A stretch of DNA of 64,000 nucleotides from Candidatus Azambacteria bacterium (GTDB taxonomy: Bacteria > Patescibacteriota > Minisyncoccia > GWC2-36-17 > WO2-46-25). A program made the translations under genes and the position numbers. Within the stretch, counting starts at the first letter, position 1; the number at the start of each line of letters is the position of its first letter. The notes under the pieces are model-generated. The model did no database searches, was not told where the DNA came from, and was given only the letters and a program-made list of their open reading frames with translations. The stretch spans positions 5,801-69,800 of the forward strand of contig JACRAK010000019.1 of the NCBI GenBank assembly GCA_016234725.1. The letters run 5' to 3'. Shown here in pieces: positions 1 through 64,000 of this stretch.

Positions 1-777
<777 letters not shown>

Positions 778-835
778 GCATAGTTCTCCTGTGCGCTCTT
801 CCATTTTCTTGCAAAAAGACGTATAATCAGTTGCT

Positions 836-3649
836 ATGAAAAGAAAGGACGTTTTCCAGTACGGGAAAATAGTCATCTCTGGTGCGCGGGCGCACAACCT
901 CAAGGATGTGCATTGCGAGCTTCCGCGCAACCGATTTGTCGTCATCACGGGGCTTTCCGGATCAGGGAAGTCTTCTCTTGCATTTGATACGCTCTACGCC
1001 GAAGGGCAGCGGCGGTATGTGGAATCGCTTTCCTCGTACGCGCGCCAGTTTCTGGGCGTTATGGATAAGCCCGACGTCGACAAGATCGAAGGGCTTTCGC
1101 CGGCGATCTCTATCGACCAAAAAAGCGTATCGCCGAACCCGCGCTCTACGGTGGGCACGATCACCGAGATCTACGATCATCTCCGGCTTTTATTTGCGCG
1201 TCTGGGCGTGCCGCATTGTCCCGAGTGCGGGAGGCCTGTGGCGCGCCAGACATCCACGCAGATCACCGATGCCATCATGAAGCTTGAAAAAGGAAGGGAG
1301 ATCGCCATACTTGCGGCGTTGGTGAAAGATAAAAAAGGGGAGCATAAGAATATCATCGAGAACGTCACGAAGGCGGGGTACCTGCGCGTGCGCATGAACG
1401 GCGATATCCTGCCGGTGGACGAAGCGGCGCGCGTGCAGTTGGATAAATACAAAAAACATACGATCGAAGTGGTGGTGGACCGGGTCGTCGTGGAGCCGCG
1501 CATGGACAGGGCGCGGTTAGCCGATTCGGTGGAAACCGCGTTGCGGCTCGGGGAGGGAATGATGCTGGCCTCGACCGCGGGCAAGGACGATCTCGTCTTT
1601 TCAGAGCGCTTTGCATGCGTGCATTGCGGCATTTCTATTCCCGATATCGAACCGCGAAGTTTTTCATTCAATAGCCCGCATGGCGCATGCGCGGCATGTG
1701 CGGGGCTGGGGAAAAAATTAAAAGTGGAGCCATCGCTCCTTATTCACAACCCGCGTCTCACGATCGCGGAAGGCGCTATCAAGCCGGTCCAGCCCTCGGT
1801 ATACAGTCCGCTGTGGGTCGCGCTTGAGGATCTTTCCCATCATCTCGGGTTTTCCGTTGAAGAAACGCCGATAGAAAAATTTCCAAAAGAAACGCTTCAT
1901 GCGGTGCTCTATGGAAGCGGTACGCCGTATTTTGAAGGGATCATTCCGCATCTCGAACGGCGCTGGCAGGAAACGGATTCCGATTGGGTACGGTCGGAAG
2001 TGGAAAAATACATGGTAGTGCATAAATGCGCCTCGTGCGGCGGCAAACGGTTGAAGAAAGAAGCGCTCGCGGTGCTGTTTCATGAGAAAAATATCGCGGA
2101 AGTCGCCGCGCTTTCCATTGTCGATTGCGGAAAATTCTTCCGGTCGCTGAAACTGGCGCATACGGAAGGAAAGATAGCCGTGCAGATCATCAAAGAAATA
2201 CTCAACCGGCTCACCTTTCTTGAAGACGTCGGGCTTTCGTATCTGTCACTCGATCGAGAATCGGAGACGCTGTCGGGCGGTGAAGCCCAGCGCATCCGCC
2301 TTGCGACGCAGATCGGGTCGCGGCTCGTCGGGGTGTTGTATATCCTTGATGAACCGTCCATCGGCCTTCATCCGCGCGATAACACGAAACTCATCGACAC
2401 GCTCAAAGGATTGCGCGATCTCGGCAACACGGTGATCGTGGTGGAGCATGACGAAGAAACGATCCTTTCTGCCGATTGGGTGGTGGAGATCGGGCCCGGC
2501 GCGGGCGCGGAAGGTGGGAAGATCGTGTTTGAAGGAACGCCCGCAGAAATGAAAAAAGCGCGCACAATCACCGGCGCATATCTTTCCGGGAAAAAAAGCG
2601 CGCCGTCAGAAAGCATAAAGATACGGAAAGACGCATTGCCGCGCAGCGAGGGGCCCCAGCAATTCGCCGAGATCAAAGGCGCGAAAGCAAATAATCTCAA
2701 AAATATCGATGCGAGCATCCCGCTTGAGAAGCTCGTGTGCGTGACCGGCGTGTCGGGGTCGGGTAAAAGCACGCTCGTGGACGACATTCTCGCCAAAGCG
2801 CTCGCGCAGAAGCTCTATCAGGCAAAAGCGGCGCCCGGCGCGCATGACGCGATACTCGGCATAGAGCGGCTGAATAAGGTCATTTATGTCGACCAGTCGC
2901 CGATCGGGAGAACGCCGCGCTCAAACCCCGCGACATACACCGGCGCGTTTACCATTATTCGCGATCTGTTCGCCTCCACGCAGGAGGCGAAAATACGCGG
3001 ATACAAGCCGGGGCGGTTCAGTTTTAACGTGAAAGGCGGGAGGTGCGAGGTGTGCGAAGGGCAGGGTCAGCGAAGGATAGAAATGCATTTCTTGCCTGAT
3101 GTGTATGTGGAGTGCGAAGAATGCCACGGCACGCGGTTCAATAAAGAAGCGCTTGAGATCGATTGGAAAGAAAAGAACATTGCGGAAGTGCTGCGTATGA
3201 GCATTGAAGAGGCATACGTGTTCTTCAAGAACGTGCCGCAACTGCGGAATATCCTTTCTACTTTGCGCGAAGTGGGGCTTGGGTACGTCCAGCTTGGCCA
3301 GAGCGCGACGACGTTGTCGGGCGGCGAGGCGCAGCGCATCAAACTCGCCGATGAGCTTGCGCGCCGCGACACCGGGTCAACGCTGTATATTTTAGACGAG
3401 CCCACGACGGGGCTTCATTTCGAAGACGTTTCCAAGCTGCTTATCGTGTTGCGGCGGCTGGTGAACAAGCGCAATACGGTCGTCGTGATCGAGCATAATC
3501 TCGACGTGATCGAGGCAAGCGATTGGATCATTGATCTTGGCCCCGACGGCGGCGATAAAGGCGGGTATGTCGTGGCGCAGGGCACGCCCAAAGACGTGGC
3601 AAAGACGGCAAAAAGCTACACAGGACAGTTTTTAAAGGATAGGGTATAA
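836..3649 (+). CDS. uvrA: excinuclease ABC subunit A
   Basis: 937 aa with two ABC ATPase halves ([20 protein letters not shown]), signature LSGGEAQRI twice and Zn-finger cysteines. Confidence 0.95.
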
Positions 3650-3670
3650 TAAAAACATACTATTTTTATT

Positions 3671-4231
3671 ATGGTCACCCGTAAAACACTGCTTATACTT
3701 CTCGCGCTTGCAGCAGTTCTTTTTGTGGCGGCATGTGTTGCGGTATTTTTCTTGTATCGCGCGGTAGTGCCCACGGCGCCGAAAGCAGGGGAGAAGGTGG
3801 TCGTAGCGCAAGCAAAATACATCAAAGGGAACGCCTCGTTTTTTTACCCGGCGCAGTGGCACGAGAACGATATCCCCGCTTCCCCCGGTATGATATCCGT
3901 ACAGGTGGTTGATACGGAGGATAGCATCGTGTTTGTCGCTTCATCGGCCGAGAAGTTGAACGATCCCAAAATGAGCGGCACGCTGGTGCGCGAAGAGAGT
4001 ATCACGGTGGGCGGCATTTTCGGCAAAGAGCGCCGGTGGGAAAATATGGAATCGCAAACGGTTGTCTTTCGCGCGGATGATGTGAGGTTCGAAAGGAAAT
4101 ATTATCGGTTTGAGATGTTCGGGACCTTAAGCAGAAAGGTGAAGATGGAGAGCGAATGGGAAAACATACTGAGATCGGTGCAATTCGAGAAGGGAAGCGA
4201 GGAAGGGATCACTGCAACACCTCAAGAATAA
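3671..4231 (+). CDS. hypothetical membrane-anchored protein
   Basis: N-terminal TM helix followed by a soluble domain. Codon usage is consistent with its neighbours. Confidence 0.5.
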   Translation: MVTRKTLLILLALAAVLFVAACVAVFFLYRAVVPTAPKAGEKVVVAQAKYIKGNASFFYPAQWHENDIPASPGMISVQVVDTEDSIVFVASSAEKLNDPKMSGTLVREESITVGGIFGKERRWENMESQTVVFRADDVRFERKYYRFEMFGTLSRKVKMESEWENILRSVQFEKGSEEGITATPQE

Positions 4232-4234
4232 ATT

Positions 4235-5437
4235 ATGAAGGACTTGAAGATCTTCTCCGTTTCCGAATACGTGGAGCGCTTGAACGCGCTTTTATATGAA
4301 CACGATGCAGTGGTTGAAGGCGAGGTCTCGGAATATCGGGTCAACCAGCAAAAGTGGATATTTTTTAAGATCAAGGACGAAGGAGCGGTGCTCGAATGTT
4401 TCAGCACCGTGTTTCGCATCCGTGCACCGCTTGAAGACGGGATGCGCGTACGCGTCTATGGCAGGCCGGGCATTTATGCAAAAAGCGGGCGCTTGAGCAT
4501 GAACGTCGAATGGGCAGAGCCCGCGGGCGAGGGCGCGCTGAAGCGCGCGTTCGAGCTGTTGAAAGCGGAGCTTGAAAAAGAGGGGTTGTTCGCACAAGGC
4601 CGTAAGCGCCCATTGCCGAGCATTCCGAGGACGATAGGGCTTATCGCGTCGAAAGAATCCGCGGCATACGGCGACTTTTTGAAAGTATTGGGCCAGCGCT
4701 TCGGCGGACTCACGATATATGTCATGCATGTGCAGGTGCAGGGCGCGGAAGCGGTTTCGAATATCGCAGATGCATTCGCGTATTTCAATGCGCATCACAA
4801 AGAGCTCGGGCTTGATTGTATCGCGCTCATCCGCGGCGGCGGGTCGCTTGAAGATCTTGCGGCGTTCAATTCGCGCGAGGTGGCGTATGCGGTTTTTGGG
4901 TCCGTGGTGCCGGTGGTGGTGGGCGTGGGGCATGAGCAGGATGTTTCGATCGCCGATTTCGTCGCGGATCTTCGCGCATCAACGCCGTCAAATGCGGCGG
5001 AGCTTATGGTGCCGCACCGTGCCGATATCGCGCGGTTCGTCGATGCAATGGCAAACACCATGACGTATCAAATGGATACGCTCCAGAGCGACGCGCGAAC
5101 GCGCATCGATGATGCGGTGGGCGCGCTCGACGGGGTGGTAACGGCGCGGTCCCACGAGATAGGCCGGATGCAGGAGCGCATTTTCCTTCGTTTGAATTTT
5201 TTTCACGAGCGGACTATAATGCAGCGGTCAAAAATCGACGGGTTGGTCCGCTTGATGCGGAGTTTCAGCCCTCACGCGGTGCTTGAGCGGGGGTATGCGA
5301 TCGTGAAGAAAGGGGGCGAGGTGGTGTCAAGCATCCGCAATCTCAAGCCGAAAGATTTAGTGTATGTGGAATTGAAAGATGGTGGATTTTCTGCTAACGT
5401 ATTGAATCAGGAATCCAGAATCAGGAATGAAGAATAA
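4235..5437 (+). CDS. xseA: exodeoxyribonuclease VII large subunit
   Basis: 400 aa with an N-terminal OB fold and an ExoVII_L core (GGGS.EDL, RASTPS). The small-subunit gene follows directly. Confidence 0.85.
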   Translation: MKDLKIFSVSEYVERLNALLYEHDAVVEGEVSEYRVNQQKWIFFKIKDEGAVLECFSTVFRIRAPLEDGMRVRVYGRPGIYAKSGRLSMNVEWAEPAGEGALKRAFELLKAELEKEGLFAQGRKRPLPSIPRTIGLIASKESAAYGDFLKVLGQRFGGLTIYVMHVQVQGAEAVSNIADAFAYFNAHHKELGLDCIALIRGGGSLEDLAAFNSREVAYAVFGSVVPVVVGVGHEQDVSIADFVADLRASTPSNAAELMVPHRADIARFVDAMANTMTYQMDTLQSDARTRIDDAVGALDGVVTARSHEIGRMQERIFLRLNFFHERTIMQRSKIDGLVRLMRSFSPHAVLERGYAIVKKGGEVVSSIRNLKPKDLVYVELKDGGFSANVLNQESRIRNEE

Positions 5438-5476
5438 TCTGTGGCACACATTCATAATTCCTTATTCATAATTCAT
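5403..5476. repeat. intergenic tandem-octamer palindrome (gaatcagg x3, then the reverse complement attcctta/attcata)
   Basis: Read directly: gaatcaggaatccagaatcaggaatgaagaat ... cattcataattccttattcataattcat. Confidence 0.7.
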
Positions 5477-5678
5477 GAGCAAAAAATTTGATTTTGCAAA
5501 AGCATATCAGCGGCTGGAAGAACTCACCAAGCAGTTTGAGTCCGGCGAGCTGTCGCTTGAAGAGGGGCTGAAGCGGTTTGAGGAAGGGCTTGCGCTCGCA
5601 TCAGAGTGCCGGCAATATCTCGCGCAGGTGGAGAATAAGATCGTCGAGATAAAAAAGAAATTCAACGTAAAAGAGTAG
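5475..5678 (+). CDS. xseB: exodeoxyribonuclease VII small subunit
   Basis: 67 aa; FE..LE.LE.IV..LE.GELSLEE...F..G motif; lies downstream of xseA. Confidence 0.8.
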   Translation: MSKKFDFAKAYQRLEELTKQFESGELSLEEGLKRFEEGLALASECRQYLAQVENKIVEIKKKFNVKE

Positions 5679-5680
5679 CC

Positions 5681-5760
5681 CATAAAGTCTCTAAAGTCGA
5701 AAGTCCATAAAGTGATGAATTTTACTTTTGACTTTAAGGACTTTACAGACTTTATTGACT
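5681..5760. repeat. intergenic tandem-octamer palindrome (cataaagt units, then actttaag/actttaca units)
   Basis: cataaagtctctaaagtcgaaagtccataaagt ... acttttgactttaaggactttacagactttatt. Confidence 0.7.
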
Positions 5761-5767
5761 TAATTCT

Positions 5768-6415
5768 ATGAAAGACCACATCGTTTTCGATCTGGAAACA
5801 CAGCATGAGTTTTCCGAAGTAGGAGGAAGGGACTATCCTCATTTATTGAAGGTGTCCGTGGTGGGGTGCTATTCATACGTGCAGGATAAATTTTTTACGT
5901 TCGAAGAGGCGGAGATCCCGGCATTTGAAGCGATGCTCAAAAACGCGGGGCTCGTCATCGGGTTCAATACGAAGTATTTTGATTACGCGGTTATCCAGCC
6001 GTATCTGAAAGAGGTGGTGATAAAAACATTGCCTGCATGCGACCTTATGGAGGATGTTACGAATGTGCTCGGCCATCGGCTTTCGCTTGATTCGATCGCG
6101 CAGGCGACGCTCGGTACGCAGAAAAGCGGGCACGGGCTTGATGCGATCCGCTATTTCCGGGAAGGGAACATGAAAAAGCTTAAAAGCTATTGTCTTGACG
6201 ATGTGCGCATTACCCGCGATATCTTCGAATACGGAAAAGAGCACGGCAATGTGAAATATAGCTCGAAATACAGCCCTGATCTGAATTCAGTTCCCGTGGA
6301 TTGGAAACAATACATTTCGCCTGCGGGCGAGCCTGTGTCTGCATCAGCATCCCTTTCCTCAGAAAAAGATGCGCCCTCGGTGAACCGCGAAACGGGAAAC
6401 TACTCTTTGTTTTGA
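5768..6415 (+). CDS. RNase H-like 3'-5' exonuclease family protein
   Basis: DEDD-like motifs (VFDLET, FN.KYFD, YCLDD) with a low-complexity C-terminal tail. Confidence 0.55.
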   Translation: MKDHIVFDLETQHEFSEVGGRDYPHLLKVSVVGCYSYVQDKFFTFEEAEIPAFEAMLKNAGLVIGFNTKYFDYAVIQPYLKEVVIKTLPACDLMEDVTNVLGHRLSLDSIAQATLGTQKSGHGLDAIRYFREGNMKKLKSYCLDDVRITRDIFEYGKEHGNVKYSSKYSPDLNSVPVDWKQYISPAGEPVSASASLSSEKDAPSVNRETGNYSLF

Positions 6416-6486
6416 GATCTTGAAACATGAATCTTGAAACTCGAATCTTATGTTTCGGGTTTCAGGTTTTACGTTTCAAGTTTTAA
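6415..6486. repeat. intergenic tandem-octamer palindrome (cttgaaac units, then gtttcagg/gtttcaag units)
   Basis: tcttgaaacatgaatcttgaaactcgaatc ... gtttcgggtttcaggttttacgtttcaagtt. Confidence 0.7.
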
Positions 6487-6491
6487 GCTTC

Positions 6492-7700
6492 ATGAAGCGA
6501 ATCTACCTCGATTATGCGGCGACAACGCCGGTCGATAAAAAAGTGCTTGCGGCCATAATGCCGTATTTTTCCGAGCGGTTCGGCAATCCATCATCGGTGC
6601 ACGGGTATGGGCAAGAGGCGCTCGTGGCGCTTGATCGCGCGCGCCACGCGGTGGCGGATATGCTCGGGTGTTTGAGCCAAGAAGTGATATTTACCGGTTC
6701 CGCGACAGAGGCAAATAATCTCGCGCTCGGCGGGGTTGTGCACCAAGCCCTGGAAAAGGGAAAGCCCGTGCACATCATCACCTCCTCGATAGAACACGAA
6801 TCGGTGGAAAACCCGCTCATGCAGCTTGCGCAGGGTCCGAATGTTTCGGTGACGCATATCCCTGTTTCTCGAGACGGGTTCATTGACTTGGATAAGTTTC
6901 AAAAAGCGCTTACCGGGCATACGGTGTTGGTTTCCGTTATCTATGCGAATAATGAGATCGGCACGACCCAGCCGATCTCCCGAATCGCGGATATCATACG
7001 AACGCATAATAAAAAGTTTCAGGTTTTCCCCCTGCGGGGGATCTCCCGAAGGGAGACAAGTTTCAAGTCCAAAGTTCTGTTCCACACCGATGCGGCACAG
7101 GCGGCATATTATCTGAACATGAAAACAGATGAGCTGGGCGTCGACCTGATGACGCTCTCCGGGCACAAGATGTACGCGCCCAAAGGCGTCGGAGTGTTGT
7201 ACGTGAAAAAAGGAACGCCGCTGACACCATTGATAGTGGGGAGCGGGCAGGAATACGGAAAACGGTCCGGTACGGAAAATATTCCCGGCATTGTGGGTAT
7301 GGGCGAGGCATGCGCGCAGATACAGGAAAATAAGGAAATAGTGGAAAAAATAAAAAAATTGCGCGACTATTTTATTGCAGAAGTGCTGGGGAAAATTAAT
7401 ATCGCCTCACTTAACGGCGCACAGGAAAATCGTTTACCGGGAAATGCGAACATGCTGTTTAAAGGCGTTCGTGCGCAGGATCTTATCGTGATGCTTGACG
7501 GCGAGGGGGTCGCGGTGTCTGCGGGGTCCGCGTGCCAGTCCAAGGCGCTTGCATTTTCGCACGTGCTTTCGGCGATCGGGCTTTCCGAGAAAGACGCGCG
7601 ATCGTCCATACGGTTCTCGTTCGGCAAATATACGACAAAAAAAGACATTGACTACACCGTTGCGGTCTTAGTAAAATTGATAAAAACATTATATAAATAA
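6492..7700 (+). CDS. cysteine desulfurase (IscS/NifS family, class V aminotransferase)
   Basis: RIYLDYAATTP, HTDAAQ, SGHKMY.PKG and the catalytic SAGSAC loop. Start chosen at MKRIYLDY; the upstream 14 codons lie in the repeat element. Confidence 0.85.
   Translation: MKRIYLDYAATTPVDKKVLAAIMPYFSERFGNPSSVHGYGQEALVALDRARHAVADMLGCLSQEVIFTGSATEANNLALGGVVHQALEKGKPVHIITSSIEHESVENPLMQLAQGPNVSVTHIPVSRDGFIDLDKFQKALTGHTVLVSVIYANNEIGTTQPISRIADIIRTHNKKFQVFPLRGISRRETSFKSKVLFHTDAAQAAYYLNMKTDELGVDLMTLSGHKMYAPKGVGVLYVKKGTPLTPLIVGSGQEYGKRSGTENIPGIVGMGEACAQIQENKEIVEKIKKLRDYFIAEVLGKINIASLNGAQENRLPGNANMLFKGVRAQDLIVMLDGEGVAVSAGSACQSKALAFSHVLSAIGLSEKDARSSIRFSFGKYTTKKDIDYTVAVLVKLIKTLYK
7016..7067 (+). repeat. 35-nt double-hairpin element (gttttccccctgcgggggatctcccgaagggagac) flanked by gtttcagg/gtttcaag, inserted in frame in the desulfurase CDS
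   Basis: Two hairpins, ccccc-tgc-ggggg and tctccc-gaa-gggaga. A near-identical copy (1 mismatch) lies at 16011-16045. It adds about 16 aa (FQVFPLRGISRRETSFK) before the conserved VLFHTDAAQ. Confidence 0.8.
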
Positions 7701-7714
7701 CCTTTTTATATACT

Positions 7715-8968
7715 ATGTCTCCTATTTTTAAAACCATTCTTGTTGCGTCATTGGCGTCGCTTGTTGTTTCCGTTCTTTTATTTGTCGGCCTTATCGGCAT
7801 TATGCAAACCGCCGGCATCGACTTTTTAGGTATGGGGTTTGGAAGATATCTTCCCGAGCGGGTGATCATAAAGGAAACGGTAAAAGAACCGCAGGTGGTT
7901 GAGAAATATATTCCCCAGACCACGCAGGAACAGATGATCGTGGACATCGTGAAGCGGTCGCAGGATGCGGTCGTGTCAGTGATCGCTACAAAGGATCTTC
8001 CGGTATTGGAACAGTCGTTCGTCGATCCGTTCCAGGGGTTCGGGTTTCCTAATGATTTTTTCGGCGGGTTGCAGGTCCCGCAATATCAGCAGAAAGGAAC
8101 GGAAAAGAGAGAGGTTTCTTCCGGTACGGGCTTCATCGTTTCGTCCGACGGCCTTGTGCTGACCAATAAGCATGTCGTGAGTGATGACAATGCGGAGTTC
8201 ACGGTGCTTATGAACAATGGCGACAAATACCCCGCGACAGTGCTTGCGCGCGACCCGGTGCAAGATATCGCCATTCTTAAGATAGAGAAAAAAGGCCTTT
8301 CGGTGCTTGCGCTCGGCGATTCGGATGCCATTGAAACAGGGCAGACGGTGATCGCGATCGGCAACGCGCTCGGGGAATTCCGTAACACGGTGTCGGTGGG
8401 CGTTATTTCGGGAATGTGGCGCACGATAACCGCGCAGGGCGGCGGCACGATGGAAACGCTTGAAGATCTCATTCAAACGGACGCGGCGATCAACCCGGGG
8501 AACTCCGGCGGGCCGCTGTTCAATCTTGCGGGCGAGGTGATCGGCATCAATACCGCGATGTCGCAAGCGGCGCAAAACATCGGGTTTGCGCTTCCGGTGA
8601 ATAAGGCAAAACGCGATATCGAGCAGGTAAAAAAGACAGGAAAGATAAGTTATCCGTTCCTCGGTGTGCGGTATGTGCTTATTGATGCCGATCTGCAAAA
8701 GAAAAATGATCTCCTGGTCGATTACGGCGCGCTGATCTCGCGCGGGGAAACGAGCGCCGATCTCGCGGTAACGCCCGGCTCTCCCGCCGACATCGCCGGT
8801 ATCGTTGAAAATGATATTATTCTTGAGGCAAACGGCAAGAAGATCACGAAAGATAATCCGCTCGCAAAGACAATTCAGGCGAGCAAAGTAGGGGACGCGA
8901 TTCGTTTGAAAGTGCTTCATAAAGGAACGGAAAAAACAGTCACCGCAACGCTCGCTGAGCGGAAGTAG
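7715..8968 (+). CDS. htrA: HtrA/DegP-family periplasmic serine protease (trypsin domain plus PDZ)
   Basis: N-terminal TM, catalytic H (TNKHVV), D (DIAILKI) and S (GNSGGPL), and a C-terminal PDZ. Confidence 0.85.
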   Translation: MSPIFKTILVASLASLVVSVLLFVGLIGIMQTAGIDFLGMGFGRYLPERVIIKETVKEPQVVEKYIPQTTQEQMIVDIVKRSQDAVVSVIATKDLPVLEQSFVDPFQGFGFPNDFFGGLQVPQYQQKGTEKREVSSGTGFIVSSDGLVLTNKHVVSDDNAEFTVLMNNGDKYPATVLARDPVQDIAILKIEKKGLSVLALGDSDAIETGQTVIAIGNALGEFRNTVSVGVISGMWRTITAQGGGTMETLEDLIQTDAAINPGNSGGPLFNLAGEVIGINTAMSQAAQNIGFALPVNKAKRDIEQVKKTGKISYPFLGVRYVLIDADLQKKNDLLVDYGALISRGETSADLAVTPGSPADIAGIVENDIILEANGKKITKDNPLAKTIQASKVGDAIRLKVLHKGTEKTVTATLAERK

Positions 8969-9180
8969 GAGCCGCGACTCGCTCCTCCCTTTCGATTCTT
9001 TCTTGCCCCGTCATTTGTTTATACATACACTGAATTACGTGTTTTATTAGCGATAGCATAATAAACGTGTAATTTAGAAAAAAGAGGAAGACGGGGCAAG
9101 AAAGAATCGAAAGGGAGGGGCTCGCTGGATTGCTGTTTGTTGCCAATCGTTTCACTCTTGGACAAACAGGGAACATCTCG
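8965..9180. repeat. composite intergenic repeat region
   Basis: A 31-bp inverted repeat (8982-9012 against 9090-9118, 29/31 bp) encloses an AT-rich loop. A copy of the dispersed 'cgattggcgacaaacagcagtccagcgag' family lies in reverse orientation at 9120-9170. Confidence 0.7.
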
Positions 9181-9193
9181 TACCCGCGAAGAA

Positions 9194-9224
9194 TTAGCAC
9201 TCTTGACCAAGGAGTGCTAATTTG
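9194..9224 (+). terminator. putative intrinsic terminator (ttagcactc-ttgaccaag-gagtgctaa, then ttt)
   Basis: 9-bp perfect stem followed by a T-rich run, downstream of htrA. Confidence 0.4.
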
Positions 9225-9243
9225 TATATACTGGAAATCATGG

Positions 9244-9310
9244 ATCTTGAACCCTGAACCTTGAAACCTGTTGTGTCAAATGTTTCAAGTTTCACGTTTC
9301 AAGTTTCAGG
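9244..9310. repeat. intergenic tandem-octamer palindrome (cttgaacc/cttgaaac, then gtttcaag x3)
   Basis: tcttgaaccctgaaccttgaaacctg ... gtttcaagtttcacgtttcaagtttcagg. It overlaps the first 15 codons of the annotated long ORF. Confidence 0.7.
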
Positions 9311-9315
9311 AATGT

Positions 9316-11937
9316 ATGCAATTCAACAAATTTACTACCAAAGCGCAGGAGGCTATCTTTAAAGCGCAGGAGATCGCGGGGGCGCATGCGCAATTTCAGG
9401 TGGATACGGTGCATCTGCTCGATGCGCTTATTCGGCAGGAGGATTCCGCGGTGCTCACGGTGCTTTACAAGCTCGGGGTGAATGTGGAGCTGCTCAAAGG
9501 GCAGGTGGATCGCGCGGTGGAAACGGGCGAAAAAAGCCAGGTGAATATCCCGTTCGGGCAGGTATATGTCACGGCGGAATTGGCTAAGGTGTTTGAAAAA
9601 TCGGTGCAGATCGCATCGGTCATGAAAGACGACTATATTTCCACCGAACATCTTTTCTTGTCGCTTCTTGAGATCGATTCGCGCGCGAAAACAGCGCTCA
9701 CCGGTTTTCATATCACGTCGGATGCGGTGCTCAAAACGCTGGCATCGGTGCGCGGCGCGCAGCGGGTGACCGATCCGGAACCGGAAGGCAAATATCAGGT
9801 GCTTGAAAAGTATGCGAAGAATCTTACGCAATTCGCGCGGGGAAAAAAGCTCGATCCGGTGATCGGCAGGGATGACGAGATACGGCGCATCATGCAGGTG
9901 CTTTCGCGCCGCACGAAGAACAACCCCGTACTCATCGGTGAGCCGGGAACCGGCAAGACCGCGATCGTGGAGGGGCTCGCCCAGCGCATCGTGAATGAAG
10001 ACGTTCCCGAGTCGCTCAAAGGCAAGGAGGTCATTTCGCTTGATCTCGGTTCGCTTGTCGCGGGCACGAAGTATCGCGGCGAATTCGAAGACCGGCTCAA
10101 AGCGGTGCTCAAAGAGATCACGCGCAATGCGGGGAAAATAATCCTTTTTATCGATGAACTGCATATGCTGGTGGGCGCGGGTGCGGCCGAGGGCGCGATC
10201 GACGCGGCGAATCTGTTAAAACCCGCGCTTGCGCGCGGCGAATTGCGCGCGGTCGGCGCGACCACGTTAAAGGAATATCAAAAGCACATCGAAAAAGATC
10301 AGGCGCTTGAGCGGCGCTTTCAGCCCATTGTGGTAAGCGAGCCGTCGGTGGAAGATACCATTGCGATCCTGCGCGGCATTAAGGAAAAATATGAAATGCA
10401 CCACGGCGTGCGCATCATGGACCCTGCGATCGTGGCGGCCGCGACCTTGTCGAGCCGGTACATTTCAGACAGGTTCCTCCCGGATAAAGCGGTGGACCTT
10501 ATCGACGAGGCGGCATCCGCTTTGCGCATGGAGATCGATTCAATGCCGCAAGACCTCGATCAGGCGAAGCGCGAAATGATGAAGCTTGAGATCGAACAGG
10601 AGGCATTGAAAAAGGAAACCGACCCCGTGTCAAAAGACCGGCTTAAGAACATCAAGCGCGCGCTTGCCGAATTGAAGGAAAAGACGAGCGACCTTGAGCT
10701 CCAGTGGAAAACGGAGCGAGATATCATTGCCGGAATTCGTGAATTCAAAAAAGAAGCGGATGCCTTGCGCCAACAAGCGGAAATAAAAGAGCGCGCCGCC
10801 GACCTGCAAAAGGTAGCGGAAATTCGATACGGAAAAATTCCCGACATAGAAAAAAAAATCGCGGCCCAAGAGACAAAGTTGAAACAAATGCAGAAATCGC
10901 GGCGTATTCTCAAAGAGGAGGTCTCTGAAGAAGATATTGCGAATGTGGTATCGAAATGGACGGGCATCCCGGTCTCAAAAATGCTCGCAGAAGAAGCGAA
11001 GCGCCTGCTTGATATGGAACAGGAACTGAAACGGCGCGTCGTGGGGCAAAGCGAAGCGATCACTGCGGTCGCGCATGCGATCCGCCGTTCGCGGGCGGGT
11101 ATTTCCGACAGGCGCAAACCGATCGGTACGTTCATGTTCCTTGGTCCCACGGGCGTGGGAAAAACCGAGCTTGCAAAAGCGATCGCGGAGTTTATGTTCC
11201 AGTCGGAAGGCGCGATGATACGGCTTGATATGTCCGAGTATATGGAGCGGCATTCCGCCGCGAAAATGATCGGGTCTCCGCCGGGGTATGTGGGGTATGA
11301 GGAAGGCGGCCAGCTTACGGAAATGGTGCGCCGCCGCCCGTATAGCGTGGTGCTGTTCGATGAGATAGAAAAAGCGCATCCCGAAACGTTCCATATGCTC
11401 CTGCAGATATTGGACGAGGGAACGCTGACCGACGCAAAAGGAAGGAAGGTGAATTTCAAAAACACGATCATCGTCATGACCTCCAATGTCGGTTCCGAGC
11501 TGATCGCGGAAGCGGGCACGCTCGGATTCACGGGTGAGAAAGGCGCGCGCGGGCTGACGTATGAGGAAATTTCAGACAGGGTGAAATCATCGCTCAAAGA
11601 GCATTTCCGCCCCGAGTTCCTGAATCGGCTCGATGAGATCGTGGTTTTTCACCAGCTTACGAAGGAGGATCTCATGGATATCGTGGATATCAATCTTGCA
11701 CGGGTTGCGGAAAATCTTGCCGAGCGGCAGATCAAAATAAAAGTAGGCAAAAAAGCGAAAGAGTTTTTGGTTGATGCGTGCAAGGACGTTCACTTTGGCG
11801 CGCGGCCTCTTCAGCGTCTTGTTGCGCAGTATGTGCTTGATCCTATTTCAGAAAAGATCCTCAAAGGAGAAATTATCGACGGCTCGTCTGTGCTCGTTGA
11901 CGCCAAGGATGGTACAATGGTGATAGAGGCGAAATAG
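9316..11937 (+). CDS. clpB: ATP-dependent chaperone ClpB
   Basis: Two AAA+ modules ([16 protein letters not shown]) and a middle coiled coil. Start chosen at MQFNKFT; the upstream in-frame codons are repeat sequence. Confidence 0.95.
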
Positions 11938-12812
11938 TGATCAAATGTTTTTGTGTTGCTCTTGCTTATGATCTTTTCTTGCCCCGTCTTTTATTTATAA
12001 ATATCAGGAAGACGGGATTGCGATTTGTGTCTGCGCACAATGCGCAGACAAATCGGGAATATCTTAATCCGCCAGTTGGTGGACATCCTTTCATTTCCGT
12101 TATGCTTATAGTTTTCTTTTCCTTTCTTTTCTGGCTCGTTGCAGAGCTTCGCATAACAGCGTTAAGCGAGAGTGTTTTTCCGCTCGTGATTTTGACATTG
12201 TTTGCATTTTCCGCAATGTGGTATCTTTCCGGGCGGTTCAATGTGTCCGTGCTCGCAGGCGTATACGGCGGTATTTCCGCGGCGCTTTTTTCGCTTGTCC
12301 CGAGCGGACTACCCGCGCACATCATCGCGGTGTGCGCTGCCGCAGGATGGTATGCGTTCATGCATGCCGTGGCTGAGCGCCGTCCTCGCGGCGCAGTGCT
12401 CGTTTCTTTTGTCGAGGTGTTTGTTCTTTATTTTGCGGTGCTCGCGTGGCACGCGTTTTCCCATATTTCCTTATTCCTTGCGCTTACCATGATAGCGCTT
12501 GGCACAGCGCTGATCTTTTTCAATTCGGTCACGGTCATGTGCGAGCTTGGCATGTGGCTGCGCGTGCGGTTGTTCATGTTTTCGCTTGGCGTCGGCGTGA
12601 TGATTGCCGAGCTGTTCGCGGTGCTCAGCAAGCTTCCGTTTCATATCGCGAACATCGACTTCCTCCTCTTTTTTGTCTATTATATAGTGTGGGACGTGAC
12701 CGTGCGGTATTTTTCCATCCGCTTTACCAAGCGCGCGCTTGCGGTCAATGTGCTGTTGCTTTTTTTGGGGTTTGGCACAGTGCTCGCTTCTGTGCGATGG
12801 CTCCCTGTTTGA
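11937..12812 (+). CDS. hypothetical integral membrane protein (more than 6 TM helices)
   Basis: Long hydrophobic ORF. The true start may be downstream, for example at MLIVFFSF near 12093. Confidence 0.45.
   Translation: MIKCFCVALAYDLFLPRLLFINIRKTGLRFVSAHNAQTNREYLNPPVGGHPFISVMLIVFFSFLFWLVAELRITALSESVFPLVILTLFAFSAMWYLSGRFNVSVLAGVYGGISAALFSLVPSGLPAHIIAVCAAAGWYAFMHAVAERRPRGAVLVSFVEVFVLYFAVLAWHAFSHISLFLALTMIALGTALIFFNSVTVMCELGMWLRVRLFMFSLGVGVMIAELFAVLSKLPFHIANIDFLLFFVYYIVWDVTVRYFSIRFTKRALAVNVLLLFLGFGTVLASVRWLPV
11982..12016. repeat. hairpin ccccgtctt-[tatttataaatatcagg]-aagacggg, member of the 'cttgccccgtc' family
   Basis: Shares cttttcttgccccgtc with 8995-9012. Confidence 0.6.
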
Positions 12813-12876
12813 CCAAGAGCAAAGCGATTGGCGACAAACAGCAGTCCAGCGAGGCGATAGCCGAGTCGCGGCTTCC
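12805..12876 (+). repeat. dispersed repeat (ccaagagcaaagcgattggcgacaaacagcagtccagcgaggcgatagccgagtcgcggc)
   Basis: Matches 9120-9170 (reverse complement, about 90%) and 15583-15629 (cagtccagcgaggc.ata.gccgagtcgcggc). It starts at the stop codon of the membrane protein. Confidence 0.7.
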
Positions 12877-12909
12877 ATAATCCTCGTGAACAACGCCATA
12901 TTTTTACGT

Positions 12910-13014
12910 CGCCATCGTCTCCATTTCTTCTTTTATCTTAACGGAAGCGCAGCCCTTCATTATATTTATAAAAAGGGCGTGAGAGGATTAAAGAAGAAAT
13001 GGAGACGATGGCGG
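12910..13014. repeat. 24-bp perfect inverted repeat (cgccatcgtctccatttcttcttt / aaagaagaaatggagacgatggcg) enclosing an AT-rich loop of about 55 nt
   Basis: Read directly. The loop contains 'tatatttataaaa', like the loops at 9013-9089 and 11991-12008. Confidence 0.75.
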
Positions 13015-13037
13015 CCATGCCAAATGGAAGGTAAATA

Positions 13038-13775
13038 ATGAAAAAAATAATTTTCTTTTTGTTTGTCTTTGTAGCAGCGAGTATGAGCGGGCTCGTGTCC
13101 GTATTATTCATTGCGCCGAAGCTTGCGGGAATCGCGCCATTTTCCAAAATGGCTTTTTTTAACGAGGGGCGCGATCAAACGGTTATCGTGAATAAGACGG
13201 AGCAGGTGGTGGTGGAACGAAACACCGCGTTTAAAAAAGCATATGAAAAAAACATTCCTGCGCTCGTGGCGGTCAAATTGATAAATAGCAGCGGCATTAC
13301 GCAAAGCATCGGCGCCGGTTTTATCGTGAGCGCGGACGGGCTGATACTTACGCGCCGCGAGTGGGTTGGCACGGGCCAGAAAACTACGATGATGGTAGTG
13401 CGCGGGAGTGAAGAAACGAAGGCGGAGATCGTAAGGGTCTCCGAAGAGAGCGGGCTTGCGTTGCTGAAAGTTAATGCGTCCGGTCTGCCGGTCGTGTCAT
13501 TTGCAAAAGATGTTGCAGGTCAATTGGGTGTTGAAGCGTTTCTTATCGGCACGAAACGCGGGAGTGCCGGTCAGATATCTTTTGTAAATACCGGTACGGT
13601 GAAAAGCGTGGACGGCAAAATGGTGGAAACGAATATCTACGAAGATTTCCGCATTGCGACTGGTACGCCGCTCGTGAACATCGAAGGGGATGTTATCGGC
13701 ATCAATTCCGTGAACTCTTCGGGGTATGTGTTTGCCATCGCTTCAGATGAGATCTCTCGTTTCTTGAGCATGTAG
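13038..13775 (+). CDS. secreted trypsin-like fold protein with degenerate catalytic triad (pseudo-protease)
   Basis: Signal peptide. Alignable to the HtrA protease domain (GAGFIVSADGLILT), but His, Asp and Ser are all replaced (TRREW; GLALLKV; ATGTPLVN). No PDZ domain. Confidence 0.55.
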   Translation: MKKIIFFLFVFVAASMSGLVSVLFIAPKLAGIAPFSKMAFFNEGRDQTVIVNKTEQVVVERNTAFKKAYEKNIPALVAVKLINSSGITQSIGAGFIVSADGLILTRREWVGTGQKTTMMVVRGSEETKAEIVRVSEESGLALLKVNASGLPVVSFAKDVAGQLGVEAFLIGTKRGSAGQISFVNTGTVKSVDGKMVETNIYEDFRIATGTPLVNIEGDVIGINSVNSSGYVFAIASDEISRFLSM

Positions 13776-13803
13776 TTTTGTTAATGTCCTAGGTACGCAC
13801 TTT

Positions 13804-14088
13804 TGGCGGTTTTGATCTCCCAAAGAAAACCGCGCGCAGGGCGAGCGAGCATGGTGCCGTTTCCTGTGTTTCATTCTTTAACCCGCTCGAGCATTCCAGC
13901 GATGCTCTCGCTTATGCTCGCCGCGTGATGGTGCGGTGGGCTACGCCATTATACCGCACCCTCCAAGCTCCACGCGGCTCCGCAGGTTAGCGAACAAAAC
14001 ACAGGAAACGGCGAGCGAGTCCGAGGTCGAGCGGCGCGTTCTCGCGGGGAACGCGAACGCGTGTTTTCTTTGGGAGATCAAAACCGCC
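13804..14088. repeat. MITE-like nested palindrome (26-bp perfect terminal inverted repeats, ggcggttttgatctcccaaagaaaac, about 230 bp apart)
   Basis: Outer inverted repeats at 13804-13829 and 14063-14088. Inner inverted repeats cgtttcctgtgtt / aacacaggaaacg and a central hairpin ggtgcggt...accgcacc. No ORF is credible across the palindromes. Confidence 0.65.
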
Positions 14089-14151
14089 ATATGTGCGCGC
14101 ATTATAGTAAGCACTTTCCGAGAGAAAATATTTCTGCCATAATAAAGACAT

Positions 14152-15018
14152 ATGATAAAAAAAGTCATCATTCCAGTCGCGGGGTTAGGCACGCGATTCC
14201 TTCCTGCCACAAAAGCACAGCCGAAAGAAATGCTGCCGATAGTGGACAAGCCCATCATTCAGTATCTGGTAGAGGAGGCGGTTGCCGCAGGGATCACCGA
14301 AGTGATCTTTGTGACGGGAAGAGGCAAGCGGGCGATCGAGGATCATTTCGATTATGCGTATGAGCTTGAGCAGGTATTGGCGCATCGGGGGAAAAAGGAA
14401 CTCATTCGAGCGATACGGGAAATTTCCAACCTTGCTTCTTTTGTATATGTGCGCCAAAAGGAACCGAAAGGGGACGGCGACGCATTGCTTGCCGCGGCGC
14501 ATATCGTGGGTGATGAGCCGTGCGCGGTGTTGTTTGGCGATGATATTGTCGACAGCAAAGTGCCGTGCTTGAAACAGATGATGGGAACGTTTGAAAAATA
14601 TAATGATCCGGTCGTAGCGCTTGAGGAAGTGAAGCAAGAGGAAACGTCGTTATACGGAATTGTGGGTACGACGAAAGTAGGCGAGCGCGTACATGAAATC
14701 AAGCACATCGTGGAAAAGCCGGCGCAAGGGAAAGCGCCATCTCGGCTCGCCATAGTAGGGAAATATATCATCACTAAAGATATCTTTCGCGAGCTTGAAA
14801 AGCTGAACCCAAAGAGTGGGGAGATCCGTCTTGCAGACGCGTTGAAGAATCATCTGACGCACGGCGCGGTGTACGGCTATCAATTCAAAGGTACGCGATA
14901 CGACTGCGGTTCAAAGATCGGCTTCTTAAAAGCGGTTGTTGACTTCGGTCTCAAGCACGAAGAGACCAAGCGCGAGTTCAAGCATTATCTCAATAAAAGA
15001 ATGCATCCGAACGGATAA
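14152..15018 (+). CDS. galU: UTP--glucose-1-phosphate uridylyltransferase
   Basis: KVIIPVAGLGTRFLPATKAQPKEMLPIVDKP N-terminal signature; 288 aa. Confidence 0.9.
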   Translation: MIKKVIIPVAGLGTRFLPATKAQPKEMLPIVDKPIIQYLVEEAVAAGITEVIFVTGRGKRAIEDHFDYAYELEQVLAHRGKKELIRAIREISNLASFVYVRQKEPKGDGDALLAAAHIVGDEPCAVLFGDDIVDSKVPCLKQMMGTFEKYNDPVVALEEVKQEETSLYGIVGTTKVGERVHEIKHIVEKPAQGKAPSRLAIVGKYIITKDIFRELEKLNPKSGEIRLADALKNHLTHGAVYGYQFKGTRYDCGSKIGFLKAVVDFGLKHEETKREFKHYLNKRMHPNG

Positions 15019-15134
15019 CGGAAATAGTCAAAACGTCGAGCCCTCGCTCGACTTTTTTGTTCTAGGTAAACCGTCATGTGTGTGTCATTTCCCAATGTTG
15101 ACTTTTCCTTTCCCTATCCATATACTCCTGCATA

Positions 15135-15916
15135 TGGATAATTTTGTTATTGCATCACTTAATGTTGGCGGGCATACGGAAGCGATGGACTTCGAGAAAA
15201 CCGACCAGTGGCATAAGCTCCTCGAGCTCACCTATGCGGCGTGGCGGGTGGCGGATATTGCCATCGAAAACGAGTTTCTCAAAAGCAAGGTAAAGCAAAC
15301 CGCAGCGGAGATCCTGGTGGAATATCCGAACGCGCTTGGTAATAGAATGAAAATGGAAGAGTTGTCTTCCCGCATCCGGTCCCAACGCGCACTTCTTTCG
15401 CTTGCGCAAAAGACAAGCAATTCACGCGAGCTCAATTTTACGATCTTAAAAAACGAATATCACAAAATTGGTACAGTGGTTACCCAGCTTATGCCTCCTG
15501 TGGCTACAGAACAGCACCATTATGGTGTTCCAAAAAAAGGAGCTCCCGTTTTGTCTGAATCCGCCGGCTGGCGGAGAAGTTACAAAACGCAGTCCAGCGA
15601 GGCCATAGGCCGAGTCGCGGCGGAGTCGCAAAAACAGCAAGAAAAGGTGGTTGATAATATGGTGGAAGTGCGCAGCGCAGAACGCCCGGAAACACATCGT
15701 GCTGAGCGCTCCGAGGTACTCACCGAACGCCAGAAAAAGATATTCCAGTTTTTCAGCAAAAGAAAGGGGGAAAAAATACGCTTAAAAGAGATCGCCCAGG
15801 TATTCCCGGATCTGACCGACAGGACGGTGCGCAATGATCTTCGAGACCTGTGTACGAAGAAACTCATAGTGCGATCGGATGGGCATGGGCAAGCAAGTTT
15901 CTACAAGTTGGTATAA
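15135..15916 (+). CDS. hypothetical protein with C-terminal winged-helix DNA-binding domain
   Basis: Start chosen at MDNFVIASL after the galU stop. The C-terminus (KIRLKEIAQVFPDLTDRTVRNDLRDL) is DeoR-like wHTH. A dispersed repeat copy at 15583-15629 is in frame. Confidence 0.45.
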
Positions 15917-15924
15917 AAAAATAA

Positions 15925-16110
15925 TAAGGAAGATAGGGAAGTTCCCTATGATAATAAGGAAATACCTTTTTTGAATAAGGAATTTCCTTTTTTATTCCCT
16001 ATCATTTCATGTTTTCCCCCTGCGGGGGATCTCCCGAAGAGAGACGGGTTCCATGTTTCATGATTCAAGTTCCATGATTCAGGTTCCCGGTTTTATGTTT
16101 CAGGGTCGTG
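15925..16110. repeat. compound intergenic repeat: aataagga palindrome, 35-nt double-hairpin element (16011-16045), then gttccatg/gtttcatg tandem units
   Basis: The copy of the element inserted in the desulfurase gene (7023-7057) differs by 1 nt. Confidence 0.75.
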
Positions 16111-16257
16111 TTTCCAGTTATCCACAATTGGTGATGTTGCGGTATTCCTGTGGGCACATGATTCCTGTATACTGGTAAGTAATGGCACAAATACTTTGTT
16201 TATTGATACGCTTTTAAGTCGGTTGTTTTAGCTATAGGTTTTGTGCGTTTGGAACGG

Positions 16258-16286
16258 TTGACCTTTATTTGTCTGTACTTTATAAT
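16258..16286 (+). promoter_or_regulatory. sigma70-type promoter (TTGACC, 17-nt spacer, TATAAT)
   Basis: Near-consensus -35 and -10 boxes with a 17-nt spacer, about 570 nt upstream of the 1154-aa surface protein start. Confidence 0.6.
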
Positions 16287-16292
16287 GGGGGA

Positions 16293-16857
16293 AAGTGAAT
16301 AGGGTGGTGCGAAGGCGCCATCCGTTCGTATTGGTTTGATGTCAGCTCTTATGCCGGCATCGCGTGGCGTGTGCCACGCGAGCCATGCTTGCATGAGAGG
16401 TGCCTTCAAATGAGACGATGGAAAAGCGATTGAAAAGGAAGAAACGCAAGATCATTGAAAAGTGAATAGGAAGAAAGGCAGAGTAACTTCCCTTTAAGTT
16501 TGTATATGATCTCGAAGAGAAAAGTCGGGTCGGTGTTATGCATCCTGAGCCTGTCCTGAGTTTATCGAAGGGCATGTCGAAGGGTTGCACAATAGAACTT
16601 GATTCTAATTTAAGATCATTCGGTCACGATGGTTATGGCTTGAACGAGAGCAGTCATTATTAATTTTTAAGTAACATAGGACTTACGCAGTTGGATGCAG
16701 TTCGAGGCGCAAGCGAGAAGCGACTGAGCCATACGCAGTAGTATGGTGATGGAGCTTCAAAGCGAAGCAACGAAGAAATGCACCGACTGCGTAAGTCCTA
16801 TAACAAAGCAGATTTCACTCACCGGAATGGTGGGCGGGTCTGCGTAAGCAAAGCATT
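16293..16857 (+). promoter_or_regulatory. long ORF-free 5' leader with structured elements, including a 15-bp perfect inverted repeat (16677-16691 / 16786-16800)
   Basis: About 565 nt with no credible ORF. taggacttacgcagt ... actgcgtaagtccta encloses about 95 nt. Candidate riboregulator or sRNA. Confidence 0.4.
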
Positions 16858-19800
16858 ATGAGTAATCAGCCTTTAGTAGGCCAGAATGCGAAAAAGAAAT
16901 TATCGCAATTTCTTTCCGCAACGCTTGCCTTCACAACGACTGTTTCATTGTCCGGCTTTGCCCTGATGTTCGCGTTCACCGCGAGCGCACAGGTTGCAAC
17001 GTTGTCAGACGGTGATGTGGTCAAGACCGCGGATAATCCCGATGTATACATCGTGAAGATGCATCCGCATGGTCAGTACGCGGGTTGGAAGCGTCTTATT
17101 CTCAACCCGGAAGTGTTCAATCTTTATGGACACCTCAAGTGGTCAAACATCAAGACGGTAAACCAGGCGACGGTTGATGCGTATCACACGTCTGCATTGG
17201 TACGAGGAGAGAATGATCCTAAGGTATATGTCTTGGCGCCAAACGGCGACGTAGGAACAAAAACCTGGATCACAAACGAAGCAGAGTTCCTCGCGGCAGG
17301 TTATGACTGGAGTCAGATCGCGCAGGTAAACAACAAAGAGCGCGACATGTACACGACTGCTGGTTCACAGCAGCAGGTACCGGCAGCGACAGGAACGGGC
17401 TTGATGGTATCGTTGGCGTCAAACACCGCGGCGGCAGGTTCTATCGTATCTGAGCTTACGGGCTCTGGTACTGGATTGACAGCAGACGGCGCACAGGCAC
17501 AGGTATCAATGCTCACCGCGAATTTCGCTGCGGGTTCAGATGGCGATGTAGCGGTAACGACATTGAAGGTAAAGAGAATGGGCATTTCAGCGGACGCTGA
17601 CATCGCGAATGCGTACTTGTACGATGGCGCGACCCGCGTTGCGGAAATGACCAACATCTCTTCAACCTACATTTCATTCGTGAATGCATCTGGTTTGTTC
17701 ACGGTTTCTCGTGGTACAAGCAAAGCGATCACGGTGAAGATGGATGTGGCAAATGGCACTTCAGCAGGCAAGACAATGGCGTTCGCGATCAACGTGGCAT
17801 CTGATGTTGTGGCTGGCACAGCTACGGTTTCAGGTTCATTCCCGATCGTGGGTAATGGCATGACGACCGCGAATGTTGGCGACCTTGGTAAGATCACGAT
17901 CGCAGACGTTTCGAGCTCAACTACCGTTGATCCGGGTCAGACCGGCTACGAAGTATGGAAGTTCAGCGTTGCGGCAGCGGACCAGAAAGTGAGTGTCTCC
18001 CATATTAAATTGACGAACGTCGGTTCAGTTGCGACAACTGACCTTACGAACATCAAATTGATGGACGGCGCGACACAGCTTGGCGCGACAGCGGCAACCC
18101 TTGCGGTTGACGGCACAGTGACATTCGACCTTTCTTCAAACCCGTTGGTTATCACCGCGGGCCAGACGAAAAACCTGAGCGTGAAAGCAGACATCGTCGG
18201 TGGTACGACTCGCACATTCCGCTTCTCTGTACAGAGATCAGCGGATATCGTAGCGATGGACACCAACTACGGTGTTTACCTTAAGCCAAACCAGACCGAC
18301 TCATTCTTGGTTATCCAACCGGCAGCAGCGACAACGATCAATTCAGGAACATTGACGATTTCAATTGATCCTGCATCGCCGACAGGCAATGTGGCGGCTG
18401 GTTACACCGACCAGGAATTGGCGCGGTTCGCTTTCAAAGCGTCCGGCGAGGCAGTGAAGGTTTCATCCCTCACCGCAACTTCAACCACGACTGGCACAGG
18501 AGGTTTGAACAACGCGAAGTTGTACTTGGATGGTACGCAGGTTGGCGCGACCGCTGACATTGCAACCACTCCGAACACGACATTCACTTTCGGCAATTCA
18601 TTCATCATTCCTGCGGGCGCGACCAAGACCTTGGTCATCAAAGCAGAGGTGAAGACAGCTGCAGGTGTTGCGTACAATGCGGGCGAAACTATTCAGGCGA
18701 AATTGGTTGCGGGTTCATTGAACGCGCAGGGCCAAACCTCAATGACTTCGATCAGTACGTCAGCGGCAAACGGCAACACCTTGACGGTGCAGACCGGCTT
18801 GTTGACGACATCAGCAAACACTGGATTGGCAAATGCAACTACTGCGTTGCCGACTGGTGTTAAGGGCTCAACAAACGTGAAGATTGCATCATTCGTGATC
18901 ACCGCAGGCTCGGGTGAAGGCGCTGATGTAAGCCAGATCGTAGTCAAAAACGGTGCGACAGAAGTGGCGCTTGGCCGCGACTTCCAGAACTTGACATTGA
19001 AGAGCGGTTCAAGCCAGATCGGCACGACCGTTGGTACATTGTCAACAACTGCAGCTAATACCTACACGTTCAATCCGTCTCCTGCGATCAGCATCAACGC
19101 TGGCCAGCAGTACGTAGTTGATGTGTACGCAGATGTGTTAAGCAGCGCGTCAAACGCGTATGCGGTGGGCACCGGTGTTGTGCACACGCCGGTTATTCTT
19201 GACAGCGTGACCGCAACTAGCAAATCAACCAATAGCGACGCAAGCGACGCGACCGACCGGAACGGTCAGAGCGTGTTCATTGCGCTCGCAGGTTCGTTGA
19301 CGGTAGCGGCGGCGTCCGACATGCCGATCGCACAGAACCGCGCAATGGGCCAGACAGGCCAGACCTTGGCAACCTTCAAGTTGACCACAGGCACTCCTGA
19401 AGCGGTGAACATCTCAAGCATCACGGTAACTGACCTGTTGTCGGCGACCGCGACTGCGGCGACCGGTTCGGTAACGAATCTTTCGTTGTGGAATTCTGCA
19501 GGCGTACAGGTTGGCTCAACGGTTGCTTCTATGAGCAGCTCGGCAGTCGGCTTGAACGTGCTCGCGACCTTCAATGGTCTTACGCTGAACGTTGCAAAAG
19601 ATAAGTCAGAAGTGTTGACCTTGAAAGGCGACATGAACACCTATCCGAACGCAGTGTCAGGTAGCGCGCACATGTTCAAAGTGCAGGGCAATGGCGATGT
19701 AACGGCAGTTGGCGCGACGTCAGGCCAGACCATCGCAATGACCGGCGCGGCGATCTCGGGTAATAACCAGAGAGTGTATCGCGCAGAGCTCACCGTCGCA

Positions 19801-20322
19801 AGCGCGATGTCGAACTTCTCGGGTGGTGCAAGCACCGATCAGAACATTGGTAAATACAGATTTACCAACACGTCTCCGGGCAACTACTCCATCACGGTGT
19901 CAGATATTGACCTTGGTTTGAGTACGTCCAAAGCGGCAGCTGCATTTACCGCGACGCGGTATGTCACATTGAAGAGGGATTCGGTAAGTGGCGCGACGGT
20001 TGCAAAGACGCAACTTCGTCCGGGTGTGTTGTACACCGCTTCCGCGCTTCACTTCTCTGACATTACGAGCTGGACAGTGACCGCGGGCAATGTGGGTGAG
20101 CAGATATTCACGCCGTTCACCATTGACGCCTCAAACGGCACCGGTTATGTAGATATTTATGTCTTGGCTGACACGACTGATACAGGCGCGTCAACAATAA
20201 CAATATCTAATAGCCTCGGTTCCGGAAACAATGTTGTCACATGGGGTGATGGCGTATCCGCAAGCACAAGCGTCACATCGGTAGACGGCATGCCGGCCAT
20301 CGGTGCGACGGTTACCTACTAG
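16858..20322 (+). CDS. giant secreted Ser/Thr/Ala/Gly-rich repeat surface protein (putative S-layer or adhesin-like)
   Basis: Signal peptide (…FAFTASA|QVA), no Cys, and repeated beta-rich units of about 100 aa sharing LxDGxTQLGAT…AGQTKxLxVKADI. 1154 aa. Confidence 0.8.
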   Translation: MSNQPLVGQNAKKKLSQFLSATLAFTTTVSLSGFALMFAFTASAQVATLSDGDVVKTADNPDVYIVKMHPHGQYAGWKRLILNPEVFNLYGHLKWSNIKTVNQATVDAYHTSALVRGENDPKVYVLAPNGDVGTKTWITNEAEFLAAGYDWSQIAQVNNKERDMYTTAGSQQQVPAATGTGLMVSLASNTAAAGSIVSELTGSGTGLTADGAQAQVSMLTANFAAGSDGDVAVTTLKVKRMGISADADIANAYLYDGATRVAEMTNISSTYISFVNASGLFTVSRGTSKAITVKMDVANGTSAGKTMAFAINVASDVVAGTATVSGSFPIVGNGMTTANVGDLGKITIADVSSSTTVDPGQTGYEVWKFSVAAADQKVSVSHIKLTNVGSVATTDLTNIKLMDGATQLGATAATLAVDGTVTFDLSSNPLVITAGQTKNLSVKADIVGGTTRTFRFSVQRSADIVAMDTNYGVYLKPNQTDSFLVIQPAAATTINSGTLTISIDPASPTGNVAAGYTDQELARFAFKASGEAVKVSSLTATSTTTGTGGLNNAKLYLDGTQVGATADIATTPNTTFTFGNSFIIPAGATKTLVIKAEVKTAAGVAYNAGETIQAKLVAGSLNAQGQTSMTSISTSAANGNTLTVQTGLLTTSANTGLANATTALPTGVKGSTNVKIASFVITAGSGEGADVSQIVVKNGATEVALGRDFQNLTLKSGSSQIGTTVGTLSTTAANTYTFNPSPAISINAGQQYVVDVYADVLSSASNAYAVGTGVVHTPVILDSVTATSKSTNSDASDATDRNGQSVFIALAGSLTVAAASDMPIAQNRAMGQTGQTLATFKLTTGTPEAVNISSITVTDLLSATATAATGSVTNLSLWNSAGVQVGSTVASMSSSAVGLNVLATFNGLTLNVAKDKSEVLTLKGDMNTYPNAVSGSAHMFKVQGNGDVTAVGATSGQTIAMTGAAISGNNQRVYRAELTVASAMSNFSGGASTDQNIGKYRFTNTSPGNYSITVSDIDLGLSTSKAAAAFTATRYVTLKRDSVSGATVAKTQLRPGVLYTASALHFSDITSWTVTAGNVGEQIFTPFTIDASNGTGYVDIYVLADTTDTGASTITISNSLGSGNNVVTWGDGVSASTSVTSVDGMPAIGATVTY

Positions 20323-20325
20323 TAG

Positions 20326-20856
20326 ATCTCAAAACTCGCATACTGCTTGTGACAGTATGATGAGTTTACCCGCCTAAGTTTCTTTAAAGAAATTTTGGCA
20401 GGGACCGCAAAGAGCCCCGAATTTCGGGGCTCTTTGCATTTCTGCTTTCGCGTTTTTGTTTTCGTTATTACTCAATCTTACGAGGTGCGACCTCGTAAGA
20501 TTGAGAGATACTCAAGCAAACACCTCCCCCATTTCGGGGGAGGTGTTTTGCGTTTGCGGAGGCGTTTTGTTTTACCCGCAATCGCCTTGGCGACGGCGGG
20601 TGTTTAGGGATGTTTTGCGTTTGCAGATGTATTTTGCGTTTTTGTTGTTATGCCAATATTCGATGTCATTCTACTCCGATCGGAGTAGAATGACATGGTG
20701 TGTGGAATTGGCGTTAATAATTCTTATGAGACTAAGTCTCGTAAGAATCAAACATCTCCCCAGAAATAGGGAGATGTTTTGTTTTAGTGGATGTGTTTTG
20801 TGTTTTTGTGATTTTTTATATTCGGTCGTCCGACGACCGAATATTGTTTTACCTCG
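20326..20856 (+). repeat. array of at least 8 different perfect GC-rich hairpins, each followed by a T-rich tract (tgttttgcgttt-like)
   Basis: Hairpins at about 20332-20367, 20408-20436, 20473-20505, 20521-20543, 20664-20699, 20721-20743, 20752-20773 and 20818-20844. Spacing is irregular and the motif gttttg[ct]gttt recurs. Confidence 0.75.
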
Positions 20857-20871
20857 ATACTTTAAGCATTT

Positions 20872-20899
20872 TTGACTTGCGATATGCGCATGGTATAAT
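20872..20899 (+). promoter_or_regulatory. sigma70-type promoter (TTGACT, 16-nt spacer, TATAAT)
   Basis: Lies 7 nt upstream of the ATG at 20907. Confidence 0.55.
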
Positions 20900-20906
20900 T
20901 GCTGGT

Positions 20907-21086
20907 ATGAAAAAGCTCTCACCAAAGAAGAAAAAAATCATATCCCAAAATCAATTTGGCGTTATTTTGGAAGATATCAACGGAAAATTTGATCTGATGA
21001 TAGAAGGACAAAAAGCGTCTGATAAAAAGAATGAAAGTAATTTCAAGGTTGTTTTCAGTATCTTTCCAGATTTGAAGATGAATTGA
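20907..21086 (+). CDS. small Lys-rich protein (MKKLSPKKKK…), N-terminal-module paralog of the 21244 protein
   Basis: 59 aa. Its 5' region (gtatgaaaaagc.ctc.ccaaagaagaaaaaa) is duplicated at 21240. Confidence 0.5.
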   Translation: MKKLSPKKKKIISQNQFGVILEDINGKFDLMIEGQKASDKKNESNFKVVFSIFPDLKMN

Positions 21087-21214
21087 TGTTTATTAAAGCG
21101 GAAATCGCCGATATCAAAAAGACATTGACGCAGAAAGAGGATAAAGACAGGGTCGCTCTTTTGGAAAAGCGCGTAGAAAAATTGGAACGACAGCTTGCGC
21201 AAACGACACGGTAA
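21086..21214 (+). CDS. small coiled-coil peptide (42 aa), C-terminal-module paralog of the 21244 protein
   Basis: TGATG overlap with the previous ORF. Similar to the C-terminal coil of the fused paralog. Confidence 0.35.
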   Translation: MFIKAEIADIKKTLTQKEDKDRVALLEKRVEKLERQLAQTTR

Positions 21215-21243
21215 AATTTGAAAGGAATGATATAATTATTAGT

Positions 21244-21558
21244 ATGAAAAAGCCCTCGCCAAAGAAGAAAAAAGATGTTACCCTCAACGATCTCGCCCTT
21301 ATGATGGGAAGGGGTTTTAACGAAGTCCATGAAAAAATGGACAGGGGATTTGCCGGTGTGGATGTACGATTCGAGCAAGTGGATGTGCGTTTTGAGCAAG
21401 TTGACGAACGACTTGATCATTTGGATCATCAAGTAGCGGGGCTAAAAAAAGATTTTAATGATCTTCAAACTGCTGTTGACGGCTATGCAAAGAAAGCTGA
21501 TACCTATTTTCAGGAAATGGTAATGTTGGCGCATAAGGTCGATAGAATGGAGCGCTGA
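21244..21558 (+). CDS. small Lys-rich plus coiled-coil protein (fused form of the two preceding ORFs)
   Basis: Starts MKKPSPKKKKD and has an internal VDVRFEQ tandem duplication. Extended -10 (TGaTATAAT) at about 21226-21234. Confidence 0.55.
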   Translation: MKKPSPKKKKDVTLNDLALMMGRGFNEVHEKMDRGFAGVDVRFEQVDVRFEQVDERLDHLDHQVAGLKKDFNDLQTAVDGYAKKADTYFQEMVMLAHKVDRMER

Positions 21559-21621
21559 ATTTTACAGCTCGCAGAAAAGATGGGGGTTCAGCTTAAGGCC
21601 TAAGCATTCTCTATTTAACCG

Positions 21622-23907
21622 ATGGTTTTCCGAGAAAGCACTATCGTTTCCATTATAAAAGCCGGCGTATACGCCGCTCTTTTTTTACCGTTTATAGTCG
21701 TTCCGCTGTTTCTTTTTCCCTTTGCCACTTCGCGCGGCTTTTTGTTTCAGATCATCGTTGAGTTCGTTTTTGCGCTCTGGGCGGTGCTTGCGTTGAAAAA
21801 CCCTGTGTATCGCCCCAAAAAGACAGCGCTTTTTCTCGCGCTGTCTTTTTATTTTTTAGCAGTACTGCTTTCTACGATCTTCGGGCTTGACCCGTACCGG
21901 AGCTTTTTTGGCAACTACGAACGCATGTGGGGGTTCTTTTCGCTTGTACATTTCTTTTTGTTTTTTGTGGTGTGCGCGGGAATGTTCAAAACAAAAGAAG
22001 AATGGGCAAGGATCATCAAGATCACGCTTATTGTCGGCGCGCTTTCCGTTGCTTTTGGCATGTTCCAATTCGTCGGTTCGCTTGTGATGAGCGGCAGTGC
22101 GCCGCGCATTATGAGTACCATCGGCAATCCGGCGTTTTTTGCAAGTTATCTTTTCTTTGTATGTTTTTTTGCATTCCTTTTTTATGTGCGCGCCAAACTG
22201 CAGGGAAGTTCGGAATACTCACTTCGTTTTTTGTATAGCGCGCTTTCGCTTGTGGCGGTGTTTGCAATTTTAGCTACCGCAACGCGCGGCGCGGCGGTAG
22301 GGCTTGCGGCGGTATTTTTTGTTGGCGCGGCGTTGCTCGCGGTATTTTCCAAGAAACGCGCGTTGAAGATCGGCGCGATATCGTTTGTTGTTCTTTCGCT
22401 TCTTGGGGTAGTGGTGCTTGTCTCGCAGGGGGCGTTGTTTGAAAAGCCGGAGCGCATCACGCAAGAACAGTTTTATGGTATAGATCATTTCGACGCGCCG
22501 GTCGGGGAAGCGCAGAGCGTGCCGTTCCTTTCGCGTATTGCAAATATCTCGCTTTATGACGTAACGGTGCAAACGCGCCTTATCGCGTGGAAGTCGGCAC
22601 TCGGAGGAATGAAGGAGTCGTCTTTGCTTGGCGTAGGGCCGGAGAATTTTATTCTCGCGTTCAACAAACAGTTTGACCCGGCATTTTATTCCTATGAGCG
22701 TTCAGAAGTATGGTTTGACCGCGCGCATGATATCTATATCGACATGCTCGTAACGCACGGGTGGGTAGGGTTGATTGCGTATCTGGCTCTTTTTGCCGCG
22801 GCATTGTATACGATCATCTCGCTGTATAAAAAAGGTAAGCTCGATGCCTCGCACGCATTCGTATTTGCGCTGTTTTTTGTCGCGTACGCGGCGCAAAACA
22901 TTTTCTTGTTTGATTCGTTCTCGGCGTTTCTGATGTTTATCGTTGCGCTTGCGTATCTCAATAGTTTTTCTCAAGAACAAAATGCACCAGCGCCTCGCGG
23001 GGGATTTGTGAGCGTATCGATGCTTGCCGTGCCGCTCATTGGTGTGCTTTTGGTGAGTTATTTTTTTACTGCACGACCGGCCGCGGAAGCGTATTTTATC
23101 TCAAAGGCAGAAAGCGGAAGATACGATATCCATCAAACGATGGAATATTACCGGCAGGCGACCGCATATCATACATATGGCGACAACGAAGCACACAGTC
23201 GTATGGCGCTTGCGGTGGCAAAGTACATTCAGGGCGTTGAAACAAAAGAATTGCCGTCAGGCGTTGAAGCGTATCTCGATGAAGCGATCGCCGCATTGAA
23301 GCAAAACATCGACCAGACCAATCAATATCTCTTACTCTATCGGCTTCAGCTTTCCGATCTGTATAATTTGAAGCTCTCCCGTACAGGAATGGCGTCGCCC
23401 GAGATAGAAGACATTATTCGCACATCTATCGCGATAAGCCCGGGAAGAATGGAGTTTGAATTCGCGCTTGCGCAAACTGAATTTTTGAAGGGGGATTATC
23501 AGAAATCCATTGATATTCTGCTGGGAGCGTCAGCGAAAAACTCAGACCACCCTATGCCATATTGGAAGATCGCGCAAGCGTATCATTTCATGGGAAGCGA
23601 TGAGAAAGGCATCCCGTATCTTGAAAAGGCGTTATATCTCGGGCAAGGCGTTCGTACTGCGAAAGAGGTGCTGTGGGCGGAGAAGTATTATGTAGAGCAC
23701 GAAGACCTCGTGAAAATCATCTATATTGACCAGCGGATGCTGCAGGCAGGAGTGGATGATGCGGAGGCAATACGCCTTCATATGAACATGGCGGTTGTCT
23801 ACGCAAAGCTTGGCAAGAAAGAAAAAGCCATTGAGCACGCGCAAGCAATCGCGCAGCTCGACCCCTCCCAACGTGAAGCCGTGGATAACTTTATTAAAGA
23901 GTTATAA
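21622..23907 (+). CDS. polytopic membrane protein, O-antigen ligase/Wzy_C-like, with C-terminal TPR domain (paralog 1 of 3)
   Basis: About 12 TM helices followed by about 280 aa of TPR-like helices. Paralogous to the 28719 and 30808 proteins. Confidence 0.7.
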   Translation: MVFRESTIVSIIKAGVYAALFLPFIVVPLFLFPFATSRGFLFQIIVEFVFALWAVLALKNPVYRPKKTALFLALSFYFLAVLLSTIFGLDPYRSFFGNYERMWGFFSLVHFFLFFVVCAGMFKTKEEWARIIKITLIVGALSVAFGMFQFVGSLVMSGSAPRIMSTIGNPAFFASYLFFVCFFAFLFYVRAKLQGSSEYSLRFLYSALSLVAVFAILATATRGAAVGLAAVFFVGAALLAVFSKKRALKIGAISFVVLSLLGVVVLVSQGALFEKPERITQEQFYGIDHFDAPVGEAQSVPFLSRIANISLYDVTVQTRLIAWKSALGGMKESSLLGVGPENFILAFNKQFDPAFYSYERSEVWFDRAHDIYIDMLVTHGWVGLIAYLALFAAALYTIISLYKKGKLDASHAFVFALFFVAYAAQNIFLFDSFSAFLMFIVALAYLNSFSQEQNAPAPRGGFVSVSMLAVPLIGVLLVSYFFTARPAAEAYFISKAESGRYDIHQTMEYYRQATAYHTYGDNEAHSRMALAVAKYIQGVETKELPSGVEAYLDEAIAALKQNIDQTNQYLLLYRLQLSDLYNLKLSRTGMASPEIEDIIRTSIAISPGRMEFEFALAQTEFLKGDYQKSIDILLGASAKNSDHPMPYWKIAQAYHFMGSDEKGIPYLEKALYLGQGVRTAKEVLWAEKYYVEHEDLVKIIYIDQRMLQAGVDDAEAIRLHMNMAVVYAKLGKKEKAIEHAQAIAQLDPSQREAVDNFIKEL

Positions 23908-23948
23908 TACTTTATACTTTTAAACCCTTAAACATTTAAACTTTTCCC

Positions 23949-24419
23949 ATGAGCACTGCAAAATCATTTGAAGATCTGTTTGTGTGGCAAAAATCCCGGG
24001 AACTGGTAAACTGCATTTATTCGTTTACACGGAAACCGCTATTTGCCAATGATCGGGGACTTGCCGATCAGATCACTCGCGCCGCCGCATCGGTTTTATC
24101 CAATATCGCAGAAGGATTTGAGCGGGGAAGCAGGGAGGAGACGGTATATTTTCTGTACATCGCAAAGGCATCGTGCGGCGAAGTACGCGCGCAATTATAC
24201 GTCGCACTCGACCAAAAATACATCACGAAGACAGAGTTCGAAAAAGCTGCTGATCTGTGTCGTTTCACATCGTCGCTTATTTCTAAATTCATCGAAAGTT
24301 TAAAAGTATCACCGCATAAAGGCATAAAGTTCAAAAAGCCGATCGACAAGGAAAGAGAAGAATTTGAAAAGCAACTCCTCAGCTATCTCCCTACCGACCA
24401 CCCACTTCGCAATACGTAA
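23949..24419 (+). CDS. four-helix-bundle protein (TIGR02436 / Avd-like, 23S rRNA intervening-sequence protein family)
   Basis: FEDLFVWQKSRELV…ITRAAASVLSNIAEGFERGS…FLYIAKASCGEVRAQL matches the family consensus. Confidence 0.85.
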   Translation: MSTAKSFEDLFVWQKSRELVNCIYSFTRKPLFANDRGLADQITRAAASVLSNIAEGFERGSREETVYFLYIAKASCGEVRAQLYVALDQKYITKTEFEKAADLCRFTSSLISKFIESLKVSPHKGIKFKKPIDKEREEFEKQLLSYLPTDHPLRNT

Positions 24420-24482
24420 CCACTAATTTTTTAAACCCTTATACTGTTAGACATTTGAACTTTATATCTTTAAACTAAATCT

Positions 24483-24986
24483 ATGGAATCACAAGAGCAA
24501 GCACAACAAAACAAAAAAAGAGTCCCAAAAGCGCTAAAGATCGCGGGGATTGCAATTGGTGCACTTGCCGTTTTTCTAATAACAGCGTTTTACGGCCTTT
24601 CGTGGTATGGAGAGTGGAGCTTGAGGCAAGACGTTGCACGGATCATTGAGCAGCAAAACCGGCCATATCTTGAAGACACCTATGGAGGAAAAACGCCAAA
24701 AGAAACACTTGAGCTTTTCATTGCTGCAGTCGAAAAAGAGGACTTTACTCTCGCAAGCAAATACTTTGTTTTGAGCAAACAAAGAGAATGGGAGAGCGGA
24801 TTGGGAAAGATAAAGGAAAGGAATAATTTGAATTTACTGCTCGAAAAGATGTATAAAATGGAAGACAGGGGATTTTTAGGCCCCGATTCATTTCAAATGG
24901 CGGCAAAAGATGAAAAAGGCGTTTTTATGACTTTCATATCATTTATTAAATATCCATCTGGTATCTGGAAAATTCAAGAACTCTAA
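24483..24986 (+). CDS. hypothetical membrane-anchored protein
   Basis: N-terminal TM followed by a soluble domain. Confidence 0.45.
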   Translation: MESQEQAQQNKKRVPKALKIAGIAIGALAVFLITAFYGLSWYGEWSLRQDVARIIEQQNRPYLEDTYGGKTPKETLELFIAAVEKEDFTLASKYFVLSKQREWESGLGKIKERNNLNLLLEKMYKMEDRGFLGPDSFQMAAKDEKGVFMTFISFIKYPSGIWKIQEL

Positions 24987-24987
24987 A

Positions 24988-27900
24988 ATGACAAAAAAAA
25001 TCTCATTTTTTCTCATAGTTTTTGCATTCATTTCCCTTGTTTTTTTTCAGCAGGGCAGGGGATACGATGACAAAACCACCCACCCAGGTCTTACTGACGA
25101 GATGGTTGATTTTTATAATGCTTCATTTGATGCAAAATTAACCAGCGAAGAAAAAGAGTGGATAGTTCAGGGAGCGATAGATGAAGATATTCCGCCTCGG
25201 TGGATAAACCATTTTTATGATCCAATTTATAACGAAGGATGGAAAGCAGAAAATCTCGGCACCGTACCGCCCTCAACACTTCGCTTTCTTTCCGGCATAT
25301 TTTTTAACATCAATACAGAAATTGTTTCTTCAAAGCAGTGGGTTCATGATGAGGTTTTACAGGCGCGCTATACAAGTTATGGTGGAAATAACACGTGGGA
25401 AAATGCTATTCGCCAATATGCAAACGGCAATAAAAAAGATGCATATTATATTTTAGGTCATGTTTTGCATTTGCTTGAAGACAAGACAGTTCCTGATCAC
25501 ACAAGGAACGATACTCATGCTCATGAAGGATCATTTATTAGTGGCGATGGAGGTAGTCCATATGAAGATTATGGCAGGAATTTTAATCGGCAGAATTTAA
25601 CGACAGCGCAAGAGTTGCGCCAGTTGAATAAACAACCATTTTTTCTACCTTCAATTGATGAATATTTTGATTATCTTGCAAAGTATTCAAACGGCTATTT
25701 TTTTAGCGAACATACAATAAATTTAAAAAAATATACGAATCCTAAAATTATAAAAGAAAGGATCTACAATAATGATCTTTTTTTAGGTTACAGCAAGGAT
25801 AAGGATGGAATAGAATTTCCATTGGTAAAAATAAAAGAAACGTTTGATACAGGAAGTGGGGGCGTATTGCGAGAATATTCTGTAAATGAAAAATATATCT
25901 TAGAGAATTATTTCTCCCGGCTTACTCAAGAGGCGGTTCTATCTGGTGCCGGTGTTATTAAGTTATTTCACGAGGAAGCGGAAAGGGCTAAACAAAACAA
26001 AGCATCTATTTCTCCTGTACCACAAATAAGCTGGTGGCAACAAATGAGATCTCCTTTATATGGTGGCATTGCCTTGTATAATAACGTAAACGAAACAGTG
26101 GTAAGCGCATATAGTTTTGTTACCTCTTTTACCGCTAATACCATCTCTTTTTTTGGTAATTACTCAAATCTATTTGCCGCGCAGCTGAGCGGGTTGATCA
26201 GTACAAACGCACAGCCAGCGCCTGCGCCGGCGGTGGTTGTCGTGCAAGAACCCGCTTTGGTGCCTGTTGAAATCAATGCGGGTTCGCCCATCCCTCCGCA
26301 ATCGATAGATGTCCCCGCAGAGACAGCCGCCGCTCCCACGATAGCTGCTCCGCAAGTAACACCCGCGGCAGAGATGATTACTGTGCCGCCGCCCGCTAAT
26401 GTAGTAGAAATTCCCGCGATAATATCCGAAGCGATCGTAGATGTTCTGCCTTTACCCGCGCCGGTATATCGCGGCAGCGCTTCCGTGACGGGTGTTTCGC
26501 CGGATGCATTGGTGGCACAAAATAATACCCCATTAACCGCAGCAGAGACACAGACAACAAATACAACGACAGCCACAACTTCTACAAATGATACGCTTGC
26601 GACAACGACCGACAGCACTTTTGCAACCACGACCGATGCGACGAAAGGCGATACGGCAACATCAACGGAAGAAGTGATCGTGTCAGCGACACCGACCGAG
26701 CCGGTGATCGCAGAGACACCAGAGGTCATTGATGGGCCGCCGGTCGTCATCAACGAAATTGCCTGGATGGGCACGAAAGCGCAGGCAAATGACGAATGGA
26801 TAGAGCTGTATAACAAAACAAACAGCGACATCGACCTTTCCGGCTGGATGCTTGAAAGCAGGAATCAGCGATTTTCCGTCGCATTGCAGGGCGTGATTCT
26901 TGCGAAGGGATATTTTTTGCTTGAACGTACTGCAAGCACGACGACAGATCAAGCGGAGAACATGACATACTCTTCGCACAAAGGCGTGTTGGTGGACTCC
27001 GGACCGGATGCAAATGTGTATCTCAAAAACGGCACGACAACAGTTGACAATGTTGATTTTAACAACCGTTGGATCGCAGGAGAGAACGGGGTGAAGCGCA
27101 CCATGGAGCGGGTGAGTCCATATGCGACGAGCACGCTCTCATACAATTGGAAAACATATTCCGAAGCGCTTACACCGCCATTTGCAAAAGCCGCAATCGT
27201 AGATGGTATTGCAAACGACATCCTCGGTACGCCGGGCGCGAAAAACAGCGTGACCGGATACTATACGCCAACGGGGGGTGTCACCGAGAATACCGTATGG
27301 CGTAAGGCGTACAGCCCGTATTATGTGCCGGCCTCCACCGCCATTCTGCAAAATGCGACGCTTACGATAGAGCCGGGAACAGTGGTTAAATTTGCTAAAG
27401 GAGGATACTCTTATCCCGGTGGGCTGGAGGTGCATGGTGTTTTAAAGGCGGAGGGCACGCAAGCCGATCAGATCATTTTTACTTCATTTCTGGACGATGC
27501 GGTAGATGGTATCGATTCCAATCAAGATGGAAAATCCACAAGTCCTGCGCCCGCAGATTGGATGCGCATTGATTTTTTCAACACGACGAAGCCATCGGTG
27601 ATCCGTTACGCAAAAATATACTATGGCGGACAGGGGTACACCAATGCTAACGGTTATCCCATGTATTCCGGCGCAGTTAATATTCAAAATGCAAGCCCTG
27701 TTATTTCTGATTCCCTGTTTGACGGCAATAAAGCGATATCTCTCTATGTCAAAGGAGATTCGCATCCGATCATTACAGGAAACACTATTAAAAACACCGT
27801 GACGCCATACGGATACGGCATCCAACTTGCCAATGCCAGCTCCACAGCGGACATTATTGGGAATATTTTTGAGGACAATGGCGTCGGTATCAGCTCTGAA

Positions 27901-28722
27901 TCCGCGACAAGTACGCCGCTTATTGTGAGGGACAATACATTCGCGCGCAATCAGAAAAACGGCGAGTTTAAGGGCGGCACCGACTTCAACCTTGATAACG
28001 CGAATAATCAGGACAGCGAGCGTAAAGGAGGGTTTTATATTCGGCTTGTTGTGAGCGAGGGACAGACAAAAACGCTGAAACAAGATACGATGCCGTATAT
28101 TCTCGAAAGCGGGTTTACCGTAGCGGAAGGAGGCACGCTCACCATTGAGCCGGGCGCGGTCATTAAAAGCAAAAATTTAAACGATTTCGGTTCTTTTGCG
28201 GTGCCGTTTATCATAGAAGGAACGCTGCGCGCACAAGGAACAGCGGCCGCACCGATCGTATTCACCGCATTTGCAGATGATAGCGACGGATATGACAGTG
28301 ATGGTTCGGCAGCCGCCCCCACTCCCGGCGCATGGAAAAACATCCAATTTATCGGCGCAACATCGTCCGATTCTATTTTAGAATATGTGAGTGTTCGTTA
28401 CGGAGGACGCGGTACGAATGTATGTCCCTATGCGTACTTCAGTGGTCCGTGCATGGAATATAAAGGCGCGGTACTTGTGCAGGATGCAAGCCCGACCATT
28501 TCGCACGCGGCATTTAACCGCAATCTCGCGATAGCTATTTTCGTAGAAGGGGATGCGCAACCGATCATCGAATACTCTGATATTCGCGATACACAAGTAG
28601 GAGTGAAAAGTCCGCGGGAAACTATCGGCGGCATCGGTATCAGCATTGGCGCGCAGTCAACGCCGACGCTTACCGATAATACTTTCTCAAACAATCTCGA
28701 GGATGTAATAGATAGGCCATGA
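24988..28722 (+). CDS. giant secreted protein: N-terminal His-rich putative metallohydrolase domain, Pro/Thr-rich linker, lamin-tail domain, right-handed beta-helix repeats
   Basis: Signal peptide; HVLHLLEDKTVPDHT / HAHEG; lamin-tail domain motif VVINEIAWMG…EWIELYN…DLSGW; repeated NxxxxN/GxGI beta-helix rungs. 1244 aa. Confidence 0.8.
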   Translation: MTKKISFFLIVFAFISLVFFQQGRGYDDKTTHPGLTDEMVDFYNASFDAKLTSEEKEWIVQGAIDEDIPPRWINHFYDPIYNEGWKAENLGTVPPSTLRFLSGIFFNINTEIVSSKQWVHDEVLQARYTSYGGNNTWENAIRQYANGNKKDAYYILGHVLHLLEDKTVPDHTRNDTHAHEGSFISGDGGSPYEDYGRNFNRQNLTTAQELRQLNKQPFFLPSIDEYFDYLAKYSNGYFFSEHTINLKKYTNPKIIKERIYNNDLFLGYSKDKDGIEFPLVKIKETFDTGSGGVLREYSVNEKYILENYFSRLTQEAVLSGAGVIKLFHEEAERAKQNKASISPVPQISWWQQMRSPLYGGIALYNNVNETVVSAYSFVTSFTANTISFFGNYSNLFAAQLSGLISTNAQPAPAPAVVVVQEPALVPVEINAGSPIPPQSIDVPAETAAAPTIAAPQVTPAAEMITVPPPANVVEIPAIISEAIVDVLPLPAPVYRGSASVTGVSPDALVAQNNTPLTAAETQTTNTTTATTSTNDTLATTTDSTFATTTDATKGDTATSTEEVIVSATPTEPVIAETPEVIDGPPVVINEIAWMGTKAQANDEWIELYNKTNSDIDLSGWMLESRNQRFSVALQGVILAKGYFLLERTASTTTDQAENMTYSSHKGVLVDSGPDANVYLKNGTTTVDNVDFNNRWIAGENGVKRTMERVSPYATSTLSYNWKTYSEALTPPFAKAAIVDGIANDILGTPGAKNSVTGYYTPTGGVTENTVWRKAYSPYYVPASTAILQNATLTIEPGTVVKFAKGGYSYPGGLEVHGVLKAEGTQADQIIFTSFLDDAVDGIDSNQDGKSTSPAPADWMRIDFFNTTKPSVIRYAKIYYGGQGYTNANGYPMYSGAVNIQNASPVISDSLFDGNKAISLYVKGDSHPIITGNTIKNTVTPYGYGIQLANASSTADIIGNIFEDNGVGISSESATSTPLIVRDNTFARNQKNGEFKGGTDFNLDNANNQDSERKGGFYIRLVVSEGQTKTLKQDTMPYILESGFTVAEGGTLTIEPGAVIKSKNLNDFGSFAVPFIIEGTLRAQGTAAAPIVFTAFADDSDGYDSDGSAAAPTPGAWKNIQFIGATSSDSILEYVSVRYGGRGTNVCPYAYFSGPCMEYKGAVLVQDASPTISHAAFNRNLAIAIFVEGDAQPIIEYSDIRDTQVGVKSPRETIGGIGISIGAQSTPTLTDNTFSNNLEDVIDRP

Positions 28723-30806
28723 GCGACAATATTCTTGTAAACATCATCAAGTGGCTCACGGGCGCGGCATTGTGCGTGCCGCTTGTGTTTTCGGTGTATT
28801 TTTACCCGTCACACATTGCGCCCCAGACATTTCTTTTTCGTCTGATCGTGGAGGCGATGCTGTTTGCGTATCTTGTATTGGTGTTGCGAAACAGCGCGTA
28901 TGCGCCAAAGTTTTCCCCGATGCTGTGGGCAGTTGCTGTATTTATCGGGGCGCAGGCGCTTGCGGGCGCGTTCGGGGTTGACCCAATACAGAGTTTTTTT
29001 TCCGATTTTGAGCGGCATTGGGGATTTGTAACCATTATCCATTTTTTCGCATTTTTTGTGATCGTGAGCGCGGTGGTGCGCGAGGAGCGCTCGTGGCGCT
29101 GGCTCCTTGCGGTGTCGGTAGGAGCAAGTTTTCTTTCTGCAGGATATGGTGTGTACCAATTCTTCTTTGAAGATATCGGGCGCATCTATAGCACCATCGG
29201 TAATGCCGGATTTTTTGCGACGTATCTGTTACTCAATGCGGCACTTGCGCTATGGCTTGCGCTCGGCGCGTTTTTTGCGCGTCCGTGGCGGTTTGCGTTC
29301 GGAGGCATTGCCCTTGTGAATGCAGTGGTCGCCATGCTCACCAGCACGCGTGCGGCGATGCTTGCGCTTGCGGCGGGAATATTCGTGATAGGGTGCGGAT
29401 ATATTTTTTGGTACGAGTATAAGACAAAGCGGTTGAAGATGGTCCTTGCGACGCTTCTTGTTGTTTTTGTGCTGGTGGGAGGTGCGGTGCTTGCGCTTGC
29501 GCATACCGGCTTTGGTGCAAAAATAGGGATCAGCCGGCTTGCTATTTTTTCGCTTTCCGACGTTACGACGCGCACGCGCCTTTTTGCGTGGCAGGCGGGG
29601 TGGAAAGGATTTTTGGATGCGCCGCTTCTTGGCGCGGGCCCTGAAAATTTCAAAGTCGTGTTCAACAAATATTTTGACTCCGGGTTTTACGCGTATGAAA
29701 TAGGAGAGACCGAGTTTGACCGCGCGCATAACATATTCATCGAACAGCTCTCTACGGGCGGCGCTATCGGCTTTATCGCGTATGGTACTCTGTTTGCGGT
29801 GTTTTTGTATCTTGTATGGAGCGGACAGCGCACGGGTGCATTGAGCGCGCACGCTTCAATTATCCTTGCCGCGTTTGCGGTGGCGTATGGCGTGCAAGGG
29901 TTTTTCAACATGGACACATTCACATCCTTTTTGCCGCTCTTTTTGGTGTTTGGATATGTCGCGGCACGCACCACGCATACGAGCGAAGAACATCCTCATG
30001 TGCCAAATGCCGCGCAAGGATCGCTCACATTTTCTTTTGCGGCGGTTGCGCTTATAGTATTTTTTGCGCTTGCGTATGTGGGGTGGGCGGTGAATATACA
30101 TCCTGCCCGAGCCGATCGCGCGCTTTCCGATGCGGACGATCTGCGCCAGCGCATAGGGGAGATGGATCAAAGCGATGTGCTTGGTGCGGCAACGGCAGCA
30201 TACCGGCGCGCACTTGACCTTTCTACGTACGGAAAAGGAACGGTTCAAAAATCGCTTGCCGCATACGCGCTCGGTTTCTATCAAACATTCGGGAGGCGAT
30301 CACCGCAAGCATTCAGCGACGAATTTCTTCCATTTTCCATGCGTGAGCTTGAAATATATATCCAACAGCATCCTCGTGATTATCTCGCGCATAGCACACT
30401 CGGGAAACTGTATAATGTTCAACTCCTGCTTACTGCAAAAAAAGATGAGCAGATCGAACGCATGCTCGCGCAGGCACAGACGCTTGCGCCGGAACGGCTT
30501 GAGATGCCGTTGGTGTTCGCACAGCGCGCGTTGATCGAGGGCGATTACAATGCCGCGGCCGCGCACGCAGACGAAGGGATAGCAAAAAGCAAAAAATTTC
30601 TCGATTTTTATCGTGTCGCGTTTATCGCGTATAGCTTACAAGGAAATGAAGACAAGGCGTTTCGCGCGCTCGATGAGGGCGTACACAATGGACTTTCTCT
30701 GGTAAGCGAGAAAGAAATGGGGTGGCTTGCACAGCAATACGAGCGGCGCGGCATGGAGGAGGAAGCAGAAAAGTGGTATGCGCGCGCGGCAGAGGTGGCT
30801 CAATGA
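28719..30806 (+). CDS. Wzy_C-like polytopic membrane protein with C-terminal TPR domain (paralog 2)
   Basis: ATGA start/stop overlap with the upstream giant gene. Same architecture as the 21622 protein. Confidence 0.75.
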   Translation: MSDNILVNIIKWLTGAALCVPLVFSVYFYPSHIAPQTFLFRLIVEAMLFAYLVLVLRNSAYAPKFSPMLWAVAVFIGAQALAGAFGVDPIQSFFSDFERHWGFVTIIHFFAFFVIVSAVVREERSWRWLLAVSVGASFLSAGYGVYQFFFEDIGRIYSTIGNAGFFATYLLLNAALALWLALGAFFARPWRFAFGGIALVNAVVAMLTSTRAAMLALAAGIFVIGCGYIFWYEYKTKRLKMVLATLLVVFVLVGGAVLALAHTGFGAKIGISRLAIFSLSDVTTRTRLFAWQAGWKGFLDAPLLGAGPENFKVVFNKYFDSGFYAYEIGETEFDRAHNIFIEQLSTGGAIGFIAYGTLFAVFLYLVWSGQRTGALSAHASIILAAFAVAYGVQGFFNMDTFTSFLPLFLVFGYVAARTTHTSEEHPHVPNAAQGSLTFSFAAVALIVFFALAYVGWAVNIHPARADRALSDADDLRQRIGEMDQSDVLGAATAAYRRALDLSTYGKGTVQKSLAAYALGFYQTFGRRSPQAFSDEFLPFSMRELEIYIQQHPRDYLAHSTLGKLYNVQLLLTAKKDEQIERMLAQAQTLAPERLEMPLVFAQRALIEGDYNAAAAHADEGIAKSKKFLDFYRVAFIAYSLQGNEDKAFRALDEGVHNGLSLVSEKEMGWLAQQYERRGMEEEAEKWYARAAEVAQ

Positions 30807-30807
30807 T

Positions 30808-32958
30808 ATGAACAGAGAAGAAGCGAAAAAACTGTATATAAATATTGCGAAAGGAGGAGTATTTGCCTCCCTGCTTTCGCCCGTGGTGCTTTCGGCGCCG
30901 TTCTTTTTTCCGTTTATCGTACCAAAGACATTGTTTTTTCAAGTGGCGGTTACGGTCGCATTGTTCTTTTATATCGTGGTGGTGGCGCTTGATAAAAGAT
31001 ACGCGCCGAAATTCGATACGCTTACCAAGCTCGTGTTCGCGTTTTTTGGCGTCTATGTGCTTGCCGCGGCATTGGGGGAAAACCCCGCACGGAGTTTTTT
31101 TGGCACCTATGAGCGGATGCTTTCGGTGGTGAATATGGCGCATTTCGTGGCGCTGTATCTGATAGTGAGGTCGGTGTTCGTGTCTCAAAAGGACTGGTTG
31201 TGGCTTTTGCGCGCATCGGTGGGCGCGAGCGTGCTGGTAAGTTTATACGGTGTGGGCCAAAAAGTTGGCATTGATTGGTTTTATCATGCGGGCATCGATC
31301 GTATCGATTCCACTATCGGCAATGCGGCGTTTGTTGCGGGGTATCTCATATTTGCCGTATTTTTTGCATGTATGGTGCTGGTGAAGGACGGCAACCCCGT
31401 ATTTCGCGCGTGTGCGGCAAGTTCGCTCGCGCTGAACGCGGTCATTATCTACTTCACCGGCACGCGCGGTGCGGCAGTTGCGCTTGCGGCGGCGAGCATT
31501 GTGCTTCTTGCCGCATATTTTTTCAGACCGGTCCGCGCGCCGCTCATAAAAAAGGAACACATGAAATGGGCGCTGACCGTGATCGCACTCGCGCTGCTTG
31601 CGGTGGTGGCGCTTGAAGGGAAGGGCGTGTACCGGTCGTTTCAGCGCTTCTCATCGATCTCGCTTGCCGATGCCACGGTGCAGACACGCCTGCTTTCCGT
31701 TTCCACGGGTTGGGACGGGTTTTTGGCTCGGCCGGCGCTTGGATGGGGCCCGGAGAATTACAACCTTGTATTCGATAAATACTATAATCCCAAACTGTAC
31801 CCCACCGAGAATTGGTTTGATCACGCGCACAATATTTTTTTTGATATCGCGACGACCATGGGCATTGCGGGGCTTATCGCATATGCGGCGCTTCTTTTGT
31901 ATCTTGTGTTCCGCACGATCTCGTTCGCGCGAGCCGCTCCTGAGAATTATTGGGTTGGGGTATTTGCATGCGCGCTCGTCGTTGCGTATTTTATGCAGAA
32001 CGTATTTGTGTTCGACAGTTTGGCGACCTACCTTCCGTTCTTTATCTTGCTTGCATTCGCAAGCAGCGGATTTAAGTTGGGCAACGCAGATGAGCGCGCC
32101 CCAGAAGACAAGGCGAGAAAATTTTATAACCCATCGCTCACGATCATCGCGGTGCTTTTGCCGGTTTTTGCGGTTGTGGTGTATTGGGTTGATGTGCGGC
32201 CGGCGCTTGGCGCGTATCATACGGTGGCGGCATTGCAGATCCCGGTATCCTATGCGGGCGATGCGCTCGAGCGTTTCAAACAGGCGCTTGCGTACAGCAA
32301 TTTCGGGCGCGAAGAGATCCGCGGAAAGCTCGCCGATTACACGAGCGATGTATTATATGAAAAAGACATTACGGACAGCGAATTGAAGCGCCGCATCGCA
32401 GAGTTTACGATACAAGAAATGGAAGACAGCATCGTGCATGAACCGCTCAATTTCAGGAATTATCTCTATTATGCGAATTTTTTAAGCGGCAATCACGAGG
32501 TGCTCGCGGCAGTTGGCATTTCTGACGCGCTTGCGCGTGCGGATGAAACACTCGCGCGCGCACAGGAGCTCGCACCGCAGAAACCGATACTGTATCTCCA
32601 GTGGGGAAAGGTGAAATCGCTGGAAGGGGATGTCCGGGGAGCGGTGCTGTTGTTTGAAAAGGCGGTCGCGCTGAACCCCGCCGCTATCGACTCTCAGGTG
32701 CGCCTTGCGTTCGCATACCGAATGGCCGGTGCGCGCGAGCGGTCGCTTGAAGTTTCCCGCGCTGTTCTCGGCACCGGCGCACAGCTGGATATTCGCACCT
32801 ATATCGAGTTTGCCGAAAATTTTGCGGCGCTTGGCGCATATGATGAAGCGGCGGCTATGGCGCGCAAAGCGGCCGAGCTCGACCCTTCGCTTGCAGAGCA
32901 GGCAGAGGCGTTCATGCGGACGCTTGATGCGAAAAAAAGCGCACCGGCCAAACAGTAA
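30808..32958 (+). CDS. Wzy_C-like polytopic membrane protein with C-terminal TPR domain (paralog 3)
   Basis: Start chosen at MNREEAKKLY immediately after the previous stop. The list ORF from 30727 overlaps the upstream gene. Confidence 0.75.
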   Translation: MNREEAKKLYINIAKGGVFASLLSPVVLSAPFFFPFIVPKTLFFQVAVTVALFFYIVVVALDKRYAPKFDTLTKLVFAFFGVYVLAAALGENPARSFFGTYERMLSVVNMAHFVALYLIVRSVFVSQKDWLWLLRASVGASVLVSLYGVGQKVGIDWFYHAGIDRIDSTIGNAAFVAGYLIFAVFFACMVLVKDGNPVFRACAASSLALNAVIIYFTGTRGAAVALAAASIVLLAAYFFRPVRAPLIKKEHMKWALTVIALALLAVVALEGKGVYRSFQRFSSISLADATVQTRLLSVSTGWDGFLARPALGWGPENYNLVFDKYYNPKLYPTENWFDHAHNIFFDIATTMGIAGLIAYAALLLYLVFRTISFARAAPENYWVGVFACALVVAYFMQNVFVFDSLATYLPFFILLAFASSGFKLGNADERAPEDKARKFYNPSLTIIAVLLPVFAVVVYWVDVRPALGAYHTVAALQIPVSYAGDALERFKQALAYSNFGREEIRGKLADYTSDVLYEKDITDSELKRRIAEFTIQEMEDSIVHEPLNFRNYLYYANFLSGNHEVLAAVGISDALARADETLARAQELAPQKPILYLQWGKVKSLEGDVRGAVLLFEKAVALNPAAIDSQVRLAFAYRMAGARERSLEVSRAVLGTGAQLDIRTYIEFAENFAALGAYDEAAAMARKAAELDPSLAEQAEAFMRTLDAKKSAPAKQ

Positions 32959-32972
32959 TACACAGAAGTGCG

Positions 32973-34178
32973 TTGTACCCTGAACGCAAGAAGGTGTATA
33001 ATAGAAGGGAAATGCCATTTCAACCGGTACAATCAGATCCTGAGTACCATAGTTTTCAAAGGCGGCAATCTTTTCTGTGGGTTGCGCTGTTGGGCGTTGT
33101 TTTGCTTATCGGCGGCGTAGTGTTCTTGATCGCGTATCAGCTCATGCGCGGCGGAGGGGGAAACGGCGGCGCGCCGTCTGCGGTGGTGATGCCTGCGGTG
33201 AATGCGGTGGCATCGATCATACGCGGAGAAGCTGTTTCACAGGGCGATTATTTCCTGATGAGTGAAGTATCCTCGACCGATAAGCGCCTGAGAATTTTCA
33301 AAGTGTATTATGCGCCATTTTCAAAAGAAGAGATCTTTGCGATCCCGTGGCGCGATGGCGCGGCAGCTCCCGTGGTCGCGGAGTACGGCGAAAATCTTGC
33401 GGTATTCCTTGATTCCGGGCGGAGCATAGTGATCACGCGGGAAGGGAAAACGGTGTCGCTTTCCAATTCTTTTTTTGTGCCGGAAGATCCTCACTTCACT
33501 ATTTCTCCCGATGGGAAGAAAATGGTGTATTTCAAGCAATTCTCTTCGCTCGGTACGAAAAGCCTCACGATCCGTGATCTTGAAAAGAACGAAGATGTGT
33601 TCGGTTGGCCGATAAACTCTCCCGCTTCCGAGACGTGCGATTTTAGCGGATGGTCGGCAGATGGAGGAAAAGCGTATTGCACGAGCGTAAAAAACGGCAG
33701 GGTGATGGTGAAAGCGGTTGATGTGCGGCGATATTCATATGCCGTTGCCGCATCATTTTCCGGCGTGCGGGATGCGCAATTCTATCCCGCGCATGCGCTT
33801 GTTGTCGCGGCAGACAAACAAAGCATATTCACGTTCGATATCACCACAAAAGAAAAAAAGGATGTCCTTGCGCTTGCGGGCGAAGCAGTGGAAAGCGTTT
33901 TTCTTGCGCCCGACAGATCAAAGATAGTGTTTACCGCGGGCGGTGCCGTGCATGCGGTGGGGCTTGATGGCAGTGGTAAAAAGGAGATCGATCATGCAAC
34001 CCGCATACTTTCATTATTGCCTGACGGCGCTCGCGCGCTGGTAGAGGTGTCTGAAGACGGAGGAGCGCATTATGCCATCATCGGTATAGACGAAGAGAGC
34101 CATGCGGAGTTGGGCGGCATTACCAAGGATATCGTGCATGCCCAGTTCATCGGCTGGTTCTCAGGAGGCGTGAAGTAG
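32973..34178 (+). CDS. hypothetical membrane-anchored beta-propeller-like protein
   Basis: TM helix near the N-terminus and a repetitive beta-rich C-terminal region. Start uncertain; the alternative is MPFQ at 33012. Confidence 0.5.
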   Translation: MYPERKKVYNRREMPFQPVQSDPEYHSFQRRQSFLWVALLGVVLLIGGVVFLIAYQLMRGGGGNGGAPSAVVMPAVNAVASIIRGEAVSQGDYFLMSEVSSTDKRLRIFKVYYAPFSKEEIFAIPWRDGAAAPVVAEYGENLAVFLDSGRSIVITREGKTVSLSNSFFVPEDPHFTISPDGKKMVYFKQFSSLGTKSLTIRDLEKNEDVFGWPINSPASETCDFSGWSADGGKAYCTSVKNGRVMVKAVDVRRYSYAVAASFSGVRDAQFYPAHALVVAADKQSIFTFDITTKEKKDVLALAGEAVESVFLAPDRSKIVFTAGGAVHAVGLDGSGKKEIDHATRILSLLPDGARALVEVSEDGGAHYAIIGIDEESHAELGGITKDIVHAQFIGWFSGGVK

Positions 34179-34260
34179 GAATCATGAATCAGGAATTATG
34201 AATAAAAAGCAGGATGTGCTATCCTTGATTCTTGATCCGCTATTCCTAATTCTTGACCAA
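34178..34260. repeat. intergenic tandem-octamer palindrome (gaatcatgaatcaggaat … attcttgatccgctattcctaattcttga)
   Basis: Same gaatcagg unit family as 5403-5476. Confidence 0.7.
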
Positions 34261-36104
34261 TGGCCGGCCTTCCTTCTGAAGAGATCAAATCGCGGCTCGA
34301 CGTCCACGAGGTGCTGTCGGGCTATATTCGCTTGCAAAAAGCGGGGGCGAATTGGCGCGCATTGTGCCCATTCCATAACGAAAAAACGCCGTCATTCCAT
34401 GTGTCTTCGGCCCGCCAGATATGGCATTGTTTCGGGTGCGGGGAGGGCGGCGACATCTTTAAATTCGTCATGAAAATGGAGGGGGTGGAATTCGTTGATG
34501 CGTTGCGCATCTTGGCAAAAAAAGCGGGGGTGACCCTTCGCGCCCAGGATCCGAAGCTTGCAAGCGAGCGCACCCAACTGCTCGAGATCTGTACTGCCGC
34601 TGCGCGGTATTTCCAGAACAATTTTGAGAGCGAAGCGGGCGCAGAGGCGCGCACGTATCTCGCAAAACGCGGCATGACGGAAGAAACGATGCGTGAGTTC
34701 CGCATCGGCTATGCGCTTGATTCATGGGACGGGCTGTATCAGTTCTTGACGTTGAAAGGATACAAAAGTGACATGATCGAAAAGGCGGGGCTTGCGATCG
34801 TGAGTGAGAAATCGGGAAAGAAAAGATATTACGATCGTTTCCGCGGCAGGATCATGTTTCCGATCGCAGACCAGAATGGCGACGTCATCGCGTTCACCGG
34901 CCGCTACATCAAAGAACGGGAGGGGGAGGGGAAATATGTGAACAGCCCGCAAACGATACTCTACAACAAAAGCACTGTGCTGTACGGGCTTGATAAAGCG
35001 AAGATGGATATCCGCAAAGCGGAAACGGCGGTGCTTGTAGAAGGGCAGATGGATATGATCATGGCGTATCAGGACGGCGTCAAAAATATCGTCGCGGTGT
35101 CGGGCACGGCATTCACGCCGTATCAGCTTGCGACCCTAAAGCGCTACGCTTCCAAGCTGTGTATTCTTTTTGATGCCGACCCTGCCGGCGACGCGGCAAC
35201 GCGCAAGAGCATCGCGCTCGCGTGGGACCAGGGGTTTGCCGTGAGCGTCGCGAAAGTCCCCGGAGAAAAAGACCCGGCCGATTTCGTGATCGACCACCCT
35301 AAAAAGCTCGCCGAAGAGATCGCGCGCGCGGTATCGGTGATGGACTACTATTTTGACTCCGTATTTTCAAAATACGACCCTAAAAAAGTGGAAGACAAAA
35401 AGATCATTGCAGCAACTTTGCTTCCGCAGATCAAGAAACTTCAGAGTAAAGTAGAAACGCATCATTGGCTCGAGCAGCTTTCGTTGCGGCTCGGCACGAA
35501 AGTGGAGTATCTCGAAGAAGAAATGAAACGCATCAAGCCGGAAGAAAGTTTTCTTGAGCATGCCGCTGTGCCAAAAGAAGAAGAGGAAAAAACAGTGATA
35601 GAACGCACGATAGTGGATAAGTTCTTGGAGCATCTTATGGCGCTTGTCTATGCGCAGAAAGAAGAAAAGGCGTTTGCCGCGTCATGCGACGTTCTTTCCG
35701 GGTTTGAGTTCCTTAATCGTATCCGAGAAGACGAAAACATAGGAAAAGACATGATCTCTGCCCCCATGCGCGAAGTATTTGACTTATTTATGAAATATGG
35801 TAAAATCAAGGGACATTCAGGCAAATTCGATGAGCCAATGACCGCAGACGCACAGGACATACTCAACGAAGTTCTGCTGATGTCCGAGATCTCCGCATAC
35901 GAGAACATCGAGCAAGAGATCCTTTTTTCCGCCTCTCGCGTAGAGCGCGAACTCATCGAAAGCGAGCTCAGGTGGCGCGAATTCGCATTACGGGAAGCGG
36001 AGGCAAAAAACGATGCGGCGCTTTCCGATCGTTTGTTTCAAGAAGTAAGCGCGTTGAGCGCAAAGAAGTCAAAATTAATGCCGCAAACCGCGGCGGTAAA
36101 ATAA
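34260..36104 (+). CDS. dnaG: DNA primase
   Basis: CHC2 zinc finger (CPFHNEKTPSFHV…WHCFGCGEGGD), TOPRIM domain (EGQMD, DAD.AG), 614 aa. Confidence 0.9.
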   Translation: MAGLPSEEIKSRLDVHEVLSGYIRLQKAGANWRALCPFHNEKTPSFHVSSARQIWHCFGCGEGGDIFKFVMKMEGVEFVDALRILAKKAGVTLRAQDPKLASERTQLLEICTAAARYFQNNFESEAGAEARTYLAKRGMTEETMREFRIGYALDSWDGLYQFLTLKGYKSDMIEKAGLAIVSEKSGKKRYYDRFRGRIMFPIADQNGDVIAFTGRYIKEREGEGKYVNSPQTILYNKSTVLYGLDKAKMDIRKAETAVLVEGQMDMIMAYQDGVKNIVAVSGTAFTPYQLATLKRYASKLCILFDADPAGDAATRKSIALAWDQGFAVSVAKVPGEKDPADFVIDHPKKLAEEIARAVSVMDYYFDSVFSKYDPKKVEDKKIIAATLLPQIKKLQSKVETHHWLEQLSLRLGTKVEYLEEEMKRIKPEESFLEHAAVPKEEEEKTVIERTIVDKFLEHLMALVYAQKEEKAFAASCDVLSGFEFLNRIREDENIGKDMISAPMREVFDLFMKYGKIKGHSGKFDEPMTADAQDILNEVLLMSEISAYENIEQEILFSASRVERELIESELRWREFALREAEAKNDAALSDRLFQEVSALSAKKSKLMPQTAAVK

Positions 36105-36116
36105 TTGTGAAATAGC

Positions 36117-37409
36117 ATGGCAAAACCCGCAAAAAAAGCGTCAAAGAAGCCGCAGAAGCAAAAAAAACATAAACCCGCGCCGAAAAAACGCGAAATAAAA
36201 AAACGCGCGCCGAAAAAAGCGGAAGTGAAAAAACCGCTGACAAAATCGTTCCATAAGCAAGAAGGGTTCATTTCAAGCCCGAAGAAAAAGAAGGTGGCGG
36301 AAGCTGATGCACAGGAAAAGGCGATGAACGAATTGCTTACGAAGGGGCGGCTCCGCGGATTCGTGACCTACACGGAAATTTTGCATATGATGCCGCACAT
36401 CGAGCAGGATGTTTCGGCGCTCGAAACGCTCTACGAGCACTTAAGCGACGCGAATATCAAGCTCATGGATGCGCGCGACCTTCTTGAAATACCGGAAGAA
36501 GAAGAGGGAGAGAAAAAAGAAGGGAAGAAAGAAAAGAAAAAGAAGAAGGCGAAGGAAAAAGCCGATGACGCGGATGACGCCGCGCAGGATTCCGTGCAGA
36601 TGTATCTGCGCGAGATCGGCAAAATATCGCTGTTGACCGGCGATGAAGAAAAAGAGCTCGCCAGAAAGATCGAGCAGGGGAACGAAGAAGCAAAACGCAA
36701 GCTCACCGAAGCGAACCTGCGGCTTGTGGTCAGTATCGCCAAGAAGTACGCGGGAAGAAGCCCGCATCTCACGCTTCTTGATCTTATCCAAGAGGGGAAC
36801 ATGGGCTTGTTCAAAGCGGTGGAGAAGTTCGATTACCGGAAAGGATATAAATTCTCAACGTACGCGACGTGGTGGATACGGCAGGCGATCACGCGCGCGC
36901 TGGCAGACCAGGCGCGCACCATCCGCATTCCCGTGCATATGGTAGAAACGATCTCGCGGTTCACGCAGGTGAAGCGCCGTCTCCTGCAGGACCTGGGCAG
37001 AGAGCCGCTCGCGGAGGAAATCGCGGCAGAAATGGAGCTTGAAGTGGAAAAAGTGCGCCATATCATGAAGATCTCGCAAGAGACCATCTCGCTTGAAACG
37101 CCGCTCGGAGACGACAGCGAGGATTCAACGCTTGGCGAATTCATCGAAGACGAAAAAGAGATCGTGCCGTCGCAAAGCGCGGCGCGCGGCTTACTGCGTG
37201 ATCAGCTCAAAGAGATCATGTCCGACCTCAGTCCGAGAGAACAAAAGATCCTTCACATGCGGTTTGGCATTGAAGATGGCATCACACATACGCTCGAAGA
37301 GGTGGGAAAAGAGTTCGGGGTCACCAGAGAGCGCATCCGCCAGATCGAAGCGAAAGCGCTTGAAAAGATTCGCGCGCATAAGAAGCTTCATAAGCTGGAA
37401 GGATATTAA
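36117..37409 (+). CDS. rpoD: RNA polymerase sigma factor (sigma-70, primary)
   Basis: Lys-rich N-terminus, region 2 ([13 protein letters not shown]) and region 4 HTH. Lies next to dnaG, the classic arrangement. Confidence 0.9.
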
Positions 37410-37682
37410 AACCGGTTTTAGTTGCGCGGGGTTACAAAAAAAGTATATAATTGATACGCTTTGTTCTTTCCATTTTATTTCGTCAAGCGAGGAGCAAAAT
37501 AAAAACTTGTTTTCATTTTGTCCGAGCGTCGGCGAAACAAAGGGCTTACACCCTTTTATTTTTTCGGCAGCCGATCGGCCGCAATGTCGGCCGGCACCGG
37601 TGCCGGAATTACCGTAAAGCACTCCGCTGGCGTACGCGCAAGCGCATGCCGGTGGAGATGCGATGCGGGAGATATTTTATAT

Positions 37683-37757
37683 TCCGCGGTGGCGCAGTGG
37701 TAGCGCAGGCGACTGTTAATCGCTTGGTCGTAGGTTCGAATCCTACCCGCGGAGCCA
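37683..37757 (+). tRNA. tRNA-Asn (anticodon GTT)
   Basis: Acceptor stem tccgcgg/ccgcgga, D-arm gcgcagtggtagcgc, anticodon loop cuGUUaa, T-arm gtaggttcgaatcctac, 3' CCA encoded. Confidence 0.85.
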
Positions 37758-37765
37758 GATAGGAC

Positions 37766-37795
37766 AAAAACACCCATATGGGTGTTTTTCGTTTT
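37766..37795 (+). terminator. intrinsic terminator (aaaaacaccca-tat-gggtgttttt)
   Basis: Perfect hairpin plus U-tract right after the tRNA. Confidence 0.7.
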
Positions 37796-37833
37796 CTACG
37801 GATTTTTTGTTGCCGGTGTGGTAAAATGAGTTT

Positions 37834-38379
37834 ATGAGAGTAACCAATTTTTTCAAATTGGTTATTGCGATTGTTGTGTCGGAATTAGCCGGAGTGATCG
37901 GTTCGGTTTTTACTATCTCCGCGATTCCGACTTGGTATGCCGGGCTGGTGAAGCCGGCGCTGAATCCTCCCGCATGGGTGTTTAGTCCTGTGTGGACAGC
38001 GCTGTACGCGCTGATAGGCATTTCTTTGTATCTTGTCTGGAAGAACAACTGGGAAGTCAAAAATCGCTTTTTGGAAGTCAGACGAAAAGCGTGGAACAGA
38101 TGGTCCGAACGTTTGTGGACCGGCGACCTGCAGAAAATGAACGCGGTGGCGATCTTTGGGGTGCAATATATTTTAAATATCGCATGGCCGTATCTGTTTT
38201 TCGGCCTGCACCTTCCCAGCTTTGCTTTTTTTGAACTCTGTGCGCTGTGGTTTTCGATCGTCTGGACGGTCGTTGTTTTTTACCGGATCTCGCGGCCGGC
38301 GGCGTATCTGCTTGTGCCATATCTTGTATGGGTGAGTTTTGCTTTGTACTTGAATTACTCGATCTGGATGCTTAACTGA
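37834..38379 (+). CDS. tspO: TspO/MBR family tryptophan-rich sensory protein
   Basis: WYAGLVKPALNPPAWVFSPVWTALYALIG plus 5 TM helices and many Trp. Confidence 0.8.
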   Translation: MRVTNFFKLVIAIVVSELAGVIGSVFTISAIPTWYAGLVKPALNPPAWVFSPVWTALYALIGISLYLVWKNNWEVKNRFLEVRRKAWNRWSERLWTGDLQKMNAVAIFGVQYILNIAWPYLFFGLHLPSFAFFELCALWFSIVWTVVVFYRISRPAAYLLVPYLVWVSFALYLNYSIWMLN

Positions 38380-38412
38380 GCTGATGTATTACTCGCGGTT
38401 CACGATCGTGTG

Positions 38413-38901
38413 TCAGAGCTTTTTCAGTAAAAATTTTGCTGAATAATAGCCCACGATAAATGCAAGGGCGTGGACGACGCCAAACGCAAGGCCTGTTCCC
38501 ACAAGTCCCATACCTAAAAAAGTCAACCCGCGCAAGGGGATGCCAAAGGGCTGGTAATAGAATATCGCCGGGAGGATATTGTAATAGAAGCCAAAGATCG
38601 ATGAAATGATAACGCCGGCGGATGCTACTGTGATAAACGTATTTCCTTTAAGGTCAAACACCGACAGGAATATGAGTGAAAAGATAAAATAAAAAGCCAT
38701 CTTGGCCATAAAATAGGCCGGGGTTTCCATCGGATCTGAAAATAACAAGTGAGAAAAATAATCAATGACAAAGACGCCGATGGCGGATATTAAAAGAGAA
38801 CCAAGTACTATTTTTATATAATTTTTCTTATCAGCCATTTTCTTATTGTAAAAATTATCGCCGTTAGAACAACAGCCCCGGATACGGAATACAGTGACCA
38901 A
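38413..38901 (-). CDS. hypothetical small membrane protein
   Basis: 4 predicted TM helices. The start is probably MADKK at 38838. Confidence 0.4.
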   Translation of the reverse strand: MVTVFRIRGCCSNGDNFYNKKMADKKNYIKIVLGSLLISAIGVFVIDYFSHLLFSDPMETPAYFMAKMAFYFIFSLIFLSVFDLKGNTFITVASAGVIISSIFGFYYNILPAIFYYQPFGIPLRGLTFLGMGLVGTGLAFGVVHALAFIVGYYSAKFLLKKL

Positions 38902-39167
38902 TATTCGCTGACCGTTCTGCCCCCGAGAACAATGTACATTAATTCATCTGCAGCTAAGCCAGAGCCCACAGAAAAGATGCCTATTCTCAATCCAGTATAT
39001 CTTTTAGGTACTAGTAAAGCAAAGAAAATAAACAGTACCCCGATCCAGAAATGATGAATGATCGCCCCGCTCACGATGAGTTTTCTCTGGGGAAAAAGAA
39101 AAACCTCCATCCTCATCGCAAGAACAGTTACAACAAAGATACTATAAAAAACAGTATCGCTTTTCAT
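38814..39167 (-). CDS. hypothetical small membrane protein
   Basis: Hydrophobic; 3-4 TM helices. Confidence 0.4.
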   Translation of the reverse strand: MKSDTVFYSIFVVTVLAMRMEVFLFPQRKLIVSGAIIHHFWIGVLFIFFALLVPKRYTGLRIGIFSVGSGLAADELMYIVLGGRTVSEYWSLYSVSGAVVLTAIIFTIRKWLIRKII

Positions 39168-39268
39168 GATAGCATATTACCATCTTGAACGCGGGCCCTC
39201 CAAGACATATACTATACATATCATCAACCCGTTATACCAAGTAAGAAAAAGCAATAAAATATAAGCAT

Positions 39269-40029
39269 ATGTTCGAATTAACAAAAAAAGTGGCATTCGT
39301 GACGGGCGGTCGACGCGGCATGGGCAGAACCCATGCGCTCGCGCTGGCAGAACAGGGGGCAAGAGTCGTTGTTGCCGATATTGACCAAAACGAATGTATG
39401 GCGGTGGTCGAGGAAATAAGATCAAAGGGCGGCGAAGCCATTTGCTTTCAGATGGATGTTTCGAATAAGGCCGAAATTGAGCACGTATTTGATGAAGTTA
39501 TCAAGCAATATGGCCGTCTGGATATTTTGGTCAATAATGCCGGTATCTATATCCCAAAACCAGCGCTTGAACTCACAGAAGAAGAGTGGGATAAAACGAT
39601 AGATATCAATCTCAAGGGACAGTTCCTTTGCGCCCAACGAGCCGCGAAAGAAATGGCAAAAATAAATGGGGGCGGATCATCAATATATCCTCGGTTGCTT
39701 CCGGTCAGGTTGGCGTGGGAATCGCCGGCGGCGCGCATTATACCGCGTCAAAAGGCGGGGTTATCGGCATGTCAGAGACCTTAGCGATCGAGCGGGCTCC
39801 TTTGGGGGTCAATGTGAATGTCATTGCTCCCGGCGCGATCGACACTCCGATGGTGCAAGCCGCGCAAATACCAAAAGAGGCAATGGACGCAATGCTCGGG
39901 CGTGTGCCGCTTAAGCGGATCGGGAAACCGGAGGAAGTATCCGCCATGGTTGTTTTTCTCGCGTCTGAAGAAGCAAGCTATGTCACTGGCGCAACATTCT
40001 ATGTGGATGGCGGCTGGCTTGCCGTGTAA
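39269..40029 (+). pseudogene. short-chain dehydrogenase/reductase (FabG-like) disrupted by a frameshift in a G-run near 39660
   Basis: N-terminal TGGRRGMG…NNAG is in frame 1. Catalytic S…YxxxK (NISSVASGQ…YTASKGG) is in the +1 frame. Inserting one G in 'atgggggcgg' restores the frame. Confidence 0.7.
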
Positions 40030-40170
40030 CGACCAGGATAGGCAAGGATGTTGCCGGGAATTTGCCAAATTGCGGTGCGGAATGCGTGAAGTGCGCGGAG
40101 CAAAGGAGAACTCTTTCTTTTATTAGTATTTGTTGCTATACTCACAGAACGGTTAATTAATCACATATAT

Positions 40171-40290
40171 ATGGGAAGAAAAACAGGCATTGTAAAGGGG
40201 CGAGCATCTCATTCTCACAAAACAAAGAAGCGATTGGAGATCAAGCGTCTTATGCTTGAGGCAAAGAAGAAAAAAGGAAAGAAGAAATAA
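40171..40290 (+). CDS. small Lys-rich peptide (39 aa), not in the supplied ORF track
   Basis: ATG to TAA read directly (MGRKTGIVKGRASHSHKTKKRLEIKRLMLEAKKKKGKKK). Ribosomal-protein-like composition, but unrecognised. Confidence 0.25.
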   Translation: MGRKTGIVKGRASHSHKTKKRLEIKRLMLEAKKKKGKKK

Positions 40291-40323
40291 GAGCCGTAGC
40301 GCGTATATCGTTATATTTTCTTT

Positions 40324-40698
40324 ATGAACGAAGCACCGCCAGATCAAGAAGAAAAGGAGCGGAAAAAGGGAGAAATAATCACTTTAGCTAGAGAGCTTAG
40401 CGAGAGCCAGGAGAGTTTTCCGTTTCCCGGCATTGAATCGGGGTCGTACGAAAAACTGAAGGCCGCCGATGAGGAATTTCCCGGTTTTGTTACCCCCATA
40501 GATGAATTGATCGTAAGATTTGAGAGTGAGGGAATGAAGGTTGCATTAGGAGAGTATCCTGATAGCGGAAATGTTTTTATCCTGCCATCACAAAGCAATG
40601 ACATTGAAATGGATAGCATTCTGCCGAGACATTTGCGTCCCGAGGCGACGGATGAGAAACTTAATGAATTGATCTTGCTAAGCAAGGAACAGAAATAA
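40324..40698 (+). CDS. hypothetical acidic protein
   Basis: ORF with coding-like composition. Confidence 0.4.
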   Translation: MNEAPPDQEEKERKKGEIITLARELSESQESFPFPGIESGSYEKLKAADEEFPGFVTPIDELIVRFESEGMKVALGEYPDSGNVFILPSQSNDIEMDSILPRHLRPEATDEKLNELILLSKEQK

Positions 40699-40857
40699 AA
40701 AGACGTATTCTTTTGAGCACAGGTCTCACAGCGTTCGCGATGTATAGTATTTGACGGATACAATAAATTATGATATAGAAAGCACACAGCGAACGCTGTG
40801 TGCTTTCTTTAACAATCGAGTATAACGCAATAGAGCTCACCATAAAGGAGGGGTATA

Positions 40858-42096
40858 ATGAGAAGAAGAAAAAGAATGGATGATGTGATAGCTTTTTTGC
40901 TTGCAGGAGGAAGCGGGAATCGTTTAAGGCCGCTGACCTCTGATCGGGCGAAGCCGGCTGTGCCGTTTGGCGGGAAATGGTTCATCATTGACCCGGCCTT
41001 GTACAGTCTGTATCATTCCGGACTAAACACGATAAAGGTGCTGACGCAATACAACAGTCAGCCGCTCATCCAGCATATATCCCGGTGTTGGCCGCGAAGA
41101 CCAAATGCCGAGGATTATGTTGAGGTCATTCCCGCGCAGCAGCAGACGGGAGGCGACTGGTATACGGGTACCGCAAACGCAGTTTTCCAGAACATCGATG
41201 TTTTGTCTCAAGGGCAGGATTTCGAGATCGTTGCGATCTTTGCCGGCGACCACATCTTTAAATTCGATGCGAGCCAGATGCGGGAGTTCCATGATGCGAA
41301 AAAAGCTGATTTTACCATCTGCGGTATGGAACTTCCCGTGCACGAGGCCGCCGGAAGATTCGGCGTTATCGTCGTGGACGAAAACAGCAAGGTGCTCGAC
41401 TTTCAGGAAAAGCCGAAGCACCCCGCCGAGATCCCGGGGAAACCGGGATTCTGTTATGCGAGCATGGGCAACTATATCGCTCACGCGAAAATTCTTCGCG
41501 AGGTTCTTACGGAAGATGCAAAGAATACTACGTCTTCGCACGATTTCGGGAACGACGTGATCCCCACGATGATCCGGGGCGGACTTGGCGTCTACGTGTA
41601 TAACTTTGCCGAGAATAAAGTGCCGGATCAGGAAAGGCCGTATTGGGTCGATGTGGGAACTATAAGCTCCTATCACCAGGCCAATATGGACCTGGCGGGA
41701 GAAAACCCCGCGTTGAATTTGTATTCTCAAGAGTGGCCGATCATGACCCCTCCGGACAAGGAGCCGCCCGCAAAACCCGCGAGGCGGTCGACCGTGGAAT
41801 ATTCTCTTTTCAGCGGAGGAGATATTCTCGATGGAACATCCGTTTTTCATTCAGTGCTTGGGAGAAGAGTGATCGCAAGCTTCTGTTCAAAAATAACAGA
41901 ATGCATTCTCTTTGACCGGGTGATCGTTGGCGAAGGGGCGGAGGTGTCTCGTACCATTGTGTGCGAGGACGTTATCATTCCTCCTCGTACTAAAGTGGGC
42001 TTTTCAAAAGAGGCAGACCGGAAGCTCGGCATTGTCATTGACCATGACAGCGGCATTCGGGTCATACCTCGGGGATTTAAATTCCCCAATAAGTAA
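40858..42096 (+). CDS. glgC: glucose-1-phosphate adenylyltransferase (ADP-glucose pyrophosphorylase)
   Basis: LAGGSGNRLRPLTSDRAKPAVPFGG…LTQYNSQPL signature. C-terminal left-handed beta-helix. RBS aaggagg. Confidence 0.8.
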   Translation: MRRRKRMDDVIAFLLAGGSGNRLRPLTSDRAKPAVPFGGKWFIIDPALYSLYHSGLNTIKVLTQYNSQPLIQHISRCWPRRPNAEDYVEVIPAQQQTGGDWYTGTANAVFQNIDVLSQGQDFEIVAIFAGDHIFKFDASQMREFHDAKKADFTICGMELPVHEAAGRFGVIVVDENSKVLDFQEKPKHPAEIPGKPGFCYASMGNYIAHAKILREVLTEDAKNTTSSHDFGNDVIPTMIRGGLGVYVYNFAENKVPDQERPYWVDVGTISSYHQANMDLAGENPALNLYSQEWPIMTPPDKEPPAKPARRSTVEYSLFSGGDILDGTSVFHSVLGRRVIASFCSKITECILFDRVIVGEGAEVSRTIVCEDVIIPPRTKVGFSKEADRKLGIVIDHDSGIRVIPRGFKFPNK

Positions 42097-42114
42097 TTGC
42101 ACAAGAAATAAATT

Positions 42115-42146
42115 AAAAAACCAGGGATAATACTCCCTGGTTTTTT
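42115..42146 (+). terminator. intrinsic terminator (aaaaaaccagggataatactccctggtttttt)
   Basis: Perfect hairpin plus U-tract after glgC. Confidence 0.7.
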
Positions 42147-42305
42147 AATTTTAAACACCTGTGAATAATGCGCGCGTGAAATAATTGACAAAACAGATCT
42201 TTTGGTATACCGTGTTACACAAAGAATGTCCGTTTAAAGAGGTACAAGCCCATTGAAAACATATGATACGATCCCGCCGCCGAGGATATCGGGGAAGGAG
42301 GAGAA

Positions 42306-42908
42306 ATGGAAAGAAAAATGAAGAGTGGAGACAGGATAATGCTGGAGTTCTTCGTGCAGAACGGTCTTCTGTATGAGGCGCAACAGGCAGTAAAAGCATC
42401 CGGAAGGAATATGTTTCCGGAGGAGCTGGAAATGATCATAAGGGCCTGCTTTAAGAAGGGGTTGCTGTTTGTCGCTAAAGAGGCGATCGGGTTTCTTCCC
42501 GGAGAAAGTGAAAAAAACTTTTATCTCAGGATGCTCAGCATCTCTTGCTTAAAGAAAGATCTTTTGGACGTTGCAAGAGAGGTGATCGAGCTTCTTCCTC
42601 AGGGAAAGAAGAAAACCCTCTATCACGCCAAACTCCTCATCAATACCTGTATTAAAAATGGCAAGCTGGATGAGGCCGCGCAGGCGGCAAAGCTTCTTGG
42701 CAGGGATCTCGCGCAAGAGGAGGTGGAAAAAATCATCATGATCTGCCTCAAAAACCGCTGGCCGAGTGAAGCGAGTAACGCAATTAAGCTCCTTCACGAT
42801 AAAGAAGCCAGGATCTGCTACTACGAGAAAATCCTGACTGTGTATCTTGAGGAAGGGCTATTTGAAAGTGCTAGAACCGTAGCGCAGGAGTTAAATTGCG
42901 CAGAATAA
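42306..42908 (+). CDS. hypothetical alpha-helical repeat protein
   Basis: Helical repeats of about 35 aa (…LL.VA.EAI…). Confidence 0.4.
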   Translation: MERKMKSGDRIMLEFFVQNGLLYEAQQAVKASGRNMFPEELEMIIRACFKKGLLFVAKEAIGFLPGESEKNFYLRMLSISCLKKDLLDVAREVIELLPQGKKKTLYHAKLLINTCIKNGKLDEAAQAAKLLGRDLAQEEVEKIIMICLKNRWPSEASNAIKLLHDKEARICYYEKILTVYLEEGLFESARTVAQELNCAE

Positions 42909-42927
42909 ATCAAGAAGGAGGAGTTGT

Positions 42928-43167
42928 ATGAAAGAGAAGAAATGTAAGCATTGCGGGAAGAAGGTGAAAGGCGATCATTACTGCTTGCCTCTCGGAAGAA
43001 CTGTCTTCTACGAGAGTACGGATGATTTTACGCCATCATTCTTGGCGGGTCTCACGGGGGATTATACGAGTGGCAATGCCGACTCCGGCACGGGCGATTG
43101 CGGGCCGGGCGACAGCTCTGGCGGCGGTGGTTCCGATTCGGGCGGATGCGGCGGCGGAGGAGATTAA
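42928..43167 (+). CDS. small Cys-containing protein with Gly/Ser/Asp-rich tail
   Basis: CKHCGKK…HYC N-terminus; CGPGDSSGGGGSDSGGCGGGGD tail. Confidence 0.4.
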   Translation: MKEKKCKHCGKKVKGDHYCLPLGRTVFYESTDDFTPSFLAGLTGDYTSGNADSGTGDCGPGDSSGGGGSDSGGCGGGGD

Positions 43168-43171
43168 CGCT

Positions 43172-43543
43172 ATGAATAAAGATCGTAAGCTAAGGACTGT
43201 TGAGGCGAACAAAAACGCTACATGCGAAAAGCAGTTTGGAAGGGTGGGCGAGTACCTTGTTAAATATGTACGAGTACACAATGCTCCAGATCACGCGCAG
43301 CACGTTGTCGCTCAGGTAGCCGTGAATAACAAGGTCATTTGGAATTTCAGAGATGAACATTCCAAAGACCTTGCGTATTTTCTTGAATTGGACGGGACCT
43401 GTTGCATCTGTCTCGTTTCCAAAAAGAAAGAGTTAAGGAGGGTCATTTGGCTTGATGCTCTCCACGCGAAAATCGAGCAGGAGGAAAGGATAAAAGAGCT
43501 GGAAGTTCTTGCAAAAAAGAAGCTAAAAACCCTCTTGGGATAG
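43172..43543 (+). CDS. hypothetical protein
   Basis: Start chosen at MNKDRK 4 nt after the previous stop. The list ORF from 43022 overlaps the upstream gene. Confidence 0.4.
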   Translation: MNKDRKLRTVEANKNATCEKQFGRVGEYLVKYVRVHNAPDHAQHVVAQVAVNNKVIWNFRDEHSKDLAYFLELDGTCCICLVSKKKELRRVIWLDALHAKIEQEERIKELEVLAKKKLKTLLG

Positions 43544-43554
43544 AGGGAATACAG

Positions 43555-43597
43555 AAAAAACCAAACCGCCAAAGCGAAAGCTGAGGCGGTTTTTTTA
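43555..43597. terminator. bidirectional intrinsic terminator (aaaaaaccaaaccgcc…ggcggttttttt)
   Basis: Lies between convergent genes. A- and T-tracts flank the hairpin. Confidence 0.65.
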
Positions 43598-43614
43598 TTG
43601 CGCGAAACGACGGG

Positions 43615-44022
43615 TTATTTCTTCTTTGAGGCCTTTTTCGCGCTGTGGGCTTTGGAGTGGGGAGCGGCGGTGGCACGCGCGATCTCTTTTGCAATACCTT
43701 TCCAGTGGTCTTTTAATTCGCCGACGAACTCAACAACATCTTTCGGGTCAAGGCGTTCGAGTGTTTTATATTTACCCGCGACTTCCTTGATGATCTTGTG
43801 ATAGGTTGCCTCGTCTACTTTGGAAAGCTTTTCGAGTTGTTCGAGCACTTCGCCTCGCGCTTTGAGCGACCACGCTTTGACCTGTTTGCGCCGTTTCGAC
43901 GCATTCTTTGAGCCGTAGAGGAAATATGTGCCGGCAATAGCGGCGGCCGCAACCGCGGCAAGCCCTGCGCCTACTGCTGCCTTATTGATCGTGGAGCCCG
44001 CTTTTTTTGCCCGTTTTGCCAT
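43615..44022 (-). CDS. hypothetical membrane-anchored Lys-rich protein
   Basis: N-terminal TM (AAVGAGLAAVAAAAIAG). Confidence 0.45.
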   Translation of the reverse strand: MAKRAKKAGSTINKAAVGAGLAAVAAAAIAGTYFLYGSKNASKRRKQVKAWSLKARGEVLEQLEKLSKVDEATYHKIIKEVAGKYKTLERLDPKDVVEFVGELKDHWKGIAKEIARATAAPHSKAHSAKKASKKK

Positions 44023-44042
44023 AGTATGAATTATTAATTACA

Positions 44043-44369
44043 TTATTTAAGCTCCTTTTTCTTTCGCTCTATTTTCTGCCGCCGCATGAACAAGGCAAGG
44101 AAATAGTCGAGGATCGATTTGGCCTTCACCCCTTCTTCTTTTACCGCACTGCGCAGTTCATCAATGTCCTGTGCAAGCTTATTTCCCTCTTCTCTCGCCA
44201 ACTTCGAGAGGTGGCGCATATCTTTTAATATCGGAATGATATAGATAAGCGCGACCCCGAAGCTCACCGTAAGAAAGATGACGAAAATACTGGTGATGAA
44301 AAAAAAGATGTCCGCCTTAATAAGTGTTCCCATGTGTTTTATTGTAACATATGGAATAAAAATATCCAC
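44043..44369 (-). CDS. hypothetical small membrane protein
   Basis: N-terminal TM helix followed by a charged helical tail. Confidence 0.4.
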   Translation of the reverse strand: MDIFIPYVTIKHMGTLIKADIFFFITSIFVIFLTVSFGVALIYIIPILKDMRHLSKLAREEGNKLAQDIDELRSAVKEEGVKAKSILDYFLALFMRRQKIERKKKELK

Positions 44370-44447
44370 TTTTTATGCTTGACGCAGGGGGTTTCAGGAG
44401 TATGCTTAATGGTAGAGCGGTTTATTATTAACGGAGTATATATACCT

Positions 44448-44801
44448 ATGGATGTTCAAAATACTAATGCCCCGGCGGAAGGAAGCGCCCCGCAGAAAAC
44501 AGCGGAGAAGAACGTGCTTATGGCGGTGCTTGCATATATCGGGCCGTTGATCATTGTTTCATATGTCACCGCAAAAGACGACGCTTTTGTAAAATTCCAT
44601 ATCAAACAAGGGCTTGTGTTGTTTGTTATCGAGCTTGGGGTGTGGGTCCTTGGCATGATGCTGTGGCAATTATGGCCGCTTCTTAGCATAGTGAATCTCG
44701 CCACCATCGTGCTTTCTATCATCGGGATCATCAATGCCGTAAAAGGCAAAGAAGAACAGCTTCCTTTGGTAGGGAAGTTTTCCCAATATTTTCCTTTATA
44801 A
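44448..44801 (+). CDS. hypothetical small membrane protein
   Basis: Start chosen at MDVQNTNAP; 3 TM helices. Confidence 0.4.
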   Translation: MDVQNTNAPAEGSAPQKTAEKNVLMAVLAYIGPLIIVSYVTAKDDAFVKFHIKQGLVLFVIELGVWVLGMMLWQLWPLLSIVNLATIVLSIIGIINAVKGKEEQLPLVGKFSQYFPL

Positions 44802-44934
44802 ATATCCAAGACATAATTGTTTGGTTTGGCGTGTGTGTTGTATTGAGATAGTTCGAAAAAATCCACCCGATGAGGGCGGATTTTTAGCAGGGAACCACCT
44901 AGAGTATCATATAAAAAGCTGGTAAGATGGCCTT

Positions 44935-46593
44935 ATGACCCAAGAGCAAGCGCTCTCTATTTTGAAAACCGGGGCGAATGTTTTTTTGACCGGCGCTCCC
45001 GGGTCCGGCAAGACGCATACGGTGAACGAGTATGTGGCATATTTGCGCGCACGGGGCGTTGAGCCGGCGATCACCGCTTCCACCGGCATCGCGGCGACGC
45101 ACATCGGCGGGATGACGATTCACTCGTGGAGCGGCATCGGTATCAGAACAAAATTAAGCAATCTCGGATCGATCGCGACAAGCGACTATATCGCAAAGCG
45201 CGTCCGGCGCGCTAAAGTTCTTATTATAGACGAAGTGTCCATGCTTGCTCCCGGAACGCTCGCGATGGTTGATGCGGTCTGTCGAGAGATCAAGCAGAGC
45301 GAGGACCCGTTTGGGGGCATTCAAATCGTTATGGTGGGCGACTTTTTTCAATTACCGCCGATCGTGAAAGTGGAAACAGAAGGAAGCGTACAGGGCGTGC
45401 TGATCGAAGAAACGGCGGCTCGTTTCGCGTATGATTCTTCCGCATGGGTGCGGGCGCGTCCGATCGTCTGTTATCTCACTGAACAGCACCGGCAGGACGA
45501 CACCATTTTCCTTAATTTGCTTTCCGCGATCCGGTGCAACGCTTTTAGCGGTGATCACCTTGGACATCTTGAAACGAGAAGAGTTTACCCATTCGACTTC
45601 GCTCATGGTCAATCCCGAGCTTGTCGAGGGGTCGAGCGTCACACCGCGCCACAGAGCGCTCCCAAGCTTTTTTCTCACAACATTGATGTGGATCGCGTGA
45701 ACGATGAAATGCTCGCAACGCTTTCCGGTAAGTCGCATGCGTTTGGCATGTCGTCACAGGGCCCACATGCCCTTGCCACAGCGCTTCAAAGAGGGTGTCT
45801 TTCGCCCGAGACGCTGTATCTTAAAATAGGCGCATCGGTGATGTTCACCAAAAACAACCCCAAAGAGGGTTTTGCAAACGGCATGCTCGGCGTCGTTGAG
45901 GCGTTTGACGCAATAAGCGGGTATCCGATCATCGTCGCGCGCAACGGAGTACGGATCACGGTTGAGCCAATGGATTGGACCGTGGAGGAGAACGGCAAAG
46001 TCCGTGCGCGCATTGCCCAGCTACCGCTTCGCCTTGCGTGGGCCATCACGGTGCACAAAAGCCAAGGGATGAGTTTGGATGCGGCGGTGATGGATCTGAG
46101 TGCGGTATTCGAATTCGGGCAGGGATATGTCGCGCTCTCTCGAGTGCGGCGGCTTTCGGGTTTATATCTTTTGGGCTGGAATGAGCGTGCGTTTTTGGTG
46201 CACCCCGATGTAGTAAAGAAAGACGAGTCATTTCGAGCGGCTTCCTTCGGCGCTGAAGCGGAGTTTTCTGATATCTCGCCGACAAAACTGCAAAAGATGC
46301 AGGAGGATTTCATTATCGCGTGCGGCGGGAAGAAGCGCGCGAAACGACGGACGTCGGACGTCCGTCATCGGGTATCCGGTGTTCAGGAGGGCAAAAACGG
46401 AGGAGGCGGAAGGTTCGATAAGTTGAGAGAAAAACATCCGAACGCCTATCGTCCGTGGGACAAAGCGCAGGATAAGAAATTGGAGGAGCTCTTTGCCGAA
46501 GGCGTTGCTACGGCTGATCTCGTAAAGACATTTGGCAGAAAAGGAGGAGCTATTAGGTCGCGTCTTATCAAGCTTGGTCTTGTGGAAGAATGA
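44935..46593 (+). CDS. Pif1/RecD-like ATP-dependent DNA helicase
   Basis: Walker A LTGAPGSGKTHTV, motif II IIDEVSML, and a C-terminal helix-hairpin-like tail. 552 aa. Confidence 0.75.
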   Translation: MTQEQALSILKTGANVFLTGAPGSGKTHTVNEYVAYLRARGVEPAITASTGIAATHIGGMTIHSWSGIGIRTKLSNLGSIATSDYIAKRVRRAKVLIIDEVSMLAPGTLAMVDAVCREIKQSEDPFGGIQIVMVGDFFQLPPIVKVETEGSVQGVLIEETAARFAYDSSAWVRARPIVCYLTEQHRQDDTIFLNLLSAIRCNAFSGDHLGHLETRRVYPFDFAHGQSRACRGVERHTAPQSAPKLFSHNIDVDRVNDEMLATLSGKSHAFGMSSQGPHALATALQRGCLSPETLYLKIGASVMFTKNNPKEGFANGMLGVVEAFDAISGYPIIVARNGVRITVEPMDWTVEENGKVRARIAQLPLRLAWAITVHKSQGMSLDAAVMDLSAVFEFGQGYVALSRVRRLSGLYLLGWNERAFLVHPDVVKKDESFRAASFGAEAEFSDISPTKLQKMQEDFIIACGGKKRAKRRTSDVRHRVSGVQEGKNGGGGRFDKLREKHPNAYRPWDKAQDKKLEELFAEGVATADLVKTFGRKGGAIRSRLIKLGLVEE

Positions 46594-46642
46594 CCGGGGT
46601 GGTATGTGGTATAATGGAGGCATTGATAATTAACGAAAAACC

Positions 46643-47044
46643 ATGAAAAAAGGATATAAGGACAGCATCGAAAAGCTCACGCTTGAGAACGAAAACTTCC
46701 GCAAAGTGCTCTATACCGCCGCGTATTGCCAGCTGGTACTGATGTCGCTCAGGCCGCTCGAAGAGATCGGCTCCGAAGTGCATGAAGGCGGAGACCAATT
46801 CTTCCGCTTTGAGAAGGGGGAGGGGAAGGTGGTCATTAACGAGACCGAATACACCGTCGGCGACGGCGATACCGTTATCGTGCCTGCGGGCGCGACGCAT
46901 AATGTTATCAATACGTCGGAAACCGATGCCCTGAAGCTCTACACCATTTACGCGCCGCCGCATCATCGCGACAGCATTATCAGGATCACCAAAGAAGAAG
47001 CGGAAGCCGACGGGCCGGAATTTGACGGCACCACAACGGAGTAA
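46643..47044 (+). CDS. cupin-domain protein
   Basis: Cupin motifs around EVHEGGDQFFRFEKGEG…DGDTVIVPAGATHNVIN. Confidence 0.6.
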   Translation: MKKGYKDSIEKLTLENENFRKVLYTAAYCQLVLMSLRPLEEIGSEVHEGGDQFFRFEKGEGKVVINETEYTVGDGDTVIVPAGATHNVINTSETDALKLYTIYAPPHHRDSIIRITKEEAEADGPEFDGTTTE

Positions 47045-47147
47045 GAGGGCTTTACAGAGTCGTATTTATCTGATATACTAGCAAACGTGTCAAAGCACTA
47101 AGAGGCATAGTCGAGTTTCTAGGCAAAAATAACAAATTTATAATCAC

Positions 47148-47345
47148 ATGGAAGGAACAATCAAGACACTTACGGACAGAGGATTTGGTTTCATTGCTCG
47201 CGAAGGCGAAGCGAAAGACCTTTTCTTTCATTCCAAGGAATTGAATGGCGTGACATTTGATGAGCTTAAAGTAGGCGATGTCGTCTCTTTTGAGGTCGCA
47301 GATGGTCCGAAAGGCCCGAGCGCAGTAGGCGTATCGCGCGCATAA
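47148..47345 (+). CDS. cspA: cold-shock protein
   Basis: 65 aa; GTIKTLTDRGFGFIAREGEAKDLFFH (RNP1/RNP2 motifs). Confidence 0.85.
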   Translation: MEGTIKTLTDRGFGFIAREGEAKDLFFHSKELNGVTFDELKVGDVVSFEVADGPKGPSAVGVSRA

Positions 47346-47360
47346 TACCGCCGATTCTCA

Positions 47361-47396
47361 AAAAACCACCGTGTCAGACGCGGTGGTTTTGTTTTT
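47361..47396 (+). terminator. intrinsic terminator (aaaaaccaccgtgtcagacgcggtggttttgttttt)
   Basis: Hairpin plus U-tract after cspA. Confidence 0.7.
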
Positions 47397-47488
47397 CTGA
47401 CAGTGTAACGATTTTGCGCGCTCTGCGTCTGGAATTATGCACCGAAGCTGGGCGTTTTGTCGTAGTAGTATTATAAGCATGGAGATCC

Positions 47489-47920
47489 ATGGGCTTCCAT
47501 TATAAAAATTTCATAGCAGCGGTAATGGTGTGCATTGCGGCGTTCGGCAGCTTTTTTTCGTTCGTGTATTCTGCGGAACAAAAGAAAAGCGCGGCAAAGA
47601 AAGAGGATGTGATCGTAGCTGAACCGGAAAAGCAGTACGACAAAGAGGAGGTAACGCGCATACATGAAGCGATCGTTGCCGGGAGAAAAAAATTGCTCGT
47701 CGATGAAAAGAAACGTGCCGCCGCGGCAAAGCAAAACACACCGGTCGCGTATGCGCAGGGCGCAATAACCCCGCCGCTTCCCGCGGTTGCGCCGGCCGCG
47801 TTACCGTCGGTGAGCGTTGTTACCATTCCTCCGTTGCCTGTGGCGCCCACTCTCGCACCGATTGTGACTGCACCCACGCGGACCGCGAAGGCAACACAGC
47901 CGCGCACTACGGTCTCATAA
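47489..47920 (+). CDS. hypothetical secreted Pro/Ala-rich protein
   Basis: Signal peptide and a low-complexity P/A/V tail. Confidence 0.4.
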   Translation: MGFHYKNFIAAVMVCIAAFGSFFSFVYSAEQKKSAAKKEDVIVAEPEKQYDKEEVTRIHEAIVAGRKKLLVDEKKRAAAAKQNTPVAYAQGAITPPLPAVAPAALPSVSVVTIPPLPVAPTLAPIVTAPTRTAKATQPRTTVS

Positions 47921-47928
47921 TAAAAAAT

Positions 47929-48465
47929 ATGAAAAAAATAATGTTTCTTTTGATGGCGGTAAGCATGATTTTTTTGCAGGGGATCATATCGCTTCCGTTT
48001 CAAACCAGCACCGTTCAAGCGAAAGAAGCAAAAAAATACTACGAAGAGGAAGAAGATGATGATGCATGGGAGCGGCAGGCGAAGGAACAGTATGCGCCAT
48101 CTTTTGAAGAACAGAGCGCAGAGGATGCGGCGCTTCTTGAGCGCCAGCAAGCGCTGGAACAACAGCGCCAACAGCAGCAGATGATTGACCAGCAAGCGTT
48201 ATTCGAACAGCAGCTTATCGCTCAACGCGCGGCAATAGAAGCGCGTCAGAAACAGCTTCAGGAACAGCAGGCGCTTCTTGCGGCGCAGACAGGCACGGAA
48301 CAGGCGGGCGCCGCCCTTGCGTATTTTTCAGATGCCGACCACGATGGCATTGATGATGCGAATGACCCGCACCCGGGCGAGCACGAAATGATATACGCGA
48401 TAAAAGATGATAATAGAAACGGCATCAGCGATGAACTCGAATACATCTACGACGCGGGATACTGA
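47929..48465 (+). CDS. hypothetical secreted Gln-rich coiled-coil protein with C-terminal Asp-rich Ca-binding-like motif
   Basis: Signal peptide, a Q/E-rich coil, and DADHDGIDDANDPHPGE (thrombospondin-type-3-like). Confidence 0.4.
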   Translation: MKKIMFLLMAVSMIFLQGIISLPFQTSTVQAKEAKKYYEEEEDDDAWERQAKEQYAPSFEEQSAEDAALLERQQALEQQRQQQQMIDQQALFEQQLIAQRAAIEARQKQLQEQQALLAAQTGTEQAGAALAYFSDADHDGIDDANDPHPGEHEMIYAIKDDNRNGISDELEYIYDAGY

Positions 48466-48499
48466 TCGGCTCGCCATTATTGAAAAGAAATTCCGCGCA

Positions 48500-49444
48500 A
48501 TGGGTACGGATGTTATTGTTGCTATCGTAAGCGCCGATGCGTGCGCCGCGCACGATGACGCGGACGATGCGGAGCGTGCGGTCGTGGATTTTGAAAAGCG
48601 GTTCAGCAGGTTTCTTCCCGCAAGCGAGCTATGCTCGCTGAATAAAAGCGGGGGCAAGGTGTGCCGCCCGAGCGCAGACATGATCGTTATGCTTGCGGCC
48701 GCGCAGCGCTGGCACGAGGATACCGGCGGCGTGTTTGACCCTTCGGTGTGCGAAGCGCTCGAAGAGCTCGGATATGACAAAAGCATTGATTTTGAGCATG
48801 GGTCGGTGCGCGAAGAGACAGATCAGGTTTTTGATGCGGATGCGCATCGACGAAGTTTTCAAACATGCCCGCGGTTTGCCGATATGCGCATCGTAATAGA
48901 AGAGGGAACGGTTGCGGTCCCGCGGGGGATGAAGCTTGATCTTGGCGGCATAGGAAAAGGGTATATCGTGGACGCGATGGCACAGCTCCTTCGAAAAAAA
49001 TACCGTGATTTTTGGATATCGGCGGGGGGAGATATGTTTCTTTCCGGGTACAATAGTGAAAACAAGCCGTGGGAGATCATGGTGCAAAACCCGCTCGACC
49101 TGAATAATGATATCGGGCGTATCACGATGGGCGACAAAAAAGAAATGGCGGTGGCGACATCGGGCGTGATGAAGCGCAAAGGAGTGAAAGGAGGGTTTGC
49201 GTGGCATCATATCATCGATCCGCGGACAGGCCTTCCCGCATCAAATACTATTGCCGCAGTAACGGTACTAGCGCCTACCGTGACCGCCGCTGATGTGTGC
49301 GCAAAGGTCGTGCTGATACTCGGAGAGAAAGAAGGCATTGATTTTATAGACCGCCGCGCCGATTGCGCATGTCTTACGGTTGATATGGAGGGGAAGATCT
49401 CATATTCCCGTACAATGAAAGAATATTTTGTGCCGGTTTCATGA
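48500..49444 (+). CDS. apbE: FAD:protein FMN transferase (ApbE family)
   Basis: FRAMGTDV start and LDLGGIGKGY motif. Start chosen at MGTD; the list ORF from 48407 overlaps the upstream gene. Confidence 0.8.
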   Translation: MGTDVIVAIVSADACAAHDDADDAERAVVDFEKRFSRFLPASELCSLNKSGGKVCRPSADMIVMLAAAQRWHEDTGGVFDPSVCEALEELGYDKSIDFEHGSVREETDQVFDADAHRRSFQTCPRFADMRIVIEEGTVAVPRGMKLDLGGIGKGYIVDAMAQLLRKKYRDFWISAGGDMFLSGYNSENKPWEIMVQNPLDLNNDIGRITMGDKKEMAVATSGVMKRKGVKGGFAWHHIIDPRTGLPASNTIAAVTVLAPTVTAADVCAKVVLILGEKEGIDFIDRRADCACLTVDMEGKISYSRTMKEYFVPVS

Positions 49445-51000
49445 AGAAAATTGTTTTTGTAAGTATCGCGTTGTTTCTTTTATCCGCATCATATGCGGCG
49501 CCTTTTTTTGTATTCGCGCAGGCAGGTAATGGCGCCGTGGAATACGGCATATCGGAACCAAAAGACAGCGACCTTGATGGACTTACGGATCAGGGAGAGA
49601 TACAGGTATTTAAAACAGATCCTCTAGACCAAGATACTGATGGTGACGGATATTTGGATGGCGAAGAGGTGATGCTCGGGAGCGACCCGCTTGATCGGCA
49701 CGATCCGGAACGCTTTTTGATGTCGCGTACGGCAGAAGGGGATGTGGTAAAAGACGCGACCGCCTTGCCGTGGTATGTCGCCCGCGCGGCGGGGCTTGAA
49801 GCGTATCTGTTGTTGTTTGTGATCACCGTACTCGGTATCGGCCTATATACGCAGTTTATCTTCCGTGTCATGCGTTCGGAAAATGCGCTGATGTTCCATA
49901 AATATCTTTCCGTGCTCACGGGAGCGGTGCTTGCCGTACATGTGGGCGCGCTGTTGTTCGATGCGTTCATGAATTTCAGCGTGTATGAAGTGCTTGTGCC
50001 TTTTTTGTCGCATTATCAAAATATATATGCGAGTATGGGCATTTTTGCGATGTATCTTTTCATCATTATCGTCGCAACTTCGCTGGTTATCCGCACTCTC
50101 TACCCGCGGTTTTGGCGACTGACGCATTATCTCGTGTATCCGCTGTTTGTGCTGTCGTTCGCGCACGGCGTGCTTATCGGTACCGATACGTCCTTTGCGC
50201 TGATGCAGGCGATGTATTGGGCGACCGGCATCATCGGCGTTGCGCTCATCGCGTACCGTATCGCATATCCGTATTTGCAGAAAAAATATCCCTGCCGCAT
50301 CGTGCATATCGGCATGATGACAAAAGATATCGTGGCAGTAGAGCTCGCGAGAGAAGACGGAAATGAATTTCCGGCATTCGTCCCGGGCCAATATGCCGCG
50401 CTCACGTATCGCGACGCGCGCGGGACAATGACGCACAAACATTATTTTTCATTTGCGAGTTCTCCGGCAAACAGAAGGACGGTGCGTTTCGGCATCAAGG
50501 TGATGGGCAATTTCACGCAAGGGCTTGTCCGTATGAAAACGGGGGATAAGATAGTATTGCAAGGGCCGTACGGTGATTTTATATTCAAAGAAAAGCAGAT
50601 GCATCGCGCGGTGTTTATCGCGGGCGGTATCGGTATCACGCCGTTTATGAGCGCGCTTTGCTATGCGCGCGACACAGGCATCGCAAACGACCTTACGCTT
50701 ATATTCAACAACCGTTCGCGTGAAGCGGCTCCATTTGTTGAGGAGATCGGCTCCATCGCGCGACAGAACCCTAAGAGCAAATGTTTTTTCTCGGTGAGCG
50801 ACGACCCGGAAGCGCCCGAAGGATTTTTGAAAGGAAGAGTTGATGAGAAAATGATACGCGCGTGCGTGAACAATGATCTTCACGATACCTATTTTCTCGT
50901 GTGCGGCTCGCCTCCGTTCATGGATGCGGTGATACGCACTCTGCGCCGATGCGGCGTGCGCCAGCAGTATATTCGCAAAGAATACTTTACCGCGTATTAA
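49441..51000 (+). CDS. ferric-reductase/NOX-like flavocytochrome (bis-heme TM domain plus FAD/NAD(P)-binding) with N-terminal Asp-rich TSP3-like repeats
   Basis: Signal peptide; DSDLDGLTD…DQDTDGDGYLDGEE; paired His in TM helices; FNR-like PGQYAALTY and GGIGITP. ATGA overlap with apbE. Confidence 0.75.
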   Translation: MKKIVFVSIALFLLSASYAAPFFVFAQAGNGAVEYGISEPKDSDLDGLTDQGEIQVFKTDPLDQDTDGDGYLDGEEVMLGSDPLDRHDPERFLMSRTAEGDVVKDATALPWYVARAAGLEAYLLLFVITVLGIGLYTQFIFRVMRSENALMFHKYLSVLTGAVLAVHVGALLFDAFMNFSVYEVLVPFLSHYQNIYASMGIFAMYLFIIIVATSLVIRTLYPRFWRLTHYLVYPLFVLSFAHGVLIGTDTSFALMQAMYWATGIIGVALIAYRIAYPYLQKKYPCRIVHIGMMTKDIVAVELAREDGNEFPAFVPGQYAALTYRDARGTMTHKHYFSFASSPANRRTVRFGIKVMGNFTQGLVRMKTGDKIVLQGPYGDFIFKEKQMHRAVFIAGGIGITPFMSALCYARDTGIANDLTLIFNNRSREAAPFVEEIGSIARQNPKSKCFFSVSDDPEAPEGFLKGRVDEKMIRACVNNDLHDTYFLVCGSPPFMDAVIRTLRRCGVRQQYIRKEYFTAY

Positions 51001-51086
51001 TAACGTTTTGCGTTCAGAGTAACAACCCGCTTTGCTTACTGTCATCAGGTGTAGTATTATTATTTGTTATTGTTTATCACATTCAC

Positions 51087-52220
51087 ATGGACATCGTCAC
51101 TGACCATAAAAAAGATCCTGTTGGGCCCGAATACATTATCAAAGCGCACAATCCGAAACTTGGTGTTTGGGGGTTTTTGGTCATCGACAATACGGTGCTT
51201 GGTCCCGGGAAAGGCGGTATCCGCATGACCCCAACTGTCACCGAAGAGGAAGTATTCCGGCTCGCGCGCGCCATGACGTTCAAAAATGCCATTGCGGGCA
51301 TTCCGTTTGGCGGGGCGAAATCGGGCATAGTATTTGATCCGAAATCGGCGGACAAAAAAACAAAAAAAGAAATCATACAGTGGTTTGCGCGCGCGATGCG
51401 CCCTTTTATTCCTTCTGCATATATCGCGGGGCCTGATGTTAATACGACGGAGACCGAGATGAAGTGGTTTGTGGAAGCGATCCGAAATAAAAAAGGAGCG
51501 ACAGGAAAACCGAAATCGATCGGTGGTCTTCCCCACGAACTTGGCAGTACCGGCTTTGGTGTTGCGTGCGCGGCGAAGATCGCGCTTGAATACGCGGATA
51601 TTCCAGTGCGCGGCGCAACGGTTGCTATTGAAGGATATGGCAATGTCGGTACATTTGCGCACAAGTTTCTTGAAGAGATGGGCGCGAGGATCGTTGCGGT
51701 CTCCGATTCAAAAGGGACGGCATATCACATCGACGGGCTTTCTCATACGGCGCTTATGCGAGTGAAAAAAGAAAACGGATCAGTTGTGTATTATCCGGAG
51801 GCGCGACAGCTGGGCAAAGAAGAAATTTTTTCGCTCGATATAGATGTTCTTATTCCCGCGGCTCTTCCCGACGTTATCCATGAAAAAAATAGTGATGCCG
51901 TGCGCGCAAAAGTGATCGTAGAGGGCGCGAATATCCCGATGCAGCACGATGTTGAAGACGCGCTACATGCGCGAGGTGTACTCATCGTGCCGGACATCGT
52001 TGCGAATGCAGGCGGTGTCATTTCTTCATATGCGGAACATAAAGGATATACTGAAAAACGCATGTTTACGCTTGTTGAGGAAAAGATCAGTGCGAGTACG
52101 CGGGAGATAATGGGGATAATGAAAAAAACAGGGAAAAATCCGCGCGCGATCGCAATGGAGATTGCACATAGACGAATAACGAAAAACGCCCGGGGCCATC
52201 GGATGGCATCGACACAGTAA
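51087..52220 (+). CDS. gdh: glutamate dehydrogenase (Glu/Leu/Phe/Val dehydrogenase family)
   Basis: Catalytic GGxK motif (LGPGKGGIRM); Rossmann GYGNVG. Start chosen at MDIVTD. Confidence 0.85.
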   Translation: MDIVTDHKKDPVGPEYIIKAHNPKLGVWGFLVIDNTVLGPGKGGIRMTPTVTEEEVFRLARAMTFKNAIAGIPFGGAKSGIVFDPKSADKKTKKEIIQWFARAMRPFIPSAYIAGPDVNTTETEMKWFVEAIRNKKGATGKPKSIGGLPHELGSTGFGVACAAKIALEYADIPVRGATVAIEGYGNVGTFAHKFLEEMGARIVAVSDSKGTAYHIDGLSHTALMRVKKENGSVVYYPEARQLGKEEIFSLDIDVLIPAALPDVIHEKNSDAVRAKVIVEGANIPMQHDVEDALHARGVLIVPDIVANAGGVISSYAEHKGYTEKRMFTLVEEKISASTREIMGIMKKTGKNPRAIAMEIAHRRITKNARGHRMASTQ

Positions 52221-52248
52221 AAGGAGGTATTTTATAGATATAAGTACA

Positions 52249-52283
52249 ACAAAACAGCCACGAGAGCGGCTGTTTTGTATTTC
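52249..52283 (+). terminator. intrinsic terminator (aaaacagccacgagagcggctgttttgtattt)
   Basis: Hairpin plus U-tract after gdh. Confidence 0.65.
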
Positions 52284-52338
52284 CCTATTCTTAAAATTGC
52301 TGATATATTGATTTGAGAATTCATTCTGTCGGAAAAAT

Positions 52339-53025
52339 ATGAAAAGCGCCGGAATACGCATCAATAAATATATTCGCGACCAGGGGCTTGCGTCGCGCCG
52401 CGAGGCCGATGAGCTTATTGCCAAAGGCAAAGTGCTGGTGAACGGCAAGCGCGCGAAAGAAGGCATGCTGATAACCGATGCCGACGAAGTGACGTTCGCA
52501 GAAGAGTACGCTTCGCCCGATCATCAGTATTATGCGTACTACAAGCCGCAAGGGCTTGCGACGCAGGCGCCGGAGGGGCAACGAAGCGTGATCACCGATT
52601 GGAAAAAACGGGGCATGTTTCCCGTGGGGCGGCTTGATAAAGAATCGGAAGGGCTTTTGCTTATGACCAATGATCGGCGGTTCACGACGCAGATAGTCGG
52701 TGCGGCATCGGACGTGGAAAAAGAATATCTGGTCCATGTGCGGGAGCCGATACGCCAAGGCATCCCCGCGATCCTCAAAAAAGGAATGGATACCGAAGCG
52801 TTCGGCAAACTTCTTCCTGCGGATGCGCATATCGCAGGCAAGAACGCGATACATATCACTTTGAAAGAAGGGAAGCGGCACCAGATACGCGTGATGCTTT
52901 CCGAGCTCGGGTTTACCGTCACATCGCTCAAGCGCATCCGGGTCGGGCACGTGCAGATCGGCGGGTTGCGCGCAGGGGAGGCGCGCGCTTTAACCAAGGG
53001 CGAGGTAAAGAAATTTTTCCAATAG
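52339..53025 (+). CDS. RsuA/RluB-family rRNA pseudouridine synthase (S4 domain plus catalytic domain)
   Basis: S4 motif (IRINKYIRDQGLASRREADELI) and catalytic GRLDKESEGLLLMTND. Confidence 0.8.
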   Translation: MKSAGIRINKYIRDQGLASRREADELIAKGKVLVNGKRAKEGMLITDADEVTFAEEYASPDHQYYAYYKPQGLATQAPEGQRSVITDWKKRGMFPVGRLDKESEGLLLMTNDRRFTTQIVGAASDVEKEYLVHVREPIRQGIPAILKKGMDTEAFGKLLPADAHIAGKNAIHITLKEGKRHQIRVMLSELGFTVTSLKRIRVGHVQIGGLRAGEARALTKGEVKKFFQ

Positions 53026-53039
53026 CTTTTCACTACAAA

Positions 53040-53152
53040 ACATCATCTGCTTCGTTCCGCCTCCGTGTCTTGCCTTGCTGTACTTATAGTACAGCTTCGG
53101 CTTCGATACTCGGCGCGCCTCGCATCTGACGTTTTGTAATGAAAAGCGTGAT
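53040..53152. repeat. 16-bp inverted repeat (cttttcactacaaaac / gttttgtaatgaaaag) enclosing about 80 nt with a central palindrome gctgtacttatagtacagc
   Basis: Read directly, upstream of xfp. A -10 box (ggtataat) follows at about 53166-53173. Confidence 0.55.
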
Positions 53153-53196
53153 AATAACTTTTAAGGTATAATAGAAAGAATGTATAAGCAACACAC

Positions 53197-55530
53197 ATGA
53201 CGCCTATCGAGCAGATAAAAAAATACGTGCGGGCGGCGAATTATCTCGCCGTTGCGCAGTTGTATTTACAAGACAACTTTTTACTCGAGCGGCCGCTGTC
53301 GTTTGACGACATCAAGCCGCGGCTGTTGGGCCACTGGGGAACGTGCCCCGGCATCAATTTCGTCTATGCGAATCTGAACTACCTCATTAAAAAGCATAAC
53401 GCGTCGATGCTTTTTTTGCTCGGGCCGGGGCATGGGTTTCCCGCATTGCAGGCAAATCTTTTTTTGGAGGGCACGCTGAAAAATTATTATCCCGAAGCGA
53501 CGCATGACGAGAAAGGCGTCGGCTATGTCGTAAAGAATTTCAGCTGGCCGCGCGGGTTCCCGAGTCACAGCAACCCGGGCGCGCCGGGCGTTATTGTGGA
53601 AGGCGGCGAGCTCGGCTATTCGCTGTCGACCGCATACGGCGCTATTTTGGACAATCCCGACTTGATCGCGGCGTGCCTCGTGGGGGACGGCGAAGCGGAA
53701 ACGGGGGCAACGGCGACCGCGTGGCATTTGAATAAATTCATCGATCCGGCCTCAAACGGCGCGGTGTTGCCGATCTTGCATGTGAACGGATATAAGATAT
53801 CCGGCCCGACGATATTCGGGAGAATGTCCAACAAAGAACTCAAGGCGCTGTTTGTCGGCTACGGGTATCAGCCGATCATCGTTGAAGGCAAAGACCCGTA
53901 TGAAAAAATGGCCGGCGCGCTTGAAGAAGCGTACCAGCTTATTCGTTCTATCCAACAGCGCGCGCGCGGAGGGGAAATGGTTGTGGCGCCGCATTTTCCA
54001 ATGATCGTTCTCAAAACGCTCAAAGGATGGACAGGTATTAAAAAACTCGGCAAGGATAAAATAGAGGGCAACTGCCTGGCGCACCAGGTCGTCGCCACGG
54101 AAGCAAAGACCGACCGCGCGCAATTGAAGGCGGTTGAAAAATGGATGCGCTCATACGCATTTCACGAACTTTTCGATAAGCAGAACGGATTTATCGGCGA
54201 CATACAAGGACTCATACCCGAGGGCGACCTGAGAATGGGGGAGAGCAAGCATGCGTTCCCTGATCGGGTGCGTAAAGACCTTATCTTGCCGGACATGCAC
54301 GCGTTCTCCGAGGATACGTCCGTTCCCGGCACGGTGGGGTCAAGCAGTATGCGCGCCACCGGGACGTATTTGAAAAAACTTTTTGAACTGAACAGCGACG
54401 CTAAGAATTTTCGTTTGATGTCACCGGATGAAACGTATTCCAACAAGCTCGATGACGTATTCGGGGCGACCGCGCGGCCGTTCGTATGGCCGACGGAAAG
54501 GTGGGACAAAGATATTTCGCGCGACGGCAGGGTGATGGAAATGCTAAGCGAACATTCTTTGATGGGGCTGACGCAGGGGTATATCCTCACCGGCAGGCAC
54601 GCCATCTTTTCTTCATACGAGGCGTTCGTGCAGGTGATCGCGAGCATGGCTGATCAGTATGCGAAATTCCTGCGCGTTGCACGGAGAACGCCGTGGCGGG
54701 GAAGCGTGTCCTCGATGAACTTCATTCTTACGTCGTCGGGGTGGCGGCAGGAGCATAACGGCTTTTCGCATCAGAACCCCGGCTTCATCGACAACATGCT
54801 TGAAAAACACGGGTGCTTCATCAACGTGTATTTCCCGCCCGATGCCAACAGCACGCTCACGGTTCTGGATAAATGCCTTCGTTCAAAAAATGAGATCAAC
54901 ATCATCGTCGCCGGAAAGACCGTTGAGCCGCGGTGGCTGACGATCGAACGGGCGAAGACCGAGCTGACGCGCGGGCTGATGGTGTGGGATTTCGCGAGCG
55001 ACGAGAACCCCGACATCGTATTTTCTTCAGCGGGCGATTATATCACCAAAGAAACGCTTGCGGCGGTCGATATCTTGAAGCGGGAGGCGCCCGAAGTGAA
55101 GGTGCGGTTCGTGAATATTTTAGAGCTTACCGCGCTTGGCATCGGCAACCAGGAGTGCCGTTTGCCGCTCCATGATTTCGACGATTATTTCACCGCGGAC
55201 AAGCCGGTGATCTTTAATTTCCACGGGTATCCCGAAGCATTGAAACAAATGCTGTTTGGGAGGGAGAACACCGCGCGGTTTTTCGTGCACGGGTATATCG
55301 AGCACGGCTCGACCACGACGACATTCGATATGCAGGTGCGGAATAAAACAAGCCGGTGGCACTTGGTGATGGAAGCGATGGGTATTTTGGCGGGGCGGGG
55401 CGTGGTCGCGCGGGAAAAGGCGGACAGCGTGATACAGGCATACGAACAGAAATTAAAAGACCATGGCGAGTACATCATACAATACGGCACCGATATGGAT
55501 GAAATAAAAAATTGGGAATGGTCCCGTTAG
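53197..55530 (+). CDS. xfp: xylulose-5-phosphate/fructose-6-phosphate phosphoketolase
   Basis: 777 aa; GHWGTCPG and the TPP-binding GDGE motif. The overall XFP architecture is unmistakable. Confidence 0.9.
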   Translation: MTPIEQIKKYVRAANYLAVAQLYLQDNFLLERPLSFDDIKPRLLGHWGTCPGINFVYANLNYLIKKHNASMLFLLGPGHGFPALQANLFLEGTLKNYYPEATHDEKGVGYVVKNFSWPRGFPSHSNPGAPGVIVEGGELGYSLSTAYGAILDNPDLIAACLVGDGEAETGATATAWHLNKFIDPASNGAVLPILHVNGYKISGPTIFGRMSNKELKALFVGYGYQPIIVEGKDPYEKMAGALEEAYQLIRSIQQRARGGEMVVAPHFPMIVLKTLKGWTGIKKLGKDKIEGNCLAHQVVATEAKTDRAQLKAVEKWMRSYAFHELFDKQNGFIGDIQGLIPEGDLRMGESKHAFPDRVRKDLILPDMHAFSEDTSVPGTVGSSSMRATGTYLKKLFELNSDAKNFRLMSPDETYSNKLDDVFGATARPFVWPTERWDKDISRDGRVMEMLSEHSLMGLTQGYILTGRHAIFSSYEAFVQVIASMADQYAKFLRVARRTPWRGSVSSMNFILTSSGWRQEHNGFSHQNPGFIDNMLEKHGCFINVYFPPDANSTLTVLDKCLRSKNEINIIVAGKTVEPRWLTIERAKTELTRGLMVWDFASDENPDIVFSSAGDYITKETLAAVDILKREAPEVKVRFVNILELTALGIGNQECRLPLHDFDDYFTADKPVIFNFHGYPEALKQMLFGRENTARFFVHGYIEHGSTTTTFDMQVRNKTSRWHLVMEAMGILAGRGVVAREKADSVIQAYEQKLKDHGEYIIQYGTDMDEIKNWEWSR

Positions 55531-56729
55531 AAATTTATGCAGTGGAAAAGAAATATTTAGTCGTTAATTTAGGCAGTGCGTCAAAAAAATACGCGCTGTA
55601 TGAGGGCGGCAAGGAGCTTTTTTCCGCGCATTACGAGAAAGAGGGAAGCAGGGTCATCGTCACCGAAGGAAAAAGCGGCGCGCGGATAAAAAGCGTGATC
55701 ACGCCGCAGGATTATGAGGCGAGCGCGAAACGGCTTGCCGATCTTTGTATCGCTTCCGGGTGCATCGCTACGCTCAAAGATATCAGCGCGGTGGGCTTTC
55801 GCGTCGTTGCATCGAGTGAGTATTTCAATGCGACAAAGCACATTGACGGCGAGTATCGTGCAAAGCTCGCAGAGGAGTACGAAATCGCGCCTTTGCATGT
55901 TGCGGTGGTTTCAAAAGGCATCGAAGAGGTGTATGCACTGTTTCCTGAAACGCCGCTTGTCGCGGTGTCAGACAGTGCGTTTCACGCGGAGCTTCCCGAT
56001 CACGCGCGGACATACGCATTGCCCATGGAGGACTCACAGAAGCTTTCGCTGTACCGGTACGGGTATCACGGCATATCCATACGCTCGGTGCTTCATACGA
56101 TACAGGGGCTGGCGGGCGCGGTGCCTGCGCGGGTCATTGTGTGCCACTTGGGCGGCGGCGCAAGCGTGACGGCGGTGAAAAACGGGAAAAGCGTTGATAC
56201 GTCCATGGGGTTCACGCCGCTTGAGGGGCTCGTGATGGCAACAAGGGTGGGGGATATCGACAGTGGCGCGCTTATCTATCTTGCCCGGAAGCTCGGGCTG
56301 TCTTTGGAAGCACTTGATGAATATCTCAATCACCAATGCGGCCTGCTGGGGTTGTCGGGCGGGAAGGAGAGCGGCGTGCGCGAACTTATCGAACTTGAGA
56401 AGGCGGGTGATGCGCATGCGAAGCTCGCGCTTGCGGTATTCGTGTACCGCATCAAAAAATATATCGGCGCGTATACGGCCGCGCTCGGCGGTTTGGATAT
56501 GCTTGTTTTTACCGCTACCATCGGCGAGCGCTCGAGCATCACCCGCGCGCGCATATGCGAGGGGCTTGAGTGTTTGGGCATAACAATCGATGAACTGAAA
56601 AATAACCTTATTATCGGCGCTACATCTGATTTCATAGACGACGGCAAGCACTCGGCGAAAGTGGCGGTCATCAGGACCGATGAGATGGGCCAGATCCTTG
56701 CCGATATGACGGCGTTTCTCGAGAGTTAA
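55512..56729 (+). CDS. ackA: acetate kinase
   Basis: LVVNLGSASKKYALY N-terminus and HLGGGASV. Overlaps the xfp stop. Confidence 0.9.
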   Translation: MGMVPLEIYAVEKKYLVVNLGSASKKYALYEGGKELFSAHYEKEGSRVIVTEGKSGARIKSVITPQDYEASAKRLADLCIASGCIATLKDISAVGFRVVASSEYFNATKHIDGEYRAKLAEEYEIAPLHVAVVSKGIEEVYALFPETPLVAVSDSAFHAELPDHARTYALPMEDSQKLSLYRYGYHGISIRSVLHTIQGLAGAVPARVIVCHLGGGASVTAVKNGKSVDTSMGFTPLEGLVMATRVGDIDSGALIYLARKLGLSLEALDEYLNHQCGLLGLSGGKESGVRELIELEKAGDAHAKLALAVFVYRIKKYIGAYTAALGGLDMLVFTATIGERSSITRARICEGLECLGITIDELKNNLIIGATSDFIDDGKHSAKVAVIRTDEMGQILADMTAFLES

Positions 56730-56756
56730 AGCCGGTAACCGCCTTTGAGACATAAT

Positions 56757-56786
56757 AAAACCCTCTGCTGTGGCGGAGGGTTTTTT
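56757..56786 (+). terminator. intrinsic terminator (aaaaccctctgctgtggcggagggtttttt)
   Basis: Hairpin plus U-tract after ackA. Confidence 0.7.
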
Positions 56787-57097
56787 ATTCAGGCGTCATT
56801 TTCTGAAGGAAAAAGAAAAGCTCTAACATTGTTAGAGCTTTTATATAGGGAGGGTCGAAAAATCCGACCCGATATTTGCATGATGGTTAATACCATCAAT
56901 GTGCTATATGAAACTAATGTCTCATATGACTCAAGTATAGCAAACCTAAAAGTGTCGTCAATAATGCGCCTGTGGATAACTTTTACCTCACCACTCAGAG
57001 GGTATTGACCCCGTTACAGCATCGCAGTTACATTGTTGTTTTCATATCATCATAAGGCGAAGCCGCTTTACGGCTTTTAGCAGGGAATACATGGCGG

Positions 57098-58090
57098 CAC
57101 GTATAATGCTGTAACGGGGTGTTTTCTAATCAATAGCTTGGAATAGTTTTAATGACTTCATGTGGCGTCTTCATGCCGAGCCCCATATGTGGTCGTTCGG
57201 TGTTGTAATAGCGTAAATACTCAGGTATCTCTTTCTCCCAGCTTCGCAATGTTCGGGGAATCCTGCGCAGGCATTCCTGCTGGATCGTACGGTTGAACCG
57301 TTCCAGGTGCCCGTTGTCGGTGGGTGTGCGCACCCTTGAGTGCCGGTGATCCATATCCCGCTCACTCGCACGAAGCGTGAGCCACTTGGAGAATTCCGGT
57401 CCGTGGTCTGACTGCAGTGTTTGAAACGGAAATGGTGCATATCCCTGCGCTTCTTCCACGAACCGAAGACTCCGGTGCGTATTGATGCGCGGCACAGGCA
57501 TGGCATGCGCCCACCGCGAGCACACATCCAGAAGTGTGTAGACATACAATTTCCGATCAGACGCCCCACTATGGATTGTATCGATTTCTACCAGTATTCC
57601 TGGCTTTTCGGGCAGGGGCCGCTCCGGATACTGATGCCATTTCTTCCACTTGGAGAAACGGGTGAGCCCGCACCGCTTCAGTACCCGTTTCACCGATGAA
57701 AGACTGACAAATACACCTTCCTGTGTCAGTCGCCAATGGAGGATCTCGGCGCATTGGTTCCGTTCCGCCCGGAGCGCGAGAATGCGATCGATCACATCCT
57801 GAGACAGCTCATCCGGATGATGGTGCGGACGGGATGAACGGGTGGGGATGCAATGCGCATTGGAAGGAAGTCGCTGTGCACGCTGCACCCATTTCACTAT
57901 GGTGCTCTGCGAGAAGCCGAAATGACGGGCGACCTGCACGGTGCTTGTGCCTTGAAGCACCATCCGTACGGCTTCCATACGAACTCGCTCGATATGCGGA
58001 TTTGTTGTATATGCCATGCTCATAGTGTACCAGGGGTATTCCAAGGTATTGAACCATTACACGGGGTTGACAAGATTCACGTGGTGTGCT
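57098..58090 (-). mobile_element. IS481-family insertion sequence with imperfect terminal inverted repeats
   Basis: A DDE/rve transposase gene is flanked by inverted repeats of about 28 bp (about 22/28 matching): gtgttttctaatcaatagcttggaatag (57109-57136) against the reverse complement of 58040-58067. Confidence 0.6.
57130..58044 (-). CDS. IS481-family transposase (HTH plus rve integrase core, DDE)
   Basis: N-terminal HTH (VQVARHFGFSQSTIVKW), DDE core (…DTIHS…, …QSDHGPEF…, …TDNGHLERFNRT…). Confidence 0.85.
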   Translation of the reverse strand: MEYPWYTMSMAYTTNPHIERVRMEAVRMVLQGTSTVQVARHFGFSQSTIVKWVQRAQRLPSNAHCIPTRSSRPHHHPDELSQDVIDRILALRAERNQCAEILHWRLTQEGVFVSLSSVKRVLKRCGLTRFSKWKKWHQYPERPLPEKPGILVEIDTIHSGASDRKLYVYTLLDVCSRWAHAMPVPRINTHRSLRFVEEAQGYAPFPFQTLQSDHGPEFSKWLTLRASERDMDHRHSRVRTPTDNGHLERFNRTIQQECLRRIPRTLRSWEKEIPEYLRYYNTERPHMGLGMKTPHEVIKTIPSY

Positions 58091-58168
58091 AATATGTTGC
58101 CCAGCATGAAGAAACCACGTAGTCGCGTGGTTTTTAGTTGAAAAGTAGCTAATCGTGAATATACAGAT

Positions 58169-58612
58169 ATGATCATCGCATTTTTAGCATTAGTGGGGGC
58201 GTTTTTGCAGCCGGGAACTCCGGTGTTGGCCGTTGCTCCGGAACAGGCGGAGATATCCGTTGCCGAAGAGGAGCGGGGAATTGAAGAACTTGAGAAAAAC
58301 GAACGCATTGCCCGGGTAATGAAGGGTGTCACGATGACCGCATACTCAAGCACGCCCGATCAGACCGACGATTCGCCATTTATTATGGCGAACGGAAAAC
58401 GGGTGTATGACGGCGCAGTGGCGGCAAACTTCTTGCCGTTTGGCGCGAAGGTACGATTCCCCGAACTGTACGGCGACAAGGTGTTTGTCGTAGAGGACAG
58501 GATGAACAGACGGTTCAATGACCGGATGGACATCTGGATGGAAACGAGAGGCGAGGCGATCAACTTCGGCATCCGCAAAACTACCGTAGAGATCTTGGAA
58601 GACGGCGTATAA
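58169..58612 (+). CDS. 3D (MltA-like) domain protein
   Basis: Signal peptide; TMTAYSS…DDSP…ANG…VAAN.LPFG…V…D…D…W motif of 3D domains. Confidence 0.7.
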   Translation: MIIAFLALVGAFLQPGTPVLAVAPEQAEISVAEEERGIEELEKNERIARVMKGVTMTAYSSTPDQTDDSPFIMANGKRVYDGAVAANFLPFGAKVRFPELYGDKVFVVEDRMNRRFNDRMDIWMETRGEAINFGIRKTTVEILEDGV

Positions 58613-58630
58613 AAAGAATTTTCAGCAAGC

Positions 58631-58665
58631 AAAAAAACCGCCGCGTTAGACGCGGCGGTTTTTTG
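58631..58665 (+). terminator. intrinsic terminator (aaaaaaaccgccgcgttagacgcggcggttttttg)
   Basis: Perfect 11-bp stem plus U-tract. Confidence 0.75.
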
Positions 58666-58730
58666 TAACAAATATGCGGCGGTGCGTCTTCTCTTGTACG
58701 GCGGTGCGCCGCGCCCTATAATACCTACCT

Positions 58731-61073
58731 ATGGATAGCAGACTCAATTTCCCGACCGTCTTTGTGATATTCGGCGCTACGGGCGATCTTGCGCGGCGGA
58801 AGATATTTCCCGCGCTTTTTGAATTAAAAAAGAAAGGAGCGCTCCCTGACCGGTTCGCGGTCGTGGCGTTCAGCCGGCGTGAATGGGATGATGCCATGTT
58901 TCGGGACTATGTGAAAGGAATGCTCGGCGCAGAAAATACCGATAGCGAGGTCGCCGCTTTTTTGAAGCTCATTCATTTTCAGCATGGTACATTCGAGGAT
59001 AAAGGATCGTACGACGATCTTCATGGAGCGCTTGCGCGCATCGATGAAGAATGGAAATTATGCACCAATAAGCTTTTTTATCTGGCGACCCCGCCGGAAA
59101 ATTACAAAAACATCCTTGCGCATCTGCATCGTTCGGGGTTGACCGCGCCGTGCTCGCCCGAAGAGGGGTTCACGCGCGTACTTGTGGAGAAGCCGTTCGG
59201 CAAGGACCTTGCCACCGCGGAAGCGCTTGATGCGCTTTTGGGGAAACTGTTCAAAGAAGAGCAGATCTATCGCATCGACCATTATCTGGGAAAGGAGATG
59301 CTGCAAAACATCCTTCATTTTCGTTTTTCGAACAACCTTTTGGAAGACGTATGGAGCAATAAATACATCAAACGGGTAGAGGTCAGGCTGTGGGAGCAAA
59401 AGGGGGTGGAAACGCGCGGCGCGTTCTATGACGGGCTTGGCGCGTTGCGTGATGTCGGACAGAACCATGTATTACAAATGGCGGCATTGGTGGCGATGGA
59501 GCAGCCCGCCGCGTTCACCGCGGAAGCGGTGCGGGTAAACCGCGCGGCGATCCTTGAAACAGTGAAAATATTCACTACGGAGGAGATCAAACGGCACACC
59601 TTCCGGGCGCAATATCTCGGGTATCGAGATATTGCGGGCGTGAAGAGCGATTCTACGACCGAGACGTATTTTAAAACGCAGCTTTTTTTCGATCACCCGC
59701 GGTGGCAGGGAGTCGAGTTTACGCTCGAAAGCGGGAAGCGGATGAAGGAACAAAGGAAAGAGGTCATTGTGTATTTTCGCCATCCACGGCCGTGCTTGTG
59801 CCCCGACGGGGGGCATGTGCAGAATACGGTCCATTTCACGCTCGAGCCGAAAGAAGAGATACGGATGAACATTTGGGCGAAAAAGCCGGGGCTCACCAAC
59901 GAGCTTGCCGAGCGTGCGCTTACGTTCACGTATCGCGAAGCGTCGGAGCGCGTGCAGTACATAGAAGAATATGAACGGTTGCTTGTCGACGCTATTGCGG
60001 GCGACCAAATGCTCTTTTTGAGCACAAATGAAGTGAGAGCGATGTGGAAATTCATCGACCCCATCGTGCATGCGTGGGACAAAAAAGCGGTCGTGCTCGC
60101 CTCATATGCTCCCGATACATCCGAAGCGGCTACGCAGGCGCAATACGCGGAGCGTGTCGCGATGATGCCGAAAGCGATCGGCATGGTCGGCTTAGGGAAG
60201 ATGGGCGGAGGCATCGCCATGCAGCTTTTGGAAAAAGGGTGGGAGGTCGCGGGAACGACGCGGGATGCCGAGAAAGCGGAGAAATTCAAAAAAAACGGAA
60301 TGAAGATAGCGGCGGACTATGCCGACATGGTGCGCCGGCTGCCGAGCCCTAGAGTGGTGTGGGTGATGGTACCGGCGGGAGAGGCGACCGAAGAAACGAT
60401 CTTTGGCAAAGAAGGGTTGGCAAAGCATCTTGAGAAAGGGGACATTCTTATCGATGGCGGGAACAGTTTTTATAAGGACTCTATCCGCCGCGCGAAACAG
60501 CTGAAGAAAAAGGGCATTCGCTTTGTCGATGTGGGGGTGTCAGGCGGCCCCGGGGGCGCGCGGCGCGGCGCATGCATCATGGTGGGGGGAGAGCGTGCGT
60601 CGTACGAATATCTCCACCAGCTCTTTGCGGACTTCACGGTTTCAGGCGGCATCGGATTCTTTGACGGACACGGTGCCGGCCATTTCGTGAAGATGGTGCA
60701 CAACGGCATCGAGTATGGGATGATGCAGGCGATCGCGGAAGGGTTTCTTATTCTCAAAAAATCGAAGCTGAAGCTCGACCTTGCGCGCGTCGCGGATATT
60801 TATAATAGCGGAAGCGTTATCGAATCAAAGCTGATCAACTGGCTCACGGAGGCGTTTGACGTATACGGGCAGGACCTGAAAACGATCTCGGGAAGCGTGA
60901 AGCGGACGGGCGAGGGCGATTGGACGGTCAAGACCGCAAAAGAATTAAAGGTGCGGGCAAAAGTGATCGAGGAGTCGGTGAAATTCAGGAAGCTTTCGGC
61001 AAAAAATCCCGATTACGCGGGAAAGGTGCTTTCCGCGCTTCGCAACCGCTTCGGCGGGCATGCGATACAGTAG
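58731..61073 (+). CDS. zwf: bifunctional fusion: glucose-6-phosphate dehydrogenase (N-terminal, about 480 aa) plus short-form 6-phosphogluconate dehydrogenase (C-terminal, about 300 aa)
   Basis: Zwf motifs GATGDLARRK and RIDHYLGKE. The C-terminal half has the GLGKMGGGIAMQL Rossmann fold and 6PGDH-like (YqeC-type) core. One continuous 780-aa ORF. Confidence 0.8.
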   Translation: MDSRLNFPTVFVIFGATGDLARRKIFPALFELKKKGALPDRFAVVAFSRREWDDAMFRDYVKGMLGAENTDSEVAAFLKLIHFQHGTFEDKGSYDDLHGALARIDEEWKLCTNKLFYLATPPENYKNILAHLHRSGLTAPCSPEEGFTRVLVEKPFGKDLATAEALDALLGKLFKEEQIYRIDHYLGKEMLQNILHFRFSNNLLEDVWSNKYIKRVEVRLWEQKGVETRGAFYDGLGALRDVGQNHVLQMAALVAMEQPAAFTAEAVRVNRAAILETVKIFTTEEIKRHTFRAQYLGYRDIAGVKSDSTTETYFKTQLFFDHPRWQGVEFTLESGKRMKEQRKEVIVYFRHPRPCLCPDGGHVQNTVHFTLEPKEEIRMNIWAKKPGLTNELAERALTFTYREASERVQYIEEYERLLVDAIAGDQMLFLSTNEVRAMWKFIDPIVHAWDKKAVVLASYAPDTSEAATQAQYAERVAMMPKAIGMVGLGKMGGGIAMQLLEKGWEVAGTTRDAEKAEKFKKNGMKIAADYADMVRRLPSPRVVWVMVPAGEATEETIFGKEGLAKHLEKGDILIDGGNSFYKDSIRRAKQLKKKGIRFVDVGVSGGPGGARRGACIMVGGERASYEYLHQLFADFTVSGGIGFFDGHGAGHFVKMVHNGIEYGMMQAIAEGFLILKKSKLKLDLARVADIYNSGSVIESKLINWLTEAFDVYGQDLKTISGSVKRTGEGDWTVKTAKELKVRAKVIEESVKFRKLSAKNPDYAGKVLSALRNRFGGHAIQ

Positions 61074-61107
61074 GTGTTTTCCGCGCATTCATGAAGGTGT
61101 ATAATAC

Positions 61108-62505
61108 GTGCATTCATTAATAAGCAATAACACTATGGTGAAAAATTTCGTTTTTGTGGCGTGTGCGGTGATGATCGCCGTCATGGCACAGGTGTCATTT
61201 GTTGCGGCGCAAACCGATAGCGATGGCATCGCACGCGCTCCGCAAGCGTTTTCATCTGCGGATTTCGGGGTAGCGAGGATCGGTATTTTGCCGACGAGCA
61301 ATTTATATTTCTTGAAAGAATTACAGCGGAACATCCAGCGGGTGTTCGCATTCAGCGCAGCAAACAAGGCAAAGCTTGAAATGAAGATCGCGAATGAAAA
61401 AGCGGCGGAGATCGCAAAGATGCAGGAAATGGGTGTGACAGAAAGAGATGTCATGGACCGCGCGCTTGAAGGATATGAGAAGGTGCAGGAACGGCTCGGC
61501 AAAGCGCTTACGAAGGTAAAAGAAGGCAAAGAAAGCAGAGCGCGTGATGAGGTCTTGATGCGCGCGACAGAGCAGAGCGAAAAACACGGAGAATTTTTGC
61601 AAGGGCTTGCCCGAACGGTCGGCGACAAAGGACGGGCGCGAGAGATCATTATGAAAGCGGAAGAGGCGGTGCGCGGTACGGCGGAAGCGTCGCTTGAGAA
61701 AGCGACCGATGAGATCGATCGCGCGCAGGAATTTATCGCGGAGGTGGAAATAATGTTCGAAGAAGAAGCGGTGTCGCAGGAAGGAGCGACGACAACCGCC
61801 CCGGTCCTCGGTCAGCCGCAACAGCTTCTTGCGCAAGCACAGGAGCGTTTAGACAAGGCGACGGCCGCGTTTGATGCAGAAAAATACGGTGAAGCATACG
61901 GCCAGGCGCGCGCGGCGATAGCGATAGCATCTCATGCGAAACGGATATTGGATATGAACGCAGAGGCATCATCGGCGGAGGGAGACGAGGAGAACACGAA
62001 TGAGGACGGAGGCGCCGCGGCGGACGAGAGCGGAAGAAACGAAGGATGTCTGTGCGCACAGGTGTATAGCCCGGTGTGCGGTGTGGACGGCAAAACATAT
62101 GGCAATGCGTGCGAAGCAAACTGCCAGAAGAAGGCGGTAGCGCGTGCGGGGGAGTGTACGGAAGGCGAAACGAAGAGATCGGGATCATCAGCGCAAGAAA
62201 ATGACAAAGCATCATCTCAGAATATCATTACGGAAACACGCATGGTTTCGATCGAAGGGTTTGCGTTCTCGCCCAAAGAGATAACCATCAAAAAGGGGAC
62301 AAAGGTAACGTGGATGAACAAAGATGCCGCAGCGCATCAGATCGCGTCCAACCCGCATCCGTTGCACACGTCATTGCCCGAGCTTGCGTCGCCGGTTCTC
62401 GCGCGCGGAGAATCGTACAGTTTTACGTTCCAAAAAACAGGAACGATCGGGTATCATTGCCATCTGCATCCATCGATGCAGGGGAAGATAACCGTGATCG
62501 AGTAG
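61108..62505 (+). CDS. secreted protein with helical N-terminal region, Kazal-type domain and C-terminal cupredoxin (type-1 copper) domain
   Basis: Signal peptide; Kazal CLCAQVYSPVCGVDGKTYGNACEANC…C; cupredoxin ligands H…C-H-x-H-x-x-M (GYHCHLHPSMQG). Confidence 0.7.
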   Translation: MHSLISNNTMVKNFVFVACAVMIAVMAQVSFVAAQTDSDGIARAPQAFSSADFGVARIGILPTSNLYFLKELQRNIQRVFAFSAANKAKLEMKIANEKAAEIAKMQEMGVTERDVMDRALEGYEKVQERLGKALTKVKEGKESRARDEVLMRATEQSEKHGEFLQGLARTVGDKGRAREIIMKAEEAVRGTAEASLEKATDEIDRAQEFIAEVEIMFEEEAVSQEGATTTAPVLGQPQQLLAQAQERLDKATAAFDAEKYGEAYGQARAAIAIASHAKRILDMNAEASSAEGDEENTNEDGGAAADESGRNEGCLCAQVYSPVCGVDGKTYGNACEANCQKKAVARAGECTEGETKRSGSSAQENDKASSQNIITETRMVSIEGFAFSPKEITIKKGTKVTWMNKDAAAHQIASNPHPLHTSLPELASPVLARGESYSFTFQKTGTIGYHCHLHPSMQGKITVIE

Positions 62506-62565
62506 AAAGATAGCGTGAATAATAAAAGCGCCGGTGGTATAAAACCAACGGCGCTTTTTCGCGCG

Positions 62566-62916
62566 TTAATGAGCAGGCGGGGAGATGATACGGAGGCGTC
62601 CTTTCATTGGCGCATCGCGGTAGCGCCGAAGCGGGACCTTTCGTTCCTTACCGTCTTCTTTGATGAAGCGGAAAGAATACGTGGAGTAAATGGAGTCAAA
62701 TTCTGCTTTTGCTCCGCACCCGGCACAGGTAATGGTACTTTGCCGTATGGCGTGATCGGTCGTGTGCGTCACGATACCGCCCCCGCAGTCCTGGTGCGTC
62801 AGATGGCCCGGGTTTCTCGTTGAAACAATGGTCATGTGCGTTACTTTCTGGTACTGGATCACCGTCAGCACCAGGGCCAGTACTGCCAATAGTATCACTG
62901 CCGATGAAAAGGTCAT
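62566..62916 (-). CDS. hypothetical membrane-anchored Cys/His-rich protein
   Basis: N-terminal TM; HQDCGGG…H…CAGCG motifs. Convergent with the upstream gene, with a hairpin (62524-62559) between them. Confidence 0.35.
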   Translation of the reverse strand: MTFSSAVILLAVLALVLTVIQYQKVTHMTIVSTRNPGHLTHQDCGGGIVTHTTDHAIRQSTITCAGCGAKAEFDSIYSTYSFRFIKEDGKERKVPLRRYRDAPMKGRLRIISPPAH

Positions 62917-63059
62917 GATATCACCCCCTTTGGTTGTATTGTGAAAGAACGCCCGATAAAAGATAGATGCATATATTAAACCATATATTTTTTATTTTAC
63001 AAGACGAGTAATGCACAGGCGGGTGTGTGCGGTGCGCACAGGTGTATTATAATGTAAGT

Positions 63060-64000
63060 ATGAACTGGAAAAAGATCTTCACATCGCTTGCGATATTTGC
63101 CGTAGGAGCGGCGGCGCTTGCGGTGGCCGCATTCTACATGATCGATACGCTGCGTATCGCGCGCGGGCTGAAGCCGGTACTGCTGAAAGCGCCGCAAGAC
63201 ATCACAGAGATCATCCCGCTTGTAGGAAGTGAGATACCGGAAGGAAAAGAAGAAGGAAAAAATGAAACGGATATGCCGCTGAAACTTCCGGAAGGATTTT
63301 CCATTTCCATTTTTGCAAAAGATCTTGGCGGTCCCCGGGTGATGATGTGGGGCCCCGATGGTAATGTATGGACAAGCATCCCTTCGCAGGGAAAAGTGGT
63401 GGCGCTCAAAGATGCGAACGGCGACGGTTTTGCGGAAGGGTCCGTGACGGTGCTCGACGGGCTCAACCGGCCGCACGGCATGGCGTCGCGATGCAATGGA
63501 GCACGATGTACCATATATATTGCCGAGTCGCATCAGGTCGCGGCGTTCGAGTATGAGCAGGGGGTGTTGCTCAAAAGTAAAAAGAAGGTCGCCGATCTTC
63601 CCGACGGCGGGAGGCATTTTACGCGCACGCTCATGTTCATGCCATACCCCAATGAGAATAAATTATTGATATCTGTCGGTTCGTCATGCGACGTGTGCGA
63701 GGAAAAGGACGAGCGCCGCGCGAAAATATTAGCACTTAATGTTGTAAGCGGTGAGATGAAAGAATTTGCGCGGGGATTGCGCAATTCCGTCTTTATGGCG
63801 ACACATCCCGTGACCGGAAAAATATGGGCCACGGAGATGGGACGCGATATGCTGGGCGATGATCTCCCGCCGGATGAGATAAATATCATTGCAGAAGGAA
63901 AGAATTACGGATGGCCGATATGTTACGGCAAGAACGTGCATGATGCCGCGTTCGATAAAAACACCTATATCCGCAACCCATGCATGGAGCCGTTCGAGAC
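63060..64000 (+). CDS. PQQ-dependent sugar dehydrogenase-like beta-propeller protein (3' end outside window); not in supplied ORF track
   Basis: Translated directly: signal/TM, then PEGFSISIFAKDLGGPRVMMWGPDGNVW…NRPHGMA…NYGWP, typical of the soluble glucose/sorbosone dehydrogenase family. Open to the window end. Confidence 0.65.
   Translation, partial: MNWKKIFTSLAIFAVGAAALAVAAFYMIDTLRIARGLKPVLLKAPQDITEIIPLVGSEIPEGKEEGKNETDMPLKLPEGFSISIFAKDLGGPRVMMWGPDGNVWTSIPSQGKVVALKDANGDGFAEGSVTVLDGLNRPHGMASRCNGARCTIYIAESHQVAAFEYEQGVLLKSKKKVADLPDGGRHFTRTLMFMPYPNENKLLISVGSSCDVCEEKDERRAKILALNVVSGEMKEFARGLRNSVFMATHPVTGKIWATEMGRDMLGDDLPPDEINIIAEGKNYGWPICYGKNVHDAAFDKNTYIRNPCMEPFE

Follow-up and report, generated by a model that had tools for sequence, protein, structure and literature searches.

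In the small, tightly packed genomes of the candidate phyla radiation (CPR), any filler of 70-90 nt in a spacer is conspicuous. We analysed a stretch of 64,000 nt (hereafter the window) from a Candidatus Azambacteria genome, a CPR genome with short spacers and few Shine-Dalgarno sites, in which several spacers hold a tandem array of short units followed by an array of their reverse complement. The question raised by these paired arrays is whether they are a conserved regulatory device, a family of mobile elements or a product of local repeat expansion.

Architecture and repeat unit

A first-pass annotation of the window had listed nine loci with this arrangement. The (unit)n-loop-(reverse-complement unit)n architecture was confirmed at five of them (A to E, Table 1), with coordinates close to those first given, while the loci at 15925, 16046, 23908 and 24420 proved to be different. 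In a gapless palindrome scan with 30-nt arms, A-E scored 22-25, and the best shuffle scored 21. The unit had been described as an 8-mer; instead, Tandem Repeats Finder returned a period of 7/14 for A, C, D and E, with 3.3-5.3 copies per arm, and a period of 9 mixed with 7 for B, the unit of the hairpin elements being 7 nt or a 14-nt double unit. An autocorrelation scan of the window revealed 6 period-7 clusters, compared with 0.1 in shuffles, and placed period 8 only at 23909-23947. Several further CPR contigs showed a period-7 excess as well, and the Streptococcus contigs compared with them did not. Each element contains at least two head-to-tail 7-nt units covering at least 14 nt (with the 9/7 period in B), and the complementary arrays lie on opposite strands, near each other, and are capable of forming a stem-loop, although weakly in A. 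All five pairs are located in spacers or a leader, and their length and sequence vary among close relatives. Because independent assemblies and projects (L001, L003, L050, L002, L006 and L055) show the same architecture, it is not an assembly artefact.

The annotation had also proposed a single architecture with differing units. The architecture does recur, but the units are not wholly unrelated: A, C, D, E and the array at 16046 have a common consensus, NKGAAWC / GWTTCMN. In addition, A/E and C/D have 14-nt double units in common (92% over 25 nt), and the left arm of E is 92% complementary to the right arm of A over 25 nt.

Table 1. Repeat elements and neighbouring features, in window coordinates
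Feature	Position	Strand	Composition and context
A	5403..5476	+	left GAATCAG-type x4.6 (5404-5435), loop 5436-5449, right ATTCATA-type x3.9 (5450-5476)
B	5681..5760	+	(N)AAAGTC units x4 (period 9/7), loop, GACTTT(N) units x4
C	6415..6486	+	left TTGAAAC/ATGAATC units x5, loop, right GTTTCAN units x5
52-nt mini-element, copy 1	7017..7068	+	TTTCAKG TTTTCCCCCTGCGGGGGATCTCCCGAAGRGAGAC ..GTTYCAWG, between GTTTCAN units
CIRCE operator	9194-9220	+	TTAGCACTC-N9-GAGTGCTAA; overlaps clpB promoter, upstream of D
clpB promoter	9203-9232	+	TTGACC-18-TATACT; -35 at 9203, -10 ends 9232
D	9244..9310	+	left TGAACC/TTGAAAC units x3-4, loop, right GTTTCAN units x4
Conserved 90-nt element	15921..16010	+	21-nt direct repeat, nested AAGGAA/TTCCTT stems, then T-runs
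52-nt mini-element, copy 2	16005..16056	+	directly upstream of array G
Array G	16048..16110	+	about 9 direct GWTYCAN heptamers; unit family of the right arms of C and D
Period-8 TTTAAAC-N array	23909..23947	+	direct; before ATG 23949; outside hairpin family
TTTAAAC-N-type array	24429..24478	+	direct; before ATG 24483; outside hairpin family
E	34172..34257	+	left GGAATCA/TGAATCA x4.5, 23-nt loop with small hairpin, right CTTGATT-type x5

A, B, C and E each occupy a complete stop-to-start spacer, and D corresponds to the clpB 5' leader. The right arms end 0-12 nt ahead of the ATG, bearing out the claim that the arrays sit directly before start codons, and the spacers at A-E lack GGAGG. This nearness is largely geometric, because the corresponding spacers of relatives are only about 8-22 nt long and a spacer-filling element must touch both the stop and the start. 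At the xseA/xseB junction, the xseA stop (5435-5437) falls within the left arm of A, which is truly translated as a 10-residue extension of XseA, and the right arm enters the xseB ATG (5475). C fills the spacer from an RNase-H-like gene to a cysteine desulfurase gene, and its supposed reach into the desulfurase ORF, like that of D into clpB, did not hold up: judged by conserved N-termini, the true starts are ATG 6492 (MKRIYLDYAAT) and ATG 9315 (MQFNKFT), and the overlap is an ORF-calling artefact. Spurious N-terminal ORF extensions such as these, together with spacer length polymorphisms, are to be expected in annotation.

Among the four other loci, array G has no inverted partner (fold z -1.7); L004 has a single GTGTTTCATGG at this site, so G is an expansion of a local heptamer. 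The 90-nt element at 15921-16010 is 85% identical in L004 and lies outside the hairpin family. The TTTAAAC-N arrays showed no fold (0 and -1.4 kcal/mol for 23908-23948 and 24420-24482), and the arrays, the one at 24429-24478 among them, are conserved in L060 and L062.

Turnover at orthologous junctions

The hairpins had been read as functional, as a regulator site or an attenuator, and comparison with relatives had been named as the test that could refute this reading. We compared the orthologous junctions of the closest available relatives, with about 84-92% protein identity, and the result went against it: none of these relatives has A, D or E, the place of C is taken by other hairpins or left empty, and B alone is shared, with one relative. 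On this sequence comparison, the hairpins probably do not act as a conserved regulator.

A is missing from each of the six relatives whose sequence spans its junction (including L002, L003, L004, L041 and L050, the last of which shares B). B occupies the spacer that separates xseB from the RNase-H-like gene, and about 10 nt lie between its end and ATG 5768. In the L050 copy, the units are rearranged and the loop is new; the window and L050 versions both form a hairpin (-28 and -32 kcal/mol), despite flanks of only 86% identity between the window and L050. B is absent in L002, L051, L004 and L057, and L003 carries an ATAACTN / NAGTTAT hairpin at that junction. The RNase-H-like/desulfurase junction, where C lies, has hairpins in 6 of 8 genomes, but their sequences differ: L002, L050 and L052 have a 200-nt TAATTTC/GAAATTA heptamer hairpin, L004 has a simple hairpin including one GTTTCAT, and L051 and L003 are without a hairpin.

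D makes up nearly the entire clpB leader, which runs from the transcription start predicted near 9239 to the ATG, and the element begins at most about 5 nt from that start. The CIRCE operator and clpB promoter context is conserved in L052, L003, L004 and L041; yet D is absent from the leaders of L003, L004 and L052, the last with a clpB of 91% nucleotide identity to that of the window, and the L041 leader has direct AAAGCTA heptamers. E fills the spacer ahead of dnaG (ATG 34260), with the upstream stop TAG belonging to its first unit, and is absent in L058, L059, L060 and L062, which have a GC hairpin and a TATGAT/TATAAT box near the ATG instead.

Similar single sequences were found locally. 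The right-arm unit of C matches a native GCGTTTCATGATGCATG in L004, the B unit GACTTTA resembles a native GACTTAATT adjoining the ATG, and the unit AGTTATA of the L003 hairpin resembles L003's own native AAGTTAATTT. The extra 30 nt of L004 relative to L051 look, from their sequence, like a duplicate of the local sequence just before them, inverted and diverged. Direct-only arrays also occur (G and the L041 clpB leader) and are possible precursors of inverted pairs.

The explanation that we favour, with a probability of roughly 0.6, is that the elements are lineage-specific heptanucleotide microsatellites in convergent (inverted) pairs, which arose through slippage and inverted duplication and are transcribed but not conserved. 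A short heptamer of the local spacer would be amplified by replication slippage in a 7-nt register, and intrastrand template switching would then supply an inverted copy. Both arms would go on expanding, contracting and homogenising, leaving them complementary unit by unit rather than base for base. Long, register-slippery stem-loops ending just short of the start codon could result; any effect that they had on translation or mRNA stability would be incidental and not conserved, and they would persist in spacers, and in some protein loops of related CPR genomes, that tolerate them. Several observations sit poorly with this explanation. Purely local, independent origins do not predict the five-locus consensus NKGAAWC or the double units of A/E and C/D, and such common units need ectopic conversion, dispersal or a common constraint. 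B remains strong in both the window and L050 despite diverged flanks, which structural selection would also explain, and differing hairpins recur at the RNase-H-like/desulfurase junction. Finally, most intergenic arrays are inverted pairs, both here and in Xanthomonas (PMC4692102), which is more than passive slippage alone predicts.

Known heptamer repeats in other bacteria

The microsatellite-type heptamer hairpin is already known in other bacteria, and the window presents another, fast-changing case. In Xanthomonas campestris and X. axonopodis, GGGAATC heptamer repeats form inverted pairs (Rehm et al. 2015, PMC4692102); 70-75 of about 185 arrays per genome are convergent and stem-loop-capable, typically with about 4 copies. 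About 90% of these arrays are intergenic and near an ORF (mean distance 28 nt to the nearer ORF vs 160 nt to the other), their length and sequence vary among close species, and the associated genes span functional classes (PMC4692102). The window elements resemble them in their tandem 7-nt units, convergent pairing, intergenic position and variability, and GGGAATC fits the consensus NKGAAWC. However, a single G-rich unit, for which G-quadruplex potential has been demonstrated, makes up essentially all of the Xanthomonas arrays across the genome, whereas the units here are AT-rich and vary from locus to locus (GAATCAN, TTGAAAC, AAAGTC); moreover, the elements here fill stop-to-start spacers in operons of a small CPR genome, whereas the Xanthomonas arrays lie much closer to one flanking ORF than to the other. 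The G4 subclass (GGGANTN, at least 4 G-tracts) was rejected because the window units are without GGG runs, and the elements belong to the broader kind only.

A second comparison is offered by the direct TAACTGA heptamers that precede start codons in marine Beggiatoaceae, Cyanobacteria and Bacteroidetes (MacGregor 2015, PMC4679880). There, 2-6 copies lie within a few nt of starts, some in ORFs, with no theme among the downstream genes, and 169 direct sets and one inverted set were counted, with no predicted fold (PMC4679880). The window likewise has heptamer arrays a few nt from start codons in spacers without a canonical ribosome-binding site, but one fixed direct unit there contrasts with inverted pairs and several units here. 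Membership in the TAACTGA type was rejected on these grounds; TAACTAA/TAACTGA-like units were found only in the L003 hairpin. Among long simple-sequence repeats of prokaryotes, the 7-nt class is the commonest and is attributed to slippage, and long 7-nt repeats, including the cyanobacterial STRR heptamers, have a sporadic distribution and an intergenic bias (Mrazek et al. 2007, as relayed in PMC4679880 and PMC4692102); in the account given there, arrays are treated singly and the paired hairpin arrangement is not described. In the literature searched, no report of such heptamer repeats in the CPR (Patescibacteria) was found, and the elements extend to this group a poorly understood class, heptamer microsatellites set as inverted pairs by start codons. 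If they are plain slippage products, they would be useful strain markers and a readout of peculiarities in replication or repair.

Folding, mobility and competing explanations

Each locus was folded as RNA and compared with 200 dinucleotide shuffles. The long hairpins claimed for the family were recovered at B (-27.9 kcal/mol, z -6.2), C (-31.8 kcal/mol, z -7.0), D (-21.4 kcal/mol, z -3.2) and E (-24.4 kcal/mol, z -2.8), whereas A, whose inverted symmetry is real, gave a weak hairpin (-13.0 kcal/mol, z -0.5). Arms slid by 7 or 14 nt paired nearly as well as in register (Watson-Crick pairs of 21, in register and slid: A 15/15, C 16/15, D 17/16), as fits homogenised arrays. The predicted unpaired probability of the start-codon region at the elements was 0.42-0.69, which is ordinary compared with 0.50 +/- 0.13 in 22 control genes. 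All five elements lie on the coding strand, in an apparent operon starting near 3650 or downstream of the clpB promoter, and they are probably transcribed, within the operon (A, B and C), in the spacer before dnaG (E) or as a 5' leader (D).

These features could also belong to functional cis-acting RNA stem-loops of 25-30 bp, acting in RNase III-type processing, as 5'/3' stabilisers or in translation tuning, with sequence free to change as long as the helix is kept. RNase III requires a duplex of about two helical turns, and intercistronic RNase III hairpins are used by phage T7. Such a role would suit the coding-strand position, the onset of D beside the predicted transcription start, stems that end before an accessible AUG, and a window where Shine-Dalgarno sites are missing from most genes and a TATAAT lies 6-8 nt ahead of the ATG in many; it would suit as well the survival of B as a hairpin through rearrangement and the recurrence of hairpins at one junction in several relatives. 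We nevertheless consider it unlikely, because the nearest relatives, with genes otherwise syntenic, lack or have a replacement for four of the five elements, A scarcely folds, the several pairing registers suggest a property of the arrays rather than a selected helix, and the downstream genes (xseB, the RNase-H-like gene, desulfurase, clpB and dnaG) are without a common theme.

Other observations concern mobility. The two copies of a 52-nt mini-element are 88% identical, with an identical core of 28 nt; copy 1 lies inside the cysteine desulfurase ORF, where it reads in frame as FQVFPLRGISRRETSFKSK, and copy 2 is absent at its site in L004. L054 and L055 are >99% identical, but differ by a 33-nt palindromic mini-element within a heptamer array, in L055 only, and by an equal-length unit swap in folD. 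A cysteine desulfurase was also found with a heptamer hairpin of about 100 nt inside it, translated through. Between L002 and L051, with flanks 96-97% identical, a 200-nt heptamer hairpin is present in one and not in the other, and the xseA/xseB spacer of L004 holds a GIY-YIG gene flanked by inverted repeats. The folD swap, the L055 palindrome, the desulfurase hairpin, the doubled 52-nt element and the five-locus consensus hint at an active process, going beyond passive slippage, that creates heptamer arrays and small palindromes and rewrites them in some CPR lineages, the hairpins being its intergenic footprint; we regard this as rather doubtful. Rewriting could proceed through ectopic conversion between arrays or through a very small mobile element with its own enzyme, and may act in spacers and in frame in essential genes, much faster than point substitution. 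Should a dedicated mechanism lie behind the fast turnover in related contigs, CPR bacteria would have a new source of variation in protein loops and leaders.

Whether the hairpins are themselves miniature mobile or selfish elements (MITE-, REPIN- or foldback-like), inserting in spacers and spread by a trans-acting enzyme, is a separate matter. This had been one of the options of the first-pass annotation, and it received some support from the common double units, the 52-nt element between GTTTCAN units at two loci, the L055 palindrome, the L002/L051 difference and the L004 GIY-YIG gene, but the hairpins lack the hallmarks of a mobile family. The five loci have no shared termini, target-site duplications or common full-length sequence, and BLAST of each element against the window and relatives gave only unit-level matches of 22-25 nt, for A/E and C/D. 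Relatives contain local single-copy sequence to which units can be traced, and their empty sites show no clean insertion boundary. Among the 50 window proteins included in a Pfam scan there was no Y1 (RAYT-type) transposase, the sole transposase-like gene being an rve integrase (57130-58044). In REP, BIME and REPIN elements, a RAYT transposase disperses copies of a conserved sequence of 20-40 nt. They resemble the window elements as strain-variable, operon-transcribed, imperfect palindromes between co-oriented genes, but the arms here are tandem arrays without a conserved full-length sequence. A REP/REPIN assignment, which calls for many copies of one palindrome, was rejected, as was a MITE or foldback one, and we judge a mobile origin of the hairpins improbable. 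Nostoc has small dispersed repeats of 21-27 nt, and the 52-nt (7017 and 16005) and L055 33-nt elements may resemble these very small palindromic repeats in occupying several sites and lying in frame in ORFs, a likeness that concerns the mini-elements and not the heptamer hairpins.

The arrays could also be binding sites for a single-strand nucleic-acid-binding protein with a footprint of about 7 nt (cold-shock domain, S1 or CsrA-like), which would melt or stabilise the hairpin. Bacillus CspB, for example, prefers the heptamer GTCTTTG/T. The 7-nt period, the position at start codons in a Shine-Dalgarno-poor genome and the within-genome consensus NKGAAWC agree with this idea, and a protein of this sort was proposed for the parallel TAACTGA repeats (MacGregor 2015, PMC4679880). 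It is highly improbable here, given that the B unit (AAAGTC) is unrelated, relatives have other units at the same junction (ATAACTN, TAATTTC) and intergenic DNA beyond the arrays shows no enrichment of the GTTTCA hexamer. Least credible is a role at the level of double-stranded DNA, as operators or iteron-like sites of an oligomeric regulator, or as promoter elements: -35-like TTGAnn hexamers (TTGAAA, TTGACT, TTGATT) occur in several units, and relatives have a promoter-like box in the spacer occupied by E, but no properly spaced -35/-10 pair was found within any element in a promoter scan, a 7-bp spacing would put successive sites on different helix faces, the units vary by locus and the sites are not conserved in relatives.

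Further candidates were rejected. Rfam 15 gave no match to the elements at the gathering score, its only match in the window being tRNA-Asn (37683-37754). A clpB RNA thermometer or heat-shock leader does not fit an AUG region with an unpaired probability of 0.69, or a hairpin lacking in L052, L003 and L004, where CIRCE is conserved. An intrinsic terminator needs a GC-rich stem and a U-tract; in a permissive scan, only the inner stem of C was flagged, and total hits did not exceed those in shuffles. Canonical terminators are present elsewhere in the window, for example at 20400-20440 and 42118-42150, and look unlike the elements.

Architecture and repeat period of the hairpin elements

The architecture of elements A-E, five hairpins in gene spacers or a leader in which an array of short units is followed by a loop and an array of the reverse-complement unit, is real and non-random. 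In a gapless palindrome scan, these elements scored 22-25 of 30, with 21 for the best shuffle. Tandem Repeats Finder revealed a period of 7 or 14 in A, C, D and E and a period of 9 mixed with 7 in B, and an autocorrelation scan detected six period-7 and four period-14 clusters in the window (0.1 in block shuffles in either case) and a single occurrence of period 8, at 23909-23947. The unit is thus a heptamer, and not the octamer reported in the first-pass annotation. RNA folds of the loci were scored against 200 dinucleotide shuffles. Of the long imperfect hairpins that had been described, B-E were recovered as stable folds with z values from -2.8 to -7.0, while the fold of A was weak.

Positions, architecture and predicted RNA folds of the hairpin elements (z values relative to 200 dinucleotide shuffles)
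Element	Position	Architecture (read from sequence)	Fold energy (kcal/mol)	z
A	5403-5476	array-loop-reverse-complement array	-13.0	-0.5
B	5681-5760	array-loop-reverse-complement array	-27.9	-6.2
C	6415-6486	array-loop-reverse-complement array	-31.8	-7.0
D	9244-9310	array-loop-reverse-complement array	-21.4	-3.2
E	34172-34257	array-loop-reverse-complement array	-24.4	-2.8

The units had been thought to differ between loci. This holds for B, whose unit AAAGTC/GACTTT departs from the consensus, whereas A, C, D and E share the unit NKGAAWC (GWTTCMN in the right arms) with one another and with array G (16048-16110), which comprises about nine direct GWTYCAN heptamers without an inverted partner. In addition, 14-nt double units are common to A and E and to C and D, at 92% over 25 nt. 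In a mirror-order test of the unit variants, arms slid by 7 or 14 nt paired nearly as well as arms in register, so the complementarity of the arms resides in the unit consensus and, judging from this pairing, the hairpins can adopt several registers. The near-equal pairing in shifted registers provides no evidence of a helix selected base for base or of a recent single inverted duplication. An assembly or amplification artefact was also rejected, because an independent Logan assembly (L001) reproduces A and B and the architecture recurs in data from unrelated projects.

Position relative to genes, promoters and start codons

Pfam scans of the window identified uvrA, xseA, xseB, an RNase-H-like gene, a class-V aminotransferase (cysteine desulfurase), htrA, clpB, dnaG and rpoD, together with several Wzy_C/TPR proteins. 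Nearly all of the genes lie on the + strand, the GC skew is positive across the whole window, and the closest relatives of XseA come from Azambacteria/Patescibacteria assemblies. DnaG shares 100% identity with a protein recorded under Candidatus Azambacteria bacterium. Exact-protein look-ups of UvrA and the G6PD fusion protein gave no record, probably owing to gene calls with other start codons. The sole transposase-like gene found in the window, at 57130-58044 on the minus strand, encodes an IS-type transposase, an rve-family integrase that carries an HTH domain. An Rfam gathering-score scan of the whole window returned one tRNA and no other match.

Elements A, B, C and E each take up essentially the entire stop-to-start spacer between co-oriented genes, and the left arm of A overran the xseA stop, adding 10 residues to XseA. 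The observation that the hairpins end close to the downstream ATG was confirmed, as the stems of A-E stop 0-12 nt short of it. Their supposed extension into coding sequence at C and D proved to be only apparent: upstream in-frame ATG/TTG codons cause the overlap, and the conserved N-termini MKRIYLDYAAT and MQFNKFT set the desulfurase start at 6492 and the clpB start at 9315, respectively. Occlusion of the start codon was ruled out, because, over positions -3 to +15, the elements gave predicted unpaired probabilities of 0.42-0.69, not distinguishable from those of 22 control genes (0.50 ± 0.13).

The promoter scan found no promoter inside elements A-E, and the nearest promoter-like site upstream of A-C lies at ~3622-3650, which indicates that A, B and C are probably intercistronic RNA. 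Terminator-like matches in the scan did not exceed the shuffle level. Element D is situated downstream of both a CIRCE operator (9194-9220), which is conserved, and a promoter (TTGACC-18-TATACT, 9203-9232) and thus constitutes almost the whole clpB 5' leader. This heat-shock operator (TTAGCACTC-N9-GAGTGCTAA) overlaps the clpB promoter (9194-9232) and is kept before clpB in all of the Azambacteria relatives examined, which implies that clpB in this lineage is under HrcA-type control. A Shine-Dalgarno sequence is missing upstream of most window genes, clear GGAGG sites occur at a few genes only (40858, 42306), and many genes have a TATAAT-like box 6-8 nt 5' of the ATG (e.g., 836, 37834, 58731 and 61108); together, these features suggest that leaderless or near-leaderless mRNAs are frequent in this organism. 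GTTTCA was rejected as a general regulatory motif because intergenic DNA outside the arrays shows no enrichment for it. GANTC methylation sites, a resemblance to CRISPR repeats (GTTTCAA...) and a link to the DnaG primase, all considered from sequence alone, were dropped with no supporting feature.

Orthologous junctions and the origin of the arrays

Orthologous loci for comparison were fetched from genomes and metagenomes (L-numbered). At the xseA|xseB junction, element A was present in none of six relatives, whose spacers measure 8-15 nt and which include L050, the contig that shares B. At the xseB|RNase-H-like junction, the AAAGTC hairpin is common to the window and L050 and folds in both (-28 and -32 kcal/mol, respectively); its unit order, unit number and loop differ, and the flanking gene is 86% identical. 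No element was found at this junction in L002, L051, L004 or L057, and L003 carries another heptamer hairpin (ATAACTN x5 followed by NAGTTAT x3). At the RNase-H-like|desulfurase junction, a TTGAAAC hairpin is found in the window, a 200-nt hairpin of TAATTTC/GAAATTA and CCCAA/TTGGG units in L002, L050 and L052, a simple hairpin in L004, a 10-bp hairpin in L041, and no hairpin in L051 or L003; the 200-nt hairpin is thus present in L002 but absent in L051 despite flanks that are 96-97% identical. In the clpB leader, all relatives retain CIRCE and the -10 box, but the hairpin occurs in the window only; clpB of L052, which has no hairpin leader, shows 91% nucleotide identity. In the dnaG spacer, four relatives (L058, L059, L060 and L062) have a GC hairpin and a TATGAT/TATAAT box in place of E.

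The first-pass annotation had proposed a functional class, to be given up if the arrays were absent at orthologous regions of close relatives and lay at random positions relative to genes, and by this criterion the pattern at these junctions argues against a conserved class of that kind. We assign a probability of roughly 0.6 to the reading that A-E are heptamer microsatellites that mutate very rapidly and are arranged in inverted pairs, and not a conserved class of regulators. Its chief competitor is a role of the RNA, independent of sequence, in processing, stabilisation or translation tuning. The retention of B in the window and L050 and the recurrence of hairpins at one junction among relatives favour this role, but the orthologous-junction pattern speaks against it as a conserved class, and we consider it unlikely.

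Several units are traceable to local sequence. In L004, a single GTGTTTCATGG stands in the place of the nine-unit array G, and the spacer ends in GCGTTTCATGATGCATG where the window has (GTTTCAN)5; the B unit GACTTTA resembles the native GACTTAATT adjoining the ATG, and the L003 unit AGTTATA resembles its own native AAGTTAATTT. From these cases we infer in-situ amplification, in which 7-nt slippage would amplify a unit, inverted duplication would add the array in the opposite orientation, and the arrays would afterwards undergo ongoing expansion, contraction and homogenisation. Mutation by template switching at quasi-palindromes is well established, and we read the extra 30 nt of L004 relative to L051 as a probable diverged copy, in inverted orientation, of the local sequence that precedes them. 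In-situ slippage and duplication alone do not explain the shared NKGAAWC; ectopic conversion, dispersal or a common constraint would be required to account for it.

Heptamer arrays are distributed patchily. The 64-kb window contains 13 period-7 and 8 period-14 rows; in its close relatives, 104 kb contain 6 period-7 rows (no excess), and in a 37%-GC CPR group (L053 and L055), 23 kb contain 22 period-7 and 3 period-14 rows. In L006, a contig labelled Saccharibacteria, a clear AGTCNNN/NNNGACT hairpin stops 3 nt short of the ATG of a methyltransferase gene on the minus strand, and the Streptococcus loci from the same search showed no period-7 excess. Elements A-E fit the same kind as published heptamer arrays. 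In Xanthomonas, GGGAATC arrays are ~90% intergenic, variable between species and of unknown function, and 70-75 of them in each genome occur as convergent pairs that can fold into stem-loops (Rehm et al. 2015, PMC4692102); for TAACTGA repeats, binding by S1, Csp or CsrA has been proposed (MacGregor 2015, PMC4679880). Heptamers, as quoted in these two papers from Mrazek (2007), are the commonest long simple-sequence repeat and are credited to polymerase slippage. Unlike the Xanthomonas arrays, A-E are AT-rich and have no G-quadruplex potential, and, unlike the published arrays, they comprise several units within one genome and fill operon spacers. Our literature search on heptamer repeats in CPR bacteria found no report.

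At some junctions, other features were observed. A small GIY-YIG (UPF0213-like) gene of L004 (~5912-6215) lies exactly in the xseA|xseB spacer, the place of element A in the window, and is flanked by the inverted repeat AATCCCCACACTCACAGGGCTT / AAGCCTTGTGAGTGTGGGGAT; L055 has a similar palindrome, CCCCCACA/TGTGTGGGG. In L002, a scaffold gap (N run, 12333-12432) adjoins the 200-nt heptamer hairpin, with the desulfurase 5' end duplicated on both sides, which is an assembly artefact in the public record. L052 lacks htrA at the place it occupies in the window (7715-8968, between the desulfurase gene and clpB), and L003 retains only a C-terminal remnant of it, upstream of CIRCE.

Other repeat loci and arrays inside genes

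The single architecture claimed for all of the listed loci applies to A-E, and the remaining loci differ. The array at 16046-16110 is direct only, with a unit family common with the elements (fold z -1.7), and the TTTAAAC-N arrays at 23908-23948 and 24420-24482 do not fold. The latter are direct arrays of period 8 (23909-23947 and 24429-24478), located immediately upstream of a 23S-rRNA-IVP-family gene and of the next gene, respectively. The second is conserved in relatives (L060 ~390-420; L062 ~200-320, with two copies in L062), and these arrays are candidates for a real cis element. The locus at 15925-16005 is a separate element, 85% conserved in L004. An ORF-free region of ~940 nt (15917-16857), 5' of a 1154-residue protein without a Pfam match, is 77% conserved in L004 (14175-15325), contains a structured segment (16335-16410), matches no Rfam family and could represent an uncharacterised RNA or a long leader; an Rfam E-value scan of 15850-16900 gave only chance matches below threshold. 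Other spacers (8981-9121, 11965-12003, 12910-13013 and 13796-14097) hold long near-perfect inverted repeats with arms of 28-35 nt and 94-97% complementarity, a class distinct from the heptamer hairpins; related copies flank clpB, because the arm of the palindrome at 8981-9121 is found again at 11965-12003.

A 52-nt mini-element is present in two copies in the window (7017-7068 and 16005-16056; 88% identity, 28-nt core identical) and contains two small GC palindromes (CCCCCTGCGGGGG and TCTCCCGAAGGGAGA); it is set between GTTTCAN units. The cysteine desulfurase ORF runs in frame through the first copy, which is translated as FQVFPLRGISRRETSFKSK, and L004 has no copy at the second site. The mini-element has the look of a tiny mobile or converted sequence tied to the heptamer arrays. 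Together with a 33-nt palindrome (ATTCATCCCCCACATAATTATTTATGTGTGGGG) found within a TAATTCN array of L055 and not in L054, it favours a mobile-element origin of A-E, which we regard as improbable, more so than an RNA role.

Inside the cysteine desulfurase gene, a (CTAAAAG/CTAAAAA)4 array occupies the same codon position in L052 (1160-1186), L003 (4451-4489) and L041 (3556-3585), relatives whose XseA protein identity is as low as 61%. The counterpart in the window (7009-7085) consists of GTTTCAN units plus the mini-element, and L051 has GTTTCAG-like units there; this site in a protein loop has been variable over a long time. In contigs L053-L056, heptamer arrays are translated in frame inside housekeeping genes. 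In L055, a 37%-GC CPR contig, the ORFs concerned lie at 6800-8110 (-), 5211-6257 (-) and 3752-4621 (+); for example, (AAGATTT)n is read as KIKDLRFKI in a cysteine desulfurase and a phosphomannomutase-like protein, and translation also passes through a heptamer hairpin of ~100 nt (7298-7400) that lies between conserved desulfurase motifs. L054 and L055 are >99% identical strains that differ mainly at heptamer arrays, with only 11 isolated substitutions in ~7.2 kb aligned. The same 46 nt of folD hold (GATTTAA)4 in L054 and (TGTCAAA)5 in L055, an equal-length unit swap, and only L055 has a 30-nt duplication. Between these strains, arrays turn over far faster than point mutations accumulate.

Follow-up and report, generated by a model that had tools for sequence, protein, structure and literature searches.

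The cysteine desulfurase locus and the two palindromes of the window

The window, by which we mean the whole 64-kb stretch of Candidatus Azambacteria DNA analysed here, encodes on its forward strand an intact, 402-aa cysteine desulfurase of the IscS/NifS type (6492-7700). The ORF matches IscS/NFS1 structures in the PDB with a best E-value of 7e-87, its product shares 100% identity with a cysteine desulfurase listed at NCBI for Candidatus Azambacteria, and the PLP-binding Lys226 as well as Cys348, His102, Asp200 and Gln203 are invariant in an alignment of homologues (A1). Inside this gene lies a 30-nt double hairpin (copy 1, 7027-7056), translated in frame as (F)PLRGISRRE(T) and composed of the hairpins TCCCCC-TGC-GGGGGA (7027-7041) and TCTCCC-GAA-GGGAGA (7042-7056). 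Codon-level comparison with relatives places it within an in-frame array of heptamer units, AAAGTTT CAGGTTT on its left (7013-7026) and CAAGTTT CAAGTCC AAAGTTC on its right (7057-7077). A second, intergenic copy (16015-16044) is identical to the first at 29 of 30 positions, the sole difference being a mismatch in the stem of the second hairpin (GAGAGA). It is likewise surrounded by heptamers, with an extra unit on its left (TTTCATG TTT, 16005-16014) and an array on its right (CGGG TTCCATG TTTCATG ATTCAAG ..., 16045-16125), which has orthologues with a different number of units in two relatives (L003 and L006). All these features are on the forward strand. Arrays of heptamers of the type found at 7057-7077 are also present between genes, at 6459-6497, 9282-9306 and 16048-16107.

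A preliminary description, made from sequence alone, had reported a 35-nt repeat containing two hairpins, inserted in frame into the desulfurase gene and flanked by gtttcagg and gtttcaag units. As an observation, the 35-mer holds: it occurs on the forward strand at 7023-7057 without mismatch and at 16011-16045 with one, and neither the remainder of the window nor 100 shuffles yielded a further match with up to 3 mismatches. The true unit is 30 nt long, since the flanking G-TTT and C belong to the surrounding heptamer, and the proposed flanking units are not part of the element at all, but an independent heptamer array that is also present in relatives. The longer repeat shared by the two sites spans 52 nt (7017-7068 and 16005-16056) at 88% identity. 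Both hairpins are confirmed; DNA folding yields adjacent 6-bp stems with 3-nt loops on both strands, at -10.2 and -10.4 kcal/mol (z ~ -2.4). Two copies are thus observed in the window where none is expected by chance. They represent an identical stem and loop variant, a coincidence with an estimated chance of ~0.014 on the basis of the family frequencies given by the survey below.

The insertion preserves the reading frame of iscS, and the ORF is intact. The roughly 16 added residues of the preliminary description were only partly confirmed, as the extra residues, roughly 16-17 in number, fall into two layers: 10 derive from the palindrome and 7-8 from the separate heptamer array. The protein accordingly measures 402 aa here, compared to 392 aa in three relatives (P0004, P0006 and P0008) that possess the heptamer array without the palindrome, and 384 aa in the minimal relatives. 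Against two palindrome-free loci, L001 and L002, the gene is longer by exactly 30 nt at an equal number of heptamers; these loci have four units at the IscS site, L006 and L007 only one. An equivalent insert in relatives without any palindromic signature, which would have refuted the original proposal, therefore exists for the heptamer part only. In an AlphaFold2 model of the protein (pTM 0.87), the insert is placed in a loop comprising residues 178-191, between a helix (162-176) and a strand (196-200), that is predicted to be disordered (pLDDT <50); solved homologues have a gap at this position. The palindrome adds exactly ten codons to this loop.

The lineage specificity expected by the preliminary description holds for the palindrome, which is missing in homologues of 81-85% protein identity. 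In these syntenic relatives, with conserved gene order, the 30-mer is absent at both sites, no copy was found in 83 kb of their sequence, and an alignment of the orthologous spacers of L003 and L006 (A2) lacks copy 2. This speaks for a lineage-specific gain of the palindrome at both sites of the window, which in the relatives are empty.

A dispersed family of 30-mers

Scanning species-representative genomes with a degenerate pattern returned more than 117 stretches with the 30-mer, and most of these are labelled as Patescibacteria/CPR. The 30-mer belongs to a large family dispersed across the CPR/Patescibacteria; hundreds of assemblies, produced independently by different projects, contain it. 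No match was found in the viral contigs of IMG/VR. A minority of the matches carry non-CPR labels, which are unverified ('uncultured Gammaproteobacteria', Methanoregula, Erysipelotrichaceae).

The family consensus reads ttG-TCYCCC-TNC-GGGRGA-TCYCCC-GNA-GGGRGA-Caa. Of 100 CPR-type copies, which we used for the statistics on stems, loops, flank consensus and ORF context, 96-99 have T-A or C-G at stem position 3/13, and the choice is made independently in the two hairpins. Other compensated stem variants are TCTGCC/GGCAGA and TGTCCC/GGGACA. Such covariation within each hairpin reflects selection on structure. The first loop is T-N-C and the second G-N-A or A-N-A, and this order of loop types is never reversed, also among other loop variants. 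TTG precedes the element (76, 82 and 54% for the three bases) and CAA follows it (59, 83 and 64%). Each 15-bp half is the inverted repeat of the other, except for the central loop base, with GATC at the centre, and the element contains nothing else. Copies inside one genome differ, as in JAHJCN01, and thus give no hint of bursts in the recent past.

Two other architectures were rejected. A single hairpin or cruciform with a stem of 13-15 bp is incompatible with the independent T-A/C-G choice, which breaks the long stem in about half of the copies. Nor were single 15-nt hairpins or the separated ends of a large element found: each seemingly isolated hairpin has a partner whose stem is a compensated variant. 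The loop bases T..C and G..A are conserved with dyad symmetry although they are dispensable for hairpin formation, a hint of protein binding.

The family also all but excludes a local accident or artefact, namely a chance palindrome, replication slippage in the array or an assembly chimera. In favour of such an origin one could cite the slippage-prone repeat array at the site and the presence of only two copies in the window; against it stand the zero copies expected by chance, the recurrence in hundreds of independent assemblies, the covariation pattern and the constant flanks.

Many housekeeping genes carry the element in frame. Half of the copies (50 of 100) lie in frames that are open for at least 40 codons on either side, and both orientations relative to genes occur. 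As 30 nt equal ten codons and all six frames of the 30-mer are free of stop codons, insertion in either orientation merely adds ten residues, which are hydrophilic and rich in Pro, Gly, Ser and Arg. In all ten host ORFs tested, among them RelA/SpoT, LeuRS, other class-I aminoacyl-tRNA synthetases, UvrA, UvrB, UvrD, RecG, Wzy_C and DUF2079, Pfam domains flank the element on both sides; in UvrB, solved structures show a gap of 11 residues precisely at ..IPLRGISRRET...

The open-access literature we searched contains no description of either the motif or the concept. The statement of the preliminary description that no such element is established for this lineage thus stands, and the family has probably not been described before. 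In CPR rRNA genes, GIY-YIG ORFs in non-intron insertions have been reported alongside many short uncharacterised insertions (PMC11270868).

Exact insertion and a linked GIY-YIG nuclease

Insertion could be reconstructed at 15 sites: there, the joined flanks agree with an uninterrupted tRNA sequence of that locus in at least 18 of 20 bases. Since joining the flanks restores the tRNA, insertion is exact: the family inserts precisely 30 bp, after a ..TTG-like base and before CAA, without duplicating its target.

An alternative is that the 30-mer is a classical MITE with 15-bp terminal inverted repeats, mobilised by a transposase with 7-bp staggered cuts, and that the heptamer arrays are target duplications accumulated through recurrent insertion and subsequent loss of the core. 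MITEs such as the Correia elements of Neisseria are likewise small, non-autonomous repeats with inverted termini that are scattered in the genome. There is indeed a 7-nt signal in the flanks: left and right 7-mers share 3.25 matches, compared to 2.42 after permutation (z = 8.0, at k = 7 only), and 28 of 95 copies match at five or more of the seven positions, compared to 6 of 95 in one permutation. Moreover, L038 and L028 show [7][30][7][30][7] layouts, L072 and L107 each have a single perfect 7-nt repeat around the element, and the array units resemble the flank consensus. However, 20 of the 28 high-scoring cases are located in periodic arrays, in which the 7-mers match wherever the element inserts, and heptamer arrays are present at orthologous sites without the element. 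The 15 exact empty sites and the desulfurase gene contradict a 7-bp duplication with arrays as excision footprints, as iscS gained 30 nt, not 37, with its heptamer number unchanged; a gain of 37 nt would have shifted its frame. Finally, unlike MITEs, which derive from insertion sequences with transposases and generate target-site duplications, the element has terminal inverted repeats only: no transposase gene was seen adjoining any copy, the only consistent neighbour being a gene for a GIY-YIG nuclease. We therefore consider the MITE explanation unlikely. The mobile-palindrome model preferred below accounts for the 7-nt direct-repeat signal only partly, via array context, and the perfect repeats outside arrays in L072 and L107 remain unexplained.

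In loci selected for the element, 9 of 10 stand-alone GIY-YIG ORFs are located within 170 nt of a 30-mer. The reciprocal test started from close relatives of the nuclease in metagenomes: in 33 of 54 evaluable cases a doublet lies upstream of the gene and stops 6-43 nt before its start codon, and in 41 of 54 there is one within ~220 nt. The nuclease gene adjoins tRNA-Cys(GCA) in 45 of 48 loci, and there are cassettes flanked by identical 30-mers inside split copies of tRNA-Cys (5' and 3' fragments); every interrupted tRNA fragment with a reconstructable empty site is accompanied by an intact copy of the tRNA within its locus. The protein of ~85 aa belongs to PF01541 (E-values of 1e-12 to 2e-18, in other genomes, not the window), its catalytic residues Y6, Y17, G19, R27, H31 and E63 are invariant, and its named homologues all come from CPR lineages, Azambacteria included. 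It comprises a GIY-YIG domain without an obvious DNA-recognition module. In the window itself, neither jackhmmer, run on ORFs of 50 aa or more, nor tblastn revealed a GIY-YIG gene. A role of the nuclease in the mobility of the 30-mer is inferred from physical linkage only, in the absence of cleavage or homing data.

The position 6-20 nt upstream of the nuclease start codon, where the element could control expression, together with two stable hairpins conserved through covariation and the occurrence in loops of tRNA-derived sequences, could also point to a module acting at the RNA level, be it a processing or stability signal, a terminator-like structure or an intron-like insert excised from mRNA or tRNA precursors. 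We regard this as very unlikely. There is no match in Rfam, which detects only a tRNA in the window and nothing at E <= 0.1 in 13700-17000; the element shows the same symmetry on both strands and is found in either orientation relative to genes; a length divisible by three and the absence of stops in six frames are expected if it is translated, but needless if it is excised; and the intact tRNA beside each such interrupted fragment likewise speaks against excision. An intrinsic terminator in particular is excluded, because there is no T-run and copies interrupt essential genes midway; what follows the element is CAA or GAA, and half of its copies are inside ORFs.

A probable mobile palindrome and its counterparts

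On balance, and with moderate confidence, we favour the reading that 7027-7056 is a non-autonomous copy of a GIY-YIG-associated, selfish palindromic mobile element. In this reading, a small mobile cassette that occurs in many CPR genomes would have the 30-mer as its cis-acting site. The order of the cassette is 30-mer, stand-alone gene for the ~85-aa GIY-YIG protein, tRNA-Cys and often another 30-mer; solo 30-mers, such as both copies of the window, would be non-autonomous. They may spread in trans, through a cut by the nuclease and subsequent repair copying from another 30-mer copy, the homology for repair being supplied by short common flanks, for example heptamer arrays or tRNA loops. In the window, heptamer arrays were its landing sites, one already present in the IscS loop predicted to be disordered and a similar one 9 kb away. 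For IscS, the element would have no function.

Counterpoints to this reading are the non-identical copies within a genome, the lack of a nuclease gene in the window and the near-invariance of 30 bp across a superphylum. The last is unusual among selfish repeats and would also be compatible with recognition by a conserved host protein. The corresponding alternative is a host-useful, dyad-symmetric recognition site for a conserved CPR protein (a nucleoid, replication or repair factor, a DNA-uptake receptor or a restriction-type enzyme), kept by selection and spread by recombination, with the IscS copy merely tolerated. Besides the near-invariance across very distant CPR lineages, the dyad-symmetric loop bases that the hairpins do not need, the central GATC and the lack of viral copies in our search support it. 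On the other hand, copies originate by exact 30-bp insertion rather than point mutation, half of them are found within coding sequence at non-homologous positions, the tight linkage to the nuclease gene and the cassettes bounded by two copies mark a mobile element, and covariation favours intrastrand hairpins. The density is also low, with 2 copies per 64 kb here and none in 83 kb of relatives, far under that of uptake sequences. DUS/USS have a core of 9-12 nt, occur about once per kb and arise by substitution; a DNA uptake sequence was consequently rejected for a 30-nt unit of this density and mode of origin. We thus consider a host motif unlikely.

Pursuing the mobile-element reading further, one may envisage a hitherto unrecognised class of mobile elements driven by a minimal GIY-YIG nuclease of ~85 aa, with the 30-mer as its cis-site, a proposal that we rate as slightly less likely than not. 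Its autonomous form would be a cassette of ~400 bp (30-mer, nuclease gene, tRNA-Cys, 30-mer) resident in tRNA genes, and its non-autonomous form the bare 30-bp double hairpin, harmless in any frame by length and codon content and hence able to enter essential genes throughout the CPR; it may be one source of the many lineage-specific protein insertions and short uncharacterised rRNA insertions in these bacteria, and the 7-nt arrays may be preferred landing pads or by-products. The CPR/Patescibacteria represent a large share of bacterial diversity and have tiny genomes that are not considered repeat-rich. By adding ten residues to UvrA, UvrB, UvrD, RecG, RelA, aminoacyl-tRNA synthetases and IscS, the 30-bp element would contribute generally to protein-length variation in this group, a contribution that has so far gone unaccounted for, and would cause alignment gaps and annotation noise. 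The 85-aa nuclease and its putative, sharply defined 30-bp palindromic site would make an attractive minimal biochemical system, and the motif could serve as a simple DNA marker for CPR and for strain-level typing by presence or absence.

The resemblance to Rickettsia palindromic elements (RPEs) noted in the preliminary description is supported as far as behaviour as a mobile palindrome tolerated in proteins is concerned. Both are dispersed palindromes found in frame in proteins, typically in tolerant surface regions, and in non-coding DNA; both show presence and absence between relatives; and both reside in reduced genomes of host-dependent bacteria. RPEs measure ~100-150 bp, and a candidate for their mobilisation has been missing for 25 years; to our knowledge, neither RPEs outside Rickettsia nor a mobilising gene for them is known. 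The copy in Candidatus Azambacteria shares their in-frame, non-disruptive insertion, but meets neither the size of 100-150 bp nor the Rickettsia host, the CPR element being a CPR-wide 30-mer of two minimal hairpins with a ..TTG^CAA.. insertion context and physical linkage to a cassette of nuclease and tRNA. The gene beside tRNA-Cys thereby provides what RPEs lack, a testable candidate for the mobilising enzyme.

REP/REPIN sequences are similar in that they are short hairpin repeats (20-40 nt) arranged as inverted doublets, with a conserved short flank and a protein partner specified by one gene at a different genomic location. REPs are extragenic, begin with a GTAG-type 5' tetranucleotide and are partnered by a RAYT Y1 transposase of the IS200/IS605 type. 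The CPR element has the inverted doublet (two 15-nt hairpins), but not the tetranucleotide or the extragenic location: half of its copies are intragenic, its flanks are TTG and CAA, and its linked gene is a GIY-YIG nuclease. A further parallel is offered by mitochondrial GC clusters and double-hairpin elements, such as the var1 GC clusters of yeast, the DHEs of Allomyces and the repetitive hairpin-forming elements of sponges (PMC2800124). Such elements, too, are GC-rich single or double hairpins of tens of bases, mobile in a small AT-richer genome, sometimes in frame in genes and found near endonuclease ORFs; they are, however, organellar, heterogeneous in sequence and often associated with target duplications, whereas the CPR element is one sharply conserved chromosomal 30-mer.

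For the cassette, the closest comparison is with free-standing GIY-YIG homing genes, such as those of the T4 Seg/I-TevI type and fungal mitochondrial ORFs with a partial copy of the invaded gene. Like these, the cassette has intact catalytic residues (Y, Y, G, R, H, E) and sits at a conserved target gene, tRNA-Cys, with partial duplications, although homing and cleavage are inferred. It differs in the small size of its protein, the lack of a DNA-binding domain and a bounding palindrome with hundreds of solo copies; homing endonuclease genes are not known to be bounded by a palindromic 30-mer that is also present in solo form. A distant relative of the nuclease, at L188, is flanked on either side by a doublet other than the 30-mer.

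Exact insertion of a double hairpin into heptamer arrays

The full-length ORF at 6492-7700 encodes an IscS/NifS cysteine desulfurase (PDB matches down to E = 7e-87); its product matches an NCBI 'Candidatus Azambacteria bacterium' protein at 100% identity, and His102, Asp200, Gln203, Lys226 and Cys348 are invariant in our homologue alignment, A1. The preliminary description had located a 35-mer within this gene (7023-7057) and, with one mismatch, at 16011-16045, and had read it as two adjacent hairpins; both points held. The hairpins have 6-bp stems and 3-nt loops on either core strand (-10.2 and -10.4 kcal/mol), and the repeat common to both copies extends over 52 nt at 88% identity. No further 35-mer match with up to three mismatches was found in the window, nor in shuffled sequence, and a structure-based scan returned no doublet in the window beyond these two and found 83 kb of syntenic relatives to be free of them.

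We aligned the iscS site codon by codon with syntenic contigs of relatives at 81-85% protein identity. Here, L006 and L007 read AAT AAA AAA TCC CAG GTT TTG TTC CAC, L001 and L002 carry four heptamers, TTCCAAG TTTCAGG TTCCAAG TTTCAGG, giving KKFQVSGSKFQV, and the window reads AAAAAG TTTCAGG TTT[ TCCCCCTGCGGGGGA TCTCCCGAAGGGAGA ]CAAG TTTCAAG TCCAAAG, with the outer brackets enclosing a 30-nt insert. The site is therefore two-layered, comprising a heptamer array without palindrome that is common to relatives, and an insert of two 15-nt hairpins (7027-7056) found only in the window genome among those compared. The change amounts to +30 nt with an unaltered heptamer count, and IscS measures 402 aa in the window versus 392 and 384 aa in relatives. 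Of the originally proposed lineage-specific 35-nt unit adding about 16 residues, lineage specificity held for the palindrome, which is 30 nt long; the rest of the site is array, which relatives also possess. At this position, more distant IscS homologues have array-like inserts of other kinds (KLKTKSYKLKT, and long ones in proteins P0044, P0045 and P0022), and solved homologue structures have a gap. An AlphaFold2 model (pTM 0.87) predicts residues 178-191 with pLDDT <50, between helix 162-176 and the strand leading into HTDAAQ. The second copy (16015-16044) interrupts a heptamer of another array, TTTCATG TTT[30]CGGG TTCCATG..., and L003 and L006 have the array in their orthologous spacers, but without the 30-mer.

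Repeats with a 7-8-nt period make up many intergenic spacers of the window (5438-5474, 5680-5767, 6412-6494, 9241-9310, 15917-16003, 16045-16125, 23908-23948, 24420-24482 and 34179-34259), often as inverted arrays forming long hairpins that reach the next start codon. Their unit sequence varies between spacers, and unit number varies in the orthologous arrays of relatives. Such arrays also occur in frame, in iscS and in host genes elsewhere, for example CCAGCTA/CAAGCTA in the LeuRS gene of locus L094. Heptamer repeats of cyanobacteria are known as STRR, which the window's arrays resemble.

Comparison of left and right flanks across the family yielded matching 7-mers at k = 7 only (z = 8), first suggesting a 7-bp target duplication; we rejected this, as sites with known empty sequence show exact insertion. 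In 20 of 28 high-scoring cases the element lies inside a heptamer array, where any insertion point yields matching 7-mers; a few perfect 7-nt flank repeats outside arrays (L072, L107) are unexplained. At 15 sites the joined flanks (10 nt each) restore an uninterrupted tRNA stretch of the same locus at ≥18/20 bases, the insertion points lying in the anticodon loop (GTCTG^CAAAAC), the D loop (GTAGC^CAAGT) and the T loop (GGTT^CAAGTCC). Insertion is exact where the empty sequence is available, and the element is present or absent between relatives.

A structurally constrained family resident in genes

A degenerate two-hairpin pattern, TCYCCCNNNGGGRGATCYCCCNNNGRGRGA, matched more than 117 stretches in a collection of species-representative genomes. 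Most records bear labels of the Candidate Phyla Radiation (CPR), namely Saccharibacteria, Azam-, Nomura-, Kuenen-, Specht-, Doudna-, Berkel-, Jorgensen-, Nealson-, Staskawicz- and Liptonbacteria, Parcubacteria or Patescibacteria, and a minority have another database label or none; IMG/VR viral contigs gave no match. A CPR-type element also occurs in loci titled 'uncultured Gammaproteobacteria' (L009, L021, L022, L048, L050, L057, L058, L060, L069, L073, L077 and L086). Among them, L021 additionally has a GIY-YIG ORF adjoining tRNA-Cys, and in L050 the element lies 10 nt upstream of tRNA-Cys in a cluster of 25 tRNA genes. The taxon labels of these 12 loci could be wrong.

In 100 CPR-type copies, loop 1 is invariably T-N-C, as the selection pattern required (TTT or similar is seen in a few copies beyond these); loop 2 is either G-N-A or A-N-A, the left flank is T-T-G and the right flank C-A-A. 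The order of loop types is never reversed, though neither loop was constrained in the initial scan. In 96-99% of copies, stem position 3/13 carries T-A or C-G, each hairpin varying independently of the other; this pattern favours two small hairpins and excludes a single long one. Apparent solitary hairpins were likewise discounted, each being paired with a hairpin whose stem is a compensated variant, e.g. TCTGCC/GGCAGA. The 30-bp repeat thus constitutes a dispersed, structurally constrained family.

No stop codon occurs in any of the six frames of the 30-mer, three of which read SPxGRSPxGR, LPxGDLPxGD and (V/I)(S/P)LR(E/G)I(S/P)RR(E/G)T. Half of the 100 copies lie in frames open for ≥40 codons on each side, and a Pfam scan of ten such ORFs showed every one to be a genuine gene, with domains flanking the element on each side: RelA/SpoT, LeuRS, two other class-I aminoacyl-tRNA synthetases, UvrA, UvrB (two copies in one gene), UvrD, RecG, a Wzy_C protein and a DUF2079 protein. 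In alignment with solved UvrB structures, a clean 11-residue gap marks the element. The element is frame-neutral and often resides in essential genes, where it is tolerated because an exact 30-nt insertion adds exactly ten codons. Locus L106 has two separate elements (5291, 6472) in a single UvrB gene, and L038 a tandem pair (4180-4246), one heptamer apart, in a UvrC-like ORF. DNA-repair hosts (UvrA, UvrB, UvrC, UvrD, RecG) are conspicuous, by impression and without an enrichment statistic.

Linkage to a GIY-YIG nuclease and tRNA-Cys

Of the 117 element-selected loci, 12 contain tRNA-Cys(GCA). In L040, L100, L031 and L021, a 5' part of tRNA-Cys precedes a 30-mer; next come an intact tRNA-Cys and a small ORF, in an order that varies, and then a second 30-mer, after which L040, L100 and L031 have a 3' part of the tRNA. 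The ORF encodes an ~85-aa stand-alone GIY-YIG domain (PF01541, E 1e-12 to 2e-18) in which the catalytic residues Y, Y, G, R, H and E are invariant; within the element-selected loci, nine of ten such ORFs lie ≤170 nt from a 30-mer. In a reverse test, the sole criterion for choosing 80 metagenome loci was that they encode a relative of the nuclease. Among 54 evaluable close relatives, 33 have a double hairpin ending 6-43 nt ahead of the start codon, and 41 of the 54 have one within ~220 nt; only one of 22 distant relatives has a doublet. This one (L188), beside tRNA-Ser(GCT), has a different, TCCGCC-type doublet on both sides (TCCGCCGGAGGCGGA TCCGCCTATGGCGGA; 2-31, 374-403), a hint that hairpin type may co-vary with nuclease clade. 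In 45 of 48 loci the ORF directly adjoins tRNA-Cys or overlaps it; distant relatives abut other tRNAs, and named homologues all belong to CPR lineages.

The Azambacteria contig L205 carries two identical 30-mers, each within GGTCTG^CAAAAC, that bracket nuclease and tRNA-Cys inside a split older tRNA-Cys. At L132 (2310-2575), four 66-nt units stand in tandem, each made up of a 30-mer, the 3'-terminal 20 nt of tRNA-Cys starting at the T loop, and a spacer that ends with GGGTG, possibly reflecting repeated rounds of insertion and copying at the T-loop site TG^CAA. GIY-YIG ORFs have been described in non-intron insertions of CPR rRNA, alongside many short unexplained insertions (PMC11270868). The window has no GIY-YIG gene of the cassette kind.

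Tight physical linkage of element and cassette is evident from these loci. The main rival explanation, a binding site used by the host, is favoured by the extreme conservation of the element and its dyad-symmetric loop bases; however, it leaves unexplained the exact insertions, the low, patchy density and the cassettes. Under the mobile-element reading, which we infer, the GIY-YIG nuclease would mobilise the element, solo 30-mers would be non-autonomous copies, and spread would proceed by cut-and-repair copying via short common flanks. The two window copies have heptamers among their common 52 nt; they also have the same stem and loop variant, a coincidence with an estimated chance of ~0.014 from family frequencies.

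The likeness to Rickettsia palindromic elements, proposed from sequence alone, held for behaviour, but not for their defining size and lineage. REP/REPIN sequences are similar as doublets, but the element lacks their GTAG flank, is not extragenic and is linked to a different gene; the target duplication of MITEs is missing. Mitochondrial GC clusters and double-hairpin elements are the nearest analogues in form, and the cassette resembles free-standing GIY-YIG homing endonuclease genes, which duplicate part of their target gene. We found no description of the element in the full-text literature searched, the motif itself included. While short palindromic mobile repeats tolerated in genes were already known, a testable candidate for the mobilising enzyme is new.

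Other repeats in the window

A ~300-nt segment at 13796-14097 is bounded by 35-nt terminal inverted repeats of 94% complementarity, with another inverted repeat of 31 nt nested inside. The orthologous spacer of L003-L006 lacks this segment, which is therefore a lineage-specific insertion; it has no Rfam match, and its arms contain GATCTCCCAAAG and CTTTGGGAGATC, similar to one stem of the 30-mer. Just downstream of the intergenic copy, a non-coding region (16110-16340) strongly conserved in L003 and L006 includes a perfect DnaA-box consensus, TTATCCACA (16118-16126); the window shows no GC skew switch. Near-perfect long hairpins at 8981-9121, 11965-11990 and 12910-13013 flank a ClpB-like gene (9271-11937), with 32-nt arms at 97% and 28-nt arms at 96%, and downstream of this gene the first hairpin's arm sequence appears again.

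Follow-up and report, generated by a model that had tools for sequence, protein, structure and literature searches.

Tandem terminator hairpins behind a surface-protein gene of Candidatus Azambacteria are probably a reiterated intergenic spacer

The spacer and its hairpins

The window, i.e. the whole 64,000-nt stretch of Candidatus Azambacteria DNA analysed, carries a gene for a secreted surface protein, whose stop codon is followed by a non-coding spacer (20323-20906) reaching to an ATG at 20907. Here 'array' refers to the hairpins of this spacer, H0a to H8 (Table 1). A preliminary description had seen no credible ORF in the region, which is confirmed because the spacer is non-coding and its homologue in most relatives measures 117-226 nt. 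With so short a spacer in the relatives, a conserved gene hidden in the array is excluded, and the related genomes have no conserved protein-coding gene at this site.

Table 1. Features of the spacer and of the genes on either side of it (window positions).
Feature	Position	Strand	Description
Surface-protein gene	16858-20322	+	ORF; 1154-aa secreted protein with N-terminal signal peptide; 3' end borders the array
H0a	20332-20367	+	Imperfect stem-loop just past the stop codon; invariant loop G-CUUGUGA-C
H0b	20369-20403	+	Imperfect CCCGCC/GGCAGGG hairpin; AT-rich palindrome nested in the loop
H1	20407-20437	+	Predicted type II intrinsic terminator; 15-bp perfect stem, -26 kcal/mol, tail ATTTCTGCTTT
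Module 1 tail	20438-20470	+	T-rich; ends with decayed -35-like TTGTTT and TTATTACTCAAT
H2	20471-20505		Perfect palindrome, 16-bp arms, loop GCG, no T-tail
Linker and H3	20506-20548	+	Backbone linker AGATACTCAAGC, then H3 (20518-20548), the putative ancestral type I terminator; 13-bp perfect stem, -24.6 kcal/mol, tail TTTTGCGTTT
Repeat family D1	20539-20576	+	Two tandem 19-nt copies of GGAGGYGTTTTG(CG)TTT
H4	20574-20601	+	Imperfect GC-rich hairpin, old backbone element
Module 2 tail (repeat family D2)	20602-20662	+	Two further tandem 19-nt T-rich copies; ends in decayed -35 box TTGTTG (20642-20647)
H5	20663-20696		34-nt perfect palindrome, 17-bp stem, no loop, no T-tail
H6	20720-20748	+	Imperfect (near-perfect) palindrome, diverged H2 copy
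Module 3	20750-20811	+	H7 (20750-20779; 11-bp perfect stem, tail TTTTGTTTT) and two tandem 19-nt T-rich copies; ends with decayed -35 box TTGTGA (20806-20811)
H8	20818-20844	+	Perfect palindrome, 13-bp arms, then TGTTTTACC; terminator-like
Intact promoter stretch	20845-20906	+	TTGACT (20872-20877), 16 nt, TG-n-TATAAT (20894-20899)
Small coiled-coil genes	20907-21612	+	Two decayed genes, from tblastn alignments

The spacer contains about ten hairpins, six perfect and four imperfect. The succession of perfect palindromes with 11-17 bp stems described earlier is borne out for six of them (H1, H2, H3, H5, H7 and H8). The minimum free energy of the array is -261.7 kcal/mol, against -154.7 ± 5.3 kcal/mol for shuffled sequences (z = -20.2), and the minus strand folds with z = -17.6. 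Counting perfect hairpins with stems of 9 bp or more, the whole window has 27 where shuffles have 1-3; six of the 27 fall inside a 440-nt part of the array, and every other gene end with a perfect hairpin has only one. Thus, the hairpins are clustered far beyond chance. At gathering score, Rfam finds only a tRNA-Asn at 37683 in the window; with E up to 10, positions 20250-21000 give sub-threshold, hairpin-driven noise and no family for the array or H0a.

A T-rich motif had been reported after every hairpin. A T-rich tail directly follows H1, H3, H4, H7 and H8 only, and H0a, H0b, H2, H5 and H6 have no T-rich tail adjoining them directly. The motif GTTTTGYGTTT occurs in three exact copies plus one with a single mismatch, and the earlier figure of about eight is reached when degenerate copies are counted. 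Nor is each hairpin unique, because H3/H7 and H2/H6 are diverged duplicates.

H1, H3, H7 and H8 fit the intrinsic-terminator pattern, with stems of -15 to -26 kcal/mol and four to six T in the next 10 nt; H2, H5 and H6 do not, having two or three T and no run. Elsewhere in the window, each terminator is one perfect palindrome that runs into a T-rich tail, e.g. TTTTTCGTTTT or TTTTGTTTTT. Being of the same make, the array units are of the genome's standard type, an outcome that had been named in advance as counting against a special element, although in this spacer they form a stack instead of occurring singly.

The spacer ends in its sole promoter-grade match, which scores 11/12 with an extended -10 and is 91% identical to the promoter of L020 (related loci are given L numbers). 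Three decayed -35-like boxes lie upstream, all without a -10. The ATG at 20907 stands next to the -10 box, implying a leaderless transcript. The first downstream gene (20907-21214), compared with its 149-aa counterpart in L009 and L022, is frameshifted and missing about 40 codons; the second (21244-21558) has TGA where L006 reads TGG, with homology running on to 21612. Decay of both indicates relaxed selection or ongoing change. Their Pfam matches are weak and to coiled coils only, and PDB and Pfam searches with neighbouring unknown proteins gave nothing beyond coiled-coil noise. An Avd-like gene (PF05635) occupies 23949-24419; the proteins scanned include no reverse transcriptase that would suggest a DGR link.

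Related loci and the origin of the modules

The C-terminus of the surface protein, used singly as a query, gave no matches in a metagenome scan, and an alignment-based rescan with it succeeded. More than 20 related loci share the order of surface-protein gene, optional small coiled-coil gene and Wzy O-antigen ligase. Typically, their spacer holds H0a and a single intrinsic terminator, then a T-rich tail leading to the next promoter; spacers of 117-226 nt with a single terminator are found in L004, L005, L009, L011, L012, L020, L022 and L025-L027.

H0a follows the stop codon in 20 fetched loci (14 distinct sequences including that of the window). Compensatory changes occur in nine of its 11 pairs, the share of paired cells is 80.5% (slid controls reach 50% at most), and G-U pairs are numerous on the + strand. 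Judged from this covariation, H0a is a genuine conserved RNA hairpin. Separately, a conserved terminator-like hairpin lies within the Wzy coding region.

We consider the array to be probably the ordinary spacer between surface gene and promoter, reiterated and patched together, rather than one designed element. The ancestral order would have been stop codon, H0a, a terminator with the interrupted U-tract UUUUGCGUUU, a T-rich stretch, -35/-10 and the next gene. In this genome, four terminator-to-promoter modules appear to stand in tandem.

Module 1 would consist of H0b and H1, a terminator type found as the sole one in other lineages. H0b forms the first part of this type II module; a CCCGC..GCGGG hairpin occupies its position in L012, L006 and L017, with the nested palindrome also in L017. 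H1 is homologous to the sole terminator of L012, whose module H0b and H1 together match. The module 1 tail aligns with the terminator-to-promoter stretch of L005 (z = 8.0) and L006 (z = 4.3).

Module 2 (H3 and H4) would be the orthologue of the closest relatives' terminator. Positions 20502-20550 are 96% identical to L009 over 49 nt (z = 29), and H3 is orthologous to the single terminator of L004, L005, L009, L020 and L022-L027, with compensatory changes. Thus, the type II and type I terminators, which are alternatives in the relatives, both occur in the window. The repeat GGAGGYGTTTTG(CG)TTT comprises the H3 3' arm together with the U-tract of H3, and relatives have it in single copy here. 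L009 has an imperfect hairpin aligned at the H4 position, and the module 2 tail corresponds in alignments to GTTTGAGGATGT..GTGTTTTTGACTTGC in L009 and L026, whose working -35 at this place is TTGACT. Apart from two internal 19-nt duplications, module 2 is the L009 spacer.

Module 3 (H7) would have arisen from H3 by duplication and divergence. H7 aligns within the type I family, showing a compensatory change from C-G to U-A, and with its tail it resembles the terminator and tail of L005 (z = 5.2). Module 4 would comprise H8 and the sole intact promoter, with the palindromes H2, H5, H6 and H8 at module junctions. The conserved linker between variable palindromes, previously seen as an organised unit, dissolves into a terminator 3' arm and U-tract in a mosaic region. 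This linker is duplicated within modules in 19-nt steps, its copies merging into the T-rich stretch 5' of the next -35 box.

Three processes may have contributed. First, slippage and unequal recombination could act in T-rich sequence. Similar traces exist in relatives: L006 carries (GGTGTTTTT)x4 after its terminator, in the same duplication style as the window, and L023 has three copies of TGTTTTTGACTTGCA, 56-62 nt apart. Second, insertions and deletions could arise via short direct repeats. L024 is an intermediate: its 92-nt insert lies between copies of the 9-nt direct repeat ACAGCGTGA and bears a hairpin identical to H1 at 30 of 31 nt. Third, the 3' end of the surface gene may have been exchanged between lineages, each exchange carrying its own 3' flank. 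The last 140 aa of the protein are 84-91% identical to L004 and only 58-70% identical to the clade nearest to the locus, which is 75-92% identical in the surface-gene body and 79-83% in Wzy. This shift of closest relative over the last ~140 codons marks a recombination junction at or near the spacer; the surface-gene 3' end would have been swapped between lineages, with the stacked 3' flanks left over. The direction of change could be insertion in this genome or deletion in relatives.

From their stems and tails, H1 and H3 are predicted to terminate surface-gene transcription. The hairpins after these would do no more than back up termination or insulate the next promoter, and the remainder would be evolutionary debris. 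Among the three options offered by the preliminary description, a stack of intrinsic terminators comes closest: it suits H1, H3, H7 and H8, but the region as a whole is a mosaic of spacer modules.

Tandem intrinsic terminators are known downstream of strongly expressed genes, as in rrnB T1-T2 of E. coli. The array likewise has GC-rich perfect stems and U-rich tails in series from gene end to next promoter. However, it has up to ten hairpins, only four or five of them terminator-like, and probably arose by reiteration of whole modules. Because the stack is missing in close relatives, it is not a conserved design. Searching the literature for tandem terminators brought up nothing specific.

Palindromes outside the module scheme and other explanations

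Four palindromes, H2, H5, H6 and H8, are unaccounted for by the module model. The fetched relatives contain no homologue of these four, and H2, H5 and H6 have no U-tract, so the model fails for them; H8 is missing at the aligned position in L020 and L005. Only the last four nucleotides of H2 (TGAG) belong to the ancestral backbone. H2 and H6 share the core TCTTAYGAG-7 nt-CTCGTAAGA. Their near-perfect pairing after divergence at several positions suggests either that the hairpin is under selection or that an arm-equalising mechanism acts. Viral contig scans gave no matches with H5 and H8, and seven stretches (three distinct sequences) with the H2/H6 core, all in unrelated contexts and, by rough estimate, about the number expected by chance. 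A wider palindrome family, GTCATYC...GRATGAC, with H5 as a possible member, was dropped as the pattern matched H5 alone.

An unlikely alternative is that these orphan palindromes, perhaps the whole pile-up, mark a hotspot of cassette exchange or are small mobile palindromic elements, the array being leftover sites. In the same spacer, L006 has a hicAB toxin-antitoxin pair between two inverted copies of the palindrome AATGTTTAGAGGTTSAACCTCTAAACATT, a family that recurs within the Wzy ORF of L005. At this site, a 44-nt perfect palindrome without a loop is present in L014 and L018, and different unique hairpins are found in L016, L017 and L019; the Wzy loops of L016-L018 contain in-frame insertions derived from palindromes. 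The related H2 and H6 each precede a type I terminator copy. The L024 insert, too, stands between direct repeats. A MITE-like insertion would show terminal inverted repeats, a target-site duplication and multiple copies; the L024 insert has its 9-nt flanking repeat, terminal inverted repeats were not seen, and no other copies were found. This repeat is the 3' arm of H0a, as unequal recombination would predict rather than target-site duplication.

Against mobility, second copies of the window's hairpins are found neither in the 64-kb window nor in the fetched loci L001-L020, the search covering 64 kb of the source genome and ~200 kb of relatives. The ~45 proteins scanned include no integrase or Y1/HUH transposase, the sole transposase is of an rve-type insertion sequence 36 kb off, and the window's spacer has no cassette gene. 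Mobile palindromic elements would at most account for the four orphans.

Known palindromic elements were also compared. Enterobacterial REP/BIME elements are likewise intergenic palindrome mosaics with short semi-conserved motifs after gene ends, but REPs form one or a few families with hundreds of copies per genome, whereas the array palindromes are single-copy in the material searched. REP/BIME was rejected, with no second hairpin copy (64 kb plus L001-L020, a partial genome) and no RAYT transposase seen. Integron attC sites, conserved in structure and variable in sequence, resemble the array as variable imperfect palindromes at cassette borders, and L006 has its toxin-antitoxin cassette between palindrome copies in this spacer; attC sites, however, are 57-141 nt long with RYYYAAC...GTTRRRY ends, and array hairpins are 27-35 nt. 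An integron array was rejected since the window has no IntI/tyrosine recombinase and no cassettes, and the 3' flanks read GTTTTGC, not GTTRRRY. CRISPR was rejected as well: its arrays have identical 23-50-nt direct repeats, unique spacers of similar length and usually cas genes, whereas the only direct repeats here are 10-19-nt T-rich paired copies, and no cas genes were found in the window. A replication origin with iterons was rejected because GC skew is uniformly positive and all genes are on one strand.

Rather improbable is a functional structured RNA, either a long 3' UTR (shielding the surface-protein mRNA from 3' exonucleases, or binding protein via GGA/U-rich motifs) or small RNAs ending at terminators. 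In its favour are the extreme predicted stability (z = -20), the + strand G-U pairs of the conserved H0a and in H6 (its single non-Watson-Crick pair), the pairing kept after duplication in H2/H6 and H3/H7, and GGAKG and U-rich motifs repeated about eight times. However, everything beyond H0a and one terminator is missing in most relatives, the closest included, and is therefore dispensable. No internal promoter exists; none of the three -35-like boxes is accompanied by a -10. H1 and H3 should halt most transcription upstream. A perfect palindrome folds no better on one strand than on the other, in line with the minus-strand z, and no Rfam family matches.

It is quite doubtful, but conceivable, that perfect palindromes in this lineage of the Candidate Phyla Radiation (CPR) are actively generated or inserted at intergenic hotspots, even in gene loops. 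Candidate routes could be in-situ inverted duplication, hairpin-templated repair or hairpin-dependent cassette insertion without a recognisable recombinase.

That the palindromes are artefacts of assembly or amplification (fold-back chimeras) is very improbable. Short-loop or loopless perfect palindromes are typical of such artefacts, and contigs of an independent Logan assembly (run SRR12113407) end exactly within H2 and H5. However, a de Bruijn assembler is expected to break at real palindromes longer than its k-mer. These contigs reproduce 16010-20502 and 20667-33907, matching both flanks mismatch-free, including H0a to H2 and part of H5 through H8, and other assemblies contain orthologues of H1 and H3.

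A stem-loop TIGR array of guide RNAs for a Tas (Nop-domain) protein is barely credible. In PMC12045711 and bioRxiv 10.64898/2026.09.09.750476, stem-loop TIGR arrays are described as variable in sequence and consistently palindromic with little conservation, and TIGR-Tas as frequent in CPR bacteria; the two papers give the units as two 8-12-nt spacers with box C/D motifs, enclosed by the stem in stem-loop arrays. The likeness is that of arrayed palindromic stems, variable and little conserved in sequence; the window also comes from a CPR bacterium, and its T-rich repeats step by 19 nt, about half of a 36-nt tigRNA. However, the spacers, box C/D and adjoining Tas gene of TIGR systems have no counterpart here, the loops of 0-8 nt contrast with the large loops that TIGR stems need, UG...CCA motifs and a regular period are absent, and array pieces are homologous to relatives' terminators and promoter flanks. 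Pfam detected no Nop domain in ~45 window proteins, nine small ones being without hits, among which a divergent Tas might escape. On its anatomy and the lack of a Nop-domain protein among those scanned, the TIGR-Tas array was rejected.

Meaning for CPR genomes

The array, taken as a reiterated spacer, is best read as an unusual accumulation of an element that is itself ordinary, at a recombination-prone spot. H0a and the hairpin inside Wzy are better candidates for functional RNA than the array itself. If palindromes are actively generated or inserted in this lineage, the array would be a record of repeated events of this type, and the four orphans, the hicAB cassette of L006 and the loop-nested palindromes would be products of one undescribed process. 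Where terminators are long perfect palindromes, duplication and recombination of a spacer can mimic a structured 'array', a caution for surveys that look for new RNA-guided systems or new cassette systems in CPR metagenomes.

Setting and reality of the hairpin array

The window comes from the chromosome of a CPR bacterium, and a protein identical to its Wzy is listed in NCBI under Candidatus Azambacteria. It carries housekeeping genes including UvrA, XseA, ClpB, DnaG and RpoD, with nearly all genes on the + strand and positive GC skew throughout. The sole mobile-element gene detected, an rve-type (DDE) transposase with an HTH domain, is among the few minus-strand genes. Another gene encodes a protein of the 23S rRNA-intervening-sequence family (PF05635), to which the Avd proteins of diversity-generating retroelements belong. 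It is present in some relatives and missing from others, and no reverse transcriptase was found among the window proteins scanned.

From the stop codon of the surface-protein gene to the next ATG (20907) run 584 non-coding bases with about 10 hairpins, named H0a, H0b and H1 to H8 in 5′ to 3′ order. Six (H1, H2, H3, H5, H7 and H8) are perfect, with stems of 11–17 bp, and four (H0a, H0b, H4 and H6) are imperfect. The array holds 6 of the 27 perfect hairpins of the window, against 1–3 in shuffles of the whole window, and its fold z-scores are −20.2 (+ strand) and −17.6 (minus strand). This structure is far beyond chance, and the hairpin richness reported in the preliminary description is genuine and stands out statistically. 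Both array flanks recur in an independent Logan assembly, which breaks exactly within palindromes H2 and H5, as expected of a k-mer assembler meeting real palindromes.

Outside the array, seven gene ends carry one perfect terminator-like palindrome each, most of them between an A-tract and a T-tract, and several with an interrupted T-tail. The organism's standard terminator is therefore a hairpin with a T-tail, and what is unusual about the array is the number of terminator units. A T-rich tract, first ascribed to every hairpin, follows five of them and not the rest. Its motif gttttg[ct]gttt, counted before as about eight occurrences, is found three times exactly and once with one mismatch. 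Nor is each hairpin unique, as had been stated: H3/H7 and H2/H6 are diverged duplicates.

Features of the window. L numbers denote homologous loci from relatives; type I terminators are the H3 family, type II is H0b + H1, and a module is a terminator-to-promoter piece
Feature	Position	Description
Non-coding stretch upstream of surface gene	15917-16857	940 nt; no Rfam match found
Promoter upstream of surface gene	16258-16286	strong, TTGACC-17-TATAAT; implies ~570 nt leader
Surface-gene leader stem	~16675-16692 with 16785-16802	long-range pairing, 17 bp
Surface-protein gene	16858-20322	1154 aa, signal peptide; directly 5′ of array
H0a	20332-20367	conserved stem-loop
H0b + H1	20369-20437	L012 module; H1 identical at 30/31 nt to L024 hairpin
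Module 1 tail	20438-20470	homologous to L005, L006 terminator-to-promoter stretch
Linker + H3	20502-20550	L009, 96% identity
H4 + tails	20551-20662	remaining L009 spacer; imperfect hairpin at matching place; two internal 19-nt duplications
H7 + tail	20750-20811	second, diverged copy of type I terminator + tail
Promoter	20845-20906	L020 promoter, 91% identity
Small coiled-coil genes	20907-21214; 21244-21612	paralogous; common Lys-rich N-terminus and leaderless promoter
Wzy ORF	21622-23907	
Wzy-internal hairpin	21817-21850	terminator-like; 13-bp perfect stem, then ATTTTTTAG
PF05635 gene	23949-24419	156 aa
Palindrome GGGTGTTTTT-CGTTTTCT	37766	example of gene-end type
Palindrome GGTGGTTTT-GTTTTTCT	47362	example of gene-end type
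rve-type transposase	57130-58044	minus strand

Homologous pieces in the spacers of relatives

The same spacer was compared in 6 genome loci, 12 metagenome loci and 7 contigs of close relatives, from MAGs labelled Azambacteria, Saccharibacteria or Patescibacteria. The recovered loci share a gene order of surface protein, 0–2 small coiled-coil genes and Wzy/TPR O-antigen ligase. In the closest clade (L009, L022 and L025–L027), with Wzy 78–84% identical to that of the window, the spacer is 117–198 nt. In order, it holds the stop codon, H0a, AGATACTCAAGC and one terminator, AAACACCTCCCC...GGGGAGGTGTTT, followed by TGCGTTTGAGGATGTT...GTGTTTTTGACTTGC (with the −35 box inside), TATAAT and ATG. More distant relatives follow this layout but have another terminator, CAAAGAG(AG)CCCC...GGGGCTCTTTG, often with a CCCGC...GCGGG hairpin 5′ of it (L012, L006, L011 and L014–L019).

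The array breaks down into pieces homologous to these spacers, arranged in modules, and the closest relative shifts along the locus. Module ends are −35-like boxes, TTGTTT, TTGTTG, TTGTGA and TTGACT in order, with a −10 box only at the last. What had been described as a conserved linker, GGAKGTGTTTTGYGTTT, is the 3′ arm and U-tract of the type I terminator in tandem copies; the same kind of copying is seen in L006, where a 9-nt unit occurs four times. A 56–64-nt promoter-flank module is repeated in L023 and L024. An intermediate is seen in L024, which compared with L025 has a 92-nt insert carrying the H1 hairpin, flanked by a direct repeat ACAGCGTGA that equals the 3′ arm of H0a. Two spacer variants recombining unequally or through direct repeats would be expected to leave this trace, and the insert ends could equally mark where sequence was deleted from the other genomes.

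The array is best read as ordinary parts that have piled up in an unusual way, and the proposal of a new class with variable palindromes and conserved linkers is unsupported. Judging from sequence, H1 and H3 would terminate the surface-gene transcript. The hairpins after them would be either debris or redundant back-ups. The pile-up probably grew through slippage, unequal recombination and the exchange of alleles.

Orphan palindromes and known array types

H2, H5, H6 and H8 had no homologue anywhere searched, and H2, H5 and H6 lack a U-tract. H2 and H6 both contain TCTTAYGAG and, 7 nt from it, CTCGTAAGA as half-sites; the remaining arm sequence differs with pairing kept, which points either to selection on the hairpin or to some mechanism that holds its arms complementary. 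H2 ends in four bases (TGAG) of the ancestral backbone, an overlap (chance about 1 in 256) that weakly hints at formation in place by inverted duplication. An active process forming or inserting palindromes in this lineage is improbable.

Unique palindromes are found at this site in relatives too. The spacers of L014 (~3001-3044) and L018 (~4914-4957) have a 44-nt loopless perfect palindrome, TACCAAGGCCAAGCCTATGTAATTACATAGGCTTGGCCTTGGTA, analogous to H5. In the L006 spacer (~586-664 and 1284-1322), a hicB-hicA-like toxin–antitoxin pair lies between two inverted copies of AATGTTTAGAGGTTSAACCTCTAAACATT, which recurs in frame within the L005 Wzy ORF (~3671-3705). The L014, L016 and L018 spacers contain palindromic repeats of the GTCATCCTGAGCGAAGCGAAGGATC / CATTCCCGCGAAAGCGGGAATC type, which are also inserted in frame in the Wzy loops of L016–L018 (peptides such as HPERSEGS, SFPRKRESS and HSRESGNP).

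The nearest functional analogue of the array is stacked intrinsic terminators. To the eye it is also close to BIMEs, to integron attC arrays and to the stem-loop TIGR arrays that recent work describes from CPR bacteria (PMC12045711; bioRxiv 10.64898/2026.09.09.750476). It lacks what defines each of them. Against TIGR arrays, the stems hold neither spacers nor box C/D motifs, and Pfam scans of about 45 window proteins showed no Nop domain. Against attC arrays, there is no attC core and no integrase among the window proteins scanned. Against BIMEs, no repeated palindrome family was found in the window or the loci searched.

Probable exchange at the surface-gene end and two conserved hairpins

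The 3′ end of the surface gene (window 19900-20322) was compared with L004, L009 and L022–L027. The surface-protein body is 75–92% identical to the closest clade and 68% to L004, and Wzy is 79–83% and 55%, respectively. The last 140 residues (window ~19900-20322) are 58–70% identical to the closest clade and 84–91% to L004. The body and Wzy being nearest one clade and the last ~140 codons nearest the distant lineage L004, this indicates a probable swap of the 3′ end between lineages. One end of the exchange is at or near the spacer. The H0a stem agrees with L012, not with L004 or L009, adding to the patchwork. Both small coiled-coil genes, which vary from 0 to 2 copies across relatives, look decayed: one has lost ~40 codons and is frameshifted, and the other has an in-frame TGA that is TGG in L006.

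H0a lies a few bases 3′ of the surface-gene stop in the window, L004, L006, L009–L014, L016–L020, L022 and L024–L027. It is immediately 3′ of the stop in every locus, with three chance 9-mer matches elsewhere. Its loop G-CUUGUGA-C is invariant, 9 of its 11 stem pairs show compensatory changes, and it has many + strand G-U pairs. No Rfam match was found for H0a, a candidate new 3′-UTR RNA motif.

The Wzy-internal hairpin, 195 nt into the coding region, encodes KKTALFLALSFYF and is retained in 12 of the 16 relatives with a locatable site. Some of these have compensatory changes (for example, GACAAT/ATTGTC in L006 and GACACTGC/GCGGTGTC in L014), and the hairpin may be an intragenic attenuator. 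H0a and the Wzy-internal hairpin, both by-products of this analysis, hold more promise than the array.
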